Part shown: positions 1-64,000 of the stretch, one piece after another
Position numbering within the stretch: position 1 is the first letter of the stretch
Layout of the letters: each line of letters begins with the position of its first letter
NCBI GenBank assembly: GCA_947630975.1
Contig: CANRJP010000002.1
Coordinates: forward strand, 1,096-65,095
DNA length: 64,000 bases
DNA from: an uncultured Clostridia bacterium
GTDB taxonomy: Bacteria; Bacillota; Clostridia; UMGS1883
Direction of reading: 5' to 3'
Position numbers and translations under genes: made by a program
Notes under the pieces: generated by a model
Databases searched by the model: none
Told to the model about the DNA's origin: nothing
The model's input: only the letters and a program-made list of their open reading frames with translations

Positions 1-450
1 TTGCCCGACCCCATGCACAACCGCATTACCGACAGCAATACCCGCTTCGACACAATGAACGACTACAACTATTCAAGTCTCAGCTTCTACTCCAATCCGG
101 TCTGGGTGAACGCCGGAGAATCCGCCATTCTCGCGCCGGAGATTGAGCTGACCGATTATCGGTGGGAGGGCGGCGGCTTTAACGGCACCGTCAGAGTTAC
201 TCCCGACCCCCGTATCACGGCAAGCCCCGAGGACAGGATAAAGGCTTACGTGGCCGCCTTTGACGGCGGCGAAACAAGGCTTTTGAGCGTCAGCGGCGTT
301 GATTTGGCCGACTTGTCAAAGCCGATTGACGTGGATGTGAAAGCGACCCCGCCGGAGCCGGGCGAGATCGTCCTTAAGGTTATTATCGTGAAATCGAACT
401 TGGAGCCCCTTTGTCCCTGCGGACGGCGCACTGTGGGCTATCCGAAATAA
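1..450 (+). CDS. C-terminal part of a hypothetical protein (5' partial)
   Basis: Open frame from the window edge to TAA at 448-450. GC-rich codon usage matches its neighbours. No recognisable domain. Confidence 0.4.
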   Translation: MPDPMHNRITDSNTRFDTMNDYNYSSLSFYSNPVWVNAGESAILAPEIELTDYRWEGGGFNGTVRVTPDPRITASPEDRIKAYVAAFDGGETRLLSVSGVDLADLSKPIDVDVKATPPEPGEIVLKVIIVKSNLEPLCPCGRRTVGYPK

Positions 451-455
451 TGTTC

Positions 456-616
456 ATACTAATCCATAATTAAAATCAGACACCGAGCGACGAGAATTTT
501 TCGTGTCAGGCAAGGAAGAGACCGCAGGCAATACTGTATGTATTGTCAAGGCCGATGACGAAGCTTGGCGCGGAAAAGGCCGTCGCAAATGTCTGATTTT
601 AGTTGGGGATTAGTAT
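456..616. repeat. MITE-like repeat family A, full copy 1 (TIR ATACTAATCC...GGATTAGTAT)
   Basis: An almost identical sequence is present in inverted orientation at 6113-6271. The termini form a ~10-bp inverted repeat. There is no ORF inside. Confidence 0.7.
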
Positions 617-945
617 CAGTCCAAAAGCTCCTTTATCTTGTCGAGGAAGGCTTCCTCGCCCCAGGTGTTGATTTTGAAAAATAAAGCCTGACTGCCGCCG
701 GAGGTTATCGCCGACAGGCTTATGGGGCCGTCTCCGTTTTGGAACAGGGTCACGTTCAGGCTTACCCGATTGCCGCCCGTGTAGCTGTAACGCTCGAATA
801 CCCTCACGCTGCACCGGGCGGTTCCGCTCCTGAAATCGCTCGACTCTTCCAGCGAGGCGGTAACGCTTCCGCTTTGGATTCCTTCTTCTATTTTGCTCAA
901 TATCTTGTAAAAATCACCGTTTACCGTGCGCTCGAGCTTAGCCAT
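616..945 (-). CDS. hypothetical small protein (109 aa)
   Basis: ATG at 943-945 is preceded by GGAGG with 8-nt spacing. The stop codon (TGA, complement of 616-618) lies inside the right TIR of repeat A. Confidence 0.5.
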   Translation of the reverse strand: MAKLERTVNGDFYKILSKIEEGIQSGSVTASLEESSDFRSGTARCSVRVFERYSYTGGNRVSLNVTLFQNGDGPISLSAITSGGSQALFFKINTWGEEAFLDKIKELLD

Positions 946-1065
946 GGTTATTTATCCTCCCTTGTTACAATAAATGCTTATTTATTATATCACATTGCCG
1001 AAAATATTGCAACAGTAAAAAAATCGCGTGGGAGCCGGTCCGCGCGATTTTTATTCACAGGGTCA

Positions 1066-1110
1066 TATTAATTAAAATCAGACACCGAGCGGCGCGGCCA
1101 TTTCGCGAAT
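1066..1110. repeat. truncated copy of the repeat family A left end
   Basis: ATTAATTAAAATCAGACACCGAGCG matches the first ~40 bp of copy 1. Confidence 0.5.
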
Positions 1111-1136
1111 TACTGTTTTTTAGACGCAAAAAGCTG

Positions 1137-1165
1137 TTGCTTTTTTATGATAAAGGTGTTATAAT
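1137..1165 (+). promoter_or_regulatory. putative sigma-A promoter (TTGCTT-17-TATAAT)
   Basis: Hexamers read directly from the sequence, 35 bp upstream of the NlpC/P60 start. Confidence 0.35.
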
Positions 1166-1199
1166 ATATAGTGCGATTTTATGTGGAAGGAGAGAGTCC

Positions 1200-2774
1200 A
1201 TGAATTTGAAAAAATTTACCGCGGTAATGGCCGCGGCTGTGAAGCTTTGTCCGGCGGTAATGGCGAACGGGGCCGAGCCGTACTACATATGCGCTTATTA
1301 CGCCGGCGACGGGAGCCTTATTTCCGCCGAAACGGCCGATTCTCAACTGTCTGAGGAACGGCTCGCCGATATTCTCGGCGAGAAAGCCCCCCGGGGTACC
1401 TCGTCGGGCGCCGTGTACCGTTGGAATTCGCTGCTCGAGCCTGTGGCCGAGCCGATAACCGAGGATTTCACCAACAGAGTAGGCGATGACGGCGCGTTCA
1501 GGGCCCCCAACGTTACTCCGGAAATGTGTCGGCTTGATTTCTGGCTGGAAAAGGGAGCCGTTTCCGACGAGGTAATAATGACCGGGGAGGAGATAGCGGC
1601 CTACAACCGGGCGATACTTGACACAAAGGCCACGAACACCAACGATCTTGCCGCCCTGCCGGAGACTTATGACGGGCGGTCGATGGCCGACAGCATGGCG
1701 GGCTTCGAGTCCCCCAAAAACCTCTATATAGACGGTCAGCCGGTGAGCGAGGAGTACTATGAGGCCATAAGAGAAAATATAAGGAACGCCGCCGTCAGCG
1801 AAAGCATGGAGCTGAAATACGGCGTGGCCGTGAACCGAACCGTGATGAAGGCCTATCCCTACGCCGAGTTTTTGTCGGACAGTCCGGACGACCCGGAATG
1901 GGACGATCTTGTCTCCGCTCCGATATGCGTGAACGAACCCTTGGCGCTGTATTTCACTACCGCCGACGGAAAATTCACGCTTGTAAAGTCCCAGTGCTGT
2001 TCGGGCTGGGTTCTCTCGGAGGATATAGCGGCCTGCGCGGACAAGGCCCAATGGCTGGAGGTCACCGCGCCGGAAAAGATTTTGCTGGTGACCGGTGAAA
2101 AGATCTATCTCGAGCCAAGCGCCGACACCGATCTTAACGAGAAAATGCTCACTATGGGCACCGCTTTGGAGCTTGTGACCGACTGGCCCGGCCCGGTGTC
2201 CGGTCGGCTGCCCTGGGACAACTATGTTGTGAAGCTGCCCGCGAGAGATGAGAACGGCGGATACTGTCAGAAGCTGGCTCTGATACCGGCCAACCGTGAC
2301 GTGAACGTGGGCTATCTGCCCTATACAACCGCCAACGTCGCCGCTCAGGCTCTGAAAGCCCTCGGCAACCGTTACGGCTGGGGCGGAATGATGAACTCCA
2401 ACGACTGCTCGTCTTTTGTGCGCGAGGTGTATATGTGCTTCGGCATTATGCTGCCGCGAAACACCACCTGGCAGTCAAAGGTTCCGACGGGAGTTACCGA
2501 ATTGTCGGCCATGACAAACGAGGAAAAAATTGCCTTTCTGACCGGCGCCCCGGCGGGGACGGTATTGATCTTCCCCGGCCATGAGGTGCTCTATTTTGGG
2601 GAGGACGGCGGCTTTTACTACGTCGTAAGCGACGTCAGCTCGCTGGTAAGCCCCGCGTCCCCGGGCGAAGGCATAGTCAAGCCCAGGGGAGTTGTGCTGA
2701 ACGACCTGTCCACTCTGAGGGCGAACGGCACCACATGGCTGGACAATTTGAGTTATGCCGTTGAGGTTAAATAA
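1200..2774 (+). CDS. secreted NlpC/P60 (C40) family cell-wall hydrolase
   Basis: ATG at 1200 after GGAAGGAGAG. N-terminal signal peptide. C-terminal motif GWGGMMNSNDCSSFVREVY...LPRNTTWQ, typical of the NlpC/P60 catalytic Cys region. Confidence 0.75.
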   Translation: MNLKKFTAVMAAAVKLCPAVMANGAEPYYICAYYAGDGSLISAETADSQLSEERLADILGEKAPRGTSSGAVYRWNSLLEPVAEPITEDFTNRVGDDGAFRAPNVTPEMCRLDFWLEKGAVSDEVIMTGEEIAAYNRAILDTKATNTNDLAALPETYDGRSMADSMAGFESPKNLYIDGQPVSEEYYEAIRENIRNAAVSESMELKYGVAVNRTVMKAYPYAEFLSDSPDDPEWDDLVSAPICVNEPLALYFTTADGKFTLVKSQCCSGWVLSEDIAACADKAQWLEVTAPEKILLVTGEKIYLEPSADTDLNEKMLTMGTALELVTDWPGPVSGRLPWDNYVVKLPARDENGGYCQKLALIPANRDVNVGYLPYTTANVAAQALKALGNRYGWGGMMNSNDCSSFVREVYMCFGIMLPRNTTWQSKVPTGVTELSAMTNEEKIAFLTGAPAGTVLIFPGHEVLYFGEDGGFYYVVSDVSSLVSPASPGEGIVKPRGVVLNDLSTLRANGTTWLDNLSYAVEVK

Positions 2775-2804
2775 ACCTATATTTTTATAAGGGAGAGATA
2801 AATC

Positions 2805-4922
2805 ATGAACAAATTGATTAAACGAATTTCCGCGCTTGTTACGGCCGCGTTTGTGGCCGGCGCGGCGATGCCCGCGGCTCTCGCCGCCGACGGAACGGAG
2901 GAAAAAGCCGTTTCACTCCGAATGGCGGCTTACTATGACGAAGCCGGCAGGCTTGTTGGAGTAAAGCGCGTCGGCGAGGGGCTGAATGATGATGAGCTGG
3001 AGGTGCTTGTGGGTCTGTTCGAACCCTCCAACGCCGTAACCGCGAAGGTATTCGCCTGGACGGCGGAGCTTGAACCCGTCGAGGGCAAGGCAAAGACCGT
3101 AGACCTCGGCGGCGACGGCAATTCCGTTGTGATACTCCATACCAACGATATGCACGGCAGCCTTGTTGGCTCAAGCTCCGTTATCGGCAGCGACTATGTG
3201 GCCGCTCTTAAGAAGGCCGAAAACGCCATCCTTGCCGACGGCGGCGACGCAACCCAGGGCGTGGCCCTTGCCTCTCAGTCAAAGGGTATGGACATAATCA
3301 AAATAATGAACGCCGCCGGATATGACGTTATGGCTCTGGGTAATCACGAGTTCGACTACGGCCAGGAGCAGTTGCGTAAGTTCCGTGAGTTGGCGAACTT
3401 CCCGATAATTTCGGCCAATACATATGTCGACGGAAATATCCTCTGCGGAGCCGAGGATAACAACGGCGAAAATGTTATTATTGAGAAAAACGGTATAAAG
3501 GTGGGCATCTTTGCCCTCACCACCCGCTCCACCGCAACCTCCACAAAGCCCGAAAATCTCACGGGCGTGGAGTTCCGCGACGAGATAGCGACCGCGAAGG
3601 AGCAGGTTGAAAAGCTGGACGCCGAGGGAGCCGATGTCATAGTCGCCCTTGTGCACATGGGCATACTGGACGATGCCGCCGAATGTACCAGCCGTGAACT
3701 GGCTCTTGCCCTGAAGGACACAGAGCTGGACGCCATAATTGACGGCCACAGCCACAGCGTTGTCGATGAAGTGGTCGAAGGCACAAACATCGCTCTTGCC
3801 CAGACCGGCACCGGCAGCGCCAATGTGGGCCATATGGAGATAACGGTGGCCGACGACGGAAAGGTTACCGTGGACGAGACCCTTCTGTCCGGAGCTTTCT
3901 TCAACGAATTGACGCCGGATGCGGAGGTGACCGCCGTAATTAACGAGCTGAACGGTGAGCTCAGCGAAACCCTCAAGCAGCCCATCGGCGTTACGGCCAA
4001 CACCCTTTGGGGCGGCTCCGTAAACGGAAAGATTGCCGAGTCCCGTTCCGGCGAGACCAATCTGGGCGACCTTATCTGCGACGCCATGATAGCCGAGGCC
4101 GAGGACATTGTGCCCGCCGACAAGAAGGGTCTGCCCATCGTGGCGATAGAGAATGGCGGAGGCTTCCGCACAGCCATACCTAACGGAGAAATGAACATCG
4201 GCAGTGTTATCAACTGCCTGCCCTTTGCCAACGCGGTAATGACTAAGGAAATAACTCCCGCGGTGCTGTACACCGCTCTCGAGAGCTTTGTTTCCTCCGT
4301 TACGGCCCAAGATAAAGAAACCGGCTTCCTGACGGCATCTTATTCCGGTTCCTTCCCCCAGATAGGCGGTATGAGCTTCGTGTACGACCCCAACGCTGAA
4401 AAGGGCGCTAAAATAACTTCCGTCGCTCTCAACAACGGAACCGCCGTTGACAGAGAGGACGCCGACACAAAGCTCGTGCTTGTATCAAACGATTATGTTA
4501 TCGGCAACGCCGCTTTTGCGGACTGCCCGTTTATTGCCGAGGGCAGCGGCCTTACCGAAAGCGTGCTGGCCTATATCGCGGAGCTTACCGAGAACGGCAA
4601 AAAGCCTCTCGAGCTGCCTGTCGCCGAGGGCCGCATAAAAACGGTGAACCATGACCCGAATCGGAAGTATACGGCTCGGTTCTCCGTAAAGGGCGAAGGT
4701 GTACCCGCCGAGCTCACCGCCATAGTTGACGGAAGCGAAGCATTTACCGGTAAAGTTACCGATGGGGTGCTTGAGCTTGAACTGCCCGACGGCCCCCACG
4801 CCGTAAAGCTCTATGAGGATCAAACCGAGGTATATGTGAACAATTACAGCGGCAACGGCACCGTTGAGGATTACAACGGCTTGCATCTGGGCTGGCCCGA
4901 GTTGGAATACGTCGCCGAATGA
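2805..4922 (+). CDS. bifunctional metallophosphatase / 5'-nucleotidase (UshA-like), secreted
   Basis: Signal peptide. Metallophos motifs VILHTNDMHG and GNHEFDYG. Long 5'-nucleotidase C-terminal domain. Confidence 0.8.
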   Translation: MNKLIKRISALVTAAFVAGAAMPAALAADGTEEKAVSLRMAAYYDEAGRLVGVKRVGEGLNDDELEVLVGLFEPSNAVTAKVFAWTAELEPVEGKAKTVDLGGDGNSVVILHTNDMHGSLVGSSSVIGSDYVAALKKAENAILADGGDATQGVALASQSKGMDIIKIMNAAGYDVMALGNHEFDYGQEQLRKFRELANFPIISANTYVDGNILCGAEDNNGENVIIEKNGIKVGIFALTTRSTATSTKPENLTGVEFRDEIATAKEQVEKLDAEGADVIVALVHMGILDDAAECTSRELALALKDTELDAIIDGHSHSVVDEVVEGTNIALAQTGTGSANVGHMEITVADDGKVTVDETLLSGAFFNELTPDAEVTAVINELNGELSETLKQPIGVTANTLWGGSVNGKIAESRSGETNLGDLICDAMIAEAEDIVPADKKGLPIVAIENGGGFRTAIPNGEMNIGSVINCLPFANAVMTKEITPAVLYTALESFVSSVTAQDKETGFLTASYSGSFPQIGGMSFVYDPNAEKGAKITSVALNNGTAVDREDADTKLVLVSNDYVIGNAAFADCPFIAEGSGLTESVLAYIAELTENGKKPLELPVAEGRIKTVNHDPNRKYTARFSVKGEGVPAELTAIVDGSEAFTGKVTDGVLELELPDGPHAVKLYEDQTEVYVNNYSGNGTVEDYNGLHLGWPELEYVAE

Positions 4923-4950
4923 TATTTAAAATTGAGGAGGTAATATTATT

Positions 4951-5961
4951 ATGGATATAAGCTGGCTGCTTTTGCTTCAACATTTTCGTGAGGCCACCGG
5001 CGGAATTTTCGACAGCTTTTTCGAGGCTGTGACCCGCCTTGGCGAGACCTCGGTAAGCTCGCCGTATTTGCTGTTGGCTCTGGGCCTGGTATATTGGTGC
5101 TATGACAAGCGTCAGGGCATATTTATGATGATGTCCCTGTACACCAACCGCGTTGTCAACGGCTTCGTAAAGATCACCGCCTGTGTTTACCGGCCATGGA
5201 TAAGAGACGCCAGAGTCGTACCCGTGCCGGAAGCCATGGCCGAGGCCACGGGTTACTCCTTCCCCAGCGGTCACGCCGGCAACGCCGCGACGGTCTGGGG
5301 CGGGCTGGCCGTTGGCGAAACATATAACGGAAAGAAAACTCCCCTTTGGGCCAGAATTTTCTTTGTGGTAGTAGTGATTTTGGTGGCCTTCTCCCGAAAT
5401 TATCTGGGCGTACACACTCCCCAGGACGTAATTGTGGCCTTGCTCATTGCCGCCATAGTGCTCTTTGCGGTGAACAAGGTAATGAAGCTGATGGATAAGC
5501 GGCCCGAGGCCGACGTATGGGTGCTTCTGGGCGGGATCGTACTCTGTCTGCTGCTAATAGCCTACGGAGTTCTCAAGCCGCTCAGTACCTACCCGATGGA
5601 CTACGACCAGGCCGGCAAGCTCATAGTCGACCCGGCGAAGATGTCCGTGGACTCCTTTAAAAACGCCGGAATGGGCCTCGGCTTCTTCATAGGCTGGTTC
5701 ATTGAGAGGCGCTTTATCCGCTTCTCCACCGACATCGGCAATACCGAGAAAATTGTGCGCTATCTGTTCTGCGCATTCACCTTCATATTAGTGAATATCC
5801 TTGTGGGCGATATGCTTTCAAAGACTCTCATATCCGCCGGGCTTGCCGAGGGCTTCGCCAAGGCTCTTACCCAGTTTGTCTGCGTATTCTGGTTCGTGGC
5901 CGGCGCCCCCTTTGTGTCGAAAATATTCTCCGGCCTTTCCCGTAAAAAAGCGGAAAAATAA
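4951..5961 (+). CDS. PAP2 superfamily membrane phosphatase
   Basis: PAP2 motif SFPSGHAGNAATVWGG. Multiple hydrophobic TM segments. Confidence 0.7.
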   Translation: MDISWLLLLQHFREATGGIFDSFFEAVTRLGETSVSSPYLLLALGLVYWCYDKRQGIFMMMSLYTNRVVNGFVKITACVYRPWIRDARVVPVPEAMAEATGYSFPSGHAGNAATVWGGLAVGETYNGKKTPLWARIFFVVVVILVAFSRNYLGVHTPQDVIVALLIAAIVLFAVNKVMKLMDKRPEADVWVLLGGIVLCLLLIAYGVLKPLSTYPMDYDQAGKLIVDPAKMSVDSFKNAGMGLGFFIGWFIERRFIRFSTDIGNTEKIVRYLFCAFTFILVNILVGDMLSKTLISAGLAEGFAKALTQFVCVFWFVAGAPFVSKIFSGLSRKKAEK

Positions 5962-6029
5962 GCGCGAAGCCTGCTGACCCTTCTTTAACGGCGTCGGCCC
6001 GCGGCAGAGCAAAGAAGTGAATTTTGGAT

Positions 6030-6068
6030 AAACCGTCCCGCGTATCGCCGCTGGACGGTTTATTTTTC
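6030..6068 (+). terminator. intrinsic terminator (AAACCGTCC...GGACGGTTT + T-run)
   Basis: Hairpin followed by TTATTTTT, downstream of the PAP2 gene. Confidence 0.4.
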
Positions 6069-6112
6069 AAACATATATTGACAAGCTCCACGATTAAAGC
6101 TATAATTAAGTT

Positions 6113-6271
6113 ATACTAATCCCAACTAAAATCATCAATTTGGTGCGGGCCTTTTCGCGCCGTACAGCGTCATCGGTCTTGCCAATACATACAGTATTGC
6201 CTGCGGCCTCTTCCTTGTCCGGCACAAAAAATCCTCGCCCCTCGGTTGACGCTTTTAATCGGGATTAGTAT
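6113..6271. repeat. MITE-like repeat family A, full copy 2 (inverted relative to copy 1)
   Basis: Reverse complement of 456-616 with few mismatches. Same TIRs. Confidence 0.7.
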
Positions 6272-6444
6272 AAGACAATTTCAAACATTTTAATTGCCAA
6301 AATTCAACATTTGTTAACAAAAAAAACAAATATTGAAAATAATATTGTGCTAAATTCATAATATCAATAAAAAATGATTTATGACGGCATTTACCCGAGC
6401 ATGAATAACGGAGGTAAACAATATATTGAAGGGGGATAACAAAG

Positions 6445-7158
6445 ATGAAAAAGACTCAGAAAATACTGGTGGTCGACGACGACGCCAATATCTGTGAGCT
6501 GCTCAGGCTCTATCTTAAAAAGGAGGGCTTTGAAACGGTGATCTGCTCCAACGGTGAAAAGGCGCTTGAGGAGTTCGCCGCCGAGCAGCCCGACCTGGCC
6601 ATACTCGACATAATGATGCCGAAGGTTGACGGCATGACGGTTTGCCGCGAGATACGAAAGACCAGCAATATGCCCATCATTATGCTTACAGCCAAGGGCG
6701 AGACCTTCGATAAGGTGCTGGGGCTTGAGCTGGGAGCCGACGACTATATGGTCAAGCCCTTCGAGGGCAAGGAGCTGGTGGCCCGTGTCAAGGCCGTCCT
6801 TCGCCGAAGCGAGGTTCAGAAGGAGGAGAGCGAGGAAAAGATCATACGTTATCCAAATATCGTTATCAACCTCACCAACTACGAGCTCACGCTTGGCGAC
6901 AAGTCCTTTGACATACCGCCGAAGGAGCTGGAGCTGCTGTACTTCCTGGCAAGTCACCCCAACCGGGTGTTCACAAGGGAACAGCTCCTTGAAGATGTGT
7001 GGGGTTTTGACTATTACGGCGACTCGCGGACGGTGGACGTCCACGTAAAGCGGCTCAGGGAAAAGCTGGAGGGCTACGACGACAGTTGGTCCCTCAAGAC
7101 CGTTTGGGGCGTGGGCTACAAGTTCGAGGTCAAGCCGGAGGTGAAGCCTGTTGGGTAA
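6445..7158 (+). CDS. OmpR-family response regulator (CssR-like)
   Basis: Receiver motifs (VVDDD, D at ILDIMMP). C-terminal winged-helix segment (VWGVGYKF). Confidence 0.85.
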   Translation: MKKTQKILVVDDDANICELLRLYLKKEGFETVICSNGEKALEEFAAEQPDLAILDIMMPKVDGMTVCREIRKTSNMPIIMLTAKGETFDKVLGLELGADDYMVKPFEGKELVARVKAVLRRSEVQKEESEEKIIRYPNIVINLTNYELTLGDKSFDIPPKELELLYFLASHPNRVFTREQLLEDVWGFDYYGDSRTVDVHVKRLREKLEGYDDSWSLKTVWGVGYKFEVKPEVKPVG

Positions 7159-8590
7159 AACTCTGTTCACCCGTGTGTTCCTGACGACGGTGCTGGTTAT
7201 TCTTCTGTCCTGCATACTGTCGGCCTCCCTGCTTTACAGTCAGCTTGGCAACTATATAATCAGAACGGAGAGCGAGGAGCTGGAGGACGTGGCGGAGCGT
7301 GTGGCGGAGATAACGGGCCAGTTTATTGACGACAGCTCGGCCCAAAAGTGGCTTTTCAGGCACATCGAGACCCAGAGCTTGAACAACCGCTGCACCATAC
7401 TTGTTATGAATACCAACGCCGAAATAGTTACCATGGCCGGCGGCAGCGAATTCATAGACGTGGACAAACTGGGCAAGGGCCTCATAAGCAAGGCGCTGAA
7501 GGGCGAAAGCACCAGCGGAATAGTCAACGACGAGGCCGGCGTCGCCAAAAACACCTTCGTCTGTACGGAACCGATTTACACCGAATACAACGGCGGTTCC
7601 CTGATACTGGGAGCGGTGGCGGTCTGCAAGCCCATGCCCCAGATACAGCAGGCCCGGAACGAGGTTATGGGGCTGCTGATAACCTCCCAGTCCATCGCGC
7701 TGATGATAGCCTTTCTGTTCAGCTTCCTGCTGGCAAGGAGCATTTCCCGCCCCATAAGCCAGCTCAATTCCGCGGCAAAGGCCGTGGCCTCCGGCGACTT
7801 CACTAAAAAAATAGAGCGCCGCTCCGAGGACGAGATAGGCGAGCTTATATCCAGCTTCAACTACATGACCGGCGCCCTTAAGGAAATAGACGAGGCCAGG
7901 AGCAGCTTCGTCAGCAACGTCGCTCACGAGCTGAGAACCCCGATGACGATAATCAGCGGCTTTGTGGAGGGCATAATCGACGGAACCATAAGCGAGGACG
8001 AGCGGGATAAGTATCTGAATATAGTGCTCAGCGAGTCCCGGCGCCTTGGCCGCCTCGTCAACGATCTTCTCCAGACCAGCCGCCTCGAAAGCGGCACCGC
8101 CAAGCTGGTGATGAAACAGATAGACATCAACGAAATGCTGCGGAAGGGCGTCATAAGCTATGAAAACGCCATCACGGAGAAAAATCTGGACGTGGAGGTG
8201 GAGTTCAAGCGGGAAAACTGCTACGCCGTAGGCGATGAGGACTCCATTTACCGCGTGGTAATGAATCTGCTTGACAACGCAATAAAATACGCTCCCGAGG
8301 GCGGACACATAAAGGTGAAAACCTCCGAGACCGTGCGCAAGGTGGAGGTCAGCATCGAAAACAGCGGCGAGGGCATCAGCGAAAGAGATCTGGCTCATAT
8401 TTGGGAAAGATTTTATAAGACTGACAAGAGCCGCGGCATGGATAAGCGGGGCGTCGGTCTGGGACTTTATCTGGTAAAGACCATAATCAACCAGCACAAC
8501 AACCGCATTTGGGCCGAGAGCAAGGAGGGTGAGTATACGAGGTTTACCTTCACTCTCGATAAGCCCGGCATTACCGGTGTGAAAAACTAA
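7151..8590 (+). CDS. sensor histidine kinase (HAMP-HisKA-HATPase), CssS-like
   Basis: TTG start overlapping the response-regulator stop. H-box VAHELRTPMT. N/G boxes (NLLDNAIKY, GVGLGL). Two TM segments. Confidence 0.85.
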   Translation: MGKTLFTRVFLTTVLVILLSCILSASLLYSQLGNYIIRTESEELEDVAERVAEITGQFIDDSSAQKWLFRHIETQSLNNRCTILVMNTNAEIVTMAGGSEFIDVDKLGKGLISKALKGESTSGIVNDEAGVAKNTFVCTEPIYTEYNGGSLILGAVAVCKPMPQIQQARNEVMGLLITSQSIALMIAFLFSFLLARSISRPISQLNSAAKAVASGDFTKKIERRSEDEIGELISSFNYMTGALKEIDEARSSFVSNVAHELRTPMTIISGFVEGIIDGTISEDERDKYLNIVLSESRRLGRLVNDLLQTSRLESGTAKLVMKQIDINEMLRKGVISYENAITEKNLDVEVEFKRENCYAVGDEDSIYRVVMNLLDNAIKYAPEGGHIKVKTSETVRKVEVSIENSGEGISERDLAHIWERFYKTDKSRGMDKRGVGLGLYLVKTIINQHNNRIWAESKEGEYTRFTFTLDKPGITGVKN

Positions 8591-8600
8591 ACCGTATTAA

Positions 8601-8780
8601 GGCAATACCGCACAAAGACCGCTTTAGAGCTTTGTACCCATCTTGCTTGCATCTTTTCCGACGTATCTTACGAAAACTCCTTGAAATACGACAGTATTCC
8701 TTCGTCGTTTTCGTAATTCCGTCAAAAAATCTGCGGCGCAATATGGGCACAATCTCTGTGCGGTATTACCTTAAAAAGTA
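8601..8780. repeat. 180-bp segment bounded by a 17-bp perfect inverted repeat (GGCAATACCGCACAAAG / CTCTGTGCGGTATTACC)
   Basis: Seen directly. It contains an inner IR CTTACGAAAAC / GTTTTCGTAA. Confidence 0.5.
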
Positions 8781-8895
8781 TTGACATATTTTTTAAAACA
8801 AGTTTAAAATGAAGTTCATATCTGTGTAATAATTGTATTCTATAATTATAGCATAATAATCAAAAGGTTATAAAAAAAGGAAAGGATGATTTTTT

Positions 8896-10185
8896 ATGAC
8901 GGATTATAATGAATTTAATTGGAATGAAGAAGAAGGCCATGCGGCGGAGCCTCAGCCTGTCTCTACTCAACTGTACACCGAAAACGTACTTCGGCCAAAG
9001 AACAGTAAGAAGAAAAAGGGCGGCGCGAGGCTCGCGGTCGGAGTTATCTGCGGTGCGCTTGCGGGAAGTATTCTTTCCACAACGCTTGTGCTTGGAGCGT
9101 TCTCCATCAATAATAAGAACGGAAAGGCCACAATGTTCGAGTCAAGCCGCAAGGACGTGATCAACACCACCCAGGTCAGCACCGTTGTCGGCAGCGATAA
9201 GGGCGGGGAATTGACCACCCGTGAAATCGCGAGAATGGTAGGCCCCTCTGTGGTGGGCATTTCCTGCACGGTTCAGTACCAGAACAACTTCTACTTCTTT
9301 GGCGGCGGCACCCAGACGGCGGTGTCCAGCGGCAGCGGCGTAATAATCAGCGACACCGGACACATTGTCACCAACTACCACGTCATTGACGGCGGCAGCG
9401 ATATAAAGGTAAAGTTCAATAACGGCGACGAGTACCCCGCAACTCTTGTGGGCGGCGATGAGGAGTCCGACCTTGCGGTGCTCAAGATCGACCCCGTGGA
9501 CGGTATGACCGTGGCCGTTATGGGCGACAGCGATTTGGTAGAGGTGGGCGACAGGGCCATCGCCATCGGCAATCCCCTTGGCGACGAGCTTTTCGGCACC
9601 ACGACCCAGGGCATTATCAGCGGTAAGAACCGTACCGTCACCGTTGACAACCGTCAGATGACTTTGATTCAGACCGACGCGGCCATTAACAACGGCAACA
9701 GCGGCGGCGCCCTCATCAACGCCTACGGCGAGGTTATCGGCATCAACAGCGTGAAGATTTCCAGCAACATCACTTCCAGCGGCAGCACCGTTGAGGGATT
9801 GGGCTTCGCCATTCCCATCAACGAGGTAAAGAGCGTTGTCAACGACCTCATCAATTACGGCTATGTAACCGGCAAGCCCCTCATCGGTCTGACCGTCCAG
9901 CCCATCACAAATGAGATGGCTCTGTATCTGCCTGTCGACCACGGTCTGTATGTAATGGGCGTTACCGCCGGCAGTGCGGCGGAAAAGGCCGGCATCCAGC
10001 GCGGCGATATAGTTATCTCCTTCGACGGACAGGAGGTACGGACAAATACGGAACTCAACGCCTTGAGAGATAAGCATAAGGCCGGCGACGAGGTTGAAAT
10101 GGTTATCGACCGCAACGGCGAGCGCCTGACTATCAATCTCACTCTTTCGGAGGACAGCTCCGCAAAGACAAAGCAGCAGCAATAG
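8896..10185 (+). CDS. htrA: HtrA/DegP-family serine protease with C-terminal PDZ domain
   Basis: Trypsin-like catalytic triad context (HVI, D, GNSGGAL). PDZ region. N-terminal TM anchor. Confidence 0.85.
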   Translation: MTDYNEFNWNEEEGHAAEPQPVSTQLYTENVLRPKNSKKKKGGARLAVGVICGALAGSILSTTLVLGAFSINNKNGKATMFESSRKDVINTTQVSTVVGSDKGGELTTREIARMVGPSVVGISCTVQYQNNFYFFGGGTQTAVSSGSGVIISDTGHIVTNYHVIDGGSDIKVKFNNGDEYPATLVGGDEESDLAVLKIDPVDGMTVAVMGDSDLVEVGDRAIAIGNPLGDELFGTTTQGIISGKNRTVTVDNRQMTLIQTDAAINNGNSGGALINAYGEVIGINSVKISSNITSSGSTVEGLGFAIPINEVKSVVNDLINYGYVTGKPLIGLTVQPITNEMALYLPVDHGLYVMGVTAGSAAEKAGIQRGDIVISFDGQEVRTNTELNALRDKHKAGDEVEMVIDRNGERLTINLTLSEDSSAKTKQQQ

Positions 10186-10206
10186 TATCACCTGACAAAA
10201 AACATG

Positions 10207-10246
10207 GGGCCGCCCCGGCAGTATGAGGGCGGCCCCGTTTTTTTGC
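10207..10246 (+). terminator. intrinsic terminator GGGGCCGCCCCGG...GGGCGGCCCC + T7
   Basis: Perfect GC-rich hairpin followed by TTTTTTT. Confidence 0.5.
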
Positions 10247-10369
10247 GGTAATACTAAATAATTAGGGAATAGTATTACACGGCGCGGCGCCGCCCCGAGA
10301 CGTGCTTTTTTACGGGTTTTTTGTCTATATTGCACAAAATAATCGCACAAAAATTGGTTAAAAAAACTC

Positions 10370-10379
10370 GGGGGGGGGG
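10370..10379. repeat. G10 homopolymeric tract abutting promoter elements
   Basis: CTCGGGGGGGGGGTATAAT, immediately 5' of the TTGACA(10390)-17-TAAAAT promoter. Confidence 0.8.
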
Positions 10380-10389
10380 TATAATTTCG

Positions 10390-10418
10390 TTGACAAATTT
10401 AATTCAACATGGTAAAAT
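10390..10418 (+). promoter_or_regulatory. putative promoter TTGACA-17-TAAAAT for the low-GC surface-protein gene
   Basis: Consensus -35 with an exact 17-nt spacer, ~150 nt upstream of ATG 10571. Confidence 0.35.
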
Positions 10419-10570
10419 TATAGTGTATATTTTTGTACGCGGCACAGTTCGGCAAGGCGCGTCCCCGGTAAGCCGGAGGTCGACCGAAACCCCGGCGCCG
10501 CCCCGCTGTGACCGGCCGCGCGGCAAAATATACAAAAAATTTTAAATTCTTTTCAAGGAGGAAAAAAATT

Positions 10571-13500
10571 ATGAACGTAAAAAAGATTCTGTCTTTTGCC
10601 GTGGTTCTGGCCATGGTACTGACAGTAGTTCCCACGTTTGGGCTGGTTGCAAGCGCGGCGGATGAACAAGTCATATACGACCTTAACAGCTATGACTATA
10701 CAGGCGAAGTTCTAGTCGATAATTATGGCTTGACAAGCGTGGGGCATGTAAGGCTTAATGAGAAGAACTGGCAAAAAGGCGAGTGGGGTGATTATGGAGA
10801 CGGTAATGGCCAAAGCACATTGACATTCTTTAAAAATACAGCCAAAGGTGCAGGCAATGGTGTAACCGAAGTTGCTACATTTAATAATGCTGCCAATAGC
10901 CTTGACGCCGGTAAGATAGTAATTGATTTTAAATTTGCGTCAAGACAGACTTCTGATGACAACTACATGACGTGGTATTTTAAAGACCTTGACGGCAACA
11001 GTTTTGCTCGAATCTTCTGGGATACAGGAACCGGCAAAGGCAATCCTATTCCGGATATGCCAAATGCCACCGCCAACTTTGGTATTGGTACTACACAGTA
11101 TATAGTTAACTATGGTGAAGCGACTAGCCGTGACCAGGTTCTTGCACTTCGCGATGTGGCCTTCCGCATTGAGGCAGTCAAGGGTGATGACGGTTATACC
11201 GTTACATACTATAAAGACGGTCAAGTGCTTGGTACGTCCGAAAAAGTCGATAATATCAACGGCATTTCAAATATAACCGCTGATATAGGAGAGTATGGTA
11301 CTCAGTGGGGCGGCATGGGCGTTTATGACCTTAAAATTACAGCATCCGATTTTGCAACAGCATCTACGGTAAATTCTGTTAAAAAGGCTCTTGATGAAAT
11401 AGAAGTTGCAGCTCAGTCCAAAGGAGAGAAGATTGAGCTTGCAGATTCCGTAAATGACGGTCACACTGATTTTGATGTAACCTGGACTTCTGACAACGAG
11501 GAATTTGTCGATTCGGAAGGCAATGTTACTGTCAGTGATGTTGTTACCGTTGCGAATCTTACGCCGAGCACCACATTTGATGGAGAAACCGTAAAAGGTA
11601 CTTCTAAGAAAGTCGTTGTATTCCCCGCGTCCCGCGCAGGTAAGGAGTATACTACTGAGTCTGCTATTTATAGTATTGATGGGGAAAACCAGATATCCAA
11701 CGGCAGTTTTGAAGGTGATGAAAACATTAATTTGACAGATTGGAAATCGCATATCAATGAAGATACAAACGGTGCTATATATCCTTTGACAACTGATATT
11801 ACTACCATACCCGACGGTAAATATGCCTATGGTGCAAGATGGGGCGATGGTGTAACTGATAGCGCTGCTAAGAAGGGTGATAAGGATTGTACAATCTGGA
11901 CATTCTTCCCTGTTAGCGCCGGATTGAATTACTTCTCTTTCTATGGAAAATATCTTTGCAACAACTATACAGGTGCTAAAATTTATGCGTATTTCTCTGA
12001 AACCGATACACATGATAGTTTAAAAGAACCTGCTTCGACACTTGATCAGCTTAAAACAATAGAACTTAATACGGAATGGAACAGGTATGAGTACATATTT
12101 GATTCTGAGAAGGATGGATATGTAGTATTTGTTGCTTATAGTCTTAATGAATGGGCCAATGGCAACAGCAACAATCCTGCAAATGCCGGAGCTTGTTTTG
12201 ATAACTTTGAGCTTTATAAAGCCGAGCAGGTTACCGAGGAGCTCACAAAGGTTGAGGAAGTTAAACCCATCAACATAGGTAACGGTACGGATATAAGCAC
12301 ACTACTTCCCAAGACTCTTAAAGGTACATATTCCAAGGGAACCGTTAGGGATGTTGACGTTACATGGAATATACAGGGTCTTGACTTTACAAATAATGCC
12401 GCTGAACCAAAGAAAATTACTGTAACCGGTACAGTAACTGACGGTAGCGTTACTCTTAATCCTAAAGTTGAAGTAACCGTTTATTACTCTTTTGAAATCA
12501 GCGGTGAAAATGCTAACGGCCATGGTCAGTATGATACTAAGAAGGCCATTACTTTCCCTGCTGTGGCCACTGACAAGCTCGCCGTTGAGTACGATGTTGT
12601 CTTTACTAAGTTTGGCGATGCCTGCATTCAGATTTGCGACCCCACAAAGGTAAATGATAACTTTGGTAATGGCTGCCAAGTTGGTCTTGGTGTCGATGCC
12701 GCAGGCGGATTCCGCCCCGTTAACGGTAATGGAACAGGTGGTAGACCTGATGGCGTTACGGACATAACAATCCTTACAATGAAACTTGGTAAGACTTATC
12801 ATGTCACTGAAAATATTGATGTTAAGACTCAAAAGTATTCCGTTTCCGTATATGAACCCAATGGTGAATATGCTGCCAATACTGAATTTGGTTTCCGTGG
12901 CAACGCTGATCAAGTCGGTGTAATGTATCTGTTTGACAATCAGGGTGAGGCTGATTTCGTTGTCTCTAATCTTAAGGGCGTATATGGGACAATCGATGAT
13001 AAGATGGAGACTTGGGATGTTACCGTCAATTATGTGACAGAAAGCGGCGGCAATGCTGTTAATACTGTTAAGAAGAGAGTAATTAAGGGCGGCGACGTTT
13101 CCTTCGACGCTTATGAGTACCGTGAAGGCGCCAAATTCTATAAGGCTGAGCCTCAGACTTATACCGGTGTTACTGCCAACAAAACTGAGGAAGTTGTACT
13201 CGAAAATGACGACTCCAAGATTCTTTCTTCCGCAGATTTCTCTTACAACTTCAGCAAGAACGAGGTAATTTGGGCCGGCGATAATAATTTTAATAGTGCT
13301 GAAAAAACCGGTACGATTTCCATAGGCTGGGGTAATTTCCGCGAGACGATTATGGCTTATAAACTGCCCGAAATTACCGACAAGCAGATGATAAAATCTG
13401 CGGTTCTTAATACCACCGCAGGTTTTGTTTCCGGTACAGAAGGTAAAGGCGAGTATAAGGTTTATGCTATTGATCCCAGCTATGTTGATGTGGCTGGAGG

Positions 13501-14530
13501 CACTATGAAGGGTTTGCCTGGATTTGATGAAGTACGTGAAGATGTAAAGAACGATAAAGGTGATGTAACAGAAGCCAAAGCCCTTCAATGGAGCGCTCGT
13601 CATGCTGTACTTAATGAACTTAAGGCCGTTGAGGTAGCCTCCATTACGGTTAAAACCAATGACACTCCTGCTATAACTCTCGACCTCACTAAGGTTAAGG
13701 ATTTTGCGGTCAAAGATACCCTTGCTCTCCTTATACTTTCAGGAAATCAGGTTTATACATACAGCGCTACAACGGATAAATTCCCGTTCCTGTCTGATGT
13801 TGAAACCATAGACATCCCCGAGATTCCCACTATCGAGGCCAAGCTTAGTTGGAACGGTACGGCTTTCACTATCGACTATGTTCCCACGACCGAGGTAACT
13901 CCCGTTGAGGGCGCGACCTACGCCGTAGAGGTTAGCGATGGCGAGAAGACGCTTGAGGGCGGCGCATACGTACCTTCCAAAGATGCGGGCGTCGGTATAG
14001 TTCCCAATGACACCAACCGCATTTACTCCGCTACTTCCACCGTTACCGTCAGCGATGTAGTATTTAAGGCTGAGACCGCTGTTAAGGCCGGTATCTACGG
14101 TCTTGTTATGGACGCTATCGTAAACAGCACGCTTGACGGCGAGATTAACGCCGAGCAGCTTACCGTTGTGAACGAGGTTCTTAAGAACGGTAATATTCTT
14201 CTTACCGCTGATGAGGAGGGTACGCTTAAGCTCACCGAGGCTGCCGATAAGGTTATGACCCTTGAGGGTGACACTATCACTCTTACCGAAAAGGCCGTTC
14301 AGCTTGGCCTCAGGTTCACCACTATCGGCGTCGGTACGGATGCCGCGACGGCTCCTGTTGCTACAGTAAGTGATGACGGCAAGAGCATTACCCTTCCCGA
14401 TGGCGTGACCACCGCCGAGGCTATGGTTCTTTCCCTTGATTCCGTATACCTTGAGTTTGTTCCCACCGAAATGGCCGACGTGGACGCCGACGGCGCCGAC
14501 GCCGTTCAGGACTTCATCCCTGAACTTTAA
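10571..14530 (+). CDS. large secreted surface/adhesin-like protein with CBM_4_9-like carbohydrate-binding module and Ig-like domains
   Basis: ATG at 10571 after AAGGAGG. Signal peptide MNVKKILSFAVVLAMVLTVVPTFGLVASAAD. A CBM-like module (ISNGSFEG...CFDNFELY). GC (~42%) and codon usage differ clearly from the ~60% GC neighbours. Confidence 0.75.
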   Translation: MNVKKILSFAVVLAMVLTVVPTFGLVASAADEQVIYDLNSYDYTGEVLVDNYGLTSVGHVRLNEKNWQKGEWGDYGDGNGQSTLTFFKNTAKGAGNGVTEVATFNNAANSLDAGKIVIDFKFASRQTSDDNYMTWYFKDLDGNSFARIFWDTGTGKGNPIPDMPNATANFGIGTTQYIVNYGEATSRDQVLALRDVAFRIEAVKGDDGYTVTYYKDGQVLGTSEKVDNINGISNITADIGEYGTQWGGMGVYDLKITASDFATASTVNSVKKALDEIEVAAQSKGEKIELADSVNDGHTDFDVTWTSDNEEFVDSEGNVTVSDVVTVANLTPSTTFDGETVKGTSKKVVVFPASRAGKEYTTESAIYSIDGENQISNGSFEGDENINLTDWKSHINEDTNGAIYPLTTDITTIPDGKYAYGARWGDGVTDSAAKKGDKDCTIWTFFPVSAGLNYFSFYGKYLCNNYTGAKIYAYFSETDTHDSLKEPASTLDQLKTIELNTEWNRYEYIFDSEKDGYVVFVAYSLNEWANGNSNNPANAGACFDNFELYKAEQVTEELTKVEEVKPINIGNGTDISTLLPKTLKGTYSKGTVRDVDVTWNIQGLDFTNNAAEPKKITVTGTVTDGSVTLNPKVEVTVYYSFEISGENANGHGQYDTKKAITFPAVATDKLAVEYDVVFTKFGDACIQICDPTKVNDNFGNGCQVGLGVDAAGGFRPVNGNGTGGRPDGVTDITILTMKLGKTYHVTENIDVKTQKYSVSVYEPNGEYAANTEFGFRGNADQVGVMYLFDNQGEADFVVSNLKGVYGTIDDKMETWDVTVNYVTESGGNAVNTVKKRVIKGGDVSFDAYEYREGAKFYKAEPQTYTGVTANKTEEVVLENDDSKILSSADFSYNFSKNEVIWAGDNNFNSAEKTGTISIGWGNFRETIMAYKLPEITDKQMIKSAVLNTTAGFVSGTEGKGEYKVYAIDPSYVDVAGGTMKGLPGFDEVREDVKNDKGDVTEAKALQWSARHAVLNELKAVEVASITVKTNDTPAITLDLTKVKDFAVKDTLALLILSGNQVYTYSATTDKFPFLSDVETIDIPEIPTIEAKLSWNGTAFTIDYVPTTEVTPVEGATYAVEVSDGEKTLEGGAYVPSKDAGVGIVPNDTNRIYSATSTVTVSDVVFKAETAVKAGIYGLVMDAIVNSTLDGEINAEQLTVVNEVLKNGNILLTADEEGTLKLTEAADKVMTLEGDTITLTEKAVQLGLRFTTIGVGTDAATAPVATVSDDGKSITLPDGVTTAEAMVLSLDSVYLEFVPTEMADVDADGADAVQDFIPEL

Positions 14531-14548
14531 TGAAGGAGGATGATTTAA

Positions 14549-14728
14549 ATGAAAAAATTTAACACACCCGAAATCAATTCCGTTGAGCTTAACGCCGTCG
14601 AGGCCGTAATGGATTCCATGCTGGTTAAGTTAGACGCAAACAGCGTCGGAGGTAAGGTTATCAGGTACAGCATTACCGACGACGACCGCGAAGAGAGCGA
14701 TAAGCAGAAATATTGGTCCGGCAAGTAA
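14549..14728 (+). CDS. small ORF (59 aa) translationally coupled behind the surface-protein gene
   Basis: ATG 14549 lies 10 nt after GAAGGAGGA. It ends at TAA 14726-14728. A terminator follows. It falls below the ORF-track length cutoff. Confidence 0.4.
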   Translation: MKKFNTPEINSVELNAVEAVMDSMLVKLDANSVGGKVIRYSITDDDREESDKQKYWSGK

Positions 14729-14746
14729 TTTAAAAAACGGATATTG

Positions 14747-14795
14747 AAAAACAGCCTCCTATGGAAGAAATTCTATAGGAGGTTTTGTTGTGCCG
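14747..14795 (+). terminator. intrinsic terminator (CAGCCTCCTATGG...CTATAGGAGGTTTTGTTGT)
   Basis: Hairpin followed by a T-rich run after the small ORF. Confidence 0.45.
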
Positions 14796-14857
14796 GTCTA
14801 ATTCTTAATTAGCGCATATATGCCCGCAAAAATTTTCAAATTTTTTAAAAAAATATA

Positions 14858-14899
14858 TTGACAAATTTTTATTAGTATGCTAATATTAGTATGCTAAAT
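14858..14899 (+). promoter_or_regulatory. promoter TTGACA-17-TAATAT overlapped by tandem near-palindromic operator ATTAGTATGCTAAT x2
   Basis: Hexamers and a 14-bp direct repeat (14871-14884 and 14885-14898), each internally pseudo-palindromic (TTAGTA/TGCTAA). They lie 22 nt upstream of the MarR ATG. Confidence 0.4.
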
Positions 14900-14920
14900 T
14901 TGCAGCGAGGAGGGATATAT

Positions 14921-15376
14921 ATGGAAAGGATCGGCAAGATTTTTGTGGATGTGACCCGCTATCACCGCTATATGGTTCAAAACGCGGTGGGCAAGCTGGG
15001 CCTTGGCCGCGGGATGCCTCCGGTGCTGGAGTATGTTATCCATCACGACGGCTGCCGTCAGTCGGACATCAGCCGCGAGGGGCACATGACCCCCGCCACC
15101 GCCACGGTAATGCTCCAAACTCTGGAGAAAAACGGCTATATCACCCGTAAAAGCGACGAGAGCGACCAGCGCTGCATACGCCTGTACATCACCGACGAGG
15201 GCCGCAGGGTCGCCGCGCTGGGCAAGCGGGCCGTGGAAAGCTTCGACGACGAGTTCTTCGGCATTCTCAGCGAGGAGGATCGCGGGACTTTGGCGGCTCT
15301 GCTGATGAAGCTCCATGACGCTATTGACGAAAAAATTGAAAAGAGTAAAAATTCAGGAAAGGAAAAACAGGCATGA
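14921..15376 (+). CDS. MarR-family transcriptional regulator
   Basis: Size ~150 aa and the position/character of the winged-HTH segment are typical of MarR. It sits upstream of ABC exporter genes. Confidence 0.75.
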   Translation: MERIGKIFVDVTRYHRYMVQNAVGKLGLGRGMPPVLEYVIHHDGCRQSDISREGHMTPATATVMLQTLEKNGYITRKSDESDQRCIRLYITDEGRRVAALGKRAVESFDDEFFGILSEEDRGTLAALLMKLHDAIDEKIEKSKNSGKEKQA

Positions 15377-17103
15377 AAAGATTTCTTAAATATCTCAACG
15401 GCGCCTGGCTGGCGGTGTTTCTCGCTCCGGCCATGATGATCCTTGAGGTATACTGCGATCTGCGCCAGCCGGATATTATGGCTAACATCGTGGATGTGGG
15501 CATAAAGGGCGGAGCCGGAACAGGATACATACTTAATCAGGGCATACGGATGGTGCTCACGGCCCTTGTCGGCTTTGTGGGCGGCTCCGGCAGTCTGTAC
15601 TTCGCCACCAAGGCCAGCCAGCACTTCGGCTACAAACTGCGCAAGGACGTGTTCCATAAAATTCAGGAATTCTCCTTCGCCAACATCGACCACTTTTCCA
15701 GCGCCTCGCTGGTGACGAGAAACACCAACGACGTTGTGACTCTGATGATGATAGTGGGCATGGCCCTGCGTATGCTGGTTCGGGCGCCCATGACGTTTTT
15801 GGGCGGCATAGCTCACGCCGTTCAGATAAACGCCGAGCTGGCGCTGGTTCTGGCGGTGGCCATACCGCTGCTGCTCATCACGATTTTTGTCGTTGTGCGC
15901 AAGACCTTCCCCCTGTTCAGTCAGGTACAGTACAAGCTGGACCGTGTAAACGCCGTTATTCAGGAAAACCTCACCGGTATCCGCGTAGTTAAGGCCTTTG
16001 ACCGGGCACAGCACGAGAACGACCGCTTCGGCGAGGCAAACAACGAGTATGTTCAGCTTTCTATCAAGGCCAACCAGATAATGTCCTTCATGATGCCCAT
16101 TATCAACATGATAATGAACGTCACGATAGTCGCCGTCCTCTGGCTGGGAGCCAGACTTGTGGGTGCGGGCGACATGATGGTCGGCGAGGTCAACGCCTTT
16201 ATCCAGTATATAGGCCGTATTCTCGGCTCTCTGACAATGATGAGCATGATGTTCATGTCCGTGTCCCGCGCCCAGGCCAGCGCAAGGCGTATTTCCGAGG
16301 TGCTGGACGAGGAGATAGACATCGTTTCGCCTGAAAAGCCCAAGGCCGAAAAGGTCGAAAAGGGCGGCATAGAGTTCAAGGACGTGTCCTTCCGTTACCG
16401 GGGCGCCGGCGGCGACCCCGCCATCAGGCACATCAGCTTCAAGGCCGAGCCCGGCGACATAGTAGCCATACTCGGCTCCACAGGCAGCGGAAAGTCCACC
16501 CTTGTCAACCTCATTCCGCGGCTCTATGACGCCACCGAGGGCGAGGTGCTCGTGGACGGCATAAATGTAAAGGATTACGACGTGGAGGGCCTGCGTATGG
16601 GTATAGGCATGGTGCTCCAGAACGTTATCCTCTTTACCGGCACCATAGCCGACAACCTCCGCTGGGGCAAGGCGGACGCCACCGACGAGGAGGTTCGCGA
16701 GGCGGCGGCCATGGCTCAGGCACAGGAATTTATAGGCAAGAACCCCGACGGCTACGACGCCATGCTGGGCCAGATGGGCGTCAACTTCTCCGGCGGTCAG
16801 AAGCAGCGGCTTTCCATCGCCAGAGCTTTGATAAAGAAGCCGAAGATACTCATTCTGGACGACAGCACCAGCGCCGTGGACACCGCCACCGAGGCGAAGA
16901 TACGCGCCTGCTTCAACCACCAGCTCAAGGACACCACGGTGATAATCATAGCCCAGCGCATTTCCAGCGCCCGCAACGCCGACAAGATACTTGTCATGGA
17001 AAACGGCGAAATAGTGGACGTGGGCACTCACGACAGCCTCATGAAGTCCAGCGCCGTTTATCAGGAAATTTATTATTCTCAGCTTGAAAAGGAGGATGAG
17101 TGA
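15373..17103 (+). CDS. ABC exporter permease/ATPase fusion (heterodimer subunit 1)
   Basis: Six TM segments followed by Walker A (GSTGSGKST), signature (FSGGQKQRLSIARAL) and Walker B (ILILDDSTSAVD). Confidence 0.9.
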   Translation: MKRFLKYLNGAWLAVFLAPAMMILEVYCDLRQPDIMANIVDVGIKGGAGTGYILNQGIRMVLTALVGFVGGSGSLYFATKASQHFGYKLRKDVFHKIQEFSFANIDHFSSASLVTRNTNDVVTLMMIVGMALRMLVRAPMTFLGGIAHAVQINAELALVLAVAIPLLLITIFVVVRKTFPLFSQVQYKLDRVNAVIQENLTGIRVVKAFDRAQHENDRFGEANNEYVQLSIKANQIMSFMMPIINMIMNVTIVAVLWLGARLVGAGDMMVGEVNAFIQYIGRILGSLTMMSMMFMSVSRAQASARRISEVLDEEIDIVSPEKPKAEKVEKGGIEFKDVSFRYRGAGGDPAIRHISFKAEPGDIVAILGSTGSGKSTLVNLIPRLYDATEGEVLVDGINVKDYDVEGLRMGIGMVLQNVILFTGTIADNLRWGKADATDEEVREAAAMAQAQEFIGKNPDGYDAMLGQMGVNFSGGQKQRLSIARALIKKPKILILDDSTSAVDTATEAKIRACFNHQLKDTTVIIIAQRISSARNADKILVMENGEIVDVGTHDSLMKSSAVYQEIYYSQLEKEDE

Positions 17104-17104
17104 T

Positions 17105-18973
17105 ATGGGACCCAGAGGACCGAGACCCGGCGGCGGCCCCGGCAGAGGGCCGGGACCCGCGATGAGCACCGAAAGGGCTAAAAACTCAAAGGGCACCATT
17201 CTCCGCCTTTTGAAATACCTTGCCAAGTTCAAGGGCAGCCTTGCTCTTGTTATAATACTGGTCTGCCTGAGCACCGTTGCCAATTTGGGCGGAACCTACT
17301 GTCTGCGGCCGGTTATCAATTCCATAAGCATGATAGGCGATGTGAACGAGACCACCGGCGCCGTAATTACTCTTGCCGACATGAGCGGCGACATAACCCG
17401 GGGGCTTATTGCCCTGCTGGCCCTGTACTTTTTGGGCGCCCTTGCCAACTGGGGTCAGAGCTACCTCCTCGCTTCCGTGTCCCAGAACACGGTAAAGGAG
17501 ATACGTATGGATATGTTCCAGAAGATGGAAAAGCTCTCCCTGCGTTTTTTTGACACCCACACCCACGGCGAACTTATGAGCCGCGCCACCAACGATGTGG
17601 AGACCATAAGCCAGACTCTGAGCATGAGCGTGGCCCAGATATTCTCCAGCGTGATAACCCTCATCGGCACACTGATAATGATGATAATACTCAGCATACC
17701 GCTGACGGTGGTAACTCTTATTATCGTGCCCATAATGCTCTTCCTGACCCGCACCATCGCCAAGTACACCCGCCGCTACTACAGCAGACAGCAGGCGTCC
17801 CTTGGCGAGATGAACGGACATATCGAGGAGATAGTCAGCGGCGAGTACGCCGTAAAGGTGTTCTGCCGTGAAAAACAGGCGGAGGAGAAGTTTGACGCCC
17901 TAAGTCAGGGCTACTATAAAAACGCCGTTCGGGCACAGGTGGTTTCCGGCGTTGTGGCGCCCCTGATGGGTATGTTCAACAACCTGAACTACGCCGTCAC
18001 GGCCTTTATGGGCGGATATTTCGCCGTGGTAAGGCTCTTCGGGGTATTCGCGACCATGGATATAGGCTCGGTTGCGGCTTTCCTCAATTACAGTAATATG
18101 TTCTCCCGTCCGGTGAACGAGCTGGCCAATATGTTCTCCCAGTTCCAGTCGGCTCTGGCCGGCGCCGAGCGTGTGTTCGCCATCATGGATGAGCCCAACG
18201 AGTACATCGGCGACGCCGCGAAGCCCGAGCTTGGCCCGGTCAAGGGCGAGGTCGTTCTGGATCATGTGAATTTCGGCTACGACGACAGCCGCCTTATACT
18301 CAAGGACATTTGCATCCACGCCAAGCCCGGCGAGACCATTGCTCTTGTTGGCCCCACCGGCGCGGGCAAGACCACGATAGTCAATCTGCTGACCCGCTTC
18401 TACGACGTGAACGACGGCAAGATCACCGTGGACGGCATCGACATTTCCTCCGTGCGGAAGGATTCCCTGCGCCGGCGCATCGCCATTGTGCTTCAGGACA
18501 CTCATATGTTCAGCGAGACCGTCCGTGAGAATATACGCTACGGCAAGCTGGACGCCGGCGACGACGACGTTGAGAACGCCGCTTATCTGGCCAACGCTCA
18601 CGAGTTCATCGAGCGGCTCCACGACGGCTACGACACCATGCTCAACGACGACGCCTCCAACATCAGTCAGGGCCAGCGCCAGCTTTTGTCCATAGCCCGT
18701 GCCATGATAGCCGATCCGGATATACTGATTTTGGACGAGGCGACCAGCTCCGTCGATACCCGTACCGAGCTGAAAATTCAGGAGGCCATGAAGAACCTGA
18801 TGTACGGCCGCACAAGCTTTGTGATCGCTCACCGGCTCTCCACCATTCGCGAGGCCGACAAGATACTCGTGCTTGTGGACGGCCGCATTGTGGAGCAGGG
18901 CAACCATAAGGAGCTTATCGCTCTTGACGGAATGTACGCCAAGCTGTACAACGGACAGTTTGAAAACGCCTGA
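17105..18973 (+). CDS. ABC exporter permease/ATPase fusion (heterodimer subunit 2)
   Basis: ATG 17105 after AAGGAGGATGAG (the ORF-track start at 17084 is an upstream extension). Walker A (GPTGAGKTT), signature (ISQGQRQLLSIARAM), Walker B (ILILDEATSSVD). Confidence 0.85.
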   Translation: MGPRGPRPGGGPGRGPGPAMSTERAKNSKGTILRLLKYLAKFKGSLALVIILVCLSTVANLGGTYCLRPVINSISMIGDVNETTGAVITLADMSGDITRGLIALLALYFLGALANWGQSYLLASVSQNTVKEIRMDMFQKMEKLSLRFFDTHTHGELMSRATNDVETISQTLSMSVAQIFSSVITLIGTLIMMIILSIPLTVVTLIIVPIMLFLTRTIAKYTRRYYSRQQASLGEMNGHIEEIVSGEYAVKVFCREKQAEEKFDALSQGYYKNAVRAQVVSGVVAPLMGMFNNLNYAVTAFMGGYFAVVRLFGVFATMDIGSVAAFLNYSNMFSRPVNELANMFSQFQSALAGAERVFAIMDEPNEYIGDAAKPELGPVKGEVVLDHVNFGYDDSRLILKDICIHAKPGETIALVGPTGAGKTTIVNLLTRFYDVNDGKITVDGIDISSVRKDSLRRRIAIVLQDTHMFSETVRENIRYGKLDAGDDDVENAAYLANAHEFIERLHDGYDTMLNDDASNISQGQRQLLSIARAMIADPDILILDEATSSVDTRTELKIQEAMKNLMYGRTSFVIAHRLSTIREADKILVLVDGRIVEQGNHKELIALDGMYAKLYNGQFENA

Positions 18974-19008
18974 TATTTAAGGGGCTGTTTAATGGAGCTG
19001 TAGTTTTT

Positions 19009-19192
19009 ATACTAATCCCAATTAAAAGCGTCTAATAAAGCCTTCTCCTTGAGGAGAAGGTGGCACGAAGTGCCGGATGAGGTGTAGGATGCGAAGCATC
19101 CGTTATACGTTTACAGTTACACTAACGCCGCCTGTGGCGGCTACACCTCATCAGTCGGCTTCGCCGACAGCTTCCCCTCGAGGGGAAGCCTT
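19009..19192. repeat. structured repeat element B sharing the 5' terminus (TACTAATCCCAATTAAAAG) with family A
   Basis: Terminus matches family A. Dense hairpins: CCTTCTCC/GGAGAAGG, GGCAC-GAA-GTGCC, GATGAGGTGTAG...CTACACCTCATC, CTTCCCCTC/GAGGGGAAG. Confidence 0.5.
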
Positions 19193-19290
19193 TTTAATCT
19201 GTCATTGTTACCGTAATAAATTCGCATATTTATGTTTTTAATTTGAGGTTAGTATTATACCACTCTTTCATTCTATTTTGTAGTTCTTAT
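19193..19290. repeat. 85-bp flank module (ATCTGTCATTGTTACCGTAA...AGTATTATACNACTCTT), copy 1
   Basis: Also present at 23222-23300, directly after copy 1 of the 530-bp element. Confidence 0.5.
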
Positions 19291-19325
19291 TTGGGGGTGG
19301 TAGTATTACAGCCCTATTTTTATTG

Positions 19326-19354
19326 TTGACAAATATATATAAATAATGTATAAT
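19326..19354 (+). promoter_or_regulatory. consensus sigma-A promoter TTGACA-17-TATAAT
   Basis: Perfect hexamers with an exact 17-nt spacer, 23 nt upstream of RBS AAGAGGTGG and ATG 19377. Confidence 0.5.
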
Positions 19355-19376
19355 TAAGAAAAAAGAGGTGGACCGT

Positions 19377-22300
19377 ATGAAGAAATTTTGCGGCGTTATT
19401 TTGACGCTTTGTCTTATACTTTCCTGCGTTACCGCTTTTGGTGCGGGACTCCGAGTTGAGTGGGGCGGCGCTGTTCTTGCTCCCGGCGAGGTGAGCGTTC
19501 GCCTGTTCGGAGCGGACGACGGACTGAGGGCAATTTTGGCCGTATACGGCCCCGACGGCCTTGCCGCCGTGAAAACCGTCGAGGTGGAGAATGCCAGGGC
19601 CGAGCTTGAACTCCTTTTGGGAGATATTGGCCCGGAAAGTCGGGCGAAGCTCTTTCTTTGGGATTACGAAAAGCTGGAGCCGGTCCGCGGAACGCTTTCC
19701 ACCCTTACGCCCGAGGGCGTAATTGACGGCGCGGCCTACAGCGGGCCGGCGCTAGGTTCGGTGAGCGGCACAGTGAAGAACTCCGACGGAAATCCCCTTG
19801 AAAATGTGGATATAAGCCTTTCCGTCGAAGGGTATACGACCAAAACCGCATCTGACGGAACATACGGTTTTACCAATGTGCCTGTGGGCGACTACACCGT
19901 GACCGCCGCCGCTCCCGCCGACATGGAGCCGGTTGGGGAAAATACTTTGACGGTTACTGTTGAGGAGGACAAGACCGCCGCCGCAGATTTCACGTTTAAG
20001 GCGATAATACATTACGGCTCGGTGAGCGGCACGGTGAAGGATTCCGACGGAACTCCCCTTGAAAATGTGGAAATAAGCCTTTCCGCCGAAGGATATACGA
20101 CCAAAACCGCCTCCGACGGCACATACGGCTTTACCGGTGTGCCTGTGGGCGACTACACCGTGACCGCCGCCGCTCCCGCCGATATGGAGCCGGTGGGGGA
20201 AAATACTTTGACGGTTACGGTGGAGGAGGACAAGACCGCCGCCGCAGATTTCACGTTTAAGGCGACAGTACATTACGGCTCGGTGAGCGGCACAGTAAAG
20301 GATTCCGACGGAACGCCTCTTGAAAATGTGGAGGTGAGCCTTTCCGCCGAAGGATATACGACCAAAACCGCCTCCGACGGCACATACGGCTTTACCGGTG
20401 TGCCTGTGGGCGACTACACCGTGACCGCCGCCGCTCCCGCCGATATGGAGCCGGTGGGGGAAAATACTTTGACGGTTACGGTGGAGGAGGACAAGACCGC
20501 CGCCGCAGATTTCACGTTTAAGGCGACAGTACATTACGGCTCGGTGAGCGGCACGGTAAAGGATTCCGACGGAATTCCTTTTGAAAATGTGGAAATAAGC
20601 CTTTCCGCCGAAGGGTATACGACCAAAACCGCATCTGACGGCACATACGGCTTTGATAATGTGCCTGTGGGCGAATACACCGTGACCGCCGCGGCTCCCG
20701 CCGACATGGAGCCGGTGGGAGAAGCCTCCGTCAATGTTACCGTGAAGGAAAATCAGACTTCCACGGCGGACTTTGTTTTCGGCCCCAAGGAGCCGGAGCC
20801 TGAAAAGTGGTACAGCGACAACCAAAAAGTAAATAACGGCTCCAGCATCGGCTATCACAGCTTCGAGGCTCTCGCCGGAGATTACGAGGTTGAGTTTGAG
20901 CTGACCGTTGTCAAAAAAGGCAATAACGCCGTAATGCTCCATGACAGCTCCAAAAATCCTTTGGACTACGAAGGATCTTCTGTAATACTTCTGTTTAACG
21001 GTAATTATTTTTCCGTCAGAAGCGGGGACGGATCGGGAGGTTATACGGCCGAAGCGGTAAATCTCTGTGCCGTAAAGGAAAATGAAACTTATAAAATAAA
21101 GATTTGCGGCGATGCGGCTATGAACACCTATACCGTTTCCGTCACCGGTAAGGACGGCCAAACGCATACCAGCGATATTATGCGTGCCTGGACAAACGGA
21201 GATAAACTGGACTCTCTGGCCTTAATCAGCAACGATCACAATACGGTGGTGAACGGAGACGAATGTTCCGATTATTTGTTTTATGTAACCGGCTGCACGG
21301 CTGAACATATAATTGGCGACCCTGTATATGACGGCTTTGCCGGTCGGTATTTCGCCATAAAGGCCGGAGGAAAGTACGTTCGCGGCAACAACGGCAAGCT
21401 CTCCGCCGACTGGAACAGTGTAAGCGACGACAGCGCCAAGTTCCTGCCCCGCGATATGGGCGACGGCAGCTTTGCTTTCATGTGCCTTTCCTCCAAGAGG
21501 AGGATAACCGCGTCGGACAGCGGGCAGCTTTCCAGCGCGGACTATGACTGTAACGGCGACGGTCAGCACTGGCTCCTTGAGAAGGGCCCGAGTTACAGCG
21601 ACGAGGCTCCCGCCTACTATCTCAAGAGCCTTAAAAATCAAAAATACATAGGCTTAGTAGACGGATTTTTGTCCGCCGTTGACGAGGCCGATAAGGTGGA
21701 GCTCATCTTTGAGCCGCTGAACGACGACAGCCCGCTCTATCTCATTTCCGCATCTCCGGCATATGCGCGTTTGAGCAAAAAGCAGAGGGAACGCATCGAG
21801 ATGATTTACGAAACCGTGGCAGGCGACGTGTTCGACCGCTACAGCAACGATATAATCAGCGCGGAGTGGACGCCCCGGCTCCGAATAGACAATATCTATA
21901 AAGAGGCAAAGGATACTGATGAGGAGCTTTACAAACGGCTCGAGAAATTCCTTAAGGGCGACGATGCCTACCTTATAACCGACGGCGCCATAGCCAACAG
22001 CTATTCCGTTACCACGCCGCTCCCCGGCACCGGCGGCGAGACCTGCGGGCTGGACGGCGGCGTCGCCGGCAGTTATGACTTCTGGCGGGGTACCAAGCTT
22101 CAAGGGACTAAGTATAAGCTCACGGTATACACCGCCGCCGGCAGTGTACAGCAAACCGTTGACCTCTACGTCCAGAACGACGGTACGGCCCGAACCAACG
22201 AACAAAGATTTGTGGAGATTTTCAATAAAATACCCTATATTTACAGAAAGAACATCACCAGCGTCAAGATAAGGAGCGACACCGCCAACAGCTACAACTG

Positions 22301-22673
22301 CGGCTCAAATGATCTGTACATCCGCCTGAATTGGTCCCCCGGCGCGGCTCAGATGCTCTGCACCGTTTGTCACGAGCTGACCCACAGCAATTCCGCCGTC
22401 AACGGCAATTGGGCCGAGGGAGACGGCTGGAGAAACGCCATGAACGATGATATGATATATGTCAGCCCCTACGGAAAATCCAACGCCACCGAGGATTTTG
22501 CCGAGTTCGGACGTCTGTACTTCATTTCCTACGGAAACCGTGACCGCCAGCGGGCGATACAGCTCCTGTTCCCCAACCGTTATGCCTCGTATTACCGCAT
22601 GAGAAATAACAAAAATATGGGCGGCTTCGAGCTTTGGGAGGATACGGAGTATCCGGAATATAGTAATGAATAA
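19377..22673 (+). CDS. large secreted protein: 4x carboxypeptidase-regulatory-like repeats, ricin-B-like (QxW) segment, C-terminal HExxH putative metallopeptidase domain
   Basis: Signal peptide MKKFCGVILTLCLILSCVTAFGAG. Four 85-aa repeats (SGTVKDSDGTPLENV...DGTYGF...GDYTVT). DYDCNGDGQHW motif. CTVCHELTHS motif. Confidence 0.75.
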   Translation: MKKFCGVILTLCLILSCVTAFGAGLRVEWGGAVLAPGEVSVRLFGADDGLRAILAVYGPDGLAAVKTVEVENARAELELLLGDIGPESRAKLFLWDYEKLEPVRGTLSTLTPEGVIDGAAYSGPALGSVSGTVKNSDGNPLENVDISLSVEGYTTKTASDGTYGFTNVPVGDYTVTAAAPADMEPVGENTLTVTVEEDKTAAADFTFKAIIHYGSVSGTVKDSDGTPLENVEISLSAEGYTTKTASDGTYGFTGVPVGDYTVTAAAPADMEPVGENTLTVTVEEDKTAAADFTFKATVHYGSVSGTVKDSDGTPLENVEVSLSAEGYTTKTASDGTYGFTGVPVGDYTVTAAAPADMEPVGENTLTVTVEEDKTAAADFTFKATVHYGSVSGTVKDSDGIPFENVEISLSAEGYTTKTASDGTYGFDNVPVGEYTVTAAAPADMEPVGEASVNVTVKENQTSTADFVFGPKEPEPEKWYSDNQKVNNGSSIGYHSFEALAGDYEVEFELTVVKKGNNAVMLHDSSKNPLDYEGSSVILLFNGNYFSVRSGDGSGGYTAEAVNLCAVKENETYKIKICGDAAMNTYTVSVTGKDGQTHTSDIMRAWTNGDKLDSLALISNDHNTVVNGDECSDYLFYVTGCTAEHIIGDPVYDGFAGRYFAIKAGGKYVRGNNGKLSADWNSVSDDSAKFLPRDMGDGSFAFMCLSSKRRITASDSGQLSSADYDCNGDGQHWLLEKGPSYSDEAPAYYLKSLKNQKYIGLVDGFLSAVDEADKVELIFEPLNDDSPLYLISASPAYARLSKKQRERIEMIYETVAGDVFDRYSNDIISAEWTPRLRIDNIYKEAKDTDEELYKRLEKFLKGDDAYLITDGAIANSYSVTTPLPGTGGETCGLDGGVAGSYDFWRGTKLQGTKYKLTVYTAAGSVQQTVDLYVQNDGTARTNEQRFVEIFNKIPYIYRKNITSVKIRSDTANSYNCGSNDLYIRLNWSPGAAQMLCTVCHELTHSNSAVNGNWAEGDGWRNAMNDDMIYVSPYGKSNATEDFAEFGRLYFISYGNRDRQRAIQLLFPNRYASYYRMRNNKNMGGFELWEDTEYPEYSNE
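19745..20780 (+). repeat. four near-identical 255-bp in-frame tandem repeats inside the CDS
   Basis: Stretches of >100 bp are identical between units (for example around 20160 and 20400). Confidence 0.85.
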
Positions 22674-22679
22674 AAATGA

Positions 22680-23224
22680 GGGGCCGTAAAAAAATGGCGC
22701 AGAACGTTCAAGGGCATAAAGTCTTTATTTAAGGCAAATTGTAGAACGTTATATAATCGTTCAGTAAAAACAAAATAGTGAATTAATGTAGAAAATTCGC
22801 TCTAACGAGCGAATTTTTTCATTTTATGCCCTTGAACTACGAACGAAAATCACCCTCGGCGGCGTCGGGGCAAAGCCCGTCTATGCGACGACATTTTTTA
22901 CAAAAATGCCGTCGCGCGAGGACTTGCCCCTCCTTCCTCGCAAAAGGTCACGCGGCGCTCCGACTATTCGGGCGGATAAGCCGCCCTCATTACGCCTGCG
23001 CTTGCTACCAACCTTTTGCGAGTTTGATAGCACCACTCCCCACAAACAACAAAGTTGTTTGTGGGGAAAAGGAGGAGCAGCCAAACGAGCCAAACGGTGA
23101 CTTTTTTGCGAAGCATAAAAAGTCGCCGCAAGCGAAGGGAGGCTTGCGACGACGCCGTTCTGCACGATTTTTTCGACCGGCCCCGTGCCTCCATGTTACA
23201 GAGCGAGTTTTTTTTACAACCCCC
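22680..23224. mobile_element. ~530-bp TIR-bounded non-autonomous repeat element, copy 1
   Basis: TIRs GGGGCCGTAAAAAAA / TTTTTTTTACAACCCC. Internal perfect palindrome CCCCACAAACAAC-AAAG-TTGTTTGTGGGG. Nested IR GTTCAAGGGCATAAA / TTTATGCCCTTGAAC. Two more copies elsewhere in the window. Confidence 0.7.
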
Positions 23225-23300
23225 TTTTTTATCTGTCATTGTTACCGTAAATTTATGATTTTAAATCAGTATTATTATACACTCTTGACATTCATTTCGC
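23222..23300. repeat. 85-bp flank module, copy 2
   Basis: Aligns with 19193-19290. Confidence 0.5.
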
Positions 23301-23357
23301 AAATTGATATAATTTATATCATGATATTCCTCTTTTGAATAACCGGAAGTGATTTTT

Positions 23358-23564
23358 ATGGAAATACGGACTTTGCGGTATTTTCCGGCGGCGGCCGGAG
23401 AAGAAAACATGACCAGTGCGGCGCAAATTCTCCACGTCGAACCGAGACCGGAAACCGGTATATATCTTATCCGAAAAAAGCATCGGCCTTTCACGCCCGT
23501 AGCCAAAAGCTTACTTGAAAAGATCCGATCCGGCTTCGGCGGAAAGGAGGCGGGCCGGCCGTGA
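23358..23564 (+). pseudogene. LysR-family N-terminal HTH remnant (truncated, ~69 aa)
   Basis: MEIRTLRYF...ENMTSAAQILHV resembles the LysR HTH consensus (MELRHLRYF...NFTRAAE.LHVSQP). The co-inducer-binding domain is absent. Confidence 0.35.
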
Positions 23565-25279
23565 AATGGCTGTATGCTTATTTCAAGCCCTTTCGGGGCA
23601 GGATAGGGCTTGAACTTTTTATAAAGACCGTGGCCACCTTGATGGATCTTTGCATACCGTGGATACTGGGACACATAATCGATGTTGTCATACCTTCCCG
23701 CAGCATTGGCCTGATAGCGGTTTGGGGCACGCTGATGATAGTTTGTTCCATAGTCTGCGTGGCGGGCAACATTTCCGCCAACAGGCTGGCGGCCTCCGTT
23801 GCACGGGACACTACGCGGAATATCCGTCATGACCTTTTCGCGAGAATAATGTCGCTGTCCTCCGCCCGGACGGACAGCTTTACGGCGGCCTCGCTGGTAT
23901 CGCGGATAACCGACGATACCTACAACATCAACAACATGACCGGTCGGCTACTTCGGCTTGGCATACGGGCGCCCATACTTCTGGTGGGCGGAATGGCGAT
24001 AACGCTGTCTATGGACGTTCCTCTGGCGCTGGTCTGGATAGCGGTGCTGCCCGCGGCCATAGGTATATTCATAGCCGTATCCGTTCACGGCGTGCCCCTG
24101 TTTTCACGGCTGCAAAGCTCGGTTGACAAAATGGTGCAGGTGATAAGGGAAAACATTTCCGGCGTGCGGGTGATCAAGGCTCTGTCGCGCACCGATTACG
24201 AAAAACAGCGGTTTTCATGGGTGAACGACGAGGTGTCGGCCAATGAGGAAAAAGCGAACATCTCCATGGGTCTGACTAATCCGGCCATAAATATGCTGCT
24301 GAACATAGCTCTTTCAATGGTGATTTTCGTCGGAGCCTACCGCGTCAACGCCGGTAGGACGGGCGTTGGCACCATTGTGGCCTTTACCTCATATTTTGCG
24401 GTGATTTTGAACGCCGTGCTGGGCATAACCCGCATTTTCGTCACCGTGAGCCGTGCCGCGGCCTCGGCCAAGCGCGTGGGCAGCGTGCTGTACGACGAAG
24501 CGGATTTGCTTAAAGAGGAGTCCGACGAGACCGCCCGGGCCTTTATATGCTTCCGCGGCGTGGGCTTTTCTTATAACAAAAACAGAGAAAATCTCAGCGA
24601 TATCGACTTCGAGCTGAACAGGGGAGAGACCCTCGGCATTATCGGCCCCACCGGCTCGGGAAAAACCACTCTCATAAATCTGCTCATGCGGTTTTACGAC
24701 ACGGACAGGGGCGCGGTGCTTATCGGCGGCCGTGACGTGCGGACCTATGACAGCGGCGAGCTGCGGAGTAAGTTCGGCGTGGTGTTCCAGAACGACATTC
24801 TTTTCGCCGACAGCGTAAGGAACAATGTTGACTTTGGCCGCTCCCTGCCGGAGGAGGACATAAACCTCGCCCTCGAATGCGCTCAGGCCACGGACTTTGT
24901 GAACGGACTGCCCAAGGGCATAGACACGGTGCTCAACCCCAAGGGCAACGACCTCTCCGGCGGACAGAAGCAGCGGCTGCTTATCGCCAGAGCTCTGGCG
25001 TCGAAGCCGGAAATACTGATTTTGGACGACTCGTCCTCGGCTCTGGATTACAGGACCGACGCCGCTCTCCGTGAGGCGTTGAGGTCGAGCTACGCCGGCT
25101 CCACGGTGATAACCGTGGCCCAGCGGATAAGCTCGGTCAAGGATATGGACAAAATAATCTTTCTTGACAACGGAAGGATCGAGGGCCTCGGCACTCATGA
25201 GGAACTCATGAAAAACTGCGCAATGTACCGCGAGACCGCCGAGCTTCAGATGGGGAGGGATATAAATGCCGCTGAGTGA
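23561..25279 (+). CDS. ABC exporter permease/ATPase fusion (pair 2, subunit 1)
   Basis: GTG start. TM domain followed by Walker A (GPTGSGKTT), signature (LSGGQKQRLLIARAL), Walker B (ILILDDSSSALD). Confidence 0.85.
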   Translation: MKWLYAYFKPFRGRIGLELFIKTVATLMDLCIPWILGHIIDVVIPSRSIGLIAVWGTLMIVCSIVCVAGNISANRLAASVARDTTRNIRHDLFARIMSLSSARTDSFTAASLVSRITDDTYNINNMTGRLLRLGIRAPILLVGGMAITLSMDVPLALVWIAVLPAAIGIFIAVSVHGVPLFSRLQSSVDKMVQVIRENISGVRVIKALSRTDYEKQRFSWVNDEVSANEEKANISMGLTNPAINMLLNIALSMVIFVGAYRVNAGRTGVGTIVAFTSYFAVILNAVLGITRIFVTVSRAAASAKRVGSVLYDEADLLKEESDETARAFICFRGVGFSYNKNRENLSDIDFELNRGETLGIIGPTGSGKTTLINLLMRFYDTDRGAVLIGGRDVRTYDSGELRSKFGVVFQNDILFADSVRNNVDFGRSLPEEDINLALECAQATDFVNGLPKGIDTVLNPKGNDLSGGQKQRLLIARALASKPEILILDDSSSALDYRTDAALREALRSSYAGSTVITVAQRISSVKDMDKIIFLDNGRIEGLGTHEELMKNCAMYRETAELQMGRDINAAE

Positions 25280-27029
25280 CAAAACCGAAAGGCCGAAGGA
25301 TATAAGGTATGTGCTGAAACGGCTCTGGTCCTATCTCATGAAGTACAGGCTCTGGCTGTTGGCGGCGCTGGGGCTGAACGCCCTGTCCAACATTTTCAAC
25401 CTGATCGGGCCGGTGCTCTCCGGCTCGGCCATCGACGCCATAAAGCCCGACGGAGGCACGGACTTTGCCGCCGTGGGAAGATACGTGGCCCTGATGATAG
25501 TTTTTTACATACTTTCCTCCCTGCTGTCATATCTTCTTTCGGTGCTGATGATCCATCTGGGACGGAAGATAACCTACGCCATGCGTCAGGACGCCTTTGA
25601 CTCCCTGGCCTCGCTGCCGGTGAACTATTTTGACCGGAGCTACGCCGGAAGTATAATCAGCAAGCTCTCCTACGACATCGACACGGTGAACACCTCCCTT
25701 TCCTCCGATTTGATACAGATCTTTACCAGCGCGATAACCATCGTCGGCGCCTTCGTTATGATGCTTGCCATAGCGCCGGTCATGGTGGCGGTGTTCGCCG
25801 TCACGATTCCGCTCTCCGTTGCGGTCACGGGCTTTATCACAAAAAAGGTGCACCCGCTGTTTAAAAGGCGCTCGGCGGCGCTGGGCGAGCTGAACGGCTA
25901 CGCCGAGGAAATGATAACCGGACAAAAGACCGTTCGGGCCTACTGCGCCGAGGAGGAAATGACAGGCCGCTTCGACGTGAGAAATGAGGAGGCCTGCCGC
26001 TCGTTCTATAACGCCGAATACTACGGCAGTATGTCCGGCCCGTCGATGAACTTTATAAACAACCTTTCCCTTTCGTTTATAAGCATTTTCGGCGCGGTGC
26101 TCTATATGCTGGGCAGGATAAGCATAGGCAAAATTTCATCATTCGTCCTTTATTCCCGCAAGTTTGCCGGCCCCATCAACGAGGTAGCCAACATCATCAA
26201 CGAGCTTCAGTCCGCCTGTGCCGCGGCGGAGCGTGTGTTCCGGCTCATCGACGAGGAAAAGGAGGACGCCAATGACGCCGTTGATAAGGACGCGTCCGTA
26301 AGCCGTACCGACGTGAGCATCGACCGGGTGCGTTTCGGTTACGCTCCCGACAGGCCGGTGATACACGACCTGAACCTTGAGGTGGGAGAGGGAGCCATGA
26401 TAGCTATCACCGGCCCCACCGGCGCGGGCAAGACAACCGTAATCAACCTGCTCATGCGGTTTTACGACCCGGACAGCGGCACAATATCCGTGGGCGGTGT
26501 GGATATCCGCTCCGTCAGCCGTGACGATTTGCGCCGGCTCTACGCCATGGTGCTTCAGGACACATGGCTGTTCAACGGCACCGTTTACGAAAATATAGCC
26601 TACGGACGGCCCGGAGCCACGGCCGATGAGGTGGAGGCCGCCGCAAGGTCGGCCATGATACACGAGTTTATCATTCGCCTGCCCCAAGGCTACAACACCG
26701 TTCTCAGCGAAAACGGGATAAATATTTCAAAGGGGCAGAAGCAGCTCCTCACCATAGCGCGGGCCATGCTTTGCGACGCGAAAATGCTGATTTTGGACGA
26801 GGCCACCTCAAACGTGGATACCCGAACGGAAAAATACATTTATACCGCCATGCGCAAGCTTATGAGGGACAAGACCTGCTTCGTCATAGCCCATCGGCTG
26901 TCCACAATTCAGAACGCCGACAAAATACTCGTAATAAACAACGGCGACATCACCGAGACCGGCACCCATGACGAGCTCATGGCGAAGCGGGGCGACTATT
27001 ACAGGATGTATATGTCGCAGTACAAATAG
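25266..27029 (+). CDS. ABC exporter permease/ATPase fusion (pair 2, subunit 2)
   Basis: Walker A (GPTGAGKTT), signature (ISKGQKQLLTIARAM), Walker B (MLILDEATSNVD). Overlaps the previous gene. Confidence 0.85.
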   Translation: MPLSDKTERPKDIRYVLKRLWSYLMKYRLWLLAALGLNALSNIFNLIGPVLSGSAIDAIKPDGGTDFAAVGRYVALMIVFYILSSLLSYLLSVLMIHLGRKITYAMRQDAFDSLASLPVNYFDRSYAGSIISKLSYDIDTVNTSLSSDLIQIFTSAITIVGAFVMMLAIAPVMVAVFAVTIPLSVAVTGFITKKVHPLFKRRSAALGELNGYAEEMITGQKTVRAYCAEEEMTGRFDVRNEEACRSFYNAEYYGSMSGPSMNFINNLSLSFISIFGAVLYMLGRISIGKISSFVLYSRKFAGPINEVANIINELQSACAAAERVFRLIDEEKEDANDAVDKDASVSRTDVSIDRVRFGYAPDRPVIHDLNLEVGEGAMIAITGPTGAGKTTVINLLMRFYDPDSGTISVGGVDIRSVSRDDLRRLYAMVLQDTWLFNGTVYENIAYGRPGATADEVEAAARSAMIHEFIIRLPQGYNTVLSENGINISKGQKQLLTIARAMLCDAKMLILDEATSNVDTRTEKYIYTAMRKLMRDKTCFVIAHRLSTIQNADKILVINNGDITETGTHDELMAKRGDYYRMYMSQYK

Positions 27030-27038
27030 GAGGAAATT

Positions 27039-27536
27039 ATGGCTAAGGTAACGCTTATGTGCGGCAGGATATGCAGCGGAAAGAGCACGTATGCACAAAA
27101 ATTGAGGAGGGAAAACAGGGCCGTGCTGCTTTCGGTGGACGAGATAACGCTGGCTCTTTTCGGCCAAAATGTCGGCGACAGGCACGACGAATATGTTGAA
27201 AAGCTGGAAAGCTACCTCTTCTCAAAGTCGCTTGAGATCGTGGAAACAGGCACGAATGCGGTGTTCGACATCGGGCTTTGGACAAGGCGTGAGCGCGACA
27301 GCGCGAGGGAATTTTACCGTTCGCATAATGTTGAATACGAGCTGGTATATATCGACGTGGACGACGGCGAGTGGCGGCGGCGCATCGAGAAGAGAAACAG
27401 GGCGGTGCTGGCCGGGGAGACCGACGCATATTATGTGGACGACGGTCTGGCGGCGAAGTTCGCCGGCTTGTTCGAGAAGCCCGGCCCCGACGAGAAAGAC
27501 ATAAATTTTATAGAATGGAGAAATTGTAATGAATGA
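27039..27536 (+). CDS. P-loop kinase-like ATPase (AAA_33 / zeta-toxin-like fold)
   Basis: Walker A GRICSGKST at the N-terminus. Size 165 aa. Confidence 0.55.
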   Translation: MAKVTLMCGRICSGKSTYAQKLRRENRAVLLSVDEITLALFGQNVGDRHDEYVEKLESYLFSKSLEIVETGTNAVFDIGLWTRRERDSAREFYRSHNVEYELVYIDVDDGEWRRRIEKRNRAVLAGETDAYYVDDGLAAKFAGLFEKPGPDEKDINFIEWRNCNE

Positions 27537-27849
27537 CAGTAAAACGACGGTTTCGGAGATAAAGGAGTTTATCCGTGATTTCTGCACGAAAAGGAATTGG
27601 AAAATGCGGGTTCTCAACACCGCCATAAGCGTAAATCTTGAGGCGGCGGAGCTGCTGGAAATTTTCCAGTGGTGCGACAAAAGCGAGGCGGAAAAAATCG
27701 CGAGGGAAACGGACAGGGAGCACTTTGTTGAGGAGCTGGCCGACGTGATGATATACTGCACACAGTTGGCTATCGCCTGCGATGTGGATATAGCCTCGGC
27801 GATAGAGGATAAGATGAGGAAGAACGCCTTAAAATATCCTCTTGATTGA
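27529..27849 (+). CDS. MazG-like nucleotide pyrophosphohydrolase domain protein
   Basis: Motifs LEAAELLE...W and EELADVMIY are typical of small MazG/YpjD-type NTP-PPases. Overlaps the upstream kinase gene by 8 nt. Confidence 0.55.
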   Translation: MNDSKTTVSEIKEFIRDFCTKRNWKMRVLNTAISVNLEAAELLEIFQWCDKSEAEKIARETDREHFVEELADVMIYCTQLAIACDVDIASAIEDKMRKNALKYPLD

Positions 27850-27860
27850 CCCGAAATATA

Positions 27861-27889
27861 TTGACTAAAACGGTGAAAAGTGGTATAAT
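27861..27889 (+). promoter_or_regulatory. consensus promoter TTGACT-17-TATAAT
   Basis: Hexamers read directly from the sequence, ~40 nt upstream of the HD-GYP gene. Confidence 0.5.
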
Positions 27890-27928
27890 AAACAGACGTA
27901 AGCATATATAATGTGAGGTGTGGGAGTT

Positions 27929-28609
27929 ATGTGGTTCAACGACAAGAACGCCCTTGTGGGCAAGCGGTTCCGTACCACGGCGGACACAAAGGAACTGCTG
28001 GAGCTTCACGGCCTTCTGGCGGAGAGCTTTGCTTCGCGGGCGGAGGACAGGGCCGGTAACGCCGAGGAGCACATCCGGAGGGTAAAACAGCTCACCGGAA
28101 TTTTGGTTCGGGCCATGCTTGATAACGATTATCCCGAATTTACGGCGGAATATGCCGACAATATAATACTGGCTTCCCCACTCCACGACATCGGCAAAAT
28201 AACCGTTCGGGACGAAATACTTAAAAAGGGCGACAAGCTCACCTCCGGCGAAAGCGGAGAACTGATGAACCATACTCTTGCTGGCAGCGAGATCCTCCAC
28301 GAGCTGGCGGAGGCGGTGGGCGGCGGCACCTATATAGCCGTCGCGGCGGTAATAGCCCGTTACCACCATGAGCGCTGGAACGGCTGCGGTTATCCCGACC
28401 GGCTACGGGGCGAGGCCATACCCCTTGCCGCCCGTATAATGTCGATAGTCGACAGCTTCGACTGCCTTGCCGCGGGCTGCCCGTACAGCAAAAAGGTGGG
28501 CGTTGACGGAGCGGCGGAGCTGCTGCGAAAATTTGCCGGCGAGTACTACGACCCGGCTCTGACGGATATGTTCCTGACGAAGATGGACGCGATCAGAGAA
28601 TTATATTGA
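27929..28609 (+). CDS. HD-GYP domain phosphodiesterase
   Basis: HDIGK, RYHHERWNGCGYP and GYP-type motifs. A GTG at 27920 is an alternative start. Confidence 0.8.
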   Translation: MWFNDKNALVGKRFRTTADTKELLELHGLLAESFASRAEDRAGNAEEHIRRVKQLTGILVRAMLDNDYPEFTAEYADNIILASPLHDIGKITVRDEILKKGDKLTSGESGELMNHTLAGSEILHELAEAVGGGTYIAVAAVIARYHHERWNGCGYPDRLRGEAIPLAARIMSIVDSFDCLAAGCPYSKKVGVDGAAELLRKFAGEYYDPALTDMFLTKMDAIRELY

Positions 28610-28625
28610 GAAAGGTTGGTAAAAT

Positions 28626-29240
28626 ATGAAGGTACTGCTTGTTAACGGAAGTCCTCATAAGGAGGGCTGCACCTATACGGCTCTCTGCGAGGTGGCGAAG
28701 GGTTTGGCCGACGGCGGAGTTGAGAGCGAGATCTTTCAGGCCGGAGCCACGGCAAAGGGCTGTCTTGGCTGCGGCTACTGCCGCAAGGCGGGCAAATGCG
28801 TGACGAATGACTGCGTGAACGAAATACTGCCCCGGCTTGAGGAGTTTGACGGCCTTGTTATCGGCTCGCCCGTTCACTACGCCGCCGCCGGCGGAGCCGC
28901 CACGTCTTTTATGGATAGGCTTTTCTACGCCGGGGGCGGAAAGTTGAGATTTAAGGTGGGCGCAGCCATCGCCAGCGCCCGGCGGGCGGGCACTACCGCC
29001 ACGGTAGACCAGCTTTTGAAATATTTCACCATCAACAATATGCCTGTTGTCAGCTCCAACTACTGGCCCATGGTTCACGGCAACAGCCCCGCCGAGGTGG
29101 CGCAGGATATAGAGGGACTTCAAACCATGCGGATATTGGGGCGGAACATGGCCTGGCTGATAAAGTGTATAAAGCTGGGTGAGGAGAACGGCCTGACGCC
29201 CGAACTTGAAGATAAAATTTATACTAATTTTATAAGGTGA
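28626..29240 (+). CDS. flavodoxin-like fold NAD(P)H-dependent FMN reductase / iron-sulfur flavoprotein-like
   Basis: MKVLLVNGSPHKEG N-terminus with a Cys cluster (CLGCGYCRKAGKC). Confidence 0.6.
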   Translation: MKVLLVNGSPHKEGCTYTALCEVAKGLADGGVESEIFQAGATAKGCLGCGYCRKAGKCVTNDCVNEILPRLEEFDGLVIGSPVHYAAAGGAATSFMDRLFYAGGGKLRFKVGAAIASARRAGTTATVDQLLKYFTINNMPVVSSNYWPMVHGNSPAEVAQDIEGLQTMRILGRNMAWLIKCIKLGEENGLTPELEDKIYTNFIR

Positions 29241-29244
29241 AATT

Positions 29245-30612
29245 ATGAATGACAAGCTCTCCGCCTTCAAGGCGGAAATGAGGGACAAAAAAGTGACCGT
29301 GATGGGGGTGGGTATCAGCAATCTCCCCCTGATACGGTTCCTGCATAAATTGGGCGCGGACATAACCGCCGCCGACAGGCGGACGGAGGAGCAAATGGGC
29401 GAAGCCGCCCGGGAGCTGCGTGAAATGGGCGTGACCCTCAAGACCGGCCCGGACTATCTTGAAAATCTGGGCGGCGACTGGATATTTAAGACTCCCGGCA
29501 TCCGCTTCGACGTGCCCCAGCTTTTGGAAGCGGCTCGGCGAGGCAGTCAGATAACCAGCGAGATGGAGGTGTTCTTCGAGCTCTGTCCGGCGAAAATAAT
29601 CGCCGTAACCGGCAGCGACGGCAAGACCACAACCACCACTCTTGTTTCTGAAATATTAAAGAAAATGGGCAAAACCGTACACCTCGGCGGCAATATCGGC
29701 AAGCCCCTGCTGCCCGAGATCGAAACCGTAGCCGAAACCGACGTTGCGGTGCTGGAGCTGAGCAGCTTCCAGCTCCACACCATGAAGCGCAGTCCCGACG
29801 TGGCGGTCATAACCAACATGACCCCAAATCACCTGGACTGGCACAAATCCTTTGAGGAGTATATGGACGCCAAGCGCAACATCTACCTTCACCAGAACGA
29901 AAAGGGCGTGCTGGTGCTGAATAAGAGCGATCCGCAGTCTTACGCCTGCCGCTCCGGCGCGAGGGGCGAGGTGCGGCTTTTCGGCTATGACCGCGGCTGC
30001 GCCGTATATTCCGAGGGCGGCGAGATTTACGCCTTCGGCGCGGAGGTGATGAAAACCTCCGATATAAAAATACCCGGCGAACACAACGTCCAGAACTATA
30101 TGGCGGCCATCGCCGCCGTAGGCCCCGGCTGCGAGGCGGCGGCGAGGGAGGTGGCCCGTGAATTCGGCGGCGTGCCCCACCGCATCGAGCTTGTGCGGGT
30201 CAGGGACGGAGTCCGCTATTACAACAGCTCCATCGACAGCAGCCCCAACCGTACCATAAATACCCTCAAGGTCTTTGACAAGGTCATTCTCATCGCCGGC
30301 GGCAAGGACAAGGGTATTCCTTACGACGCCTTGGGCCAATCTCTGGCGGAGAAGTGCAAGGCACTGTTCCTTGTGGGCATGACCGCCGGCGTTATCAGCG
30401 AGGCGCTGAAAAAATACGCCGAAAAGGCCGGCGTTGGCGGGGACATTCCCGTCACATTCTGCGAAAGCTACGAACAGGCGGTGCGCCTTGCGGCGGACAT
30501 GGCCGTGGGGGGCGACGTGGTGCTCATGAGCAACGCCAGCACGAGCTTCGATATGTTCCGTAACTTTGAGGAGCGGGGCGAGCTGTTCAAAAAACTGGTG
30601 AACGAACTTTAA
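29245..30612 (+). CDS. murD: UDP-N-acetylmuramoyl-L-alanine--D-glutamate ligase
   Basis: GSDGKTTTTTL P-loop. Mur ligase central and C-terminal domain order. Length 455 aa. Confidence 0.85.
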   Translation: MNDKLSAFKAEMRDKKVTVMGVGISNLPLIRFLHKLGADITAADRRTEEQMGEAARELREMGVTLKTGPDYLENLGGDWIFKTPGIRFDVPQLLEAARRGSQITSEMEVFFELCPAKIIAVTGSDGKTTTTTLVSEILKKMGKTVHLGGNIGKPLLPEIETVAETDVAVLELSSFQLHTMKRSPDVAVITNMTPNHLDWHKSFEEYMDAKRNIYLHQNEKGVLVLNKSDPQSYACRSGARGEVRLFGYDRGCAVYSEGGEIYAFGAEVMKTSDIKIPGEHNVQNYMAAIAAVGPGCEAAAREVAREFGGVPHRIELVRVRDGVRYYNSSIDSSPNRTINTLKVFDKVILIAGGKDKGIPYDALGQSLAEKCKALFLVGMTAGVISEALKKYAEKAGVGGDIPVTFCESYEQAVRLAADMAVGGDVVLMSNASTSFDMFRNFEERGELFKKLVNEL

Positions 30613-30636
30613 TGTAAGCAAGGAGGGAAACTTCCG

Positions 30637-31674
30637 TTGAAAATAGAGGAAATTCTTGAAAAACTGGACGCCCCCTTGGGCGTCAGCGGCAGTGAGGAGG
30701 CCGTCGGGAGCGCGGTCAAGGACTTGCTGGCACCCTGCTGCCAGACCGTGACCGAGGACGTTTTAGGCAACGTAACGGGCTGGTACCGCTGCGGTCGGGA
30801 AAACGCTCCCGTAGTGATGATAGAGGCCCATCAGGACGAGCTGGGCCTCATGGTAAGCGGCATAACCGACGAGGGGAGCCTGCTCTTCTGCGAGATAGGC
30901 GGCTTTGACCCCAAGACCCTTCCCGGAACCGAGGTCACCGTCCACTGCGAGACCGGGAACTATTTTGGCGTGATAGGCGCCAAGCCTCCCCATCTGGTGA
31001 AGGATGCGGCCAAGGCCCTTGCCGTTGAAAACATGGCCGTGGACATCGGCTTTAAAAAGGAGCAAACCGAAAAAATCGTTCGGGTGGGGGACATAATCAC
31101 CCTCAACACCGGCTATACAAAGCTGGCGGGCTCCGCCGTCGCCGGACGCTGCATCGATGACCGGGGCGGCCTAGCGGCGGTGATACGCACCATGGAGCTC
31201 ATACAGAAATACCGGCTGTCCTGCGACGTGGCGGCCGTGGCCACGGTTCAGGAGGAGCTGGGCCTTCGCGGGGCGAGGACGGCTGCGGCCCAGCTTGTGC
31301 CCGACGCCGCCATCGCCGTAGATGTCTGCCACGGCACAAGCCCCGGCGTCAGCGACAACGCCTTCCCCTTGGGCAAAGGCCCCGTCGTCAGCGTTGGCCC
31401 CAACCTCCATCCGAAGCTGACCCGCCAGCTCCTCGACCGGGCAAAGGAAGCCGGCATCGAGGTTCAGATAGACGTGGACAGCGGCGACACCGGCACCGAC
31501 GCCTGGGAAATACAGGTGGCCGGGGCGGGAGTCCCCACGGCCCTGCTCTCCATACCTCTGCGCTATATGCACGCCAATTACGAGGTGGGGGACAGCCGCG
31601 ACATTGAAAATACGGCCCGGCTCATGGCGGCCTGGCTTTTGAGCTACAAAGGCGGTGACGATCTGTGCTTCTGA
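30637..31674 (+). CDS. M42 family metallopeptidase (paralog 1)
   Basis: TTG start after AGGAGGG. Conserved HxDExG-type and ...VQEEVGLRGA motifs of the M42/FrvX family. Confidence 0.8.
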   Translation: MKIEEILEKLDAPLGVSGSEEAVGSAVKDLLAPCCQTVTEDVLGNVTGWYRCGRENAPVVMIEAHQDELGLMVSGITDEGSLLFCEIGGFDPKTLPGTEVTVHCETGNYFGVIGAKPPHLVKDAAKALAVENMAVDIGFKKEQTEKIVRVGDIITLNTGYTKLAGSAVAGRCIDDRGGLAAVIRTMELIQKYRLSCDVAAVATVQEELGLRGARTAAAQLVPDAAIAVDVCHGTSPGVSDNAFPLGKGPVVSVGPNLHPKLTRQLLDRAKEAGIEVQIDVDSGDTGTDAWEIQVAGAGVPTALLSIPLRYMHANYEVGDSRDIENTARLMAAWLLSYKGGDDLCF

Positions 31675-32672
31675 AAGAACTGTGCCAACGCTCCGGCCCC
31701 TCCGGTTGGGAGGACGACATAAGGAGCTTTATCCTCGGTCAAATAAAGGCCGACGAGATAACCGTGGACACCATGGGCAACATCATCGCCCATAAGCTCG
31801 GCGGCGGCAAAAAGGTGATGGTGGCCGCCCACATGGACGAGGTGGGCTTCATCGTCAGCGGCTTCACCGACGAGGGCTTTGTGAGGTTCAAAACCGTCGG
31901 CGGCATACTCACCACCGTTCTTGTGAGCAAAAAGGTGTTGCTGGGCGAAAAAAAGGTGCCCGGCATAATCAGCGCCAAGGCCGTACACCTACAAAAGCGT
32001 GAGGAACGGGAAAAGCTCATTCCCATGAGTGAGCTTTATATCGACATCGGCGCGAAGAATAAGGAGGAGGCCCAAAACCTTCTGAATTTGGGCGACTACG
32101 GAGTTTTCGCCGGCGAGTACACGGAGTTCGGCGATGGCCTTGTGAAGAGCAAGGCCCTTGACGACCGGGTGGGCTGCGCCGCCCTCATCGAGCTGATGAA
32201 AAACGACTACGCCAACGATATGTACTTTGTGTTCACCGTTCAGGAGGAGGTCGGCCTTCGCGGCGCTATCATAGCGGCCAACCGCATCAGACCCGACTAC
32301 GCCCTTGTGATCGAGGGCACCACCTGCAGCGACGTTTACGGCACAAAGCCCCACGAAACCGTCACCAATCTTGGCGGCGGAGCGGTCATGACCGCCATGG
32401 ACAGGGCCGCCGTCAGCGACCGGCGCTATTTTGAGATGATAAAAAGTCTGGCGGAAAGGGAAAACATTCCCCTTCAAATCAAGCGCACAAGCAGCGGCGG
32501 CACCGACGCCGGCAGCATCCAGCGCAGCGGCGGCGGAGTAAAGACGGCGGTTCTCGCCGTGCCCTGCCGCTATATCCATTCCCCCGTCAGCGTAATGAGC
32601 AAAAGCGACTTTGACAGCGTCTGCCGCCTCAGCGCGGCGGTACTGAAGGAGCTGGAAAGGAGAGAACTGTAA
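31665..32672 (+). CDS. M42 family metallopeptidase (paralog 2)
   Basis: AAHMDEVGF and FTVQEEVGLRGA motifs. Confidence 0.8.
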   Translation: MLLKELCQRSGPSGWEDDIRSFILGQIKADEITVDTMGNIIAHKLGGGKKVMVAAHMDEVGFIVSGFTDEGFVRFKTVGGILTTVLVSKKVLLGEKKVPGIISAKAVHLQKREEREKLIPMSELYIDIGAKNKEEAQNLLNLGDYGVFAGEYTEFGDGLVKSKALDDRVGCAALIELMKNDYANDMYFVFTVQEEVGLRGAIIAANRIRPDYALVIEGTTCSDVYGTKPHETVTNLGGGAVMTAMDRAAVSDRRYFEMIKSLAERENIPLQIKRTSSGGTDAGSIQRSGGGVKTAVLAVPCRYIHSPVSVMSKSDFDSVCRLSAAVLKELERREL

Positions 32673-33646
32673 TGGAGCTTTTGAAAAAACTCAACGAGTG
32701 TTGGTCTCCCTCGGGCCGTGAGGACAGCATAAGGAACCTCATTGCCGCCGAGCTGGAGCCCTATGTCACCGACGTATACACCGACCCCATGGGCAACCTC
32801 ATCTGCCGCAAAAAGGGCAACGGACGGCGGCTCATGTTCGCCGCCCACATGGACGAGATAGGCTTCATGGTGACGAACATCGACGACAGCGGCTTCCTCC
32901 GTTTCACCAACGTGGGCGGCATCTCGGCCCACAACTGCGTAAATCGCGGCGTTGTCTTTGAAAACGGCACGGCGGGCGTTATTTCATACGAAAAAACCGT
33001 CAAGGATCTCAACCTTGACAAAATGTATATCGACATCGGCGCGGCTGACAGGGCCGAGGCCGAGAGCAAGGTCAGCGTGGGCGATATGGCCTGCTGCAAC
33101 GAGGGCTTCACCCTTATGGGTTCTTGCGCCGCTGCCAAATCCATGGACGACCGCGTGGGCTGCTACGCCCTGATAAAGGCCGTTCAGCGGGCGGCCTCCA
33201 ACAAAAACGACATTTACGCCGTGTTCACCGTTCAGGAGGAGCTGGGCCTTCGTGGAGCCAAAACCGCCTCCTTCAACGTGGAGCCCGACCTTGGCATAGC
33301 CATCGACGTTTCCATGGTGGGCGACACTCCCGAAAGCGCCAGGCGCAGCCTCGCGCTGGGCAAGGGCCCGGGCATAAAGCTGAAGGACGCCTCCTTTATA
33401 ATACACCCGAAGGCCCGTGAGTTCATGCTTCAGGCCGCCCGTGCGGCGGAAATACCCTTCCAGCTTGAGGCGGCGGCCTACGGCGGCACCGACGCGGGAG
33501 CCATACACCTCAACGGCGGCGGAGTTCCGGCGGGAACGGTTTCGATACCCACCCGCTACATCCATTCGCCCCGAGAGGTGGTCAATCTCGCCGACGTGGA
33601 AAATACCGTCAAACTTGTGACAAAAATGATAGAAGTTGGTATATGA
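32672..33646 (+). CDS. M42 family metallopeptidase (paralog 3)
   Basis: AAHMDEIGF and FTVQEELGLRGA motifs. Confidence 0.8.
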   Translation: MELLKKLNECWSPSGREDSIRNLIAAELEPYVTDVYTDPMGNLICRKKGNGRRLMFAAHMDEIGFMVTNIDDSGFLRFTNVGGISAHNCVNRGVVFENGTAGVISYEKTVKDLNLDKMYIDIGAADRAEAESKVSVGDMACCNEGFTLMGSCAAAKSMDDRVGCYALIKAVQRAASNKNDIYAVFTVQEELGLRGAKTASFNVEPDLGIAIDVSMVGDTPESARRSLALGKGPGIKLKDASFIIHPKAREFMLQAARAAEIPFQLEAAAYGGTDAGAIHLNGGGVPAGTVSIPTRYIHSPREVVNLADVENTVKLVTKMIEVGI

Positions 33647-33647
33647 T

Positions 33648-34529
33648 ATGAAAGACAACATAACAAGCGCCATAACCCATGATGGGAGTATTCGCGTCAT
33701 AGCGGCGGACACCACCGGGCTTTGCAATCGTGCCCAGGAGCTACACCGCATGAGTCCGGTCTGCTGTGCGGCCTTGGGCCGAGCCCTGACCGGCGCGGCG
33801 ATTTTGGGGCGGATGCTCAAGGGCTATGACGACAGCGTCACCCTTCAGTTCAACGGCGGCGGCCCTATTGGCAGGGTCGTGGCGGTCTCCGACGGCCGCA
33901 GCAACGTCAAGGGCTATGTGGACAACCCTCTCGTCGATCTGCCCCTGCGCCCCGACGGCAAGCTGGACGTGGGCGGAGCGGTGGGCCGCTTCGGTATGCT
34001 CAGCGTAATAAAGGATTTGAACATGAAGGAGCCGTATGTGGGCCAGACTCCCCTTGTCAGCGGTGAGATAGCCGAGGACTTGACACGATACTTCGCCGAC
34101 AGCGAACAGCTCCCCACGGCTGTGGCCCTCGGCGTCCTTGTGGACAGGGATTACAGCGTCAAGGCCGCCGGCGGCTTTGTGATACAGCTCCTGCCCGGCG
34201 CGGCCGATGAGGACATCGACCGTGTGGAAAAGGTGATCTCCGAGATACCCGCCGTGACGCAGATGCTCAGCTCCGGCGAGACCCCGAGGGATATTGTGGA
34301 GCGCCTCCTTGCGGGATATGAGATCGACTATTTTGAAGATATGGAAACAAAATACCTCTGCGATTGCAGCCGTGAGCGCATGGAGCGGGCCCTGATAAGC
34401 GTGGGGGAGAAGGAGCTGCGCAAGCTGATCGAGGAGGACGGAAAAGCCGAGCTCTGCTGTCACTTCTGCAACAATAAGTACGAGTTTGACCGCCCACAGC
34501 TTGAGGCTCTGCTTGAACAGGCTAAATAA
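33648..34529 (+). CDS. hslO: Hsp33 redox-regulated chaperone
   Basis: C-terminal zinc centre CDCS...CCHFCNNKY (CxC...CxxC). Overall Hsp33 length. First ATG at 33648. Confidence 0.85.
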   Translation: MKDNITSAITHDGSIRVIAADTTGLCNRAQELHRMSPVCCAALGRALTGAAILGRMLKGYDDSVTLQFNGGGPIGRVVAVSDGRSNVKGYVDNPLVDLPLRPDGKLDVGGAVGRFGMLSVIKDLNMKEPYVGQTPLVSGEIAEDLTRYFADSEQLPTAVALGVLVDRDYSVKAAGGFVIQLLPGAADEDIDRVEKVISEIPAVTQMLSSGETPRDIVERLLAGYEIDYFEDMETKYLCDCSRERMERALISVGEKELRKLIEEDGKAELCCHFCNNKYEFDRPQLEALLEQAK

Positions 34530-34560
34530 AAATATAGTAACCGTAACGGCCGATAAAAAC

Positions 34561-34605
34561 AACGCCGAACAAGGCTCTCGACAAGTCTTTGTTCGGCATT
34601 ATTTT
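34561..34605 (+). terminator. intrinsic terminator (GCCGAACAA...TTGTTCGGC + ATTATTTT)
   Basis: Hairpin with a T-rich tail after hslO. Confidence 0.4.
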
Positions 34606-34660
34606 CAAATTAAAAACATCAATTCGGTGCGAGCCTTTTCACACCGTGCGGCGTCACATC
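34603..34660. repeat. internal-segment copy of repeat family A
   Basis: CATCAATTCGGTGCGAGCCTTTTCACACCGTGCGGCGTCACATCC matches the interior of 6113-6271. Confidence 0.45.
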
Positions 34661-35676
34661 CAAAGCTTGTTGGCGAACTTCACCAGAAGCTCCTCGAGGT
34701 ACTGTACGCGGCTGTAGTTTGCTGTCCAGTAGTCGGGGCTGTCGATTACCCCCGCATCGGCCATGGCCTTTGCCGCCTGAGGGGCGTTGGTATATCCGTT
34801 TTTGGCGTCGGGACGGAGGTCGGTGTTTGCCATCTTGATAACAAGATTGGGGAGATAGGGGAGTTGATCTAACGCGCCGAGCCAATATTCGGGAGAACTT
34901 ATGACGCCCTTGTTCGCCAGCGCCGATACCGCGTCTCTGGCGGACATTACGGTCGGCCTGTCGGTGTACCCGGTGACAGCCGTGTAGGCGAGGTTGATCC
35001 AGCCGCTTCCCGACTTCAAAAGACCCCAGCCGTTCCTGACCTCGACAACGGTGTACACGCCGTTCTTAGCCACGGACGTGTTAATAGGATAGTCGGCGCC
35101 CGCCCCGTCCCGTACGTTCAGGCTGTCGGCGGTGATTTTCACCGTGTAGATTTTGCCGGGCTCAAAGCCGACCTTCTGCGGAGCGGCGCTTTCGCCGCCC
35201 AGCTCGGCCTTGACAAGATTGAGAAAGCAGTCCCAGCCGTAATCGCTGAGAATGCGGTGAGGGCAATACTTGCCGCTGAAATCCTGGTGTTTCTTGACGT
35301 TGGCTACAGTCCAGTTGTGCTCACGCAGCAGCTTTGCCGTGAGCCACGCGGCGTTTTTCATGGCGGCCTCGAAACGGGGGCCGCCGCTCTTGCTGTAGCA
35401 TATCTCGATGGATATGTACTTGCGGTTGCCCTTGCCGCTGCCGCCGTCCCCGGCGTGCCACGCATTCCGGTTGTCGGCTATGGCGTGAACGATCTCTTTG
35501 TCGTCCACGGCGTAGTGATAGCTGGTCTTGCTGCCGTTGCCCAGCATATATGCCACCTCGTTTTTGGCCGAGGCATCGTTGGCCGTGTTGTGGATGCATA
35601 CGCCTATCGGCGACATGGAATAGGGGCATTTGACACTGTATTTACTGGATGGGCAAAGGTTCTCCGTGATTTGCAT
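34654..35676 (-). CDS. N-acetylmuramoyl-L-alanine amidase (amidase_2/PGRP type) with SH3b and two C-terminal GVIxSP[ED]YW repeats; endolysin-like
   Basis: N-terminal amidase_2 motifs (CIHNTAN...WHAGDGG). SH3-like middle. Repeated C-terminal ~35-aa modules. Confidence 0.8.
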   Translation of the reverse strand: MQITENLCPSSKYSVKCPYSMSPIGVCIHNTANDASAKNEVAYMLGNGSKTSYHYAVDDKEIVHAIADNRNAWHAGDGGSGKGNRKYISIEICYSKSGGPRFEAAMKNAAWLTAKLLREHNWTVANVKKHQDFSGKYCPHRILSDYGWDCFLNLVKAELGGESAAPQKVGFEPGKIYTVKITADSLNVRDGAGADYPINTSVAKNGVYTVVEVRNGWGLLKSGSGWINLAYTAVTGYTDRPTVMSARDAVSALANKGVISSPEYWLGALDQLPYLPNLVIKMANTDLRPDAKNGYTNAPQAAKAMADAGVIDSPDYWTANYSRVQYLEELLVKFANKLWM

Positions 35677-36149
35677 ATATGCTCACTCTCCTTTCCCCGG
35701 CAGGGCGTCAGTCACCTTATCGGCAATTATTTTGCCGTTATTTTTTATAACTTTTATCATTTTGATTTCCACTCCTCTTTATAAATTATTTATCTGTACT
35801 GTGCCTCGGCCGTCAGCCCGAATTTTAACGGCGGCCCGCCGAGCGCCTGAAATAAATGATGTTCCTCATCACCTCCGTGTAATACCTCGAAAAAAACCGT
35901 TTAATCGGATTTAGCCGATACGGTTTCGGCGGGCTTGGCGCCGCATCCCCCCCTTTCATATTTAGTTTTTCATTTTATCACCTCCAAAGCTCGGTCTCTC
36001 CTGAGAGGTCATTAGCGTAACATAACTTATTTGCCATGTCAATAGCTTTTTTGTTGATTTTAAGAAGTTTTTGTGGCAGTATATGTCTGCCGAATTGACT
36101 TACACGGTAATGACGGTGTTCCGCAGATTTTCCGCTGAAAATAAAAAAA

Positions 36150-36380
36150 GTCCCAATGCCGGGAGAGACAGCCTGCGGCCGGCCCATCCGGGCCGACGGG
36201 GAACATGGCGAATACACGGACGCTGACGGGGACGCGGATGTGGTTGCTTTCGCGCCAAGGACGACAGCTTTAGGGACGCCCGAATCATGGACGGCGACAT
36301 AGTATATATAAAGAAAATGCTCATGGTAGAAAACGGCGGTCTCGCCGCCGTAATAATAGACGGCGAGGCCGCCCCCTTAA
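36150..36380 (+). pseudogene. frameshifted LexA/CI-like S24 peptidase C-terminal remnant
   Basis: Two frames together read KKVPMPGETACGRPIRADGEHGEYTDADGDADVVAF / FRAKDDSFRDARIMDGDIVYIKK...NGGLAAVIIDGEA. This matches the LexA GRIAAGEP...VFALRVKGDSMIDAGI.DGD.V.V...NG.IVVA.IDGEATVKR core. No intact N-terminal HTH. Confidence 0.35.
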
Positions 36381-36429
36381 GCGCGTTTATTACAGACGTG
36401 AAAAGCAAGTACGGAATATAGCGATTGCA

Positions 36430-37965
36430 TTATTGCAAATCCCTTTGCCGCCGGATAACGCTCCCGAACCATTTTATATCGCTCTTGCCTATTACCCGAA
36501 GCAAGTACAGCAGGAGGGTGTAAACCGCCGCGGCGCAGACAATTCCCGCGACCGCTCCCACAGGAAGATTTAGGGCGAACAGTCCGGAAACAGCCGACGC
36601 GAAAATTATTCTGATGAGGTCAAAAAGCCCCACGTCCACGTCGGCCACTCTCAGCAGCCGGTTGAAGCTGAGGAGAAAGTTGAAGCACTCGCACACGTAA
36701 ATGCTGACGCCGTAGCCGGTTATGGCGTAGCGGGGAATGAGTATGTACAGCAGCACCACATTCAGCGTGGCCTCGGCGATATTTATCACCATGGCTTTCA
36801 TGTGCTGTCCGAGACCCTTCAGACAGCCGTCGGTCACCATATCGCAGTACATTACGGGCACGAGGGGCGCAAAACAGCGGACATAGCGCCCTACCTCCGG
36901 ACTTTTGTAAATTGCGGTTCCGAGTTCCTCACCGAAAAAATACATAAGGCCGGACACGCAAACCGAAAATGTCAGGCCGATTTTTATGACCCTTGTCGTC
37001 ATATAGTCGATGCCCTTTTGCCCGCCCTCGCTTTGGGCCGCCGTAAGCCGGGGAATTATCAGCTCGGCCAGAGCGGTGAGCAGCGCCGAAGGAAAAAGCA
37101 GCATGGGGAAGGCCATTCCGTGAATGGATCCGTAGGCCGCGAAGGCCGAATTGAAGTCGGCGCCCGAACGCTGGAGGCCCTTGGGTATGAGAATGTGGCC
37201 GAGGGAGTTTAGACCCGTCCTCATATAGGAGCTGACGGCGATCGGCATAGCCGTGCCGAAAAGCCGCCTTAAATACGGCGCTTTTTGGGAGCGGGCGGGA
37301 ATATGCCGTATGTCCGCCAGATACAGCACCGTCAACGCGGCGCAGCTTACCGCCTCGCCGAGCGCGGCCGCCGCCGCAAGAGCGGCGCAGGTATCTCCTA
37401 TCCCGCCGCCAAAGGCGCTCAGCAGTATTACGGTGACGAATATCCGGCTGAGCTGTTCGAGGATGTTGACGCTGACGGAGCGCATTACCCGCTCAACACC
37501 GGTGAAATATCCGCCGAATACCGCCGAGACGGAGATGAACGGCAGACTGAACGCCAGTGTTTCAAGGGCTTTTCGGCAGCTTTTTTCCCCTATCCACGTT
37601 GAGCTTATAAAGCCGGAGCCGAAGTACAGACAGGCTCCGGCGGCAAGGCCGAAGCACAGCGAATAAACCAAGGCGGTGCGCACCGTCCGGCGGACGCTGC
37701 CGTTTTCGGCCAGAGCCGCTGCGGTGAGACGGGTGACCGAAAATCGTATGCCGCCGGTGGCGAGAGTAACAAAGAGAGTGTAGACCGACATTATAAGGGA
37801 ATATACTCCCAAGGCCGAAGCGCCGATTTTACCCGCCAGATACACCTGAAATATGAGGCCGACTCCGCGCATGACGAGGGACGCCGCCGTGAGCAGAAGT
37901 GTGTTTACAAAAATTTTGTGGGCATTTTTGTTCATGGAAAAACTCCCTAAAAGGTATTTGTACAA
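36430..37965 (-). CDS. MOP-superfamily polysaccharide/lipid-II flippase-like protein (SpoVB / MurJ-Wzx-like)
   Basis: ~14 predicted TM segments. N-terminus resembles the SpoVB pattern (..LLLTAASLVMRGVGLIFQVYLAGKIGASALGVYSL..). Confidence 0.7.
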   Translation of the reverse strand: MYKYLLGSFSMNKNAHKIFVNTLLLTAASLVMRGVGLIFQVYLAGKIGASALGVYSLIMSVYTLFVTLATGGIRFSVTRLTAAALAENGSVRRTVRTALVYSLCFGLAAGACLYFGSGFISSTWIGEKSCRKALETLAFSLPFISVSAVFGGYFTGVERVMRSVSVNILEQLSRIFVTVILLSAFGGGIGDTCAALAAAAALGEAVSCAALTVLYLADIRHIPARSQKAPYLRRLFGTAMPIAVSSYMRTGLNSLGHILIPKGLQRSGADFNSAFAAYGSIHGMAFPMLLFPSALLTALAELIIPRLTAAQSEGGQKGIDYMTTRVIKIGLTFSVCVSGLMYFFGEELGTAIYKSPEVGRYVRCFAPLVPVMYCDMVTDGCLKGLGQHMKAMVINIAEATLNVVLLYILIPRYAITGYGVSIYVCECFNFLLSFNRLLRVADVDVGLFDLIRIIFASAVSGLFALNLPVGAVAGIVCAAAVYTLLLYLLRVIGKSDIKWFGSVIRRQRDLQ

Positions 37966-38045
37966 TATATGCCCGAAAATTTTTTATATTAAATAAAAAT
38001 GCTTCGCCAACCGTTTGTTCAAACAAACGCTATTCACAAAAATAT

Positions 38046-38552
38046 GGGGCTGTAAAAAAATCGTGCAGAACGGCGTCGTCGCAAGCCTTCCTTCGCTTGC
38101 GGCGACTTTTTATGCTTCGCAAAAAAGTCACCGTTTGGCTCGTTCGGCTGCTCCTCCTTTTCCCCACAAACAACAAAGTTGTTTGTGGGGAGTGGTGCTG
38201 TCAAACTCGCAAAAGGTTTGTAGCAAGCGCAGGCGTAATGAGGGCGGCTTATCCGCCCGAATAGCCGGAGCGCCGCGTGACCTTTTGCGAAGAAGGAGGG
38301 GCAAGCTCTCGTGCGACGGCATTTTTGTAAAAAAATGTGGTCGCATAGACGGGCTTTGCCCCGACGCCGCCGAGCGGTGATTTTCGTTCGTAGTTCAGGG
38401 CATAATTTAAAAAGAAAAACCGTCTTTTCGCAAGAAAAAGGCGGTTTTTCCACATCAATTCACAGCTTTGTTTCTTTTTCCGGATTTATCAACACATAAA
38501 TTTACCTTAAGGCTTTTAGCCCTTGAACAATCTGCGCCATTTTTTCAGCCCC
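38046..38552. mobile_element. ~530-bp TIR-bounded repeat element, copy 2 (inverted; ~45-bp internal deletion)
   Basis: Reverse-complement match to 22680-23224. TIR GGGGCTGTAAAAAAA. Lacks the CTGACTACATAATCTGGAGGCACGGGGGCCGGTCGAAA segment present in copies 1 and 3. Confidence 0.7.
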
Positions 38553-38554
38553 TA

Positions 38555-40612
38555 TTACTGTTCCAAAAACTTCTCCCGGAGGGCCTTGCGTTCTTCGTCG
38601 GTCAAACCGAGCCGCTCCCTTAAGAAATTGTCCATCGAGCCGTATTTTTTCTTTACGCTGTCAAAAGCCACACTGAGGTATTTTTCGTCCACTCCTTTTG
38701 TCGCGGCTAAAAGCTCGACGGTTTCATCGCCGTCAAGGCCGTTCGCCTCGGCGACCGTTCGCATCTCGGCTATGTCGGACGCGTAAGCCTCGTTGGAAAT
38801 CAGGTAGTCGCGCATAACCATATCTTCGTCCGCTCCCAGGGCGATCAGCAGCAGAGCCGACGCAATGCCCGCCCTGTCCTTCCCTTGGGCGCTGTGAAAG
38901 ATTATTGGCTCTCCTTCTTCCGCCGCAAGCAAGACGTCAAAAAATAGGGAGTACTCCGCCTGAACGTGATCGACCAAAAGCAGCCTTTCGTATCTTTCGG
39001 TGATTATGCCGTTCCGCGCGTAGGCTATCGACCTCTTTAAATTGTCCCCGTCCTCGGGTTCGATTTCGCCGAGCTTTATTTCGGTCTCATCGCTGAACAT
39101 TTTTCCCCCGTAGACCGGTATGGAAATATATTGCGCTCCGTTTATTCCGACGTCGGGATTTTCCGCTTTTTCCGCCTCTGTACGGAAATCAACGATGTAT
39201 TTTATACCGTATTGTTCGGCGAGGGTGTTCGCGTCCTTTGGCGACAGCCATGACAGCATACCGCTGCGGAAAAGTACATTTTCCTTTATTCTCCGTCCGT
39301 CTATGCAAGGATAGCCCCCAAGCTGGCGGGCGTTGTTGGCGGACATGATGTTTATTGCCTGGGTTTTCGCCGTATAATTTTCGGGGCGGGCGGCGGAATT
39401 TTGTATCGTTACCTCTTGAATATCGTTGTTCCAGCCCACATTTAAATTAAAGCTCTCCGCCACAAATCTTATTGGCAGCATGGTCTTTTCCCCGATTATG
39501 ACCGGAGCGGTATCAAGGACGTGCGGCTCCCCGTTAAGATAGGCCGTGGGATCGTCGATTTGCAGCACTACGGTGTTGCCGCCCCGGTTCAGCGTCACGG
39601 TTTGAGTCTCGCCGTCCCAGAGCACCTCGCCGCCGAGCTCCTCCACAACGGCCCGGACGGGGAGAAAGGTTCTGCCGTTTACAATGACGGGCGTTGTCCC
39701 GTCTGAGTCGATGGGCTTATCCTCTCCGTTCACCGTCATAATGGGATCGTTTATACGCAGCTTGATGTTCAGCGCCTTTTCGGCCTTTGCCTCGGAGGAA
39801 TAAGGATTTGACGCCCAAACGCGGACATAATCGACTTCAGTCCTGGCGGGCAGGGCGTTGATACCCGTGTCGGTTCCGCCGCCCGCCCAGGCGGACGACT
39901 CCATTGTCAGCAGCATTTTGCCGCCAAGGGGACATATGCCGCCGCCTTGAGAGCGCCAGGTCTCTTTGCCGTCCACATAAAAAATATAGTCTGTTTCGGT
40001 TCGCCAAAGACCGAAGGTATGAAATTCGCCGTCATAAATATCGAGATTGGAATGGGTGCGGCTATCCTTTTTTATGTCGTTCCCGTAGCCGTCCCAATGA
40101 AGCGCGTGGTTGCAGCACCCATCCTCACTGTTGATGCTTTCTATAATGTCTATCTCAATACCGTCGCTGCTGGTGCCGTCCACATTGAGAACGTCGCCCG
40201 CCATTATCCAGAAAGCTCCCCAAGTGCCCGGCGCCACAGGAAAGCGCACCGAGGCTTCATAGTATCCGTATCCGAAGGAAGCGCTGTCGTTTGTACAAAC
40301 GGCGCCCGAGTGGACGCGGTTTTCAGCCTCGTTCCACTCCGCGTCCAAAACCAGTTGACCGTTCCCGTTAAGATAGGAGAGGGAGTTGTCCCATATATCC
40401 ATGCCCTCACAGCGTATCATTTCCGGACAGCGCATCCATTTGTCCGGATCAAGCTCGCTTCCGTCGAAATTATCCTCAAAAATAAGGGGCGGAGCCGAAA
40501 TCTGAGCCTCCGGCAGCTCCTCCGCGGCACAGCTCCCGCTCACGGCTCCGAAAACAGTTGTTATAACCGCGACTAAACAAAATGCTTTTTTGCCAAAACA
40601 ATGTACCATCAA
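38555..40612 (-). CDS. secreted GH16 glycoside hydrolase fused to two copper-amine-oxidase-N-like domains and a C-terminal PTP-like (Y_phosphatase3) domain
   Basis: Signal peptide. GH16 catalytic motif EIDIIE. CuAO-N-like repeats (VNGRTFLPVRAVVEELGGEV / GEKTMLPIRFVAESFNLNV). PTP-like loop HSAQGKDRAG and DYLISN. Confidence 0.75.
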   Translation of the reverse strand: MMVHCFGKKAFCLVAVITTVFGAVSGSCAAEELPEAQISAPPLIFEDNFDGSELDPDKWMRCPEMIRCEGMDIWDNSLSYLNGNGQLVLDAEWNEAENRVHSGAVCTNDSASFGYGYYEASVRFPVAPGTWGAFWIMAGDVLNVDGTSSDGIEIDIIESINSEDGCCNHALHWDGYGNDIKKDSRTHSNLDIYDGEFHTFGLWRTETDYIFYVDGKETWRSQGGGICPLGGKMLLTMESSAWAGGGTDTGINALPARTEVDYVRVWASNPYSSEAKAEKALNIKLRINDPIMTVNGEDKPIDSDGTTPVIVNGRTFLPVRAVVEELGGEVLWDGETQTVTLNRGGNTVVLQIDDPTAYLNGEPHVLDTAPVIIGEKTMLPIRFVAESFNLNVGWNNDIQEVTIQNSAARPENYTAKTQAINIMSANNARQLGGYPCIDGRRIKENVLFRSGMLSWLSPKDANTLAEQYGIKYIVDFRTEAEKAENPDVGINGAQYISIPVYGGKMFSDETEIKLGEIEPEDGDNLKRSIAYARNGIITERYERLLLVDHVQAEYSLFFDVLLAAEEGEPIIFHSAQGKDRAGIASALLLIALGADEDMVMRDYLISNEAYASDIAEMRTVAEANGLDGDETVELLAATKGVDEKYLSVAFDSVKKKYGSMDNFLRERLGLTDEERKALREKFLEQ

Positions 40613-40779
40613 AATACCTCCATATGCGGCCCGTGGGCCGTACTCAATATGTATTATAGCACAAAAAATAAGGTTTGTCTATCTCGAAAATGAAAAATTT
40701 ATGATTTCATATCTGTACAGAAAAGATGGCCTTGAGAAGCATCATGAAATCCGACCGCTACAAAAAATTTTATCCGCCC

Positions 40780-40808
40780 TTGACAGGAAGAAAATTTTGT
40801 GATATATT
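40780..40808 (+). promoter_or_regulatory. putative promoter TTGACA-17-TATATT upstream of the riboswitch
   Basis: Hexamers read directly. Followed by a (TATTATATGTG)x3 microsatellite. Confidence 0.35.
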
Positions 40809-40844
40809 ATATGTGTATTATATGTGTATTATATGTGAAACTGA

Positions 40845-41060
40845 ATAGGCTGCGGGTGCCGGGCGTTCGCCAAGGCGAAAAGGGCCCGGTGAAAAGGGAA
40901 ACAGGTGAAAGTCCTGTACGAACTCGTCACTGTAATTACGGAGCCGGGAAGGAATATGTCACTGACCCTTCGGGGTTGGGAAGGCCCTTCCAAGCGATGA
41001 TGTATAAGCCAGGAGACCTGCCCGCCGCCGGTACGCGGAGCTTCGGCTCCAATGCCACGA
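40845..41060 (+). ncRNA. cobalamin (AdoCbl) riboswitch
   Basis: GGTGCCGGG...AAGGGAA.CAGGTGAAA.TCC...GTCACTG core and B12-box AAGCCAGGAGACCTGCC at 41007-41023. Sits 5' of a B12 transport/biosynthesis operon. Confidence 0.75.
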
Positions 41061-41084
41061 GTAATTGGCAGTACGGTTAAACGG

Positions 41085-41142
41085 ACACTTGTGTGCGTCT
41101 GTTTTTGGTGCGCCTTGCTTTGCGGCAACGGCGCATTTTTTG
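41085..41142 (+). terminator. riboswitch expression-platform terminator (GCGCC...GGCGC + T6; preceded by second T-run)
   Basis: Stem followed by TTTTTT just before ATG 41158. Confidence 0.4.
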
Positions 41143-41157
41143 TTTGGAAGTGACGGC

Positions 41158-41577
41158 ATGAACGAAATAAAAGACGGAACATATACCGTCGACGTAGATC
41201 TTAGCGGCGGCAGCGGACGGGCAAAGATCGAAAGCCCGACGGAGCTTACTGTAAAGGACGGAGAAATCAAAGCCAAAATTTGTTGGGACAGCCCCAGCTA
41301 TGATTATATGGAAATCGGGGGCAGGGAGTATTATCCGGTCAATAAAGAGGGCAATTCGGTGTTTGTCATTGACGCGGAGCTGGACAGGGAGCTTTCGGTC
41401 AAGGCCGAGACCGTTGCCATGAGCAGGCCCCATATGATAGATTACACCTTGTATTTCGACTCGGCTTCACTGCGCGGGAGCGGCGGCGCGGCGTATGCCG
41501 TATGCGGCGCCGCGCTTGCGGCGATCGCCGCTGCCGCAGTTATAGTTTTAAGGATAAGGAAAAGGCATGAAAAATAA
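41158..41577 (+). CDS. hypothetical C-terminally TM-anchored protein (paralog A), first gene after B12 riboswitch
   Basis: ATG after the terminator. The 5' extension in the ORF track overlaps the riboswitch. Single C-terminal TM helix plus basic tail RIRKRHEK. Paralogous to 45380-45922. Confidence 0.55.
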   Translation: MNEIKDGTYTVDVDLSGGSGRAKIESPTELTVKDGEIKAKICWDSPSYDYMEIGGREYYPVNKEGNSVFVIDAELDRELSVKAETVAMSRPHMIDYTLYFDSASLRGSGGAAYAVCGAALAAIAAAAVIVLRIRKRHEK

Positions 41578-42715
41578 GCTCGTCATAATTTTTTTGATAA
41601 TTTTAATAATTTTGTCAGGCTGCGGAAAAGAGCCGATGGCTCCGGCTTTGCCGGACAAGGCGGAGGAATTGCCCGGCCTGACCTTCGCCGAACGGGAGGA
41701 ACTCCTCTACGCCGACCAATTCGCCATCGACCGCTATGAGGACGGGTACTCCCTGATACATATCGCGGACGGAGAAAAATATCTTGTGGCGCCGGAGAAC
41801 GGAAAAATCCCCGACGGCCTCGCCCCGGAGATAAAAGTTGTCAGGCGGCCTGTAAGCAACGTTTACATGGCGGCCACGGCGGCGATGGATCTGTTCGACG
41901 CTCTTAACAGAGTGGACGCGGTGCGCTTTTCTTCGGTCAAGGCCGACGGCTGGTACATAGACGGGGCGAGAGAGGCGATGGAGCGGGGAGAAATGCTGTA
42001 TGCCGGAAAATACAGTCTGCCGGATTACGAGCTGCTTCTCTCGGCGGGGTGCGGCCTTTCCGTACAGTCCACCATGATATATCACGCGCCGGAGGTAAGG
42101 GAAAAATTGGAGGAGCTGGGTATAACCGTGTTTGTCGACCGCTCCAGCTACGAAAGCCACCCTCTCGGCCGCTGTGAGTGGGTGAAGCTTTACGGAGAAC
42201 TGTTGGGGGAGAGCGCCTTGGCCGAAAAGCTGTTTGACGAACAAAAGTCGTATCTTGAAAGCCTCGGCCCCGCCGACGGCGGAAAGACAGCCGTCTGCTT
42301 TTACATTAGCGGCGGCGGACGGATAGTGACCCGCAGGGCCGGGGATTACGTTTCGAAAATGATTGAGCTGGCCGGAGGCAGAAATATCCTTTCCGAGCCA
42401 GGTGGGGACGGCGCTCTTTCCACCGTGACCATGGAGCCGGAGGAGTTTTATTCAAAGGCGAAGGAAGCGGACGTGATTATTTATGACGGAGCGATTACCG
42501 GCGAGATCGGCAGCGTTGACGAGCTCATATCAAAAAATTCCCTGCTGGCGGACTTCAAAGCGGTAAAAAACGGCGATGTCTGGTGTACCGGCAAGAGCTT
42601 TTTTCAGGGGACGATGAGCGTCGGCGAGACAATATCCGAACTCAATATGATTTTTACCGGCGGCTCCGGGGAGTTGTCCCATTTTTCTAAATTAAAAGGC
42701 GGCGATGCCCCTTGA
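41567..42715 (+). CDS. btuF: ABC transporter substrate-binding lipoprotein (BtuF-like, cobalamin/siderophore family)
   Basis: Lipobox ILSGC. Class III SBP architecture. Position in the riboswitch-controlled operon. Confidence 0.75.
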   Translation: MKNKLVIIFLIILIILSGCGKEPMAPALPDKAEELPGLTFAEREELLYADQFAIDRYEDGYSLIHIADGEKYLVAPENGKIPDGLAPEIKVVRRPVSNVYMAATAAMDLFDALNRVDAVRFSSVKADGWYIDGAREAMERGEMLYAGKYSLPDYELLLSAGCGLSVQSTMIYHAPEVREKLEELGITVFVDRSSYESHPLGRCEWVKLYGELLGESALAEKLFDEQKSYLESLGPADGGKTAVCFYISGGGRIVTRRAGDYVSKMIELAGGRNILSEPGGDGALSTVTMEPEEFYSKAKEADVIIYDGAITGEIGSVDELISKNSLLADFKAVKNGDVWCTGKSFFQGTMSVGETISELNMIFTGGSGELSHFSKLKGGDAP

Positions 42716-43713
42716 GACGTTTAAAATTCAAGACAGCGGCTGTATTCGCCGGGCTGGCCGCTCTGTCTCTGGTTCTTTTGGGGGCCAATCTCTTTATCGG
42801 CAGCGTCAGGCTTTCCGCCGTCGAGACGGTCGGCGGCCTTTTCTCCGGCGACGCGATAATATGGAAGATAAGGCTCCCAAGAGCTGTTGCGGCCATTCTT
42901 TTGGGCGGAGCGCTGGCCCTGTCGGGATACCTGTTGCAGACCTTTTTCAACAATCCGATCGCCGGCCCCTTTGTGCTTGGAGTCAGCTCGGGCGCCAAGC
43001 TGGCCGTGGCTCTGACAATGATAGCCGCCGCCGGAGCCGGACGGGCGTTGAACTCCTTTTCCACGGTGGCCGCAGCCTTTGCCGGATCCATGCTCTCGCT
43101 GGGATTTATTCTGCTTGTTTCGCGAAAGGTGGGACGGGTGAGCCTGCTTGTGGTCTGCGGCGTTATGATAGGCTACATCTGCTCGGCGGCGACGGATTTC
43201 GCGGTGACATTCGCCGGAGACGCGGACATAGTCAATCTGCGGGACTGGGCCATGGGCAGCTTTTCCGGCACGGATATGGACAGTGTGGCGGTCATGGCGG
43301 CGATAGTTCCGGCGGCGTCGGTTTGCGCGTTTTTGCTCTCCAAGCCGATAGGCGCTTACCGCTTGGGCGAGGGCTATGCGAGAAGCTCGGGCGTGAGGGT
43401 GGGGCTGCTCAGAGCGGCGCTCATAATCCTGTCGGGACTGCTGGCGGCCTGCGTCACCGCGTTTGCCGGGCCGGTGTCCTTTGTGGGCATAGCCGCGCCC
43501 CATATCGTGAGGCTGCTGTTGGGCACATCGAAGCCCACGGTGCTGATACCCGCCTGCTTTTTGGGAGGAGGGATATTCTGTTCGGCCTGCGACCTTGTGG
43601 CCCGCACGGCTTTTGCTCCCACCGAGCTCGGCATCAGTACGGTGACGGCGATTTTCGGTGCGCCGGTGGTAATTGGGATAATGCTTCGGCGGAAGAGGGG
43701 TGAAGCCGTGTGA
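42712..43713 (+). CDS. btuC: FecCD-family ABC permease (BtuC-like)
   Basis: ~9-10 TM segments and FecCD family signatures. Confidence 0.8.
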   Translation: MRRLKFKTAAVFAGLAALSLVLLGANLFIGSVRLSAVETVGGLFSGDAIIWKIRLPRAVAAILLGGALALSGYLLQTFFNNPIAGPFVLGVSSGAKLAVALTMIAAAGAGRALNSFSTVAAAFAGSMLSLGFILLVSRKVGRVSLLVVCGVMIGYICSAATDFAVTFAGDADIVNLRDWAMGSFSGTDMDSVAVMAAIVPAASVCAFLLSKPIGAYRLGEGYARSSGVRVGLLRAALIILSGLLAACVTAFAGPVSFVGIAAPHIVRLLLGTSKPTVLIPACFLGGGIFCSACDLVARTAFAPTELGISTVTAIFGAPVVIGIMLRRKRGEAV

Positions 43714-44477
43714 ACGATGTCCTCGTTTCGGTTGAAAACCTTTCGGCGGGCTACGGTAAGCCCGTGGCGGAAGATGTGGATTTTGCCGTCAGGGGCGGAG
43801 AAGTGCTCGTCCTCATCGGCCCGAACGGAGGAGGAAAGTCCACCCTATTGAGGACGCTTGCCGGCGAGCTTAAAAAGCTTGGCGGCAAAGTGCTCCTTTG
43901 CGGAATCGACACGGACAGGCTTTCCCCAAAAGAAAGGGCGAAAAGGCTTTCCGTCCTGCTGACCGCCCGGCCCCGCACCGACAGAATGACCTGCCGGGAG
44001 GTGGTCGAGACGGGCCGTTATCCCTACACCGGCCGTTTCGGCGTACTTTCCCGAGACGATAAAAACGCGGTGAAAAGGGCGCTGGAGCTGGCGGGAGTGT
44101 CCGAGCTGTCGGATTGTGACTTCTCGCGGATAAGCGACGGCCAGCGTCAGCGGGTGATGCTGGCGCGGGCCGTATGTCAGGAGCCGGAGGTCATGATACT
44201 CGACGAGCCCACGTCTTATCTCGACATCCACCACAAGCTGATATTTCTCGACAGCCTTCAAACGCTGGCGAAAGAAAAGTCCGTCGCCGTTATTTTGTCG
44301 ATGCACGAGCTTGACCTTGCGGAAAAAATCGCCGACCGGGCCGTATGTATAAAGGATGGCCATGTTTTTCGGTCGGGAACGCCGGACGAAATTTTTAAGG
44401 AGGAGGTCCTTCGGGAGCTTTTTGACCTCCCGGATGAACTTTATAAAAAATATTTTGTGAAAGGAAAATCATTATGA
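43710..44477 (+). CDS. btuD: ABC transporter ATP-binding protein (BtuD/FepC-like)
   Basis: Walker A GPNGGGKST, signature SDGQRQRVMLARAV, Walker B ILDEPTS. Confidence 0.85.
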   Translation: MNDVLVSVENLSAGYGKPVAEDVDFAVRGGEVLVLIGPNGGGKSTLLRTLAGELKKLGGKVLLCGIDTDRLSPKERAKRLSVLLTARPRTDRMTCREVVETGRYPYTGRFGVLSRDDKNAVKRALELAGVSELSDCDFSRISDGQRQRVMLARAVCQEPEVMILDEPTSYLDIHHKLIFLDSLQTLAKEKSVAVILSMHELDLAEKIADRAVCIKDGHVFRSGTPDEIFKEEVLRELFDLPDELYKKYFVKGKSL

Positions 44478-45376
44478 AAAAGAGAACCGCATTGGCCGCG
44501 GCCCTTGCCGCGATTCTGACCCTTGGCGGCTGCGCGTCAACAAAGACCGCCGGAGATGTTGAAAAGGAGCCCGAGACCAAAACCGCCGACAAACCGGTCA
44601 TTCTCGTGGTAAGCTTCGGCACCAGCTATAACGACAGCCGTGACAGGACGATTGGGGCCATCGAAAACGCCATCGCCGCCGCCAATCCCGATTACGAGGT
44701 GCGCAGAGCCTTTACAAGCCAGATAATAATCGACAAGCTTAAGGAGCGGGACGGCCTTGAGATAGACAATGTGGAAGAGGCCCTTGACCGCCTTGTTGCC
44801 GACGGCGTAAAAGAGCTTGTCGTCCAGCCGACCCACGTCATGAGCGGCTTTGAGTATGACGATTTGGCCGCCGCCGTTGAGGAATACAGGCCCGATTTTG
44901 ACAAGGTCGCGATGGGTAAGCCTTTGCTTACCTCCGACGGGGATTATACGAGAGTGGCGTCCGCGCTCATGGAAGCCACCGAGGAGTATGATACGGAGGA
45001 TACGGCCATTGTGTTCATGGGTCACGGCACGGAGCACGAATCCAACGGTGTCTACACCAAGCTTCAGGAAACCTTCAGTCAGGCGGAGGCGTACAATTAT
45101 TTTGTCGGCACCGTCGAGGCTACTCCCGGCCTTGAGGACGTTATGTCGAACGTTATTCTGGGCAATTATCCCAAGGTGGTATTGGAGCCCCTGATGGTCG
45201 TCGCCGGCGACCACGCCAACAACGATATGGCGGGCGACGGCGAAGATTCGTGGAAGTCCGCCATGGAGTCGGCGGGCCTCGAGGTGGAGTGTCTGCTGCG
45301 CGGCATGGGCGAGATCCCCGCCATACAGCAGATATATGTTGACCACGTTGCCGACGCGATAGCCTCGATGGAGTAA
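44474..45376 (+). CDS. cbiK: CbiK-type sirohydrochlorin cobaltochelatase homolog with lipoprotein signal peptide (extracytoplasmic)
   Basis: Close motif-by-motif similarity to Salmonella CbiK (VVSFGTSY, FMGHG, MVVAGDHANNDMAGDGEDSWK). N-terminal lipobox LTLGGC. Confidence 0.8.
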   Translation: MKKRTALAAALAAILTLGGCASTKTAGDVEKEPETKTADKPVILVVSFGTSYNDSRDRTIGAIENAIAAANPDYEVRRAFTSQIIIDKLKERDGLEIDNVEEALDRLVADGVKELVVQPTHVMSGFEYDDLAAAVEEYRPDFDKVAMGKPLLTSDGDYTRVASALMEATEEYDTEDTAIVFMGHGTEHESNGVYTKLQETFSQAEAYNYFVGTVEATPGLEDVMSNVILGNYPKVVLEPLMVVAGDHANNDMAGDGEDSWKSAMESAGLEVECLLRGMGEIPAIQQIYVDHVADAIASME

Positions 45377-45379
45377 AAG

Positions 45380-45922
45380 ATGAAAAAAATATCAGCGTTT
45401 ATCTTTTTACTTTTCATTTTTGCGCCGTCGGTCTTTGCCGCCGATGAAGCCGCCTTATACGGCAAAGACATAAAGGACGGCGTATATCAAATAGAGGTGG
45501 AGTCCAGTTCCTCGATGTTCCGCGTCGTCGGCTGTGAGCTGACCGTAAAAGAGGGCGAAATGACCGCCCTCATGACCCTGAGCGGCACCGGATATGAAAA
45601 GCTGTTCATGGGCACCGGCGAGGAGGCCGCCTCCGCTCGGGACGGCGAGTACATATATTTCGAGGAGGACAGCCAAGGCAAATATACTTACAGCGTTCCG
45701 GTAGAAGCGCTGAACACGGATATTTCCTGCGCGGCATTCAGCATACGGCGTCAAAAATGGTACGACCGCACGCTTGTATTCAAAGCCGACACTCTGCCCG
45801 AGGGAGCCGTCGGCGCCTCCAAACCTGTGCCGCTGCCTCTGACGGTAACGGCGGTGCTTGTTATTGCCGCGTCCGCTTTTGTTCTGATTATGGAAAGGCG
45901 GCGGAGCCGGAATGAAAACTGA
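45380..45922 (+). CDS. hypothetical secreted, C-terminally TM-anchored protein (paralog B)
   Basis: Signal peptide and C-terminal TM plus basic tail ERRRSRNEN. Shares IKDG.Y...V.....ELTVK[DE]GE and downstream blocks with 41158-41577. Confidence 0.55.
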   Translation: MKKISAFIFLLFIFAPSVFAADEAALYGKDIKDGVYQIEVESSSSMFRVVGCELTVKEGEMTALMTLSGTGYEKLFMGTGEEAASARDGEYIYFEEDSQGKYTYSVPVEALNTDISCAAFSIRRQKWYDRTLVFKADTLPEGAVGASKPVPLPLTVTAVLVIAASAFVLIMERRRSRNEN

Positions 45923-46553
45923 AAATTCCTCTCCCACGGAGATAGAACGGCGAAGCATGGAAATCATCGAGGCGGAGCTGGGCCCGACGCCGGAGCTTTC
46001 CGCCCCGGAAAGGGCGGTGCTCAAACGTGTCGTCCATACCACGGCGGATCTCGATTACCGCCGGAACCTTAAGTTTTCCGACGACGCCGTGGAGCTTGGC
46101 CTTGAGGCGCTGAGGGCGGGGGCGGTCATCGTAACCGATACGAACATGGCTCTCGCGGGCATAAGCAAGCCGACGCTTAAGGCGCTCCGCTGCGAGGCGG
46201 TCTGTTACATGGCCGCCCCGGAAGCGGCGGAAAGGGCCGAAATGAACGGAACCACCCGAGCCTCCGCCGCGATGGATATGGCGGCGGAGACATACGAAAA
46301 CAGAAACGTCATATTCGCGGTAGGCAACGCTCCCACGGCTCTCCTTCGGCTCTGTGAGCTGGCGGAAAACGGCGGTATAAGCCCCGCCCTTGTTATCGGC
46401 GCTCCGGTGGGATTTGTAAATGTGGAGCGCTCGAAGGAGCGCTTAACAAGGTCGGGACTGCCCTATATTGCCGCCATGGGCCGCAAAGGCGGCAGCGCGG
46501 TGGCGGCGGCGGTCTGCAACGCGCTTTTGTATATGCTTTACCGCAGGGAGTGA
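45912..46553 (+). CDS. cbiC: cobalt-precorrin-8 methylmutase
   Basis: CbiC/CobH family length and motifs (VIVTDTNM, VGNAPTAL). Confidence 0.85.
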   Translation: MKTENSSPTEIERRSMEIIEAELGPTPELSAPERAVLKRVVHTTADLDYRRNLKFSDDAVELGLEALRAGAVIVTDTNMALAGISKPTLKALRCEAVCYMAAPEAAERAEMNGTTRASAAMDMAAETYENRNVIFAVGNAPTALLRLCELAENGGISPALVIGAPVGFVNVERSKERLTRSGLPYIAAMGRKGGSAVAAAVCNALLYMLYRRE

Positions 46554-46557
46554 CGCC

Positions 46558-47697
46558 ATGCCGGAGAGTTATGTATTCAAAAACGGCAAGCGCCTGCGCC
46601 GAGGCTATACCACCGGCTCCTGCGCCGCCGCCGCGGCGGGAGCGGCGGCGGAAATGCTGCTGACCGGTAAAACCGTCGGGAGCGTTCGGCTGCGGGTCCC
46701 GGCGGGAGAGACCCTCGAGCTTGAAATTTTGGAGCCGGAGATCGGCGGGGATTACGCCGCCTGTTATGTGAGGAAGGACGCCGGCGACGATCCGGACGTG
46801 ACGGACGGAATTTTGGTCGGCGCAAAGGCGGAAATTATCCCCTCCGGAATTGAGATAGTCGGAGGAGAGGGCGTGGGACGGGTAACAAAGCCCGGCCTTG
46901 ACCAACCGGTGGGGGCGGCGGCCATAAACTCCGTGCCCCGAAAAATGATAGCGGAGGCGGCGGCCACAGCCTGCGAGGCCTTGGGCTATGAGGGCGGGAT
47001 AAGGATCACCGTTTCCGTCCCCGGCGGAGAGGAGCTTGCGAAAAAAACCTACAATCCGCGCATGGGTATCGTGGGCGGGATTTCGATAATCGGCACCACC
47101 GGCATTGTGGAGCCCATGAGCACGGCCGCCGTGATCGAAACGGCCCGCGCGGAAATGCGTATGCGCCGGGCCGAAGGGGCGGAAACCCTCCTGCTCACGG
47201 TCGGCAATTACGGCAGGAGCTTTCTGGCCCGTGAACTGCCGCTGGCCTTTGACAAAAGCGTCAAATGCGGGAACTTTATCGGCGAGGCCCTTGATTCCGC
47301 CGTCGAGCTGGGATTTTCCGGCGCACTCATCGTGGGCCACATAGGCAAGCTTGTGAAACTGGGCGCGGGCATAATGAACACCCACTCTTCCGTTGCCGAC
47401 GGGCGCATGGAGGTGCTCGTGACCTGCGGCCTGCTGGCCGGAACAGAGTCGGAGACGCTTAAAAAGATCCCCGGCTGCGCCACTGCGGACGCGGCTCTCG
47501 CCCTCCTTGACGCCGACGGGACAAGGGAAAAAACAGCCGCCCTGCTTATGGAACGGGCCGGATATTACCTCGACGCGAGGGTGAAGGGTGAAATAAAAAC
47601 GGGCGCGGTGATGTTTTCGGACAGGTTTGGAGTCATAGGCAGGACTGACGGAGCGGAAGAACTGGTTGAAAGGATCGTGAGGGAGAACAATGGTTAA
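46558..47697 (+). CDS. cbiD: cobalt-precorrin-5B C1-methyltransferase
   Basis: GYTTGSCAAAA N-terminal motif. Confidence 0.85.
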   Translation: MPESYVFKNGKRLRRGYTTGSCAAAAAGAAAEMLLTGKTVGSVRLRVPAGETLELEILEPEIGGDYAACYVRKDAGDDPDVTDGILVGAKAEIIPSGIEIVGGEGVGRVTKPGLDQPVGAAAINSVPRKMIAEAAATACEALGYEGGIRITVSVPGGEELAKKTYNPRMGIVGGISIIGTTGIVEPMSTAAVIETARAEMRMRRAEGAETLLLTVGNYGRSFLARELPLAFDKSVKCGNFIGEALDSAVELGFSGALIVGHIGKLVKLGAGIMNTHSSVADGRMEVLVTCGLLAGTESETLKKIPGCATADAALALLDADGTREKTAALLMERAGYYLDARVKGEIKTGAVMFSDRFGVIGRTDGAEELVERIVRENNG

Positions 47698-48445
47698 TTT
47701 TGTCGGAGCGGGCTGCGGCGCTTACGACCTTATAACGGTGCGCGGCGCACGGCTGCTCGGCGAGGCTGACGTGATAATTTACGCCGGTTCGCTGGTGAAC
47801 GAGGAGCTTCTCGGTTACTCGAGACCCGGCTGCGAGATATATAACAGTGCGCTGCTGACGTTGGACGAGGTCGTTGATATTATCGCGGAGGCCGAAAAAA
47901 AGGGCGGGAGAGTTGTTCGTCTGCACAGCGGCGACCCGTGTGTTTACGGAGCCGTCCGTGAGCAGATGGACAGACTGCGGGAGTTGGGCATAGCTTTTGA
48001 GGTCTGTCCCGGCGTCAGCTCATTCTGCGGAGCGGCGGCGGCCCTGAAAGCGGAGTACACCGTTCCCGGCGTCAGCCAGAGTGTTATAATTACCCGCATG
48101 GCGGGAAAAACTCCAGTGCCGGAGGGGGAGAGCATAGCCGCTCTCGCCGCTCACGGAGCGACAATGGTGATTTTTCTCAGCGCGGCCATGCTTAAGGAAT
48201 TGGCGGCGGAGCTGATAAAGGGCGGATATTCTCCCAAAACTCCGGCGGCCATAGTGTATAAGGCCTGCTGGCCCGACGAAAAAATCCTCCGCTGCACCGT
48301 GGGCACTCTGGCGGAAACGGCGGAAAGAGAAGGCGTGAAAAAGACGGCCCTCATTTGCGTGGGCAATTTTCTGGACGGGGATCATGAGCTTTCAAAACTC
48401 TATGACCGCAGCTTTACCACGGAATTCAGAAAGGCGAAAATATGA
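47690..48445 (+). CDS. cbiF: cobalt-precorrin-4 C11-methyltransferase
   Basis: TP_methylase fold (VGAGCGA.DLITVRG). CobM length. Confidence 0.85.
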   Translation: MVNFVGAGCGAYDLITVRGARLLGEADVIIYAGSLVNEELLGYSRPGCEIYNSALLTLDEVVDIIAEAEKKGGRVVRLHSGDPCVYGAVREQMDRLRELGIAFEVCPGVSSFCGAAAALKAEYTVPGVSQSVIITRMAGKTPVPEGESIAALAAHGATMVIFLSAAMLKELAAELIKGGYSPKTPAAIVYKACWPDEKILRCTVGTLAETAEREGVKKTALICVGNFLDGDHELSKLYDRSFTTEFRKAKI

Positions 48446-49458
48446 AAACGGCGGTCATATCTCTTACAAAAAACGGAATTGCCATCTCGGAAAAGATTGC
48501 CGCAAAAATGGACTGCGACCGATACGCCTTTGAGAAATACGCCGCGGAGGGGTCGGCTCCGTTTTCGTCCCTGAGCGCCCTCACGGCGGATATTTTCAGG
48601 AAATACGAGGGTCTTGTTTTCATTTGCGCCGTGGGCATAGCGGTCAGGGCCGTTGCTCCGCACCTTAAGTCAAAGCTCGCCGACCCCGCCGTCGTCGCAG
48701 TGGACGAAAGGGGAAAATTTGCGGTTTCGCTCCTTTCCGGCCATGTCGGCGGAGCAAACGTCCTTGCGGAAAAAATAGCGTCAGCCGTCGGCGCCGTCCC
48801 GGTAATTACCACGGCTACCGACGTGGGTGGAAAATTTTCACCCGACAGCTTCGCGAAGGCCAACGGCCTGCACGTTTTGGAGCCGGAATTGGCAAAGACC
48901 GTGGCGGTCGCCGCGGTAAACGGCGAACCGGTGGGCTTTTACAGCGACTGCCCGTGGAAAAACAAACCCGCCGCGCTGACGGACGAGGCGGATACGGGGG
49001 TTTGCGTTTCGGCCGACGGAGAGAAGAACCCTTTTAAAACTACCCTGCACCTGGTGCCGAAAAATGTGGTTTTGGGAGTGGGCTGCCGAAAAAACACCGA
49101 TTCGGAGGTCTTTGAAAAATTTGTCCTGAGGGCTCTTAAAGGTGCCGGAATTCCCCTTTACAGGCTGGCGGAGGTGCGGACGATAGACCGCAAAAAAGAC
49201 GAAAGGGCGATACTCGACTTTTGCCTGAAATACCGTCTGCCGCTTGAGCTGTATTCCCCCGAGGAGCTGGCCGGAGTGGAGGGCGGTTTCGGTTCGTCGG
49301 ACTTTGTGCTGAAAACCGTGGGCGTGGACAACGTGTGCGAACGGTGCGCCGCTTTTGGCGGCGGAAGGATCGCGCTGCCCAAAACAGCCGGAGAAGGCGT
49401 GACCGTGGCGGCGGCGGAAAAGGAAATCATGCTCGATTTTGAAAGGAAAATATTATGA
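48442..49458 (+). CDS. cbiG: cobalt-precorrin-5A hydrolase
   Basis: CbiG N-, middle- and C-domain pattern. Operon position between cbiF and cbiH. Confidence 0.8.
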   Translation: MKTAVISLTKNGIAISEKIAAKMDCDRYAFEKYAAEGSAPFSSLSALTADIFRKYEGLVFICAVGIAVRAVAPHLKSKLADPAVVAVDERGKFAVSLLSGHVGGANVLAEKIASAVGAVPVITTATDVGGKFSPDSFAKANGLHVLEPELAKTVAVAAVNGEPVGFYSDCPWKNKPAALTDEADTGVCVSADGEKNPFKTTLHLVPKNVVLGVGCRKNTDSEVFEKFVLRALKGAGIPLYRLAEVRTIDRKKDERAILDFCLKYRLPLELYSPEELAGVEGGFGSSDFVLKTVGVDNVCERCAAFGGGRIALPKTAGEGVTVAAAEKEIMLDFERKIL

Positions 49459-50174
49459 AGCTGTACATAGTGGGCTTCGGCCCCGGGAACCCGGATGGAA
49501 TGACCCTTGCCGCCCGCGCCGCCATAGAGCGGAGCGAACTGGTTGTGGGCTATACCGCGTATACCGAGCTGATGAGAAAAGTATTTCCGGAAAAAGAGTA
49601 TCTTTCCACGCCCATGAGAGGCGAGCTTGAACGGGTGAGGCTGGCTTTGGAAAGGGCGGCGGACGGAACCGTTTCGCTCATATGCAGCGGCGACAGTGAG
49701 GTTTACGGCCTTGCGGGTCTCGCTTTGGAGACCGCGCCCGACGGAGCGGATATCGAGATAGTGCCCGGCGTCACGGCGGCTCTTTCGGGAGGGGCGCTGC
49801 TGGGTGCGCCCTTAGGTCACGACTTTGCCGTCATAAGCCTTTCGGATCTGCTGACCCCGTGGGAAAAAATTGAAAAACGCCTTATATGCGCGGCCAAGGG
49901 CGATTTTGTTACAGTACTTTACAACCCCTCTTCAAAAAAACGGGCGGACGGCCTCGCCCGCGCCTGCAATGTTCTGCTCAAGATCAAGCGTCCGGACACG
50001 GTCTGCGGCCTCGCTAAGAACGTGGGGCGCGGCGGTGAGGAGACCCGCATACTCACGCTTGAGGAGCTTAAGGACACCGCCGTTGATATGTTCACCACGG
50101 TGTTTGTGGGCAGCAGCGAAACAAAGGCCGTAGACGGAAGAATGGTCACTCCGAGAGGATACAAAAATGTGTAG
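49455..50174 (+). CDS. cbiH: cobalt-precorrin-3B C17-methyltransferase
   Basis: TP_methylase motifs (VGFGPGNPDGMT). Confidence 0.85.
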   Translation: MKLYIVGFGPGNPDGMTLAARAAIERSELVVGYTAYTELMRKVFPEKEYLSTPMRGELERVRLALERAADGTVSLICSGDSEVYGLAGLALETAPDGADIEIVPGVTAALSGGALLGAPLGHDFAVISLSDLLTPWEKIEKRLICAAKGDFVTVLYNPSSKKRADGLARACNVLLKIKRPDTVCGLAKNVGRGGEETRILTLEELKDTAVDMFTTVFVGSSETKAVDGRMVTPRGYKNV

Positions 50175-50910
50175 TATACTTATTTTCGGCGGCACCGCCG
50201 AAGGGCGGGAGCTGGCCGAATTTTGCGCCGAAAGGAATATTCCCGTATGCGTCAGTGTCGCCACGGATTACGGAGCCGCCCTGCTGAGCGGGGTAAAGGT
50301 TTTGACCGGGCGGCTGTCGGCGGCGGAAATGCTGAAGCTGATAACCGAAAACGGCTTTGAGCTTGTCATTGACGCCACTCACCCCTTTGCCCGCGAGGTC
50401 ACGGCAAATATCCGCCGGGCCTGTGAAGGGGCGGGAGCACGGCTGTTAAGAGTGCTGCGGGAGAAGGATTGCGGCGGCGGCGGAAAATATTTCGACGGCA
50501 TGGACGATTTGATCGGTTATTTGTCCGAAACGGACGGAAATCTGCTGATAACTACCGGCAGCAAGGAGCTTGGCGGCTTTTGCGCCCTTGACAGTTACAG
50601 CAAGCGCTGCGCCGTCCGTGTGCTGCCTGTCGGAGAAGCGCGCTGCCTTGAGCTGGGGTTTGCGCCGGAACGCGTAATTGCCGCAAAAGGCCCTTTCACG
50701 AAGGAACAGAACGTTGAGCACATGAAAAAATTCGGCGTGCGGTACCTTGTAACCAAGGACAGCGGCAAGGCCGGCGGACTCGGCGAGAAGCTGGCCGCCG
50801 CGAAGGAGCTGGGCGTCACGGCGCTCATACTGAAAAGGCCCGAGGAAAACGGCTTTTCCGTCGACAAGGCGAAACAAATCATACTTGAAATTGGTGAAGC
50901 TCATGGTTAA
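50167..50910 (+). CDS. cbiJ: cobalt-precorrin-6A reductase
   Basis: CobK/CbiJ N-terminus (ILIFGGTAEGRELA). Confidence 0.8.
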   Translation: MCSILIFGGTAEGRELAEFCAERNIPVCVSVATDYGAALLSGVKVLTGRLSAAEMLKLITENGFELVIDATHPFAREVTANIRRACEGAGARLLRVLREKDCGGGGKYFDGMDDLIGYLSETDGNLLITTGSKELGGFCALDSYSKRCAVRVLPVGEARCLELGFAPERVIAAKGPFTKEQNVEHMKKFGVRYLVTKDSGKAGGLGEKLAAAKELGVTALILKRPEENGFSVDKAKQIILEIGEAHG

Positions 50911-52090
50911 AGAAATTTTCATAGTGGGTTCAGGTATGGACGGGGCCGCGACCTTGACCGCCGAAGCGGGAGCGGCGATTGCCGGAGCCGATGAGCTTAT
51001 TGGCTCAAAACGTTTGCTGGAGCCGTTCGGGGATTTTAACAAACCCGTGTTCGAGTCCTTTTCGGCTGCCGAAATCGCGGCCCATATCGCGGAAAGCGAA
51101 AATAAAAGCGCCGCCGTGCTCATGTCGGGCGACTGCGGCTTTTACAGCGGCGCTCGGGGGCTTTTGCCGCTTTTAAAGGACTGTGACGTAAAGATAATTC
51201 CCGGAATATCCGCTCCCGTCTATTTTTGCGCAAAGCTAAAAATGCCTTGGCAGGATCTGCATTTTGTCAGTCTGCACGGCAGAGAAGGGGCCGTTGTGCG
51301 GCCCGTATGCTCACACGAAAAAACATTCTTTTTGCTGGGCGGCAGGCTCACTCCCGCGAATATCTGCCAAAGACTGACCGAATACGGCCTTGGCGGCCTG
51401 ACCGTCCACGTCGGCGAAAATTTCGCCCTTGAAAACGAAAGGATCATATCGGCTCCGGCCCGCGACCTGACGGAGCTGAAAACCGGCGGCCTTTGCGCCG
51501 TTATAGCGGAAAATCCCGGCTTCGAGCCCGGTCTGCCCGCCCTCATAAATGACGGCGAATTTGTTCGGGGCAAAACTCCCATGACAAAGGCGGAGGTGCG
51601 GTGCGTCTGCGTTTCGGGACTGAATATCGGACGGGACGACGTCTGCTGGGACGTGGGCGCGGGCACAGGCTCCGTGAGCGTTGAAATGGCTTTCCGCTGC
51701 GGCGGGGGCAGAGTCTACGCTGTGGAGCGCGACCCCGAGGCGATTAAACTCATAGACCAAAACCGGAAAAAGTTCGGCTGCGACAACATCGTGCCCGTCC
51801 ACGGAGGCGCTCCGGAAATTTTGCCGTCTCTTCCGTCGCCGGATCGGGTGTTCATTGGCGGCAGCGGAGGAAAATTAAAGGAGACAGCCGCCGCCGTAAA
51901 AGCCGCAAATCCGGCCGCGGCCGTGACCGCCACGGCCGTGTCGCTGGAAACGCTGGCCGAACTGACGGGAATTTTTTCGGAGGACAGCGAGATAACGCAG
52001 ATCGCCGTGACGCGGACAAAAAAATTCGGCGCGCATACCATGCTTTCCGCCGAAAATCCGGTGTTTATTGTGAGAGGTACGTTGAGATGA
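50903..52090 (+). CDS. cbiET: cobalt-precorrin-6B/7 methyltransferase fusion CbiE-CbiT
   Basis: N-terminal TP_methylase half. C-terminal SAM-MTase half (DVGAGTGSVSVE). Confidence 0.8.
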   Translation: MVKEIFIVGSGMDGAATLTAEAGAAIAGADELIGSKRLLEPFGDFNKPVFESFSAAEIAAHIAESENKSAAVLMSGDCGFYSGARGLLPLLKDCDVKIIPGISAPVYFCAKLKMPWQDLHFVSLHGREGAVVRPVCSHEKTFFLLGGRLTPANICQRLTEYGLGGLTVHVGENFALENERIISAPARDLTELKTGGLCAVIAENPGFEPGLPALINDGEFVRGKTPMTKAEVRCVCVSGLNIGRDDVCWDVGAGTGSVSVEMAFRCGGGRVYAVERDPEAIKLIDQNRKKFGCDNIVPVHGGAPEILPSLPSPDRVFIGGSGGKLKETAAAVKAANPAAAVTATAVSLETLAELTGIFSEDSEITQIAVTRTKKFGAHTMLSAENPVFIVRGTLR

Positions 52091-53412
52091 AGCGCGTCAT
52101 TATAGCCGGGACCCACAGCGGCTGCGGCAAGACCGCCGTTACCTGTGCCCTTTTGCAGGCGTTGGTAAATCGCGGCCTTTCACCGTCGGCCTTTAAGTGC
52201 GGGCCGGACTACATCGATCCGATGTTCCACAGCCGCGTGATCGGCCTTCCTTCCCGAAATCTCGACCCCTGGTTCTGCGATAGGGATATGATAAACTGTA
52301 TCTTGCACAGGCACGGCGGGGAAATTTCGGTCATCGAGGGCGTTATGGGCTTTTACGACGGCGTCGGAGAAGGGGCGTCCACCCATGCTTTGACCGTTGA
52401 GACGGGGACGCCCACGGTCATTGTCGCGGACTGCAAGGGAATGAGCCTCTCGATCGGCGCGGAGATAAAAGGCTTTCTCACCTTCCGCGAGCCAAACAAT
52501 ATCGTCGGCTTTATCTTCAACCGTCTGCCGGAAAGTCTTGTACCGACGGCAAAGAGCCTTTGCGAGGAGCTTGGCACAAGGTATCTCGGGCGGCTGCCGT
52601 ACAAAAAAGAGCTGTCGATAGAAAGCCGCCGCCTGGGACTTGTGACCGCCGGTGAAATAAGTGATATAAAGCAAAAATTGGAAGAACTGTCCGGCCTTGC
52701 CGAGGAGAATATTTTGATAGACGAAATTTTGAGCCTGGGCGCGGCGGCGGAGGACGTCCCTTTCGCGCCGCCGAGTGTGCCGAAGATAGACGGAAAACCG
52801 CTGAAAATCGCCGTGGCGAGGGACAGGGCGTTTTGCTTTTATTATGAGGACAACCTCGACCTGCTTCGGGAGATGGGCTGTGAGCTTGCGGAGTTTTCGC
52901 CTTTGAGCGACGGCTCCCTGCCCGAAAATATAGACGGCCTGCTCCTCGGCGGCGGCTATCCCGAGCTTTACGCGGCGGAGCTTGCGGCAAATATCCCCAT
53001 GCTTTCGGATATACGCGGTAAAATTTTGTGCGGCCTGCCGACCGTTGCGGAGTGCGGCGGCTTCATGTACCTATGCAAAAGTATCGGCGGTCACAGAACC
53101 GTCGGCGTTATCGACGCCGAAGCCCGCGACGCCGGTCGGCTCCGCCGTTTCGGATATGTCGAGCTGCGACCTCTCGGAGAAAGCCCTTTTGGAAATTGCG
53201 GCTTGAAAGGTCACGAGTTCCACTACTGGGACGTTTGCGACCCCGGCGGGGGATATGCCGCCGTGAGGGCGAGGGACGGCTCGGAATATTTCTGCGCCCA
53301 CACCGGCCCGGCTCTGTATGCGGGCTTTCCGCACCTTTATCTGTATTCAAATCCGACGGCGGCGGCAAATTTCGTAAAAAAATGTCAGGAGTACAAAAAT
53401 GCACAGACTTAA
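52087..53412 (+). CDS. cbiA: cobyrinate a,c-diamide synthase
   Basis: N-terminal P-loop GTHSGCGKT. C-terminal glutamine amidotransferase domain. Confidence 0.85.
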   Translation: MKRVIIAGTHSGCGKTAVTCALLQALVNRGLSPSAFKCGPDYIDPMFHSRVIGLPSRNLDPWFCDRDMINCILHRHGGEISVIEGVMGFYDGVGEGASTHALTVETGTPTVIVADCKGMSLSIGAEIKGFLTFREPNNIVGFIFNRLPESLVPTAKSLCEELGTRYLGRLPYKKELSIESRRLGLVTAGEISDIKQKLEELSGLAEENILIDEILSLGAAAEDVPFAPPSVPKIDGKPLKIAVARDRAFCFYYEDNLDLLREMGCELAEFSPLSDGSLPENIDGLLLGGGYPELYAAELAANIPMLSDIRGKILCGLPTVAECGGFMYLCKSIGGHRTVGVIDAEARDAGRLRRFGYVELRPLGESPFGNCGLKGHEFHYWDVCDPGGGYAAVRARDGSEYFCAHTGPALYAGFPHLYLYSNPTAAANFVKKCQEYKNAQT

Positions 53413-54442
53413 AAATATATCCCCGCCGGACGCTGCGGCCATGGAACGGGCAAGGGAACGGTGGAACTCCGTGGCGAAGCCTCTCCACAGTCTCGGACTT
53501 TTGGAGGACGCCGTGGTGAAGATCGCCGGAATAAAGGGTAGTGAATGCTTCGAACTGAAAAAGCGCGTCGCGGTCGTGATGTGCGCCGACAACGGTGTTG
53601 TGTCCGAGGGAGTTACCCAGACGGACAGCGCCGTCACCGCTGTTGTCGCGGCGGAAGCCGCCGCCGGGCGCTCGAGCGTGAACTGCCTTGCCGCCGTATA
53701 CGGAGCCGAGGTTTTAACCGTGGATATGGGTATGAAGGCGCCCGTCCCCGGCGTCCTTGACCGCCGCATTGCCGCCGGCACCGGCAATATCGCCGACGGC
53801 CCCGCAATGAGCAGGGACGAGGCCGAAAGGGCCGTCGCCGCCGGGATAGATATCATGCGCGGCCTGAAAGAAAACGGCACGGACATAGTCGCCGCCGGGG
53901 AGATGGGTATCGGCAACACTGCCACGTCGGCCGCCGTGGCCTCGGCTTTGCTGAACCTCCCTCCCGAGCTGACTGTGGGGCGCGGCGCGGGTATAGACGG
54001 TGAGGGATTTAAGCGGAAAATTCACGCCGTCCGCCGTGCGCTGGAGATAAATCGGCCCGACCCGGACGACCCGATGGAAGTGCTCTCCAAGCTTGGCGGC
54101 TTTGATATTGCCGGAATGACGGGCCTTTTCCTGGGAGGAGCGGTTTACGGCACGCCGGTGATAATCGACGGCCTCATATCCTTGGCGGCAGCGGCGCTGG
54201 CGGTAAAAATAGCGCCGATGTCAAGGGAGTATATGCTGGCGTCCCATGCTTCAAAGGAACCGGCGGCAAAAACGCTGGCGGAAAGGCTTGGCCTGAGTCC
54301 GGTCATAACCGCCGGCCTCGCCCTCGGTGAGGGAACCGGCGCTTTGATGCTGCTGCCGCTGCTTGACGGGGCGCTGGCTGTATATAACGGTGCTCACCGC
54401 TTCGACGAGCTTCCGATGGAAAGGTATGTTGAACTATGCTGA
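53399..54442 (+). CDS. cobT: nicotinate-nucleotide--dimethylbenzimidazole phosphoribosyltransferase
   Basis: CobT family motifs (GEMGIGNTA). Confidence 0.85.
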   Translation: MHRLKNISPPDAAAMERARERWNSVAKPLHSLGLLEDAVVKIAGIKGSECFELKKRVAVVMCADNGVVSEGVTQTDSAVTAVVAAEAAAGRSSVNCLAAVYGAEVLTVDMGMKAPVPGVLDRRIAAGTGNIADGPAMSRDEAERAVAAGIDIMRGLKENGTDIVAAGEMGIGNTATSAAVASALLNLPPELTVGRGAGIDGEGFKRKIHAVRRALEINRPDPDDPMEVLSKLGGFDIAGMTGLFLGGAVYGTPVIIDGLISLAAAALAVKIAPMSREYMLASHASKEPAAKTLAERLGLSPVITAGLALGEGTGALMLLPLLDGALAVYNGAHRFDELPMERYVELC

Positions 54443-54960
54443 CTCTTATTACCGGCGGAAGTAAGTGCGGCAAATCCCGCATGGCCGAGACCCTGGCCGT
54501 GTCTTGCGGCCTGCCGCTTTACTATATCGCCACTATGGAGCCCTCGGGGCGGGAGGCGGAGATCCTGATAGGCCGCCATCGAAGGCAGCGCGAGGGCAAG
54601 GGCTTTGTCACGGTCGAGCGATATACCGATATTGGCGGCGTTTTCTTGCCCAGAGGCTGCTGTGCACTGTTGGAGGACGCGGGCAACCTTTTGGCAAACG
54701 AGATGTTTTCGGCCAAGGCTCCCGCCCCCGCGGAAAAGATAATTGCCGGAATAGAAAAGCTGAAAAAAACGGCCGCCCGACTCATAGTTGTGACAAATGA
54801 GGTTGGCCGCGACGGCCTGAACTATTCCGCCGAAACGAGGGAATATATCAGGCTGATGGGGGAGATAAACCGCCGCGCCGCCGAAATGGCGGACATGGTT
54901 ATCGAAGCCGTTTTCGGCATACCCGTGACGCTGAAAGGAGAACGCCCGGAATGCTTATAA
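54436..54960 (+). CDS. cobU: adenosylcobinamide kinase / adenosylcobinamide-phosphate guanylyltransferase
   Basis: MLTLITGGSKCGKS P-loop. 174 aa. Confidence 0.85.
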   Translation: MLTLITGGSKCGKSRMAETLAVSCGLPLYYIATMEPSGREAEILIGRHRRQREGKGFVTVERYTDIGGVFLPRGCCALLEDAGNLLANEMFSAKAPAPAEKIIAGIEKLKKTAARLIVVTNEVGRDGLNYSAETREYIRLMGEINRRAAEMADMVIEAVFGIPVTLKGERPECL

Positions 54961-55724
54961 AGTCAATGCTTTCCGCCTTCCTCATGTATTCCCGCATACC
55001 CGTGCCCCAAGTCGAGTGGAAAGACGTGAACCGCCGTTATTCTCTGTGCTTTTTCCCGCTGGTTGGGGCGTTCGTCGGAGGCGCGGAGCTTTTGTGGTTT
55101 TTGATGTACCGAGTTCTCGGCTTCAATTCCCTGCTGTTCGGGACCGGAAGTGCGGCGCTGCCCATTATTTTAACCGGCGGAATACATATGGACGGCTACT
55201 GCGACGTAAACGACGCGCTGGCAAGCTGCGGCACAAGGGAGAAAATGCTGAATATAATGAGTGACCCAAATATCGGCTCCTTCGCGGCCGTGAGGGCGGG
55301 GCTGTATCTGTTAATTCAGCTTGGCCTTTTCGCGCAAATAAAGACTTGGCCGATGATGGCGGTCTGCGCCTTGAGCTTTGTGCAGTCGAGGGCGCTGAGC
55401 GGCCTTGGAACGGTGCTGCTGAAGAGCGCGAAGGAGAGCGGCGCCCTGCAAAGCTTCCGCCGTCCGGCGGACAGGCGGGCGGTAATTGTGAGCGAACCGG
55501 CGGTTTTGCTGCTGACGCTGATTTTGGCGGCCCTTGCCGACCCGATATGCGGCGGCTGCGCCTTTGCCGCCGAGGCGGTCTGCTTTGTTTACTACCGCAA
55601 AATGTCATACAAAAAGTTCGGCGGCGTGACCGGCGATCTGGCGGGATATTTTTTGCAGATATGCGAGCTTGGAGCCGTGGGCGCGGCGGTTTTTGCGGAT
55701 TTAGTGAGGAGCGCGGTTTTATGA
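54951..55724 (+). CDS. cobS: adenosylcobinamide-GDP ribazoletransferase (cobalamin synthase)
   Basis: CobS polytopic membrane protein pattern. Confidence 0.85.
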   Translation: MLIKSMLSAFLMYSRIPVPQVEWKDVNRRYSLCFFPLVGAFVGGAELLWFLMYRVLGFNSLLFGTGSAALPIILTGGIHMDGYCDVNDALASCGTREKMLNIMSDPNIGSFAAVRAGLYLLIQLGLFAQIKTWPMMAVCALSFVQSRALSGLGTVLLKSAKESGALQSFRRPADRRAVIVSEPAVLLLTLILAALADPICGGCAFAAEAVCFVYYRKMSYKKFGGVTGDLAGYFLQICELGAVGAAVFADLVRSAVL

Positions 55725-56047
55725 GACTTATTGTGGGCGGGGCCCATCAGGGCAAGACCCGCTACGCGGAAACAAAATACGGCGGATGCGTGGGCGGCTT
55801 CCAAATCAAGATACAGGAATGGCTCAGGGTCGGTCTGGATCCTTTTGCCGAAACGGAAAAATTCCTTGCGGAGCATCCCGACGCCGTCATAGTTATGGAC
55901 GAGATAGGCTGCGGAATAGTGCCGATAGAAAAAGATGACCGCGCCTGGCGCGAGGCCGTGGGCCGGATCGGGTGCGCTCTCGCGGAAAAGGCCGAGACGG
56001 TGGAGCGTATTGTCTGCGGCATTCCGGTAAAAATCAAGGGGCTGTAA
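55721..56047 (+). CDS. short CobU-like paralog (108 aa) lacking the central region
   Basis: ATG overlaps the cobS stop (ATGA). N-terminus MRLIVGGAHQGKTRYAE and C-terminus GIPVKIKGL match the CobU ends. The stop codon lies inside the TIR of 530-bp element copy 3. Confidence 0.5.
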   Translation: MRLIVGGAHQGKTRYAETKYGGCVGGFQIKIQEWLRVGLDPFAETEKFLAEHPDAVIVMDEIGCGIVPIEKDDRAWREAVGRIGCALAEKAETVERIVCGIPVKIKGL

Positions 56048-56563
56048 AAAAACTGACTACATAATCTGGAGGCACGGGGGCCGGTCGAAAAAATCGTGCA
56101 GAACGGCGTCGTCACAAGCTCGGTATCGCTTGTTTCGATTTGAAAAATCGAAACGTGGCTCACCTCGCTGCTCCTCCTTTTCCCCACAAACAACTTTGTT
56201 GTTTGTGGGGAGTGGTGCTGTCAAACTCGCAAAAGGTTGATAGCAAGCGCAGGCGTAATGAGGGCGGCTTACCCGCCCGAATAGCCGGAGCGCCGCGTGA
56301 CCTTTTGCGAAGAAGGAGGGGCAAGCCCTCGTGCGACGGCATTTTTGCAAAAAAGTGTCGGAGCATAGACGGGCTTTGCCCCGACGCCACCGAGGGTGAT
56401 TTTCGTTCGTAGTTCAAGGGCATAAAAATGAGAAAATTCGTTATGGCGAATTTTCTACATTATGCAATTATTTTGTTTTTATTGACTGGTTATATAACAC
56501 TCAAATTTGCCTTAAATTAAGTCATTTAGCCCTTGAACGATCTGCGCCATTTTTTTACGGCCC
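56038..56563. mobile_element. ~530-bp TIR-bounded repeat element, copy 3 (inserted inside the cob operon)
   Basis: TIRs GGGGCTGTAAAAAAA / TTTTTTTACGGCCC. Same internal palindromes as copies 1 and 2. Confidence 0.7.
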
Positions 56564-56580
56564 ATCAAGGAGTGAAAATT

Positions 56581-57135
56581 ATGAAGCTTTACTTTATCCG
56601 CCACGGCAAAACCGCCGGTAATCTGGAAAAACGCTACATCGGCGCGACCGATGAGGGGCTGTGTGGGGCGGGACGCCTTGAGCTGGAGCGGACGGCCTAT
56701 CCGGACGCTGAGCCAGTGATAACAAGTCCCCTGCGCCGCTGCCTTGAAACGGCGGAGATAATATATCCCCGCAAGACACCGCTGATTGTTGACGGGTTCA
56801 GGGAATGTGACTTCGGAGCCTTTGAAGGGAAAAATTACAGTGATTTGAACGGCAGCCGGGATTATCAGCGGTGGATAGACAGCGGCGGCAAGATGGCCTT
56901 TCCCGGCGGCGAGGACATGGCGGGCTTTTGCGCCCGCACGGTTGCCGCCTTTGAGGAGATTATACCCAGACTTTCCGACGGAACCGCCTTTGTGGTTCAC
57001 GGCGGAACGGTCATGGCCCTGCTTGAAAGGTATGAGCTCCCGAGGAAAAAGTTTTACGATTATTATACGGAAAACGGCCATGGCTTTGCCGTGAATTTTG
57101 ACGGCGGGGCCATGCGTGTTATCGGGAGGCTGTGA
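56581..57135 (+). CDS. cobC: histidine-phosphatase family alpha-ribazole phosphatase
   Basis: RHG motif (LYFIRHGKT). ATG 56581 after AAGGAG. Confidence 0.75.
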   Translation: MKLYFIRHGKTAGNLEKRYIGATDEGLCGAGRLELERTAYPDAEPVITSPLRRCLETAEIIYPRKTPLIVDGFRECDFGAFEGKNYSDLNGSRDYQRWIDSGGKMAFPGGEDMAGFCARTVAAFEEIIPRLSDGTAFVVHGGTVMALLERYELPRKKFYDYYTENGHGFAVNFDGGAMRVIGRL

Positions 57136-58088
57136 TGGCTGTATTTGCGCTGGCGGCGGGCTTTGTGATTGATTTTTTCCTTGGCGACCCGTATTCTCTG
57201 CCTCATCCGGTGCGGCTTATCGGCTGGTTAATATCTCGGCTCGAAAAAGCGCTGCGGCGGCTCCTGCCCGGCAGGGAAGGATTGGCCGGAAGGCTTATGG
57301 CGCTGGCGGTTCTGACCGTGAGCACCGCCGTACCGGCGGGAATTTTAATTTTGTCGTACCGCTTAAGCACCGTTCTCGGTTTCGCTGTTGAGAGCGTTAT
57401 GTGCTATTATCTTCTGGCTCCCCGCTGCCTTGAAAGAGAAAGCATGAAGGTGTGCCGCGCCCTTGAGCGCGGGGACTCCGAAGCCGCCCGAAAAGCCCTT
57501 TCCATGATAGTGGGTCGGGACACGGAAAAGCTGGACGCCGACGGAATGGTTCGGGCCGCCGTGGAGACCGTGGCCGAGAACACCTGCGACGGCGTTACCG
57601 CGCCGATGTTTTTTATCGCTCTCGGCGGAGCGCCGCTGGGCTTTTTCTACAAGGCGGCAAACACCATGGACTCAATGGTGGGATACAAAAACAGCAAGTA
57701 TATCGACTTTGGCCGCTTTGCCGCGCGTCTGGACGACGTTTTGAATTTTATCCCTTCAAGGCTGACGGCGCTGATCATGGTATTTGCGTCGCGGCTCATC
57801 GGCCTTGACGGCGGAAACGCGTATAAGATCTGGCGGCGGGATAGGCTCAAACACCCCAGCCCCAACTCCGGCCAGACCGAGGCGGCAATGGCGGGCGCAC
57901 TGGGCGTTGAGCTTGCGGGGGACACCAGCTATTTCGGCACGGTACATAAAAAGCCCGTTATCGGCGACCGGCTGCGGCCCATAGAGCCGGAGGATATTCG
58001 CCGGGCAAACCGGCTGATGTACCTGACCTCGTTTTTGAGCCTTGTTTTAGCGGTGGCGTTTGGAATTTTAGTGGAGGTGATATTTTGA
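57132..58088 (+). CDS. cbiB: adenosylcobinamide-phosphate synthase
   Basis: CobD/CbiB membrane-protein pattern (PHPVRLIG). Confidence 0.85.
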   Translation: MMAVFALAAGFVIDFFLGDPYSLPHPVRLIGWLISRLEKALRRLLPGREGLAGRLMALAVLTVSTAVPAGILILSYRLSTVLGFAVESVMCYYLLAPRCLERESMKVCRALERGDSEAARKALSMIVGRDTEKLDADGMVRAAVETVAENTCDGVTAPMFFIALGGAPLGFFYKAANTMDSMVGYKNSKYIDFGRFAARLDDVLNFIPSRLTALIMVFASRLIGLDGGNAYKIWRRDRLKHPSPNSGQTEAAMAGALGVELAGDTSYFGTVHKKPVIGDRLRPIEPEDIRRANRLMYLTSFLSLVLAVAFGILVEVIF

Positions 58089-59098
58089 CTCACGGCGGAG
58101 ATATATATTCCGGCGAGGTGGAGCTGGACTTTTCGGCGAATATAAATCCTCTCGGTATGCCGGCAAAGGTCCGTTCGTCCCTCAAGGCCGATATAAGGAG
58201 CTTCGGCGTCTATCCCGACCCACGGTGCCGGGCGCTGCGCCGCGCTCTGGCCGAAAAGGAGGGCGTCGGACCGGAGAATATCGTCTGCGGCAGCGGCGCC
58301 TCCGACCTGATATACCGGCTGGCCCATGTTCTTCGCCCCAAAAGGGCTCTTGTCGCCGCGCCGGCCTTCTCCGAATATGAAAAGGCGCTGACCGAGGCCG
58401 GCGCGAAGGTGAGCCGGTTTTACCTCCGTGAAAAAAACTGCTTCCGCCTTGATGAAAGCATAACGGAATACATACCCGAGAGGGGCGCGGTCTTTCTGGC
58501 CAGTCCGAACAATCCGGACGGAGGAATGATAGGAGAAGAACTTTTGAAAAAGCTCATATCGAAGTGCGAAGAAAAGAGAGCCGTTCTCGTTTTGGATCAG
58601 TGCTTTGCGGACTTTGCGAGGGTTGCGCCGAATTTGCCGAGACCGCCGGTAGCGGTAAAAGCCTTCACCAAAATTTACGCTATGGCGGGGCTGCGGCTGG
58701 GCTATTTGATATGCGAGGACATTTCTCTGGCCGAAAGGATCGCCGGGTACGGCCCCTGCTGGAGCGTGTCCGTTCCCGCCCAGACCGCCGGGCTGGCCGC
58801 GCTGAAGGAAAAGACCTTCGTCCCGAGGACAAGGCGCTATATATGCCGTGAAAGGGAATTCCTTTCGGAGGCGCTTGCTGAGCTTGGGCTTAAGGCGTTT
58901 CCCTCCGAGGCGAATTATATTCTGTTCAAAGGCCCAACAGGTCTCGGCGAAGCGCTGCTCCGTCGGAAAATATTGATCCGCGGCTGTTCGGACTATCACG
59001 GCCTCGGGCCGGAATTTTATCGGATCGCCGTGCGCACAATGGCGGAAAACGAAAGGCTTATCGGCGCAATAAAAGAGTTGCTTTCTGAGGAAAAATAA
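58085..59098 (+). CDS. cobD: L-threonine-O-3-phosphate decarboxylase (class I/II aminotransferase fold)
   Basis: Aminotransferase fold with PLP lysine context (FTKIYAMAGLRLGY). Operon position. Confidence 0.8.
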   Translation: MTHGGDIYSGEVELDFSANINPLGMPAKVRSSLKADIRSFGVYPDPRCRALRRALAEKEGVGPENIVCGSGASDLIYRLAHVLRPKRALVAAPAFSEYEKALTEAGAKVSRFYLREKNCFRLDESITEYIPERGAVFLASPNNPDGGMIGEELLKKLISKCEEKRAVLVLDQCFADFARVAPNLPRPPVAVKAFTKIYAMAGLRLGYLICEDISLAERIAGYGPCWSVSVPAQTAGLAALKEKTFVPRTRRYICREREFLSEALAELGLKAFPSEANYILFKGPTGLGEALLRRKILIRGCSDYHGLGPEFYRIAVRTMAENERLIGAIKELLSEEK

Positions 59099-60559
59099 AT
59101 GGTCGGATCAATAATGATACAGGGCGCCATGTCCGGCGCCGGCAAGAGCCTGCTTACGGCGGCGCTCTGCCGCATATTCAAACAGGACGGGTACAGAGCG
59201 GCGCCCTTCAAGTCTCAAAACATGGCGCTCAATTCTTACGTCACCCGCGACGGACTTGAAATAGGGCGGGCACAGGCCATGCAGGCCGAGGCCGCCGACG
59301 TCGAGCCAAGCGTCATGATGAATCCCGTCCTGCTCAAGCCCACCACCGACCGAGGTTCCCAGGTCATCGTCAACGGCCGGGTTAGGGGCGAGATGAGGGC
59401 CGCTGATTATTTCAGATACAAAAAGTCGCTTGTGCCCGAAATAATGGAGGCGTATTACGGGCTTGCACGGCGCTTCGATATAGTCGTTATCGAGGGCGCC
59501 GGCAGCCCGGCGGAGCTAAATCTAAAAAAGGACGACATAGTGAATATGGGCCTTGCAAAGCTCACCGACGCTCCCGTACTGCTGGCGGGAGATATAGACC
59601 GGGGCGGGATATTCGCCCAGCTTCTGGGAACGCTCATGCTGCTCGAACCCGAAGAAAAAGCTATGGTAAAGGGTCTTGTCGTGAACAAATTCCGAGGCGA
59701 CCGCCGTCTGTTTGAGGACGGTGTGAAAATTCTCGAGGATCGGAGCGGAAAGCCCGTCGCGGGCGTTATCCCGTGGATAGACGTTGATTTGGACGAGGAG
59801 GACAGTCTTTCCGAAAAATTGGAAAACAAGAAGGCCTCGGCGGTGGATATAGCCGTCGTCAGGCTGCCGAAAATTTCAAATTTTACTGATTTTGACGCCT
59901 TTGCCCGCATCGGAACGCCGGTTCGCTATGTCAGCCGCGCCGCCGAACTCGGCAGTCCCGATATTGTCATTTTGCCCGGCACAAAAAGCACCCTCGCCGA
60001 TATGGGCTGGCTGCGCAAAAGCGGTCTCGAGCCGCCGATAAAATCCCTTGCCGCGTCGGGAACGCCCATTTTCGGAGTGTGCGGCGGGTATCAGCTCCTT
60101 GGCGGAAAAATATCCGATCCCGAAGGCTCGGAGGGCGGCGGCGAGGTCGAAGGGCTTGGCCTGCTGAATATGGAAACGGTGTTTAAAAGCAAAAAGACGC
60201 TGATGCAGAAAAGGGCGGAGTTTGCCGGTATTCAAGGCTTTTTTTCCTGCCTTGAGGGACTTGAGGCCGACGGCTACGAGATACACATGGGCGAGACTGT
60301 ATCGGAGGAGGCCCCGCTGTTTGTGAGCGGCGAGGGCTCCGTACGGGGGAATGTCTGCGGCTGTTACCTTCACGGCGTTTTTGACAGCGCCGCCGTACCG
60401 ATCGTCAAGTCGCTGTGTGAAAAAAAGGGAATTGAATTTAACGCCGCTTGCCTTGACAAAAGAGCCTATAAAGACCTTCAATACAATAAGTTGGCCGAGG
60501 CCGTCCGGAAAAATCTCGATATGGAGCTTATATACAAAATAATAAGGGAGGGGATTTGA
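59099..60559 (+). CDS. cobQ: cobyric acid synthase
   Basis: N-terminal P-loop (GAMSGAGKS). C-terminal GATase domain. Confidence 0.85.
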   Translation: MVGSIMIQGAMSGAGKSLLTAALCRIFKQDGYRAAPFKSQNMALNSYVTRDGLEIGRAQAMQAEAADVEPSVMMNPVLLKPTTDRGSQVIVNGRVRGEMRAADYFRYKKSLVPEIMEAYYGLARRFDIVVIEGAGSPAELNLKKDDIVNMGLAKLTDAPVLLAGDIDRGGIFAQLLGTLMLLEPEEKAMVKGLVVNKFRGDRRLFEDGVKILEDRSGKPVAGVIPWIDVDLDEEDSLSEKLENKKASAVDIAVVRLPKISNFTDFDAFARIGTPVRYVSRAAELGSPDIVILPGTKSTLADMGWLRKSGLEPPIKSLAASGTPIFGVCGGYQLLGGKISDPEGSEGGGEVEGLGLLNMETVFKSKKTLMQKRAEFAGIQGFFSCLEGLEADGYEIHMGETVSEEAPLFVSGEGSVRGNVCGCYLHGVFDSAAVPIVKSLCEKKGIEFNAACLDKRAYKDLQYNKLAEAVRKNLDMELIYKIIREGI

Positions 60560-61068
60560 TGCTTCAAATTTACTGCGGTGACGGCAAAGGCAAAACCACG
60601 GCCGCCCTGGGTCTGGCTGTACGGGCGGCCGGGGCGGGCATGAGAGTCCATATCGCCCAATTCATGAAGGGAAGACCCACGTCGGAGCTGGCGGTTCTGT
60701 CTGAAATTCCGGAAATAACCGTCAGCCGTCTTGATCGGGACTATGGCTTTCCGGCGGATATGAGCAAGTCGGACAGAGCCGCCGTAACTTTCCGCCACAA
60801 CACCATGCTCCTCGAGGCGTCGGAGCTGCTGCCCACACTTGACGTGCTTATTTTGGACGAGTTCAATTCCGCGTACAGACACGGTCTCCTTGACCGTGAA
60901 CTCGCCGACCCTCTTGTGCTGGAGAATGTCAGTAAAGCCGAGATCGTCCTCACCGGCCGCCGACCCGCGCAAAAATTCCTTGACGCAGCGGATTACATAA
61001 GTGAGATAAAGGCGGTGAAGCACCCGTTTAAAAGGGGCGTAACGGCGAGACTGGGGATAGAGTATTGA
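60556..61068 (+). CDS. cobO: cob(I)yrinic acid a,c-diamide adenosyltransferase (CobA/CobO/BtuR family)
   Basis: IYCGDGKGKTTAALG P-loop. 170 aa. Confidence 0.8.
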   Translation: MMLQIYCGDGKGKTTAALGLAVRAAGAGMRVHIAQFMKGRPTSELAVLSEIPEITVSRLDRDYGFPADMSKSDRAAVTFRHNTMLLEASELLPTLDVLILDEFNSAYRHGLLDRELADPLVLENVSKAEIVLTGRRPAQKFLDAADYISEIKAVKHPFKRGVTARLGIEY

Positions 61069-61161
61069 TATGACCCCTCCGCCTTTTATACGAGTCTTTA
61101 ATTGAAATTAGTATTATTCAAAATAAAGAACCATATAATAAAAAAATATTATAATTCGTGC

Positions 61162-61213
61162 TTGTTAAATAAGCCGTGACGTGCTATAATAAAAGAAAGC
61201 TGTCACGGCTTAT
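61162..61213 (+). promoter_or_regulatory. promoter TTGTTA-17-TATAAT embedded in inverted repeat ATAAGCCGTGAC-N21-GTCACGGCTTAT
   Basis: Hexamers and a 12-bp perfect IR, ~100 nt upstream of the Lrp/AsnC gene. Confidence 0.4.
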
Positions 61214-61313
61214 CCTTTTTTTGCGGAAAGGATAAATCATGGCGGGATACGGACTTATACTGTATAATGATAAAATACGTAGCTTAATATATAGCTTGAA
61301 AGGGACGGTTTTT

Positions 61314-61796
61314 ATGAAAAATGACATTCTCAGGCTCCTCGAAAGGGACAGCCGTTATACCGTGGATCAGCTTGCCACCATGCTGGGCACCACTCCCGAG
61401 GTGGTGGCCGCCGCCATAAAGGAGCTGGAGGACGAAAAAATAATCCTGGGCTATAAGACCCTCATCAACTGGGAGCGCACCGACCGGGACAACATCAGCG
61501 CCATAATCACCATGCGTATCACTCCCCAGCGGGGCGACGGCTACGACAAAATGGCCGAGCGCATATACAAATATCCCCAGGTCAAGGGCGTCAATCTTAT
61601 GAGCGGCAGCTTCGATCTTCTGGTGAGCGTGGAGGGCAAAAGCCTTAAGGAGGTCGCCATGTTCGTGTCCGAAAAGCTGGCCCCCATGGAGGGCGTAGTT
61701 TCCACCAACACCCACTTCACCCTCAAGACCTATAAGAAGGAAAACGTCATATTTACCAGTGAGGAGCTGGACGACAGGGAGGTCATCACCATATGA
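61314..61796 (+). CDS. Lrp/AsnC-family transcriptional regulator
   Basis: N-terminal HTH (DILRLLERDSRYTVDQLATMLG). C-terminal RAM domain. Confidence 0.8.
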   Translation: MKNDILRLLERDSRYTVDQLATMLGTTPEVVAAAIKELEDEKIILGYKTLINWERTDRDNISAIITMRITPQRGDGYDKMAERIYKYPQVKGVNLMSGSFDLLVSVEGKSLKEVAMFVSEKLAPMEGVVSTNTHFTLKTYKKENVIFTSEELDDREVITI

Positions 61797-62962
61797 GGGA
61801 CATTTCCGAGTTTATATCTCCCCACATAGCGGAAATGGCCCCCTCCGGCATACGTAAATTTTTTGACATCGTGGCCGAAATGAAGGACGCCATCTCCCTT
61901 GGCGTGGGCGAGCCCGACTTCGTCACCCCCTGGGCCATCAGGGAGGCGGGCATCTACGCCCTTGAAAAGGGCCACACCCACTATACATCCAACGCCGGAC
62001 TTAAGGAGCTGCGGCAGGAGCTGTGCCGCTACACCCACCGCACCTCGGGCCTCGACTACGAGGAGGATCAGGTGCTCATCACCGTGGGCGGCAGCGAGGC
62101 CATCGACCTTATGGTTCGGGCCGTGATCTCAAAGGGGGACGAGGTGCTTGTGCCGGAGCCCTCCTTCGTATGCTACAAGCCCTGCGTCACCATGGCCGGA
62201 GGCACGGCCATACCCATCGTCACCAAAGAGGAGGACGAGTTCCGCCTGACCCCTCAGGCTCTGGCGGAAAAGATAACCGACCGCACCAAGCTCCTTGTGC
62301 TGCCATACCCCAACAACCCCACCGGCGCCATTATGGAGCGGGAACACCTCGAGGCCATTGCCGACGTTATACGCGATAAGGACATTCTTGTACTTTCGGA
62401 CGAAATTTACGGCGCCCTGACCTACAAGGGCGAGCACGTGCCCTTTGCCGCCATCGACGGCATGAAGGAGCGCACCGTGACGATAAACGGCTTCAGCAAG
62501 GCCTTTGCTATGACGGGCTGGCGGCTGGGCTACGCCATGGGGCCGAGGCCCCTCATCAAGGCCATGCTCAAGATACACCAGTACGCCATAATGTGCGCCC
62601 CCACCACCAGCCAGTACGCCGCCGTGGAGGCCCTGCGCAGCTGTGAGGACGACGTGACCGCCATGCGGGACGAGTACAACCTCCGCCGCCGGGTGATGGT
62701 CAAGGGCTTCCGCGATATGGGCCTGTCCTGCTTTGAACCCATGGGGGCTTTCTATGTGTTCCCCAATATCAGCAGCCTCGGCATGAGCAGCGAGGATTTT
62801 GCCACCAACCTCCTCAAGGAGGAAAAGGTGGCCGTTGTGCCCGGCACCGCCTTCGGCGACAGCGGCGAGGGCTTCGTCCGGTGCAGCTACGCTTACAGTA
62901 TACGCAATATAGAAATCGCGTTGGAAAGAATAGGAAATTTTGTGAAAAGACACAAGATATAA
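61793..62962 (+). CDS. pyridoxal-phosphate-dependent aminotransferase (class I/II, aspartate/alanine aminotransferase-like)
   Basis: PLP-lysine motif SKAFAMTGWRLGY. 389 aa. Confidence 0.85.
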   Translation: MRDISEFISPHIAEMAPSGIRKFFDIVAEMKDAISLGVGEPDFVTPWAIREAGIYALEKGHTHYTSNAGLKELRQELCRYTHRTSGLDYEEDQVLITVGGSEAIDLMVRAVISKGDEVLVPEPSFVCYKPCVTMAGGTAIPIVTKEEDEFRLTPQALAEKITDRTKLLVLPYPNNPTGAIMEREHLEAIADVIRDKDILVLSDEIYGALTYKGEHVPFAAIDGMKERTVTINGFSKAFAMTGWRLGYAMGPRPLIKAMLKIHQYAIMCAPTTSQYAAVEALRSCEDDVTAMRDEYNLRRRVMVKGFRDMGLSCFEPMGAFYVFPNISSLGMSSEDFATNLLKEEKVAVVPGTAFGDSGEGFVRCSYAYSIRNIEIALERIGNFVKRHKI

Positions 62963-63021
62963 ATAAATTAGGAATTAGGAATGAGGAATAATTCTAAATG
63001 AAGAACGTGAGGGAAAATAGA

Positions 63022-64000
63022 ATGAAAAAGCTTTTGGCCGTACTTTTGGTTTTGTCTATGCTCTGCGCACTGATGCCGGTCTTTGCGGCGTCCTTCACCG
63101 ACATATCCGGCCACTGGGCTGAGGGGGCCATTAATGCCATGGCCGAGGCCGGAGCGGTGGACGGCTATCCCGACGGCACGTTCAGGCCCGACGAGCCGGT
63201 GACAAGGGCGGAGTTCGCCAAGATCATCACCGAGCTTTACGGCTTCGACACCACCGACAGCGGCTGGCTGTTCTTCCCCGACGGGGAAAAGGACGCCTGG
63301 TACGGGCCGTACATGCCGGCCTACAAGGTGCTTGTGGATTGGCAGCTTTTTAAGGCCTGCTCCGAGTACGGTTATCCCGAGGGCTGGAGCGAGGACACCT
63401 TCAAATATTTTGACGCCGAAAAGCCCCTGACCCGCATAGAGGCCGCTCAGGCCATACGCTTTGCGGTGGGGATAGGCGACGGCAGTTTTGACGACGAGCT
63501 GGCGGCTCTTGCCGCATCCAACGCCGACGGCGGGGATTATGCGGATAACCGGGGCATTTCCGTACTGATAGGCGCGGTAATGTATTTGGAGCTGATGAAC
63601 GGTGACGGCGACGGCCGCTTCCGTCCCTTTGACCCTATTACCCGGGCCGAGGTCTGCACCGTCCTCGAAAGGGCGCGCAGAGATCACGGAAGGAGCAACG
63701 TCAACGAATATATCACGGTGGCGGTTTATATGGCGGATCAGGAGGCCGGAAAAACTCCCGAACAAATAGCCGCCGAGGAAGAGGAACGTATTATTGCCAG
63801 ATTTGAGAAAATGGCGGCGTCAGAGGGCTTCCTTTCCGAGGAAAAAAAGACCGACGCCGACCGTGAGATCGTCGCGGCCTTTGGCGGCGTGGAGTTCAGC
63901 CGGGCGGACTATGACCTCTTAAGCTGGCTCTACCATTGGCTTTATTCCGGCCTCTTTGAAGAACATTTGGAACAAAACGGCATCGACGGCTGGGAAATAG
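63022..64000 (+). CDS. S-layer homology (SLH) domain protein, 3' partial
   Basis: ATG 63022. Signal peptide. SLH repeat FTDISGHWAEGAINAMAEAGAVDGYPDGTFRPDEPVTRAEFAKII. Open to the window end (not in the ORF track because it has no stop). Confidence 0.6.
   Translation, partial: MKKLLAVLLVLSMLCALMPVFAASFTDISGHWAEGAINAMAEAGAVDGYPDGTFRPDEPVTRAEFAKIITELYGFDTTDSGWLFFPDGEKDAWYGPYMPAYKVLVDWQLFKACSEYGYPEGWSEDTFKYFDAEKPLTRIEAAQAIRFAVGIGDGSFDDELAALAASNADGGDYADNRGISVLIGAVMYLELMNGDGDGRFRPFDPITRAEVCTVLERARRDHGRSNVNEYITVAVYMADQEAGKTPEQIAAEEEERIIARFEKMAASEGFLSEEKKTDADREIVAAFGGVEFSRADYDLLSWLYHWLYSGLFEEHLEQNGIDGWEI

Follow-up and report, generated by a model that had tools for sequence, protein, structure and literature searches.

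Repeats in a 64,000-nt stretch of DNA from an uncultured Clostridia bacterium (the window) are best explained as a non-autonomous DNA transposon (MITE) that is present in several copies and inserts at T-N-A, a reading that we regard as highly probable. A first-pass annotation had described them as a MITE-like family, and this assignment was borne out by terminal inverted repeats (TIRs), a TNA target duplication, dispersed copies, an empty paralogous site and nested insertions. At ~160 bp the element is too small for a transposase gene, and several dispersed copies per genome were present in many genomes. In searches with a structure-aware model, the conserved core of this Clostridial element appears to match the 'characteristic core' of Correia elements.

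Elements and fragments in the window

Using more than 115 further genome copies, the ends of the element were redefined as TACTAATCC…GGATTAGTA, which gives a length of ~158-163 bp. The terminal 11-mer, allowing at most one mismatch, occurred seven times in the window compared to 0.72 expected, and none of 100 shuffles contained as many. Copies A and B had been placed at 456-616 and 6113-6271; both copies are real, but their true ends are TAC…GTA at 457-615 and 6114-6270, with the TNA lying outside (Table 1). Their opposite orientation was confirmed, whereas the description as near-perfect reverse complements was not, as they are 79% complementary over 139 nt. Similarly, both copies are bordered by ATACTAATCC / GGATTAGTAT, inverted repeats that were also found on at least 115 genome copies, but the restriction of these TIRs to ~10 bp did not hold; the whole element is one hairpin.

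Table 1. Coordinates of the elements, fragments and adjoining features in the window
Feature	Position	Strand	Basis or remark
Left target duplication of copy A, TCA	454..456	.	Sequence and family-wide TNA rule
Copy A, full element TACTAATCC…GGATTAGTA, core 499-575	457..615	+ (CAAGG, better-folding strand)	R1, R2, fold
Right target duplication of copy A, TCA, = minus-strand TGA stop of DUF6054 gene (619-945)	616..618	.	
5'-arm fragment, matching copy A positions 12-37 at 25/26	1069..1094	+	Without terminus
Consensus sigma-70-type promoter, TTGACA / 17 nt / TATAAT, 12/12	6078..6106	+	In flanking DNA, outside the element
Copy B with flanks, element 6114-6270, core 6153-6229	6111..6273	CAAGG strand on -	R1, R2, folds
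Fourth element, 170-bp hairpin 8601-8770, core 8654-8729, flanks TTAA/TTAA	8597..8774	-	R1, R2, fold
Copy C, 246 bp (19010-19255), perfect TTA/TTA duplication	19007..19258	+	R1 17.7 bits, E 0.021
Decayed fragment, matching copy B plus-strand positions 12-60 at 41/49	34608..34656	+	Without intact terminus

Two models were used, a full-element model (R1) and a structure-aware model of the 76-nt core trained solely on Oscillospiraceae sequences (R2). Copy A scored 134.7 bits with R1 (E 3e-30) and its core 65.4 bits with R2; its predicted RNA fold was -78.6 kcal/mol (z -10.8) on the CAAGG strand compared to -53.7 on the opposite strand. The TAA stop codon (448-450) of a plus-strand gene sits 3 nt before the left TCA (454-456) of this copy. 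Copy B, which has a PAP2-family gene on one side and a two-component operon on the other, scored 127 bits on the minus strand and 41.6 on the plus strand with R1, and 64.1 bits with R2. Its folds were -69.9 (CAAGG strand) and -51.2 kcal/mol, and its flanks differ at the middle base (TTA at 6111-6113, TAA at 6271-6273). Transcription from the consensus promoter is predicted to start at ~6113, which is also where copy B has its left end.

A fourth related element (8601-8770) was absent from the first-pass annotation. Its termini (GGTAATACCGCACA…) are unlike those of copies A and B but its core is the same, with scores of 40.6 bits for R1 (E 8e-8) and 38 bits for R2 (E 5e-8) and a fold of -89.4 kcal/mol (z -12.9). 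The stop codon of a histidine-kinase gene is situated 6 nt before the flanked element. In copy C the family left end is retained and the right end (GAGGTTAGTA) is degenerate; between them lies an unrelated series of G+C-rich hairpins, and the core is missing. A structured element sharing the start of the family had been noted at 19009-19192; 26 nt are indeed shared with copy B at 96%, but the element extends to 19255. One pair of termini enclosing several unrelated interiors was seen across the family. Truncated copies reported at 1066-1110 and 34603-34660 were recovered as the two fragments in Table 1, the second with an alignment score of 58 compared to a shuffle maximum of 24. A minus-strand ORF has its stop codon right next to this second fragment. 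The GGTGCGGGCCTTTTCGCGCC segment, previously taken as the core, turned out to be merely part of one variable arm.

Distribution, target duplication and mobility

A genome search with the pattern ATACTAATCC-N125-155-GGATTAGTAT matched at least 115 loci. Nearly all of the loci listed belonged to Oscillospiraceae, Ruminococcus or Clostridia MAGs, together with Huintestinicola butyrica, and many genomes among these matches carried several copies each. Further copies with imperfect ends were identified in the same loci with R1. The element is widespread in Oscillospiraceae/'Ruminococcus' genomes from rumen and gut.

Inspection of the flanks for target-site duplications, as suggested by the first-pass annotation, revealed a 3-bp direct repeat, TNA, around the element that was perfect in 96 of the 116 copies among the matches listed. 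Within this set T occupied position -2 in 110 copies and A position +2 in 111, while the middle base was identical on the left and right in 103. The perfect duplications were TTA (45), TAA (31), TCA (12) and TGA (8). A filled site at L046 reads …TATC[TAA]TAC…GTA[TAA]GGTTTCC…, and its paralogue at L065 is uninterrupted with a single TAA (…TATC[TAA]GGTTTCC…). Nested insertions were found at L050 and L111. The empty paralogous site and the nested insertions show that the element transposes and hence that the MITE reading holds; a search for an empty site corresponding to the window's own copies found none. Of 90 cases, 43 had convergent genes on either side of the copy and only 8 had divergent genes. 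Orientation bias was not observed relative to genes (13 vs 15 and 17 vs 22), nor relative to replication direction using GC-skew or gene-majority proxies.

Stop codon of the DUF6054 gene

The stop codon of the 109-aa DUF6054 gene had been assigned to the right TIR of copy A, suggesting insertion into the coding 3' end of this gene. Neither proposal was upheld: the stop at 616-618 consists of the right-hand duplicate of the target, which overlaps the TIR as first noted by only 1 nt, and the target TCA (TGA on the minus strand) was duplicated with the gene left untruncated. Comparison with homologues showed a normal C-terminus (…KELLD in both). Because the stop trinucleotide itself was duplicated as the target, the gene keeps its own stop codon and normal C-terminus.

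Each TNA is TAA or TGA on one or the other strand. Coincidences with stop codons were found for 20 of 90 copies compared to 14.3 expected from random intergenic TNA sites (p ~0.045), and stop-codon use across the family is close to chance. For annotation, a 'stop codon inside a repeat' should be treated with caution as a by-product of TNA targeting.

A full-length hairpin with a conserved apical core

The class of element to which copies A and B belong forms one long hairpin over its full length. The arms are almost entirely different between subfamilies, yet pairing is retained: 92.9% of cells were paired compared to 69.5% in shuffles and 35-43% when the partners were slid, and compensatory changes were present in 32 of 44 pairs. 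The covariation score of 0.63 (vs 0.195) was matched by none of 500 shuffles. One strand folds better, with G·T outnumbering A·C 105 to 14 in counts that come from related sequences, and the CAAGG strand was the more stable one in all 31 non-redundant elements. Part of this asymmetry comes from the purine-rich core and not from the arms. Rare variants within resident copies were mostly pair-breaking. The conserved core occupies the apical ~75 nt and consists of YRAGG, 7-8 nt, CGCAG, a short covarying hairpin, CAAGG, 6-8 nt and ACGMAG; reading individual sequences by eye, the folded core would contain two tandem G·A / A·G motifs around the short helix. Rfam contained no family matching the element. 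The only match in the window was a cobalamin riboswitch elsewhere, and around copy B only noise matches were obtained (E 0.2 or worse).

Strong covariation, the G·U excess with its one-strand folding preference, a conserved core that is not Watson-Crick and a perfect promoter with its predicted start at the end of copy B are all features that could point to multi-copy structured small-RNA genes, or to cis-acting RNA modules retained because they function as RNA, rather than to transposons. However, TNA duplications, the empty site and nested insertions are marks of transposition, and an RNA started at the promoter next to copy B would be of the weaker-folding strand. The lack of orientation bias relative to genes, of a terminator after the elements and of an Rfam match, as well as the largely pair-breaking nature of rare variants among resident copies, also argue against such genes or modules, which we consider very unlikely; an RNA role may exist on top of mobility. 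Also relevant to the hairpin is movement as single-stranded DNA by an HUH enzyme (RAYT or IS200-IS605-type), as for a REPIN-like palindrome. The strand-specific constraint would suit a folded single strand, no DDE partner was found, and the conserved C-GNA-G motifs (CGCAG, CGAAG) resemble very stable DNA mini-hairpin loops. HUH enzymes leave no target duplication, however, whereas here 3 bp are duplicated and their middle base varies, and neither a recurrent neighbour gene nor an orientation bias by the replication proxies was found; this origin is most improbable. REPINs resemble the Clostridial element in being short hairpin repeats with paired arms and many copies per genome, but they are RAYT-linked and lack a target duplication (bioRxiv 10.1101/2021.07.10.451892), whereas the element described here has the TNA and no associated gene was found.

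Relationship to Correia elements and ERIC

Correia elements (CREE / NEMIS) were the first bacterial MITEs described. They are small and non-autonomous, carry TIRs and a 'characteristic core' that has a direction, and have no known mobilising enzyme; they alter expression of neighbouring genes in Neisseria, and their mode of mobilisation is undetermined (PMC2649163). RNase III cleavage, an IHF site and promoters created on insertion have also been described (PMC2649163, PMC10969869). A 2011 review found no similarity among the MITE cores of different bacteria (PMC3184786). In 190 kb of N. gonorrhoeae DNA, of which Correia elements make up ~1%, the best eight R2 matches all fell inside Correia elements, with modest individual scores (29.9-13.8 bits) and rough E-values. 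This link needs the structure-aware model, as a sequence-only profile of the core (nhmmer) matched neither Correia nor ERIC elements. In the R2-Correia alignment CAAGG, CCGCAG, the apical hairpin, GGCAAGG and AACG agree; the matched positions are those conserved motifs that stay unpaired, and both their order and their strand agree. R2 also identified an element in Cupriavidus metallidurans (37.8 bits, E 6e-8).

The same core was found with other termini, at 8654-8729 in the window and at L090, L011 and L025, and on elements with other target duplications. Its carriers have the ends TACTAAT with TNA, GAGCCTG with TA, and GGGCATC and GGTAATACC with TTAA, to which the Correia ends with TA and the Cupriavidus element are added. 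Correia and Clostridial elements are alike in being small palindromes (about 105-157 bp) with a tiny T…A-type duplication and a mostly intergenic location. They differ in their ends, which in CREE are the 26-bp Correia inverted repeat TATAGTGGATTAA… (PMC5039591) compared to TACTAATCC… here, in their duplication (TA in the gonococcal copy read, 3-bp TNA here), in the longer and hypervariable Clostridial arms, and in their hosts, Neisseria on the one hand and anaerobic Bacillota on the other.

Different termini (TACTAATCC vs the Correia TAGTGGATTAA), duplications and host phyla are what would be expected if the element were an ordinary MITE of its own lineage that resembled Correia elements through convergence or chance, without a common origin or core function. 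The failure of the sequence-only profile to match Correia elements, and of the models to match ERIC, another palindromic MITE, fits this explanation as well. It is less easily reconciled with the confinement of the best eight gonococcal matches to Correia elements, with the agreement of unpaired motifs in order and strand, or with intermediates such as the Cupriavidus element and the core on three other Clostridial end types, and we consider it unlikely. A tentative proposal, which we put forward with little confidence, is that the ~75-nt core is an ancient single-strand (RNA or DNA) module that has spread across phyla on mini-transposons with differing ends and duplications; by eye, the module would comprise the two tandem G·A motifs around the covarying helix and the apical hairpin. 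Conceivably, though this too is doubtful, the core is needed for propagation because a conserved host factor, or an unrecognised mobilising enzyme, docks there. If true, such docking would account for the failure to identify the enzyme that mobilises Correia elements.

ERIC likewise is an imperfect palindrome over its whole length (~127 bp), intergenic and of unknown transposase. The ERIC copy examined has the same TAC…GTA ends but is flanked by TA, and by eye only the short strings GGAAGGCGAC and AACGCAGAC are common to both. E. coli ERIC (L126) was matched by neither R1, R2 nor nhmmer.

Putative mobilising enzyme and predicted effects on neighbouring genes

No transposase was found between ends of the same type within 4 kb of 115 copies or in the window from 1 to 8.6 kb, and no neighbour gene recurred except common ABC/AraC paralogues; MAG assemblies usually lose IS copies. 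PIF/Harbinger elements typically duplicate TWA, and related groups TNA (PMC4482050). Such duplications are a known product of IS5/PIF-Harbinger-type enzymes. Because of the TNA duplication we infer an IS5/PIF-Harbinger-type enzyme, a putative class taken from the type of duplication only. The PIF/Harbinger-IS5 (PHIS) DDE transposons and their Tourist-type MITEs have a comparable 3-bp AT-rich duplication (TTA and TAA make up 79% of the perfect ones here), but neither a transposase nor an autonomous copy was found in this case. The ends of the element start with TAC, compared to the GG or GAG usual for IS5-family ends in ISfinder.

A DDE transposase acting in trans would cut TNA with a 3-nt stagger. 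The core and strand-specific pairing would be needed in single-stranded form (RNA or DNA) by the propagating lineage, a requirement that would not apply to each resident copy. Copy A would have placed a 159-nt hairpin between convergent genes formerly 3 nt apart, and copy B would have introduced one where transcription from a strong promoter is predicted to begin, ahead of the two-component operon. The 8601-8770 element lies downstream of that operon. These three elements would be predicted to add strong stem-loops to mRNAs.

Significance

Gut and rumen Clostridia with hundreds of elements sharing this core offer a large comparative set with hypervariable arms, several end types and a clean duplication. 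This set can be used to define the constrained parts of the core and to seek the enzyme in complete genomes, and through the Clostridial copies the single-strand hypothesis becomes testable. The family also accounts for a common class of intergenic hairpins in Oscillospiraceae annotation.

Ends, target duplication and distribution of the element

Two inverted elements of about 160 bp, copies A and B, had been described in the first-pass annotation as near-perfect reverse complements belonging to a MITE-like family. Taken as 456-616 and 6113-6271, both start with ATACTAATCC and end with GGATTAGTAT. They do lie in opposite orientation, but they are only 79% complementary over 139 nt, and we therefore regard them as related rather than near-perfect copies. 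The 11-mer ATACTAATCCC, allowing at most one mismatch, occurs seven times in the window versus 0.72 expected, a count that no shuffle reached. Two truncated copies noted earlier are real as well. An Rfam search identified no family matching the elements. The coordinates of these and other features are listed in the table.

Elements and other features of the window. The boundaries of copies A and B follow the TNA rule of the family.
Feature	Position	Strand	Description
Copy A	457-615		TCA at 454-456 and 616-618
DUF6054 gene	619-945	minus	stop codon TGA at 616-618
Fragment matching copy A	1069-1094		25/26 identical to copy A
Promoter	6078-6106		sigma-70-type, 12/12 consensus; predicted start coincides with left end of copy B
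Copy B	6114-6270		flanks TTA / TAA, unlike at the middle base
Fourth element	8601-8770	minus	170-bp hairpin, -89.4 kcal/mol, z -12.9; termini GGTAATACCGCACA…; TTAA flanks
Copy C (composite)	19009-19255		degenerate right end, perfect TTA/TTA duplication, unrelated interior
Tandem repeat	19755-20837		261-bp unit, four copies, 70-92% identical; probably repeated domain of a surface protein
Separate ~500-bp repeat family	22677-23214, 38055-38545, 56046-56567		three copies, 96% over 280 nt; perfect palindrome TCCCCACAAACAACAAAGTTGTTTGTGGGGA; presumably the 'first' MITE-like family of the first-pass annotation
Paralogous genes	30800-33550		three genes at ~1 kb spacing (repeat families D5, D8, D9)
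Fragment matching copy B	34608-34656		41/49 identical to copy B; score 58 vs shuffle maximum of 24
Cobalamin riboswitch	40837-41039	plus	122 bits

The pattern ATACTAATCC-N125-155-GGATTAGTAT was scanned over one genome per species and returned at least 115 further loci. Nearly all of the loci among the matches listed were in MAGs of Oscillospiraceae, 'Ruminococcus' or Clostridia from rumen and gut, together with the cultured Huintestinicola butyrica, and several genomes carried 5-11 loci each. The flanks of the copies listed are regular. Two positions ahead of the element the base is T in 110/116, two positions past it the base is A in 111/116, and the middle flank base is the same on both sides in 103/116. 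On this basis the element proper is TACTAATCC…GGATTAGTA with a duplicated T-N-A target. This 3-bp direct repeat is perfect in 96/116 of the copies listed (TTA 45, TAA 31, TCA 12 and TGA 8).

A filled and an empty site were found within a single MAG, RUG14402. Another palindromic repeat, CGTAGGGACGAGCATTGCTCGTCC…GGACGACCAATGGTCGTCCCTACGG, is interrupted at locus L046 (3090-3400; …TATC[TAA]TAC…GTA[TAA]GGTTTCC…), and its paralogue at locus L065 is intact (7100-7240; …TATC[TAA]GGTTTCC…). Two nested insertions were also identified, one into a TAA within the terminus of another element (L050) and one inside a different element (L111), and several unrelated interiors were found between identical termini. 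The filled and empty sites, the nested insertions and the varied interiors within one type of termini show that these elements insert. Among the matches listed, 43/90 copies lie between convergent genes and 8/90 between divergent genes. Dispersed copies, target duplications, evidence of insertion and intergenic placement are hallmarks of MITEs, and the MITE-like assignment was thus right in outline.

For copies A and B, no empty site was present in the metagenome contigs searched; other contigs encoding the same proteins carry the insertions. Plasmid and phage collections contained nothing matching copy A. A single viral-contig match was rejected as a family member, as it had unequal flanks, lacked the core and looks like chance. 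Elements of 161-162 bp with ATACTAATCC termini and TTA duplications were found in two Pseudoalteromonas species and a Saprospiraceae MAG (L049 5299-5460, L101 3526-3687 and L071 1752-1912), and therefore this type of end crosses phyla. The core was not significant in these copies despite the shared ends and duplication.

Copy C, the composite element, has an interior (19040-19192) made up of consecutive G+C-rich hairpins, and C-GAA-G loops occur in several of them (GGCACGAAGTGCC, GGATGCGAAGCATCC). A search with GGCACGAAGTGCC found no second occurrence of this hairpin, either in the window or among the fetched loci.

The stop codon next to copy A

The first-pass annotation placed the stop codon of the 109-aa minus-strand gene within a terminal repeat of copy A and suggested insertion into the 3' end of that gene. 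Instead, the target duplication explains the stop codon, which is the right-hand one of the two TCA copies. Before insertion, the gap between the two convergent genes at this position was 3 nt (TAA tgt TCA). The DUF6054 protein ends in …KELLD, as do its homologues of 108-109 aa, which rules out truncation or extension of the gene; its C-terminus is normal. The DUF6054 homologues sit in other gene contexts, and hence they offered no orthologous empty site for comparison.

A preference for stop codons was also considered. Duplications coincide with the stops of long ORFs in 20/90 cases versus 14.3 expected for random intergenic TNA (p ~0.045, with crude gene calls), which we do not take as a real preference. 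As any TNA reads TAA or TGA on one or the other strand, the coincidence with stop codons is a by-product of the target preference.

A strand-specific hairpin with covarying arms

Copy A folds as a single long hairpin with a predicted energy of -78.6 kcal/mol on the plus strand and -53.7 kcal/mol on the minus strand, whereas copy B gives -69.9 kcal/mol on the minus strand and -51.2 kcal/mol on the plus strand. The same strand of the element therefore folds far better in both copies, with z-scores down to -10.8. An alignment of 31 non-redundant members of the class that includes copies A and B (A2) revealed that the arms of different subfamilies have almost no common sequence and that pairing is nonetheless kept. 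Paired cells amounted to 92.9%, compared to 69.5% in shuffles and 35-43% with slid partners, and compensatory changes were found in 32/44 pairs. The covariation score was 0.63 vs 0.195, with 0/500 shuffles reaching this value.

Wobble pairs are asymmetric, with G·T in 105 cells and A·C in 14 (29 vs 10 pair columns). The strand carrying CAAGG is the more stable one in 31/31 members, using either RNA parameters (-77.0 vs -61.7 kcal/mol) or DNA parameters (-40.7 vs -33.1 kcal/mol). At the apex lies a conserved core of about 75 nt, consisting of YRAGG, 7-8 nt, CGCAG, a short covarying hairpin, CAAGG, 6-8 nt and ACGMAG. Our reading of individual sequences suggests that the core would form two tandem G·A / A·G motifs around a 4-bp covarying helix, an arrangement that makes sense only for a single-stranded nucleic acid. 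The single strand under constraint may be either RNA or DNA, between which sequence does not discriminate.

Orientation of the copies was not significantly biased relative to neighbouring genes (13 vs 15 and 17 vs 22), to the gene-majority strand (31 vs 30) or to GC skew (23 vs 38, p 0.07). Of the rare variants inside subfamilies, most disrupt pairing (30, as opposed to 16 wobble and 9 compensated changes). As there is no orientation bias and the variants mostly disrupt pairing, the constraint seems to act on the propagating lineage rather than on each resident copy.

The core is a separable module of the Correia type

We built two covariance models, R1 for the whole element and R2 for the 76-nt core only, the latter solely from Oscillospiraceae sequences. 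Within the window R1 recovered copy A (134.7 bits), copy B (127 bits), the composite element (17.7 bits) and a fourth element with other termini (8599-8772, minus strand, 40.6 bits, E 8e-8), which R2 scored at 38 bits. Among the fetched loci, R2 also matched an element with GAGCCTGTTCACA termini and TA flanks, one with GGGCATCTCTAAAA termini and TTAA flanks, and a core in G+C-rich DNA without recognisable termini (L084 1159-1251, 41.8 bits). As the same core occurs on several end types, termini and core are separable modules. The apical part of the L084 core, GCAGACAGTAC…GTACGGCAAG, closely resembles the core of Correia elements, which are MITEs of Neisseria.

The resemblance of the Clostridial core to that of Correia elements was tested with a 106-nt Correia sequence. 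This query matched gonococcal DNA at 99.1%, and its core part matched the Cupriavidus metallidurans CH34 megaplasmid at 85%. The gonococcal DNA belongs to record NZ_CP119140.1 of the plasmid collection PLSDB (L128, L130-L132) and is labelled a plasmid there; at 2.17 Mb, with Correia elements and mtrA, it appears to be a gonococcal chromosome. When R2 was run on 190 kb of N. gonorrhoeae DNA, the eight best matches (29.9 to 13.8 bits) all fell within Correia elements, which make up ~1% of that DNA; the best match outside them was a generic hairpin at 12.3 bits. The unpaired motifs align in the order CAAGG, CCGCAG, apical hairpin, GGCAAGG and AACG, and the alignment falls on the strand that agrees with the known direction of the core in Correia elements (PMC2649163). 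In the Cupriavidus megaplasmid (L129 1470-1578), R2 identified a ~110-bp hairpin element with AGAGGCGCTATCAAAATGA termini and a core nearly identical to that of Correia elements (37.8 bits, E 6e-8). Only the covariance models detected the link; a sequence-only profile detected nothing in Correia elements.

The Clostridial and Correia elements have a common type of core, whereas their termini differ and Correia elements duplicate TA rather than TNA. The Clostridial element is thus distinct from Correia elements and carries a core of the Correia type. Homology to ERIC, the enterobacterial palindromic repeat, had been suspected by eye and was not supported, as both R1 and R2 missed a genuine E. 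coli ERIC. According to a 2011 review, no similarity exists between the cores of MITEs from Neisseria, E. coli and Anabaena (PMC3184786), and our literature searches with the termini and 'Correia-like' found no earlier description.

Mobilization and predicted effects on transcripts

The element would be moved in trans by a DDE transposase. An enzyme of the IS5 / PIF-Harbinger type is inferred because TWA/TNA duplications are known to arise from such enzymes (PMC4482050). A search of the 115 copies listed for an autonomous partner revealed no pair of same-type ends separated by 0.3-4 kb and flanked by matching duplications. No transposase-like family recurred near these copies and positions 1-8.6 kb of the window contained no such gene, which is weak evidence because IS copies are often missing from MAG assemblies.

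With copy A in place, the two convergent transcripts would each end in a 159-nt stem-loop. The consensus promoter lies upstream of a response-regulator / histidine-kinase operon, and copy B seems to have inserted right where transcription of this operon is predicted to start; its mRNA would then begin with the copy B hairpin. The fourth element lies 3' of the same operon, 6 nt beyond the histidine-kinase gene. Correia elements are known to be processed by RNase III and to influence expression (PMC2649163, PMC10969869). The effects of the window copies on transcripts are predicted ones.

Our results establish insertion at TNA with a 3-bp duplication, many copies and a conserved hairpin structure that includes a core of the Correia type. 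Two properties make these repeats more than just another MITE family: the hairpin is strand-specific and strongly covarying, and its modular core is common to Correia elements and to elements with other termini.

Follow-up and report, generated by a model that had tools for sequence, protein, structure and literature searches.

A run of ten G at 10370-10379, which would span roughly -55 to -46 if transcription starts where predicted, is the sole G or C run longer than seven nucleotides in the 64-kb window (by which we mean the whole stretch of DNA analysed). It stands in a conserved expression cassette ahead of a gene for a large secreted protein, and as a candidate slipped-strand repeat it makes a credible slippage "dimmer switch" in the genome of an uncultured, gut-type Clostridia, of a kind already known in pathogens. 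By analogy with the T-tract of Helicobacter pylori sabA, the tract would work as a slipped-strand rheostat in the zone of the UP element, a reading to which we give about an even chance of being right. A first reading, made from the sequence only, had placed the G tract at these positions, with a TATAAT string abutting it and a promoter 10 nt further on, and every one of these coordinates was confirmed on the sequence. Its proposal that the tract is a candidate for phase variation holds in part: the tract is real, non-random and conserved, and its place is just ahead of the promoter of a secreted-protein gene of foreign composition, but the only length variant is a single doubtful G11 and a graded effect is likelier than a clean ON/OFF switch.

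In the mechanism that we favor, G10 would be a selected simple-sequence repeat within the cassette, in which slippage of the polymerase in vivo would lead to the gain or loss of one G. Since the tract has an A/T tract (and perhaps regulator sites) upstream of it and an AT-rich linker and the -35 hexamer downstream, each change of 1 bp would rotate the upstream elements by ~34 degrees, and shift them, with respect to the RNA polymerase bound at the main promoter, P1. Transcription of the secreted protein and of its small partner ORF would be raised or lowered as a consequence, in a manner that is heritable yet reversible. The outcome would be a graded rheostat and not a strict ON/OFF switch: a clean ON/OFF effect is less likely because the tract sits upstream of the -35 of a near-consensus promoter and outside its spacer.

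The G10 tract and its recurrence

Runs of G become rare very quickly with length in the window. Our homopolymer census counted 135 G4, 28 G5 and a single G6, and then the lone G10, far above what the decay of roughly 5-fold per added base would predict; C runs have a maximum length of 7. The claim that nothing comparable appears elsewhere in the window is thus borne out. Also, no G or C run of ten or more (and only two of nine) was present in 0.9 Mb of unrelated Firmicutes loci, a background set fetched with a genome-collection scan on a generic promoter pattern. The census of the window and this run-free DNA lead us to dismiss a chance origin of the tract, and its rarity in both sets speaks for slippage.

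The trivial explanation, which we find barely credible, would be that the run arose during sequencing or assembly (for example as two-colour poly-G) or that it is a chance run devoid of function. Poly-G is indeed a known artefact of Illumina data and two related contigs end beside the tract, but the run is internal in the window and in locus L004, with good sequence on both sides, the same length recurs at the homologous site when different samples are assembled independently, and the chance expectation is negligible.

An uninterrupted G10 is also found at the homologous site ahead of two diverged genes of the same family from other metagenomes, at 297-306 in L004 (encoding P0005) and at 17-26 in L001 (encoding P0002), where it covers -59 to -50 relative to the predicted transcription start. 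The respective layouts are TTTC-G10-TACAATTTCG-TTGACA-17-TGnTAAAAT and TTTC-G10-TTATAGCTTATTTG-TTGACA-17-TGnTAAAAT, and the C and the T that flank the tract are kept in the window and in both loci. G10 is 100% conserved among sequences in which the flanks of the tract are merely 65-80% identical and the spacer of the promoter itself 65% identical. At a divergence of 25-35% per site, the probability that ten neutral sites survive in both comparisons is roughly 0.06 x 0.01, and it is because they would so seldom survive that we consider the uninterrupted run to be under selection. An uninterrupted run at a homologous position in three diverged loci is what one would expect of a selected repeat and not of neutral sequence, and we count it in favor of slippage. 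In the window and in both of these loci, the run also exceeds the mutability threshold that is usual for uninterrupted repeats (G/C runs of ~8 or more), and a fourth assembly carries G11.

The same constancy can be read in another way. The tract could be a fixed-length cis element, in which a structural or protein-binding C-G10-T module is held at exactly ten by purifying selection, for instance as a stiff stretch of G/C by which the A/T tracts upstream are positioned or insulated, or as the site of a regulator. We hold this to be possible, if rather doubtful. It would fit the presence of exactly G10 in three independent diverged loci with the flanking C and T conserved, the doubtful quality of the sole length variant, and the conservation of the whole cassette, leader included, as a unit. 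Yet a run of ten G is prone to slippage, and a requirement for a fixed length would favor an interrupted sequence; moreover, the position of the tract relative to the -35 is shifted by 4 nt in L001. To our knowledge there is neither a fixed poly-G promoter element nor a G10-binding regulator in Firmicutes, and our literature search for either found none, leaving the fixed element with no known precedent.

Possible length variation of the tract

Length can be compared in a single case, that of one locus assembled from two samples as L154 (which is the L001 contig) and as L155. Of 8056 aligned positions 8055 agree, and the tract supplies the one that does not, with G10 in L154 and G11 in L155 (positions 9-19). 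That their sole difference falls in the tract argues for slippage, since a lone 1-nt difference in 8,056 bases would be the signature of a hypermutable repeat, although it is a single hint. A fair alternative is that the G11 may be a post-homopolymer read error, because it lies 8 nt from the contig end, the terminal bases of L155 include two adjacent mismatches, and coverage is about 5x. The fit of this only variant with a read error weighs against slippage, and so does the finding of exactly G10 in 3 of the 4 assemblies, a wide spread of lengths being absent here while contingency loci usually show one among strains. Length heterogeneity across assemblies, the behavior predicted for a phase-variable tract, may be represented by the G10 versus G11 of one and the same locus, but with the G11 at a mismatch-bearing contig end and G10 in all the others.

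A dominant length is not in itself at odds with switching. In Treponema pallidum, a modal tract length makes up ~80% of a population that still varies (PMC7864442), and a clonal isolate with 81% G9 and minority variants would look fixed in consensus assemblies (PMC7864442). A consensus of G10 is hence compatible with switching, yet it is no demonstration of it. The ends of the contigs also bear on the question. The contig L001/L154 starts 16 nt, and L155 8 nt, upstream of the tract. Breaks at this place would follow from disagreement among reads, a further point for slippage. Contigs stop here in three assemblies, which suggests that the region is hard to assemble, be it for heterogeneity of the tract, for the drop in quality after a homopolymer or for a repeat boundary.

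Mechanisms that would act through the tract in other ways were set aside. A coding frameshift switch was rejected, as both L004 and L001 have stop codons within the ORF that spans the tract (10321-10545); a search for frame variants of this 74-aa ORF among representative proteins gave no relatives. A G-quadruplex was rejected by reasoning, the tract being a single G10 run without loops.

The expression cassette and known switches

The tract belongs to a conserved cassette of ~260 bp that starts near 10312 and contains, in this order, an A/T tract, C-G10, an AT-rich linker, a near-consensus sigma-A promoter, a structured leader, an RBS and a signal peptide. Its elements, like those of the two-gene unit that follows, are on the + strand. 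The identity between the window and L004 is 42% over 10200-10311 and 78% from 10312, and homology continues through the leader and the signal peptide. The conserved upstream part (10312-10369, delimited by the alignment at the point where homology with L004 starts) includes GCACAA repeats (TTGCACAAAATAATCGCACAA) and an A7 tract (10360-10366) that is followed by CTC, directly 5' of G10. In L004 this block is 1 nt longer than in the window, with G10 unchanged. An A/T tract lies immediately 5' of C-G10 in 3 of 3 loci (window, L004 and L001), and the order of A/T tract, C, G10, AT-rich linker and -35 is the same in all of them. Further upstream on the + strand, the intrinsic terminator of the htrA-like gene (10198-10244; inverted repeat I3, 18 nt at 89%, then T7) would insulate the cassette from read-through.

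Between the tract and the -35, the AT-rich linker TATAATTTCG (10380-10389) is made of TATAAT (10380-10385) and TTCG. Its counterpart in L004, TACAATTTCG, is identical at 9 of 10 positions and keeps the 10-nt distance between tract and -35 found in the window, while that of L001, TTATAGCTTATTTG, has 14 nt. The TATAAT that abuts the tract is not conserved, being TACAAT in L004 and TTATAG in L001, and the lack of conservation of this -10-like hexamer in L001 counts against slippage. P1 itself (10390-10418, TTGACA-17-TGnTAAAAT), as defined by promoter scan and alignment, has its TTGACA at 10390-10395 and, after 17 nt of spacer, its TAAAAT at 10413-10418, which gives 11/12 matches to consensus with a TGn present. 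Hexamers, 17-nt spacing and TGn are identical in the alignment of the window, L004 and L001. The start of transcription is predicted near 10422-10425, and the RBS, AAGGAGG (10555-10561), conserved in L004 and L001, lies 9 nt before the ATG, which is at 10571 and not at 10572.

The genome-collection scan mentioned above used the pattern TTGACA-N17-TAAAAT-N4-8-TGTATATTT. It returned at least 119 unrelated strong promoters, the pattern being too generic for any use other than as background. Among the matches listed, TGTATATTT located 4-8 nt past a TAAAAT -10 hexamer is common at strong Firmicutes promoters (loci L005-L123), and a near-identical promoter, TTGACAATAAATTTTCAGAGATTTAAAATTAACATGTATATTTTACAAATTTTTCGAATG, occurs in many Bacillaceae genomes.

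The zone from -55 to -46 is ordinarily where alpha C-terminal domains or activators act. A classical UP element (A/T-rich, about -40 to -60) is absent from P1, the distal half of that zone being occupied by G10, and A/T-rich sequence near it is confined to the 10-nt linker plus the A7 tract further upstream. Two observations temper the rheostat here. Strict helical phasing is not conserved, given that the linker has 10 or 14 nt at the same tract length and that the upstream block of L004 has one additional nt; and P1 may depend little on upstream elements, because it is near consensus with an extended -10. In a sub-variant of the rheostat, the tract would also serve as the spacer of a weak overlapping promoter, either TTAAAA-16-TATAAT, with 10/12 matches in the promoter scan, or a sigma-B-like GTTAAA-14-GGGTAT across the tract, noticed by inspection only, and the occupancy of that promoter, with its start of transcription predicted near 10392, would compete with the main one. 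We consider this sub-variant secondary because the hexamers of the overlapping promoter are degraded in L004 and especially in L001.

The precedent on which the rheostat is modeled is sabA, where the length of a T-tract re-phases UP-like A-boxes to give a graded, periodic output (PMC4081817). The conserved order of A/T tract, C-G10, AT linker and -35 resembles the sabA arrangement (PMC4081817), and this likeness argues for slippage. In both cases the homopolymer is in non-transcribed DNA upstream of the -35 of a promoter that is of sigma-70 type and has TGnTAAAAT as its extended -10 (PMC4081817), the flanks are A/T-rich and UP-like, the product is secreted or at the surface, and the proposed effect is exerted through the axial alignment of upstream elements with RNA polymerase. 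Unlike in sabA, the repeat is here made of G and not of T, so that it is itself no UP-like or bending element; it lies 10-14 nt from the -35, while the sabA tract is directly adjacent; and its host is a Gram-positive-type Clostridia MAG instead of an epsilonproteobacterium. Also, the variation in length of the sabA tract and its effect on expression are documented, whereas both are proposed for the tract described here.

Poly-G itself has precedents. At tprE/G/J/L and tp0126 of T. pallidum, genes for secreted or outer-membrane proteins, promoter poly-G tracts of 8 or more vary in length and alter transcription (PMC7864442), another argument for slippage at G10, and as in the tpr genes a promoter poly-G is common here to paralogues of a family of signal-peptide-bearing proteins (PMC7864442). 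The position differs, for the treponemal tract overlaps the -10/TSS (tprL) or lies between -35 and -10 (tp0126) and not upstream of the -35, and so does the evidence, which was obtained there by fragment analysis for variability and by GFP reporters for the effect (PMC7864442) and here by sequence comparison. PMC7864442 describes, in Neisseria meningitidis, poly-G in the spacer of porA and poly-C at the -35 of opc, surface-protein promoters in which slippage of a homopolymer changes transcription as it would here. The present tract is nevertheless outside the -35/-10 spacer of P1, and a mechanism like that described there for porA (PMC7864442) could apply only to the weak, poorly conserved TTAAAA-16-TATAAT.

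Downstream of P1, a GC-rich structured 5' leader (10424-10543; defined by folds and by inverted repeat I1) is conserved in a region that is otherwise AT-rich, with equivalents at 352-476 of L004 and 72-185 of L001. The predicted 5' end of the transcript (10424-10443) pairs with 10515-10539, a segment about 95 nt downstream, and this closing stem encloses in the window the hairpin CCCCGG-UAAG-CCGGAGG and GGUCGACCGAAACCCC; the elements conserved across loci are the hairpin, as CCCCGG-NNNG-CCGGAGG, and GGUCGA(C/A)CGA. The same closing stem was obtained in three independent folds (window, L004 and L001; z-scores of -2.4, -2.2 and -0.6) as well as in the consensus fold. Compared with Rfam, the leader gave no match at the gathering score and only noise (E about 0.3 or higher). 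A conserved 5'-terminal structure seems all that the thin covariation of three sequences allows us to claim, and the leader is perhaps a stabiliser of the mRNA or an undescribed cis-regulatory RNA. A metagenome scan with the leader motif yielded 25 matches, all 25 by chance in GC-rich coding DNA; scans of viral contigs and a search for related loci were empty or gave chance matches, and blastn against plasmids was empty.

The leader takes part in the last alternative that we weighed, an inverton. An imperfect inverted repeat (I5, 15/17 complementary, with 189 nt between its arms at 10317-10333 and 10523-10539) surrounds the tract, P1 and the greater part of the leader, and could represent operator sites or a weak inverton signature. 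A recombinase would flip the segment between the arms, and the G tract would be incidental. The left arm does coincide with the start of the cassette homology, and inversion is a documented mechanism of phase variation in Clostridia (PMC11868660): cwpV, flgB, cmrRST and pdcB of Clostridioides difficile are switched by site-specific inversion between inverted repeats (PMC11868660). The candidate shares with these switches the Clostridia host, the type of gene (surface or signalling) and a location in the promoter or leader, but its salient feature is a simple-sequence repeat, and the evidence for an inverton is weak. Indeed, the homologous repeat in L004 is weak (about 11/15), the arms are A/T-rich and of low complexity, the right one is already accounted for by the closing stem of the leader, whose 3' half it forms, the promoter faces the gene in 4 of 4 assemblies (a small sample), no recombinase gene lies within ~10 kb (where response regulator, histidine kinase, HtrA, MarR and ABC transporter genes are found), and contigs break at the tract and not at the repeats. 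We therefore regard inversion as quite improbable. A motif related to the inverted repeat, TTTTGT(A/C)TA, recurs at the transcript start.

The secreted-protein gene and its surroundings

The gene behind the cassette (10571-14530, by ORF, domain search and composition) encodes a secreted modular protein of 1319 aa. By inspection, its N terminus is a signal peptide of the Sec type (MNVKKILSFAVVLAMVLTVVPTFGLVASA/A); the protein carries one Big_4 domain in its variable middle and ends with a conserved C-terminal region of ~250 aa that terminates in DFIPEL. A model of the C-terminal 260 aa (pLDDT 66) gave generic FN3/Ig-like matches only, and the protein has no relative in PDB or NCBIfam. The product had been called a surface protein, and its signal peptide, Big_4 and FN3/Ig-like domains and variable modular family are those of a secreted or surface product, but we recognised no wall or membrane anchor in it. 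Secretion of the product and its membership of a variable, modular family are a further point in favor of slippage at the G tract.

The family is small, with 9 matches among 5.8 billion clusters. Across its members P0002-P0009, the signal peptide hardly varies and the C-terminal ~250 aa ending in DFIPEL are conserved, with central domains that bear no relation to one another. In P0003 the final 60 residues are exactly those of the window protein and the signal peptide is near-identical, around a different centre, a pattern that suggests cassette-like recombination of passenger domains. L002/L003 (P0004, of the subgroup with an MRIKK signal peptide) have an unrelated upstream region without the tract. 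Exact-protein look-ups with the proteins of the window and with homologues found only at NCBI showed nothing on record, and the look-up of P0134 led to a 559-nt contig only.

A small ORF of 53-62 aa with its own RBS lies directly 3' of every family gene examined. In the window it has 59 aa (14549-14728, 18 nt past the stop of the large gene), and copies are present in L001 (3673-3852), L004 (4795-4977) and L002 (6538-6708). Six database matches are 56-100% identical to the window copy, which belongs to no Pfam or NCBIfam family. A terminator hairpin, recognised by inspection (14755-14789), closes the two-gene unit.

This unit is a foreigner among its neighbors. Upstream lie genes for an OmpR-type response regulator (6445-7158), a histidine kinase (7151-8590) and an HtrA-like protease (8896-10185) whose best named relatives, at 63% identity, are from "Oscillospiraceae bacterium"; downstream of the 59-aa ORF and its terminator come MarR and then two ABC exporter genes. 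The gene had been described as low in GC, and indeed it has a GC of 0.448 and a GC3 of 0.42, against GC3 values of 0.70-0.75 in all six neighbors. In the relative L150, with an HtrA 76% identical, a LytTR gene takes the place of the family gene at this site. Conversely, L152, from another sample, carries a 99.7% identical copy of the gene, in a contig without the promoter, whose identity with the window ends in blastn at 14798, just past the terminator; from 3637 onward L152 has a downstream neighbor wholly different from that of the window from 14798 onward. The two-gene unit thus occupies different genomic contexts, since the neighbor in L152 differs and L150 lacks the gene after htrA. Foreign composition (GC3), absence in L150 and the differing neighbor in L152 together give good support to the view that the gene was horizontally acquired. 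Another contig, L149, stops 26 nt past the stop of htrA.

Taken with the family pattern, these data allow a broader reading, in which G10 would be one layer of a portable expression cassette with a structured leader that is recombined onto passenger domains, joining stochastic control by repeat length with control by the leader RNA. We think this unlikely, though worth stating. It concerns, in uncultured Clostridia of the gut, the assembly of A/T tract, G10, consensus promoter, ~120-nt leader and signal peptide, together with a small partner ORF of its own. The vlp genes of Mycoplasma hyorhinis offer a comparable design, that of a surface-protein family in which a conserved 5' block (promoter, leader and signal peptide) containing a homopolymer is joined to variable mature regions. 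There, the homopolymer is a poly-A tract inside the -35/-10 spacer and the lipoprotein genes are clustered, whereas here the poly-G is upstream of the -35 and the window holds a single family gene. If the portable cassette were real, it would give a large commensal clade, in which only inversion switches are known, its first described phasome element of the simple-sequence-repeat type.

It has been asked in a review whether the finding of repeat-based phase variation mainly in pathogens reflects biology or database bias (PMC11868660), and our literature search for repeat-based switching in Oscillospiraceae, Ruminococcaceae or Lachnospiraceae found none. If the slippage rheostat is correct, repeat-based bet-hedging would extend to an abundant commensal clade, ahead of a mobile family of modular secreted proteins, and tract length in reads would become a simple marker of the expression states of a surface protein in metagenomes. 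Additional regulatory and functional leads are offered by the leader and the small ORF, both conserved, which add some novelty along with the cassette.

Two other loci of the window deserve mention. A second large protein of cell-surface type, with four CarboxypepD_reg domains and SpaA/SdrD_B-like folds, is encoded at 19368-22673 by a gene of native composition (GC3 0.64) that has no repeat tract upstream. A cobalamin riboswitch (122 bits) at 40837-41039 precedes ~16 ORFs on the same strand (41065-55724), presumably an operon for cobalamin biosynthesis or transport.

Follow-up and report, generated by a model that had tools for sequence, protein, structure and literature searches.

A low-GC gene and its coupled 59-aa ORF form a conserved two-gene cassette in uncultured rabbit-gut Clostridia

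Introduction

Why should one gene in a Clostridia genome differ so sharply in base composition from its neighbors, and why should it be followed almost immediately by an ORF of only 59 codons? We considered these questions in a 64,000-nt stretch of contig CANRJP010000002.1 from an uncultured Clostridia bacterium (hereafter, the window). An earlier note on this DNA had read the two genes as a horizontally acquired islet encoding a secreted, carbohydrate-binding protein and a coupled small protein. We find that they form a two-gene cassette that was previously undescribed and occurs only in a few uncultured rabbit-gut Clostridia. We are highly confident that this cassette is real and conserved.

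Results

The copy in the window is one self-contained unit on the forward strand, ordered as promoter, leader, large gene, small gene, and terminator. The sigma-70-type promoter (10390–10418; TTGACA, 17 nt, TAAAAT, with an extended TG; 11 of 12 matches) is conserved in L001 and L012. It is followed by a GC-rich 5′ leader of ~150 nt (10419–10570) that is conserved in three cassettes only and matched nothing in Rfam; its predicted fold (MFE −53.5 kcal/mol, z −2.2) includes a long closing stem in which 10415–10443 pairs with 10515–10543. The leader also holds AAGGAGG (10555–10561), the ribosome-binding site of a 1,319-aa ORF running from an ATG at 10571 to a TAA stop at 14528–14530. The earlier note had the coordinates and anatomy of the gene pair right, except that it placed the small ORF 19 nt downstream of the large one: the ORF is there, and the distance from stop to ATG is 18 nt. 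Within this gap lies the strong ribosome-binding site that the note had described (GAAGGAGG, 14532–14539), which is of the AGGAGG type in all 10 cassettes compared. The terminator reported after the small ORF was also recovered (14753–14790): a 14-bp stem (14753–14784) and a T-run end the bicistronic unit, and in most other cassettes the small ORF is likewise followed by a comparable hairpin.

The large gene (10571–14530, GC 0.448, GC3 0.42) encodes a Sec-exported protein built of shuffled carbohydrate-binding and Ig-type modules. Its signal peptide, MNVKKILSFAVVLAMVLTVVPTFGLVASA (10571–10657), is followed by A at a cleavage site inferred from the AxA rule, is nearly identical across the family, and is the sole hydrophobic segment of the protein. 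In agreement with the earlier reading, we found no conventional anchor, with neither an LPXTG-like motif nor an SLH match, including in a Pfam search. The Ig-like content that had been proposed was confirmed by a Big_4 domain at aa 578–623 (12302–12439), which scored 26.9 bits against a Pfam cut-off of 22.1. The proposed CBM_4_9-like module (NGSFE...FDNFELY) is a divergent beta-sandwich at aa 369–554 (11675–12232) with no Pfam match of its own. However, three of the five homologous paralogue stretches match PF02018 (best E 1.2e-7), so the assignment holds by transitivity alone. The HMM search suggested for the large protein recovered Big_4, whereas the CBM_4_9 stretch and the C-terminal module returned no match.

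The family-defining feature is this C-terminal module of ~240 aa (aa 1076–1319; 13796–14527), which is common to all the large proteins and is, in family comparison, their most conserved part. It consists of an FN3/Ig-like sandwich, an alpha/beta subdomain, and a tail, and in the large proteins compared it ends in LEFVxTE, an acidic stretch, and DFIPEL. The AF2 model of the module is of moderate quality (pLDDT 63, pTM 0.60). Neither its fold nor its sequence matched the PDB, and Pfam and NCBIfam searches found nothing. The conserved acidic tail, PTEMADVDADGADAVQDFIPEL-COOH (14462–14527), follows an invariant V..EF..T motif, has a pI of 4.05 and no basic residue, and is predicted to be disordered (AF2 pLDDT <50). 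C-terminal modules are interchangeable, since one protein (P0013) has an N-terminal module in common with the window's protein and ends in a Cu_amine_oxidN1 domain instead.

The small ORF (14549–14728) encodes a protein that belongs to a new family, carries the motif MKK(x)F..P...(13)...M.S...W.G, and has no match in Pfam, NCBIfam, PHROG, or the PDB. It is acidic, as the earlier note had it, though mildly so (pI 4.9, net charge −2), and no segment of it is hydrophobic. Homologues are 52–64 aa long and keep the frame down to 32%–45% amino-acid identity. Residues M1-K2-K3-F4-P7 and W56 are invariant and G58 nearly so, while the center is more variable and a Gly-Gly at positions 34–35 is not conserved. 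Estimated dN/dS is ~0.1–0.4 with synonymous sites near saturation, and pN/pS is 0.49 even in the center; by these ratios, the ORF is under purifying selection over the whole peptide. The small protein is a soluble product without a signal peptide, and it is always translationally coupled to the large gene.

This coupling extends across the family. All 12 distinct small-ORF relatives that could be placed are found 12–26 nt downstream of a gene whose product is secreted, and these 12 upstream proteins have a near-identical signal peptide and the C-terminal module in common. The distinct cassettes are those of the window/L015/L016, L001-4, L005, L006, L007, L012, L017/18, L019/20, L021, L022, L023, and L024. 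Both a DFIPEL-type module and a small-ORF homologue with its AGGAGG site are present in 12 of 12, which answers in the affirmative the earlier question of whether the 59-aa ORF is conserved beside homologues of the large gene. The flanking genes are different at every locus. Pairing with the small ORF tracks the C-terminal module, not the N-terminal modules, and the minimal family member, which has 369 aa and little besides the C-terminal module, still has a small ORF downstream.

Close relatives differ in how many cassettes they carry and where, and short blocks have been exchanged among cassettes by recombination. One related genome carries at least five, all at loci other than the window's. 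In addition, in a relative with 88%–96% nucleotide identity in the housekeeping flanks, the site directly after htrA lacks a cassette, and cassettes occur instead at loci that have none in the window. This distribution makes the cassette an accessory element. Several divergent versions of the small ORF occur per genome. Block-wise mosaicism is visible in the cassette alignment, with the signal peptide and C-terminal module conserved and the middle mosaic; Pfam searches of the paralogues found Laminin_G_3, CBM_4_9, and Big_4.

The compositional anomaly that first drew attention to the locus held up, although not with the original figures of ~42% GC between ~60% flanks: the large gene is 44.8% GC, against 54.7% for the window and 54%–58% for flanking genes. 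The A/T richness of third positions was also borne out. Because the 40 other plausible genes in the window have a mean GC3 of 0.697 (sd 0.045), the large gene, at 0.42, lies ~6 sd below them and is the lowest in the window; its GC1 (0.53) and GC2 (0.39) are normal. The earlier note took this as an argument for horizontal acquisition; a recent islet from a lower-GC donor would still carry its donor's composition. Besides the ~6 sd deficit, such an origin would suit a unit that brings its own promoter and terminator and that sits at different positions in two genomes, with the htrA-proximal site empty in the 88%–96%-identity relative. However, all paralogues are low in GC3 (0.34–0.54 vs. 0.65–0.78 in flanking genes), including the five or more copies in one genome, and the deficit is greatest in the variable middle, whereas GC3 in the conserved ends and the small ORF comes close to that of the host (0.5–0.7 in the C-terminal module and small ORF). 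Normal GC1 and GC2 also speak against a foreign donor. Moreover, a search of 5.8 billion proteins and of plasmid, phage, IMG/VR, and JGI metagenome sequences turned up no relative from beyond this narrow lineage, and the cassette is accompanied by no integrase, transposase, or tRNA and has no direct repeats at its flanks. Since neither a donor nor a plasmid, phage, or mobility gene turned up, there is only partial support for a single foreign import; we consider a recent one unlikely, and the argument from GC unsupported as it was stated. Low GC3 characterizes the family as a whole and is concentrated in the middle, where turnover is fast. The composition belongs to a resident gene family that recombines, and it is no sign of a single import from a low-GC donor.

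Discussion

Our best explanation of the whole, which we offer tentatively, is that the cassettes encode variable surface glycan-binding proteins with a C-terminal retention or assembly module and a small dedicated partner. The large protein is probably a cell-surface glycan-binding protein, acting as an adhesin or in substrate capture; we infer its surface localization from just the signal peptide and domain types. The C-terminal module would provide surface retention or assembly in place of the SLH or sortase signals of other Clostridia. That the small protein is the partner of this module is a more doubtful suggestion. It would be dedicated to its large protein as a 1:1 partner, translated by the very ribosome that had just released the large protein's C-terminus. 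In the cytoplasm, it might bind the conserved tail motif or the C-terminal module and serve either as a cap or chaperone that keeps the large protein export-competent or as an adaptor in assembly. Because the small protein is cytoplasmic and its proposed partner is exported, any interaction would be transient and pre-export. The module's most invariant motif sits in a stretch that AF2 cannot place in the monomer (pLDDT <50), which fits a partner-binding linear motif. Still, the center of the small ORF differs between the window and L005, and the module's loop differs between the window and L016; these two variable blocks change independently, so there is no sign of cognate co-variation.

In this respect, the pair may resemble dedicated chaperones, such as those of type III secretion or of donor-strand complementation in chaperone-usher pili, where a small, acidic, signal-peptide-free protein is co-produced with one exported client; here too, binding to the client's terminal segment is proposed. 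However, the cassette's client uses Sec, the putative partner has just 59 aa and is far smaller than those chaperones, and the systems are not homologous. A point against a dedicated chaperone is that every cassette retains a copy of its own, although a single general chaperone would be enough.

Rather than a partner, the small protein could be a cytoplasmic regulator that reports cassette expression, for example by cross-repressing other cassettes or surface programs. MrpJ and PapX, whose genes stand at the 3′ end of fimbrial operons, repress motility. By analogy, the small gene might do likewise: it comes last in its operon, its expression is strictly tied to that of a surface protein that is probably phase-variable, its product has no signal peptide, and several divergent versions occur per genome. 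Yet the product has no DNA- or RNA-binding domain and no Pfam or NCBIfam match, and a mildly acidic protein of 52–64 aa that lacks an HTH is a poor candidate for binding nucleic acid. The cassette promoters also have no conserved operator common to all of them, and we regard regulation as improbable.

We see even less reason to favor a modified or pheromone-like peptide precursor matured by an unlinked enzyme, although its size is typical of precursors and the conserved N-terminal “leader” (M1-K2-K3-F4-P7), more variable center, and W56/G58 near the C-terminus would suit one. The W-x-G-K / W-K-G motif recalls Trp-Lys cross-linked RaS-RiPPs (streptide; tryglysin WGK), and radical-SAM enzymes take WGK-type motifs as substrates (PMC9389541). 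However, flanks of up to 10 kb on each side of ~12 cassettes contain no radical-SAM, YcaO, LanB/C, C39-peptidase, or dedicated exporter, and the gene with the C-terminal module is the only constant neighbor. Selection covers the center as well as the ends, and the Gly-Gly at 34–35 is not kept, making this reading very unlikely.

A polymorphic-toxin/immunity or bacteriocin/immunity pair is more improbable again. Gene order, tight coupling, and a small acidic downstream product recall colicins, CdiA-CT/CdiI, and LXG toxins, with the large protein as exported toxin and the small one as immunity protein, but here the large protein's C-terminus is the most conserved part rather than a variable one, and it ends in a tail that is acidic and disordered. 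Searches detected neither a toxin, nuclease, or enzyme domain nor a PADLOC or PHROG signal, and the small protein and C-terminal module vary independently. That the ORF is not a gene, and is conserved only as a 3′ UTR or recombination sequence, is scarcely credible despite its shortness and lack of a database family, given its strong ribosome-binding site at fixed spacing in 10 of 10 cassettes compared, a frame kept down to 32%–45% identity while length varies from 52 to 64 aa, and dN/dS of 0.1–0.4 with synonymous sites near saturation.

The large proteins, read as surface glycan-binding proteins, share parts of their design with several known systems. Surface modular proteins and anchoring scaffoldins of Clostridia, attached by SLH domains in Acetivibrio thermocellus or by sortase in ScaE of Ruminococcus flavefaciens, likewise run from a signal peptide through variable CBM, Ig-like, and LamG modules to a constant C-terminal module. 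A further likeness is that the gene for the minimal family member, in L024, comes immediately after that of an M60 peptidase bearing a dockerin, by analogy the position that an anchoring scaffoldin would hold. The N-domain of the L024 protein was considered as a cohesin, and this identity was not confirmed (no Pfam or PDB match, AF2 pLDDT <35). Unlike those scaffoldins, the cassette proteins have no SLH domain, LPXTG, or detectable cohesin; their C-terminal module is unrelated to any known anchor; and an obligatory mini-protein is added downstream. Type IX secretion cargo of Bacteroidota also combines a conserved signal peptide, a variable body, and a family-defining C-terminal module containing a beta-sandwich. 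However, the cassette's hosts are spore-forming Clostridia, of another phylum and with no T9SS; its module is ~240 aa, not ~80, with an acidic disordered tail and no sequence or fold match; and T9SS cargo has no coupled small gene. In the WxL/Csc clusters of Lactobacillales, large extracellular proteins with a lineage-specific C-terminal surface-binding domain are encoded with a small accessory protein, but CscD has a signal peptide and LPXTG, both absent from the small protein here, and the cassette is a strict two-gene unit without WxL motifs or a corresponding Pfam match.

Phase-variable, recombining surface families include Bordetella fim, with its promoter poly-C tract, Neisseria opa/pil, and Mycoplasma vsp/vlp. 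Like these, the cassettes comprise many paralogues with conserved ends and variable middles, recombine as block-wise mosaics, and can have a homopolymer tract by the promoter whose length differs between samples, although switching here is putative. Unlike these, they do not divide into silent cassettes and an expression site, since a promoter and a terminator come with every copy, and the coupled small gene has no counterpart in those families. Some of the large proteins may be phase-variable through a poly-G tract, which in the window is a G10 run (10370–10379, + strand) 10 nt upstream of the −35 hexamer. Apart from such tracts, no G/C run of ≥8 occurs in the window or in any fetched locus. 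At the equal position, the tract is G10 in L001, G11 in L002 (the cassette of L001 in another sample), and G9 in L012, so that the four copies measure 9, 10, 10, and 11 nt.

A conserved gene pair

The cassette lies on the plus strand. Its large gene begins with an ATG at 10571, preceded by AAGGAGG, ends with a stop codon at 14528-14530 and encodes 1,319 aa. After an 18-nt gap and GAAGGAGG, the 59-aa ORF occupies 14549-14728, and a terminator with a 14-bp hairpin (14753-14784) lies 3' of it. The ORF table and the sequence confirm this arrangement of two genes and a terminator, as described in the earlier note. Apart from its signal peptide, which is of the classical Sec type, the large protein contains no hydrophobic segment. 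The small protein has a pI of 4.9 and no signal peptide, and no hydrophobic segment was found in it. In the window, the neighbours of the cassette are htrA and a marR-ABC operon.

The earlier note had proposed that the pair be judged by whether the 59-aa ORF is conserved beside homologs of the large gene. This was the case in 12 of the 12 distinct placed cassettes, a result that therefore favours the pair. In each, 12-26 nt separate the small ORF from the large ORF upstream of it, an AGGAGG-type ribosome-binding site precedes the small ORF, and in most a terminator follows. The surroundings differ at each locus (ThiF/rpsB, MatE, PNPOx/metH, AsnC, SNO and others), and the proteins encoded upstream are between 369 and 1,537 aa long. 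Most pairwise dN/dS values of the small ORF fall between 0.1 and 0.4, and its synonymous sites are almost saturated; its frame and the motif MKK(x)F..P...M.S...W.G are kept down to ~32% identity. The small ORF is under purifying selection.

The large proteins share two conserved ends. At the N-terminus is a near-identical signal peptide, M[NR][VI]KK[IV]LSLAVVLAMVLTVVP.FG...ASA, and at the C-terminus a ~240-aa module with an invariant V..EF..T motif, followed by a 15-20-residue acidic stretch and the final residues DFIPEL, or FTPEL/FIEEL. Between these ends, modules are mixed in varying combinations to give mosaic proteins.

Relatives of the small protein formed five clusters in a collection of 5.8 billion proteins, and an exhaustive profile search found about ten at 50% clustering. 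Long multi-repeat proteins (P0018, P0023, P0025 and others) also matched the small-protein profile, but these were summed weak repeat matches and were not counted as relatives. The small protein had no match in Pfam, NCBIfam, PHROG or PDB, and neither it nor the C-terminal module, used as queries against JGI metagenomes, returned further family members. The family has a very narrow distribution and is confined to a few uncultured Clostridia of the rabbit gut. Surface-protein genes that are modular, recombining and present in many copies are an already known general kind. The C-terminal module, its obligatory mini-protein and their strict linkage are absent from Pfam, NCBIfam, PDB and the literature searched.

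Domains and anchors of the large proteins

The sole Pfam domain recognised in the window protein is Big_4 (PF07532; aa 578-623), which scored 26.9 bits against a gathering threshold of 22.1 bits. It also occurs in the paralogues P0009, P0011 and P0012, and across the paralogues Pfam recognises Laminin_G_3, CBM_4_9 and Big_4. The carbohydrate-binding module proposed in the earlier note is supported only through homology. The NGSFE...FDNFELY region of the window protein did not match CBM_4_9 (PF02018) even at E≤10, but three of the five homologous paralogue regions did (best E 1.2e-7). Against the PDB, a profile search with this region gave only a weak match to a GH10-CBM (E 0.82).

The previously noted lack of an LPXTG or SLH anchor was upheld in the window protein. 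A sortase-type motif ([LNSI]PxT[GASN]) is absent and the acidic tail contains no K or R, while SLH (PF00395) matched neither this protein nor seven paralogues. SLH proteins are present elsewhere in the related genome.

The C-terminal module

An AlphaFold2 model of the C-terminal module (aa 1076-1319), built from an eight-sequence alignment, was of moderate quality (pLDDT 63, pTM 0.60) and showed, in order, an FN3/Ig-like sandwich, an alpha/beta subdomain and a disordered tail. A Foldseek search against the PDB gave no significant match, with nothing below E 0.006 and only generic FN3 sandwiches, and PDB sequence profile searches returned nothing for either the module or the small protein. The monomer model leaves the most conserved motif, V..EF..T with the tail, unplaced, the behaviour expected of a linear motif that binds another component. 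By eye, the N-terminus of the small protein (KFNTPEI..SVEL.AVEAVMD) resembles the end of the large protein (DSVYLEFV.TEMAD...DFIPEL), but this apparent mimicry was rejected as evidence because hhalign of the two profiles was not significant (E 0.26). One relative, P0013, has the same N-terminal module as the window protein but ends in a Cu_amine_oxidN1 domain, and the C-terminal modules are therefore swappable.

The smallest family members (369-373 aa) consist of a signal peptide, a ~120-aa N-domain and the C-terminal module, as detected by its profile. In Lapin-008, a related "uncultured Clostridia bacterium" MAG, one such member sits in a three-gene unit (L024:4589-11317) between a 1,798-aa protein and a 64-aa homologue of the small ORF. 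The 1,798-aa protein contains fn3, a mucinase-like Peptidase_M60 and Dockerin_1 (28.3 bits against a threshold of 22.9). The minimal member occupies, downstream of a dockerin protein, the position expected of an anchoring scaffoldin, which suggests that the C-terminal module is a surface-retention module. We also considered whether the N-domain of the 369-aa member (P0042) is a cohesin. It had no Pfam match at E≤1 and no PDB match, and its AlphaFold2 model (pLDDT <35) cannot be interpreted, so a cohesin identity is kept as a hint from position alone.

Composition, mobility and recombination

The large gene has 44.8% GC compared to 54.7% for the window. The compositional anomaly reported earlier is therefore real, although the contrast of 42% with 60% was somewhat overstated. 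The difference is confined to third codon positions: GC3 is 0.42 vs. 0.697 ± 0.045 in 40 other plausible genes of the window, a deviation of about −6 sd, and GC1 and GC2 are ordinary. Seven paralogues likewise have a GC3 of 0.34-0.54, compared to 0.65-0.78 in their neighbours. Along each gene, GC3 reaches its minimum in the variable middle (0.25-0.45) and recovers to 0.5-0.7 over the C-terminal module; in the small ORF it often matches that of the host.

Lapin-008 is the sole species-representative genome with the family and holds at least five cassettes (L006, L007, L012, L017 and L024). In housekeeping DNA, its identity to the window is 88-96%; this covers htrA with its two-component system, asnC with the genes around it, and a MatE-family transporter gene (MatE/Polysacc_synt) beside the L006 cassette. 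None of its cassettes lies at the window's site, and the window has none at the Lapin-008 cassette sites. Among the features that define genomic islands, the cassette shows both presence/absence polymorphism between close relatives and atypical composition; no integrase, transposase, tRNA or flanking direct repeats were found at the window cassette. Both genomes have a family cassette no more than a few kb from htrA, in different arrangements, and the genes for a response regulator, a histidine kinase and the HtrA-like protease are syntenic and 88-89% identical (window 6445-10185 vs. L024:15028-18614). A 236-bp intergenic element with at least six consecutive GC-rich hairpins (window 19009-19244) is 94% identical to L024:14713-14948 and inverted relative to htrA in the MAG, and could represent a REP-like repeat or the scar of a rearrangement.

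A phage, plasmid or defence origin was rejected. There was no PHROG match of note, a single PADLOC match was meaningless, and no relatives were found in plasmids or phages (tblastn), IMG/VR or JGI metagenomes. Protein searches also found no possible donor protein outside the lineage.

Close variants of the window cassette from other samples differ from it in discrete blocks. Compared to L005, 404 nt are identical, ~35 of 105 positions then differ inside the small ORF, and identity resumes. Compared to L016, the sole difference is one loop block of the C-terminal module. In the alignments, these divergent blocks show as recombination mosaics, and the flanks of the L005 block are 100% identical. 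In the alignment with L005 and L016, the mosaic region spans window 14208-14766, with sharp block edges. Positive selection on the centre of the small ORF was considered and rejected, as family-wide pN/pS is 0.49. The L005 block itself (pN 0.35, pS 0.28) is better explained by recombination import than by positive selection.

The low GC had previously been taken as a sign of horizontal acquisition. However, low GC3 is family-wide, and import from a single low-GC donor is unneeded and has no positive support. Our conclusion is that the "islet" represents a resident gene family, accessory and recombining, whose codon usage follows a regime of its own. This regime could reflect drift of a fast-evolving middle under AT-biased mutation, exchange between related lineages, or selection acting on expression. 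The example of a low-GC "islet" formed by a resident family with fast recombination, and not by foreign DNA, is a caution for composition-based island callers.

Promoter and leader

In three cassettes (those of the window, L001 and L012), a near-consensus promoter is closely preceded by a poly-G tract, which lies 10 nt before the -35 box. The tract is 9-11 nt long (window 10370-10379, L001:17-26, L002:9-19 and L012:319-327; 10, 10, 11 and 9 nt, respectively), and copies of one cassette from different samples differ in its length. No other G/C homopolymer of at least 8 nt occurs in the window or in any of the other loci compared, and two contigs are broken at the tract. These features are suggestive of a candidate slipped-strand phase-variation switch. 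The same three cassettes share a conserved GC-rich 5' leader of ~150 nt (window 10419-10570), closed by a 29-nt imperfect stem (10415-10443/10515-10543; MFE −53.5 kcal/mol, z −2.2). No riboswitch or other known RNA in Rfam matched the leader, which might serve as an mRNA stabiliser or a regulatory leader. The remaining cassettes carry different promoters.

Downstream of the cassette, the -35 box and spacer of the marR promoter region (window 14858-14897) resemble those of the cassette promoter (TTGACAAATTT...). Two tandem/palindromic copies of TATTAGTATGCTAA in this region are probably a MarR operator.

Possible roles of the pair

Alongside the established architecture, coupling, conservation and turnover of the cassettes, and a small protein established to lack a signal peptide, we propose a mechanism in which the large proteins would be variable cell-surface glycan-binding proteins and the C-terminal module their retention or assembly module. 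Translational coupling would deliver the small protein beside the newly released C-terminus, where it could serve the conserved tail or module as a dedicated partner in the cytoplasm, either as an export-competence cap or as an assembly adaptor. One possibility is that it caps the module before export and afterwards gives way to a wall component or to the tail of an adjacent subunit. In its full form, this reading is tentative and on balance doubtful: the DFIPEL-type module and its obligatory coupled mini-protein would be a new surface-protein sorting, anchoring or assembly system in monoderm (Gram-positive) bacteria, carried on recombining, phase-variable cassettes that vary a glycan-binding surface. 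The partner model has weak points. The small protein and its client finish in different compartments, and the variable blocks of the large and small proteins change independently of each other. If the model is true, it would offer a new answer to how Clostridia retain surface proteins without sortase or SLH signals, and it would add two new protein families, the ~240-aa module and a ~55-aa partner, the latter of a kind overlooked by routine annotation. Practical impact is limited for now by the confinement of the family to a few uncultured rabbit-gut Clostridia.

Among other roles, it is unlikely, though conceivable, that the small protein is a regulator that reports on its cassette. A RiPP- or pheromone-like precursor is quite improbable; the W-x-G-K motif of the small protein resembles the WGK motif of RaS-RiPP precursors (PMC9389541), which provides a lead, but no maturase (radical SAM or other) or exporter gene lies in the flanks of any cassette. 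A double-glycine leader was also considered and rejected, as relatives do not conserve the GG at positions 34-35. We regard a toxin-immunity pair as very improbable, given that the C-terminus is the conserved part of the large protein, no toxin domain was found, and the variable blocks of the two proteins do not co-vary. That the 59-aa ORF is non-coding is scarcely credible, being contradicted by its dN/dS.

WXG100 (ESAT-6-like) substrates of type VII secretion are helical hairpins of ~100 aa with a central WxG (PF06013). The small proteins are 52-64 aa long, place W-x-G 1-9 residues from the C-terminus and have no Pfam match, and their client bears a signal peptide of the Sec type; this identification was rejected.

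Elsewhere in the window, a cobalamin riboswitch (RF00174, 122 bits) at 40837-41039 precedes a plus-strand gene run (41158-61068) that appears, from the translations read by eye, to be a transport/cobalamin-biosynthesis cluster.

Follow-up and report, generated by a model that had tools for sequence, protein, structure and literature searches.

A putative family of non-autonomous, modular palindromic elements adjoining gene 3' ends in uncultured Clostridia

The window analysed here, a stretch of 64,000 nucleotides from the genome of an uncultured Clostridia bacterium, contains three copies of a non-coding repeat, each 507-545 bp long. The initial annotation had reported near-identical copies at 22680-23224(+), 38046-38552(-) and 56038-56563(-), denoted here A, B and C, respectively. 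Alignment and BLAST (E-values of 1e-164 and 1e-172 between the window copies) confirm their number, positions and strands, but "near-identical" is too strong a description. Mean column identity across the alignment of the three copies is 85%, with A and B 96% identical across the central 280 nt and A and C 94% identical across 199 nt, and the AT-rich left module of copy B belongs to another subtype, with about 70% identity. The copies and their parts are as follows.

22680..23224, plus strand: copy A, a complete member of the long subfamily with inner and outer right ends (alignment, BLAST)
22680..22706, plus strand: left terminal inverted repeat (TIR) of copy A, GGGGCCGTAAAAAAATGGCGCAGAACG; this TIR also delimits units of 87-762 bp
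22706..22837, plus strand: AT-rich module of copy A, bracketed by GTTCAAGGGCATAAA (22706-22720) and TTTATGCCCTTGAAC (22823-22837)
22790..22829, plus strand: T1 of copy A, an intrinsic-terminator-like hairpin preceded by an A-tract and followed by a T-tract
22833..22854, plus strand: invariant junction 22-mer of copy A, TGAACTACGAACGAAAATCACC, which served as the scan probe
22855..23155, plus strand: central hairpin block of copy A, specific to the long subfamily, where the short form has its ~75-nt P3/P4 hairpins
23038..23066, strand not applicable: perfect 13+3+13 palindrome of copy A, CCCCACAAACAAC-AAA-GTTGTTTGTGGGG
23122-23153, opposite strand: terminator-like hairpin within the central block of copy A
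23156..23184, plus strand: inner right TIR of copy A, CGTTCTGCACGATTTTTTCGACCGGCCCC
23185..23224, plus strand: 3' tail (GTGCCTCCATGTTACAGAGCGAG) and outer right end (TTTTTTTTACAACCCCC) of copy A
38046..38552, minus strand: copy B, long subfamily, with a different T1 subtype, a palindrome loop in flipped form and a deletion between the right ends; its start is 2 nt past the stop codon of the gene at 38555-40612
38528..38552, minus strand: left TIR of copy B
38414..38450, minus strand: T1 hairpin of copy B, of the GAAAAACCGCCTTTT...AAAAGACGGTTTTTC subtype, also present in L004, L009, L013 and other loci
38162..38190, strand not applicable: palindrome of copy B, loop TTT
38075..38106, plus strand: terminator-like hairpin of copy B, on the strand opposite to the element
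38046..38072, minus strand: right TIR of copy B, 27 nt, a near-perfect mirror of the left TIR
56038..56563, minus strand: copy C, long subfamily, an antisense insertion between a cobU-like gene and cobC
56538..56563, minus strand: left TIR of copy C
56431..56456, minus strand: terminator-like T1 hairpin of copy C
56182..56210, strand not applicable: palindrome of copy C
56076..56105, minus strand: inner right TIR of copy C
56038..56052, minus strand: outer right end of copy C
56045-56047: stop codon TAA of the gene upstream of copy C, supplied by the TIR of the element
56033..56037, plus strand: ATCAA, target duplication at copy C, left side
56564..56568, plus strand: ATCAA, target duplication at copy C, right side

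The copies share a TIR, as originally described, but it extends over about 25-27 bp (GGGGCYGTAAAAAAATSGYGCAGAACG) rather than 14-15 bp, and the canonical long element has two right ends, inner and outer. The arms of the palindrome are 13 bp long and perfect, as claimed, around a loop of 3 nt rather than 4; this loop is AAA in copies A and C and TTT in copy B, so that the palindrome is flipped in B. The nested inverted repeat GTTCAAGGGCATAAA/TTTATGCCCTTGAAC, initially attributed to every copy, has exact 15-bp arms in A only, with 9-10 bp kept in B and C and a 1-nt deletion in B. The internal deletion of copy B, estimated at ~45 bp, is present but spans about 42 nt, between two copies of the right-end motif (TTTTTT..CNGCCCC). 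The view that the copies are non-coding also holds: the open frames are broken by 1-nt indels between copies and none of the 10 overlapping open reading frames across them matches any Pfam family, so that a coding remnant was rejected. A 33-codon open reading frame in the core of the short form, described below, was discarded because indels in hairpin loops break its frame.

A scan with the 22-mer TGAACTACGAACGAAAATCACC recovered at least 85 matching stretches, in nine species-level metagenome-assembled genomes (MAGs) among the matches listed; these figures count 22-mer matches in species-representative MAGs and are lower bounds. Eight of the nine carriers are labelled uncultured Clostridia and one Oscillospiraceae, and seven have rabbit-gut "Lapin" names. 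Lapin-001__bin64 contains at least 25 loci and Lapin-023__bin38 at least 23; the density of three copies per 64 kb, at first considered unusual, is normal for the carrier clade. Contig ends recurrently fall within the repeat. When the whole element was compared with plasmids and phages by BLAST, no match was obtained, and the six matches each that a 20-mer yielded in JGI metagenomes and IMG/VR were all due to chance, with no similarity beyond the 20-mer. As far as searched, the family is confined to a small clade of uncultured Clostridia, represented mostly by rabbit-gut-named MAGs.

That there is no element at all, the three repeats being remnants of one duplicated region or fragments of a known insertion sequence (IS) or group II intron, was named at the outset as what would overturn the proposal. 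Both variants were examined and neither applies. Nothing but the repetition itself speaks for them; the DNA flanking copies A, B and C is unrelated among the three sites, so that no segmental duplication is involved, at least 85 dispersed stretches occur elsewhere, and there is no Pfam or plasmid or phage match, nor a match at gathering thresholds to group II introns, ROOL, GOLLD, OLE, HEARO/omega RNA or other families of Rfam 15. Even at E-values up to 10, the long and short forms gave only weak chance matches in Rfam. We consider this explanation hardly conceivable.

The length of about 530 bp, initially taken as that of the element, is typical of a long subfamily (about 510-545 bp in the window), of which about 14 copies were found, whereas the common form is about 320 bp long, with 46 full short copies that are 73-93% identical. 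In the long subfamily, the central hairpin pair is swapped for a block of about 290 nt with further hairpins, and the window copies lack the 3' strand of the P2 helix as well as the P3 and P4 hairpins. The TIR of about 27 bp (GGGGCYGTAAAAAAATSGYGCAGA) is present on all size classes and is the sole part common to units of 87-762 bp; for example, an 87-bp unit (L044:54-140) and a 132-bp unit (L039:7373-7504) have only the TIR and one hairpin in common. The longest variants, up to 762 bp, exceed the usual size of MITEs (about 50-500 bp). Conservation is uneven, with an internal core that is about 95-100% identical, far better kept than the AT-rich module, and the rest of the element drifting to about 60-70%. 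The units form mosaic, modular clusters, and orthologous sites differ in content: the element is in the opposite orientation and of a different form in L062 versus L079, carries another internal module subtype in L011 versus L061, and is truncated in the L057/L012 pair. A candidate ancestral form without the AT-rich module, sought with the pattern AAAAATGGCGCAGAN{2,10}ACGAAAATCA, had 0 matches in metagenome contigs.

Comparable repeats are known from other bacteria. SPRITE, BOX and RUP of Streptococcus pneumoniae are small, non-coding, dispersed Gram-positive repeats that are intergenic and fold stably; they are modular (BOX = A-Bn-C), nest in one another and cluster, and SPRITE includes a rho-independent terminator-like hairpin (PMC3049150; reviewed in PMC10969869). 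The present elements resemble them in these respects, including a hairpin like that of SPRITE, but show no sequence relation, are larger (about 320 and up to 762 bp), and have a 27-bp TIR, an extremely conserved hairpin core and unrelated hosts (uncultured Clostridia, mostly of the rabbit gut). QMITE1 and QMITE2 of Coxiella burnetii similarly form a size gradient of 39-400 bp with conserved ends, and their truncated copies resemble REPs (PMC5896051, via PMC10969869). The likeness lies in a single family with a wide size gradient and conserved ends; host and sequence differ, and their description includes no comparable terminator module or conserved core.

Copy C is demonstrably an insertion, as the corresponding site is empty in three related genomes. 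In the cob operon of the window, the 526-bp copy separates the cobU-like gene from cobC and is flanked by ATCAA at both junctions; in the related genomes L091, L094 and L095, these genes are 4-10 nt apart, with no element between them. The source genome of L091 carries at least 25 copies elsewhere. The insertion was also found in 5 separate ENA samples, the contigs of which break inside the repeat. The duplication at this single site is 5 bp long, equally readable as 9 bp. Target duplications were not found to be general across the family: comparison of insertion sites, one of the suggested checks, gave the ATCAA repeat at copy C, but direct repeats of at least 4 bp are absent around 23 of the 26 other copies, and such repeats are no more frequent than expected by chance. 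For copy B, the empty-site comparison made through homologues of a SpoVB-like flippase showed that upstream synteny is not conserved. Neither an autonomous partner nor its transposase was detected in the 85 loci: paired TIRs are never separated by more than 762 bp, and clustering of the neighbouring proteins showed no recurrent transposase.

The ends of the element begin with GGGG, and 5 AT-rich bp were duplicated in the only insertion that can be dated, as in TIMEs, non-autonomous elements with mosaic derivatives (5-6 bp AT-rich repeats, PMC4133298); furthermore, a motif close to the right end, ACGAAAATCA, is reminiscent of GAACGAAAACTCAC in the Tn3 inverted repeat (IR). The family could thus be a TIME-type MITE derived from the Tn3 family and moved by a Tn3-like transposase, but TIME IRs are 38-40 bp long and clearly Tn3-family-like (GGGG...TAAG), whereas the present similarity is not significant. 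Local alignment to the IR of Tn3 itself, the one subfamily member compared (its IR sequence was verified in at least 5000 plasmids), gave p = 0.21 for the right end and p = 0.97 for the left end against shuffled sequences, and only a hypothetical reconstruction reached p = 0.013. BLAST of the element end against 72,556 plasmids gave chance matches only, the inner TAAG is missing, the spacing is different and there was no sign of a Tn3 transposase, so that we view a Tn3 origin as highly improbable.

The elements almost exclusively adjoin gene 3' ends. Of 46 elements, 22 are flanked by convergent genes, 24 by co-directional genes and none (0/46) by divergent genes, compared with 14% convergent and 24% divergent arrangements in the background of the same loci (p = 6e-8 and 6e-6, respectively). 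Most elements are 0-30 nt away from the closest stop codon. At co-directional sites, both orientations are equally represented (12:12).

Correia elements (CREE) of Neisseria are MITEs with a TIR of about 26 bp that are present in hundreds of copies near gene ends and are co-transcribed with genes, their hairpins affecting termination and mRNA processing; they are 100-155 bp long, duplicate TA and contain an IHF site and promoter elements. The present elements are likewise TIR-bounded, form hairpins and lie near gene ends, but none of the size range of 100-155 bp, the TA duplication, the IHF site and the promoter elements was seen as a feature of them.

The T1 module, an A-tract, a hairpin and a T-tract, is a predicted, terminator-like structure. 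The hairpin is present in all 45 family members examined (45/45), with at least seven compensated stem variants and a T-rich tail, and the 75-nt window that holds it has a mean dG of -19 kcal/mol. Terminator-like sites were called on the element's own strand at T1 of copies A and C, T1 of copy B being recognized by eye only. Each of the window copies also has such a called site on the opposite strand.

Hairpin potential is maintained on both strands through compensatory changes: 99.5% of the cells in the alignment are paired and double changes occur in 35 cells, versus 8.6 in shuffles. Such changes are found in P4, P3, T1 and the long-form hairpins, with stems kept and loops variable, and both strands have a fold z-score of -12. 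Together with a core far more conserved than the AT-rich module, these features would be expected of a multi-copy gene for a large, ornate structured non-coding RNA, in which the "TIR" would be a closing helix and the core the functional part. The element shows no strand preference, however: RNAalifold gives -58.0 for the top strand and -66.1 for the bottom strand, G-U cells over the union of predicted pairs number 76 and 110, respectively, and only 16 of 46 individual copies have their better MFE on the top strand. An apparent excess of G-U over A-C cells on the top strand, considered as a sign of strand-specific RNA, was circular and was dropped after a symmetric test of both strands. No sigma-70-type promoter was called inside the three window copies, orientation is random relative to co-directional neighbours, the smallest units (87 bp) keep little beyond the TIR, and the window copies dispense with P3, P4 and one strand of P2. 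Given, in addition, the presence/absence polymorphism at copy C and the lack of Rfam matches, an RNA gene is quite unlikely. Of the two interpretations offered initially, a MITE-like element or a structured RNA family, the former is thus retained and the latter is not favoured.

The same stems could instead belong to a system similar to REP, BIME or REPIN, that is, hairpin repeats retained by the host and mobilized by a RAYT-type (HUH, Y1) transposase that acts on single-stranded hairpins without target duplication. The exclusively extragenic location at gene 3' ends and between convergent genes, the exclusion from divergent regions, the nested imperfect palindromes with stems kept by compensatory change, the mosaic clusters that recall BIMEs and the lack of duplications at most copies would all fit. 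In contrast, REPs are 20-40 nt long, lack an extended TIR and are associated with RAYT genes, whereas the present units of 87-762 bp are 10-20 times the length of a REP and have a long, conventional TIR. Clustering of neighbouring proteins showed no RAYT or recurrent protein adjoining the copies in the loci examined; the direct duplication at the junctions of copy C and the lack of strand asymmetry also argue against such a system, which we find very unlikely.

The reading we prefer, at roughly two chances in three, is that the three repeats belong to a MITE family not described before, made up of non-autonomous, modular palindromic elements bounded by TIRs: TIRs on units of 87-762 bp, dispersed copies, a site filled by copy C and empty in three relatives, and the lack of coding capacity all point this way. 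The family is new, but the kind of element is well known, and no new kind of biology is involved. Presumably, a transposase encoded elsewhere recognizes the TIRs, and the elements would have moved into AT-rich spots at or just beyond stop codons, the one datable insertion leaving a 5-bp duplication. Upon insertion, an element would become the 3' end of transcripts from adjacent genes, whichever way it points, and its hairpins, judging from their sequence, may act as terminators and/or 3'-end protectors. The survival of insertions between convergent genes, but never in promoter regions, would be accounted for in this way. Size variants could arise by gain, loss, inversion and exchange of modules between copies, through recombination or nested insertion. 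Against this scheme stand the lack of an autonomous partner or transposase in the loci and of target duplications at most other copies; furthermore, a terminator inside an operon should be polar, yet copy C lies in the cob operon and is fixed in 5 samples.

A core that is about 95-100% conserved is not predicted for a purely selfish, neutrally decaying MITE, which implies selection or gene conversion acting on the hairpins. It is conceivable, albeit rather unlikely, that the near-invariant core (P2-P4 in the short form and the equivalent block in the long form) is a functional nucleic-acid structure, needed by the element or adopted by the host: for example, a portable bidirectional terminator or insulator cassette that is the sole terminator for many convergent gene pairs, or an RNA or single-stranded DNA structure involved in the element's own mobilization. 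Such a function would explain both the compensatory upkeep of the hairpins and the contrast between the core and the rest of the element.

These findings carry a caution for the discovery of non-coding RNAs, namely, that palindromic mobile DNA can yield very strong fold z-scores and covariation and that tests of G-U strand bias are circular unless both strands are treated alike. The element also explains assembly fragmentation in these gut Clostridia, given the contigs that end inside it; it should be masked or modelled in the binning and annotation of carrier genomes, and its insertion polymorphism is a marker for strain tracking in the clade. If the terminator reading is true, a mobile element hands ready-made bidirectional terminators to gene ends, and dozens of genes in each genome of an uncultured lineage would owe their transcription boundaries to a transposon family.

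Three copies of a long repeat bounded by terminal inverted repeats (TIRs) are recovered in the window by direct reading, by a repeat finder and by three-way alignment, at the positions first proposed in the initial annotation:

22680-23224, (+) strand: copy A, after a gene for a 1101-aa surface protein
38046-38552, (-) strand: copy B, after a gene for a secreted phosphatase/GH16 protein and before a SpoVB-like flippase gene
56038-56563, (-) strand: copy C, antisense, within the cob operon

Mean column identity across the alignment is 85%, and A and B agree at 96% over their central 280 nt. The inverted termini reach ~27 bp (GGGGCYGTAAAAAAATSGYGCAGAACG), about twice the 14-15 bp originally read, and the palindrome is 13+3+13, not 13+4+13, with the loop AAA in A and C and TTT in B. 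The internal deletion described in copy B is genuine, but it spans ~42 nt rather than ~45 bp, the lost segment lying between two copies of the right-end motif. The flanks of the three copies are unrelated to one another, so that segmental duplication, an explanation initially left open, is ruled out. Single-nucleotide indels among the copies disrupt all long frames, and none of the ten ORFs overlapping them matched a Pfam family, in agreement with the original non-coding call. At gathering thresholds, the only Rfam 15 match in the window is a cobalamin riboswitch, and none was obtained for the repeat; a permissive Rfam search with one long and one short copy gave weak chance matches only, and copy A had no BLAST match among 72,556 plasmids or 50,697 phage records. 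These Rfam, Pfam, plasmid and phage searches lend no support to the possibility that the repeat is a fragment of a known IS or group II intron.

The riboswitch (40837-41039, (+) strand; RF00174, 122 bits) opens a long cob/cbi operon that copy C interrupts ~15 kb downstream. Upstream of copy A, the 1101-aa gene contains four tandem 261-bp repeats (19755-20837; 70-92% identical), which are repeated CarboxypepD_reg/Ig-like domains of the surface protein. On the other side of copy A, a perfect TTGACA-17-TATAAT promoter (23285-23313) is followed by a short ORF (23358-23560, (+) strand; MEIRTLRYF...) that ends after 67 codons and has no Pfam match. Its product resembles a LysR-type regulator at the N-terminus, and what lies here between copy A and the ABC transporter genes may be the remnant of a gene.

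The repeat belongs to a dispersed family. An invariant 22-mer of the element (TGAACTACGAACGAAAATCACC), scanned against one genome per bacterial species, matched at least 85 stretches; among the matches listed, all are in nine MAGs, eight labelled as uncultured Clostridia and one as Oscillospiraceae, seven of the nine bearing rabbit-gut 'Lapin' names. Again among the matches listed, there are at least 25 loci in Lapin-001__bin64, at least 23 in Lapin-023__bin38, at least 12 in each of two others and fewer in the rest; many matches are at contig ends. A 20-mer probe gave chance matches only in JGI metagenome contigs and IMG/VR, and within the collections searched the family is confined to the carrier clade. 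BLAST of loci fetched from these genomes shows the typical member to be a short form, ~300-335 bp long (46 complete copies, 73-93% identical), the window copies and ~14 others making up a long subfamily. The two forms correspond over 182 nt at the left end and ~70 nt at the right end, the central ~75 nt of the short form (hairpins P3 and P4 and the 3' strand of helix P2) being replaced in the long form by ~290 nt made up of different hairpins. Two right ends, ~45 nt apart, are present in the canonical element, TTTTTTTGGACAGCCCC on the inside and TTTTTTTACAGCCCC on the outside; in some copies, the left TIR and the AT-rich module are separated by an additional hairpin module. Searching for TIRs that face each other yielded units of 87, 132, ~250-340, 389, ~480-610 and 762 bp, the smallest of which have only the TIR and one hairpin in common with the rest.

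Hairpin modules seem to gather in clusters in the carrier genomes. The fetched locus L060 holds a tandem array (80-782) of long-form central sub-modules (query 207-343 and 379-417) with no complete element around it, and in L019 an intergenic stretch of ~450 bp (6326-6760), which starts with two tandem partial TIR copies, is almost wholly a run of perfect hairpins, one after another, that are unrelated in sequence. The window itself contains other palindromic repeats. Two inverted copies of a ~160-bp repeat (455-615 and 6105-6270; ends ATACTAATCC...GGATTAGTAT), 5.5 kb apart, surround four predicted genes, three of them on the + strand (1137-5961), and one arm matches L076:1-144 at 95%. A ~180-bp repeat (8597-8775; ends TTAAGGCAATACCGCACA...TGTGCGGTATTACCTTAA), which matches L016:3564-3737 at 94%, is followed closely by a strong promoter-like AT-rich region and a gene at 8896. 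Three tandem paralogous genes of ~330 aa each (DNA stretches 62-71% identical) occupy 30637-33646. For the 501-aa product of 36430-37935, (-) strand, an exact-match look-up gave no record, yet a homology search retrieved an identical 501-aa protein, presumably from the source of the window itself.

Evidence of insertion comes from copy C. The gene directly after it encodes a 184-aa cobC-like histidine phosphatase, and in three fetched loci with homologues 65-78% identical (L091, L094 and L095), cobS and a 107-aa cobU-like gene are followed by cobC 4-10 nt on, with the element absent. One of these, L091, comes from Lapin-001__bin64, the MAG with at least 25 copies elsewhere.

Empty site, L091: ...GTAAAAATCAAGGGGTGAAATTATG...
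Filled site, window, copy C (junctions marked /): ...GTAAAAATCAA / GGGGCTGTAAAAAAA...TTTTTTTACGGCCC / ATCAAGGAGTGAAAATTATG...

ATCAA is present at both junctions of the filled site, and comparison with the empty site thus identifies copy C as an insertion with ATCAA duplicated; a duplication of 9 bp, ATCAAGGRG, is an equally valid reading, since the target itself runs on into GG(G/A)G. The stop codon of the upstream gene now comes from the TIR. This insertion was found in five separate samples, the contigs there breaking inside the repeat. Target-site duplication is seen at copy C but is not general, given that 23 of 26 other clear-ended copies lack a direct repeat of at least 4 bp, which is the chance level. 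Synteny is not maintained upstream of the gene neighbouring copy B, and for this reason no empty site was found for that copy. Three pairs of fetched loci have the same orthologous site in different species: the element is inverted and of different form between L062 and L079; L011 and L061 share the left flank and differ in the internal hairpin subtype; and a truncated copy in L012, adjoining a small two-gene insert, corresponds to a full element in L057. In L012 (7083-7736), all that is left of a long-type element is its terminal ~110 nt, and the two-gene insert looks, by eye, like a toxin-antitoxin pair. In two locus pairs (L011:2821 / L061:571 and L002 / L016), synteny between species breaks at the exact element boundaries, so the repeats may be rearrangement breakpoints.

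The elements are strongly associated with gene ends. Genes were called with a codon-usage caller trained on the fetched loci, and 46 elements had a called gene within 400 nt on each side. Convergent gene pairs flank 22 of these, 12 are behind a co-oriented gene, 12 are ahead of an opposite-oriented co-directional pair, and none is between divergent genes, whereas among the intergenic regions of these loci that measure at least 20 nt and lack the element, 14% are convergent and 24% divergent (convergent excess, p=6e-8; divergent deficit, p=6e-6). Most often, 0-30 nt separate an element end from the nearest stop codon, which in some cases falls within the TIR. Element orientation relative to transcription is unbiased.

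The hairpins are maintained. For copy A, both strands give a fold z-score of -12, and RNAalifold predicts five helices from the 46 short copies, with 99.5% of cells paired. The covariation analysis suggested at the outset found both-sided changes in 35 cells compared to 8.6 when columns were shuffled (35 was reached in none of 500 shuffles), most clearly in P4 (U-A 30 / C-G 15; G-C 35 / U-A 11). In the long subfamily (12 copies), 18 pairs show double changes, and one hairpin is made by five different sequences. All 45 copies examined contain, in the AT-rich module, a GAAAA-stem-loop-stem-TTTTC hairpin followed by a T-rich tail, with at least seven compensated stem variants and a mean dG of -19 kcal/mol for its 75-nt window. 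An A-tract precedes the hairpin and a T-tract follows it, giving it the look of an intrinsic terminator that would act in both directions. In a consensus scan, all three window copies have terminator-like calls on the strand opposite to the element, and A and C also have them on the element strand itself (this hairpin, T1); T1 of copy B was seen by eye and not called by the scan.

The initial annotation had allowed for either a MITE-like element or a structured ncRNA family. The TIRs, copy number and polymorphism support the former, whereas several observations argue against a single RNA gene. An excess of G-U over A-C cells (72 vs 8) and a fixed U-G pair had suggested the top strand as the folded RNA, but this test is circular, the fold having been derived from the top strand in the first place. 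When both strands are treated alike, the effect vanishes: the consensus fold is -66.1 kcal/mol with 61 pairs for the bottom strand and -58.0 with 56 for the top, G-U cells over the union of pairs number 110 and 76, respectively, and the top strand has the lower per-copy MFE in only 16 of 46. Hairpin potential is kept, yet not for a single strand. Furthermore, orientation is random, no sigma-70-type promoter was called inside A, B or C, some size variants retain the TIR only, and the core helices of the short form are missing from the long subfamily. Taken together, these points favour palindromic DNA, an element in which the hairpins matter either way round. The core is ~95-100% identical and the AT-rich module ~60-70%, an unevenness that is only partly explained and calls for hairpin selection or gene conversion between copies.

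A candidate resemblance of the element ends to Tn3-family inverted repeats was tested against the Tn3 IR, whose sequence was confirmed as real. The end similarity is non-significant (p = 0.21 and 0.97), BLAST of the element end against plasmids gave chance matches only, and we do not classify the family as a Tn3-derived TIME. In placement, the family is similar to REP/BIME, and Correia elements of Neisseria are also like it. The family works most like the pneumococcal SPRITE, BOX and RUP repeats, which are modular and insert into each other, SPRITE being terminator-like (PMC3049150, PMC10969869).

The element is TIR-bounded, non-coding, multi-copy, polymorphic at an orthologous site and located at gene ends, with terminator-like hairpins maintained. 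We propose that a putative transposase recognising the ~27-bp TIR would mobilise it in trans into AT-rich spots at or past stop codons, where it would be co-transcribed with its neighbours. The hairpins could then serve as terminators and/or 3'-end protectors, such that insertions would persist at gene ends and vanish from promoter regions. Variants would arise as copies exchange modules, insert into one another, invert between their TIRs or lose the stretch between repeated end motifs; the long form in the window and the deletion and flipped palindrome loop of copy B may be products of such variation. In size, TIRs, copy number and polymorphism, the repeats fit a MITE family that is real and, within the resources searched, undescribed. 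Its interest rests on its size and modular hairpins, its very strict gene-end placement and the maintained terminator-like module.
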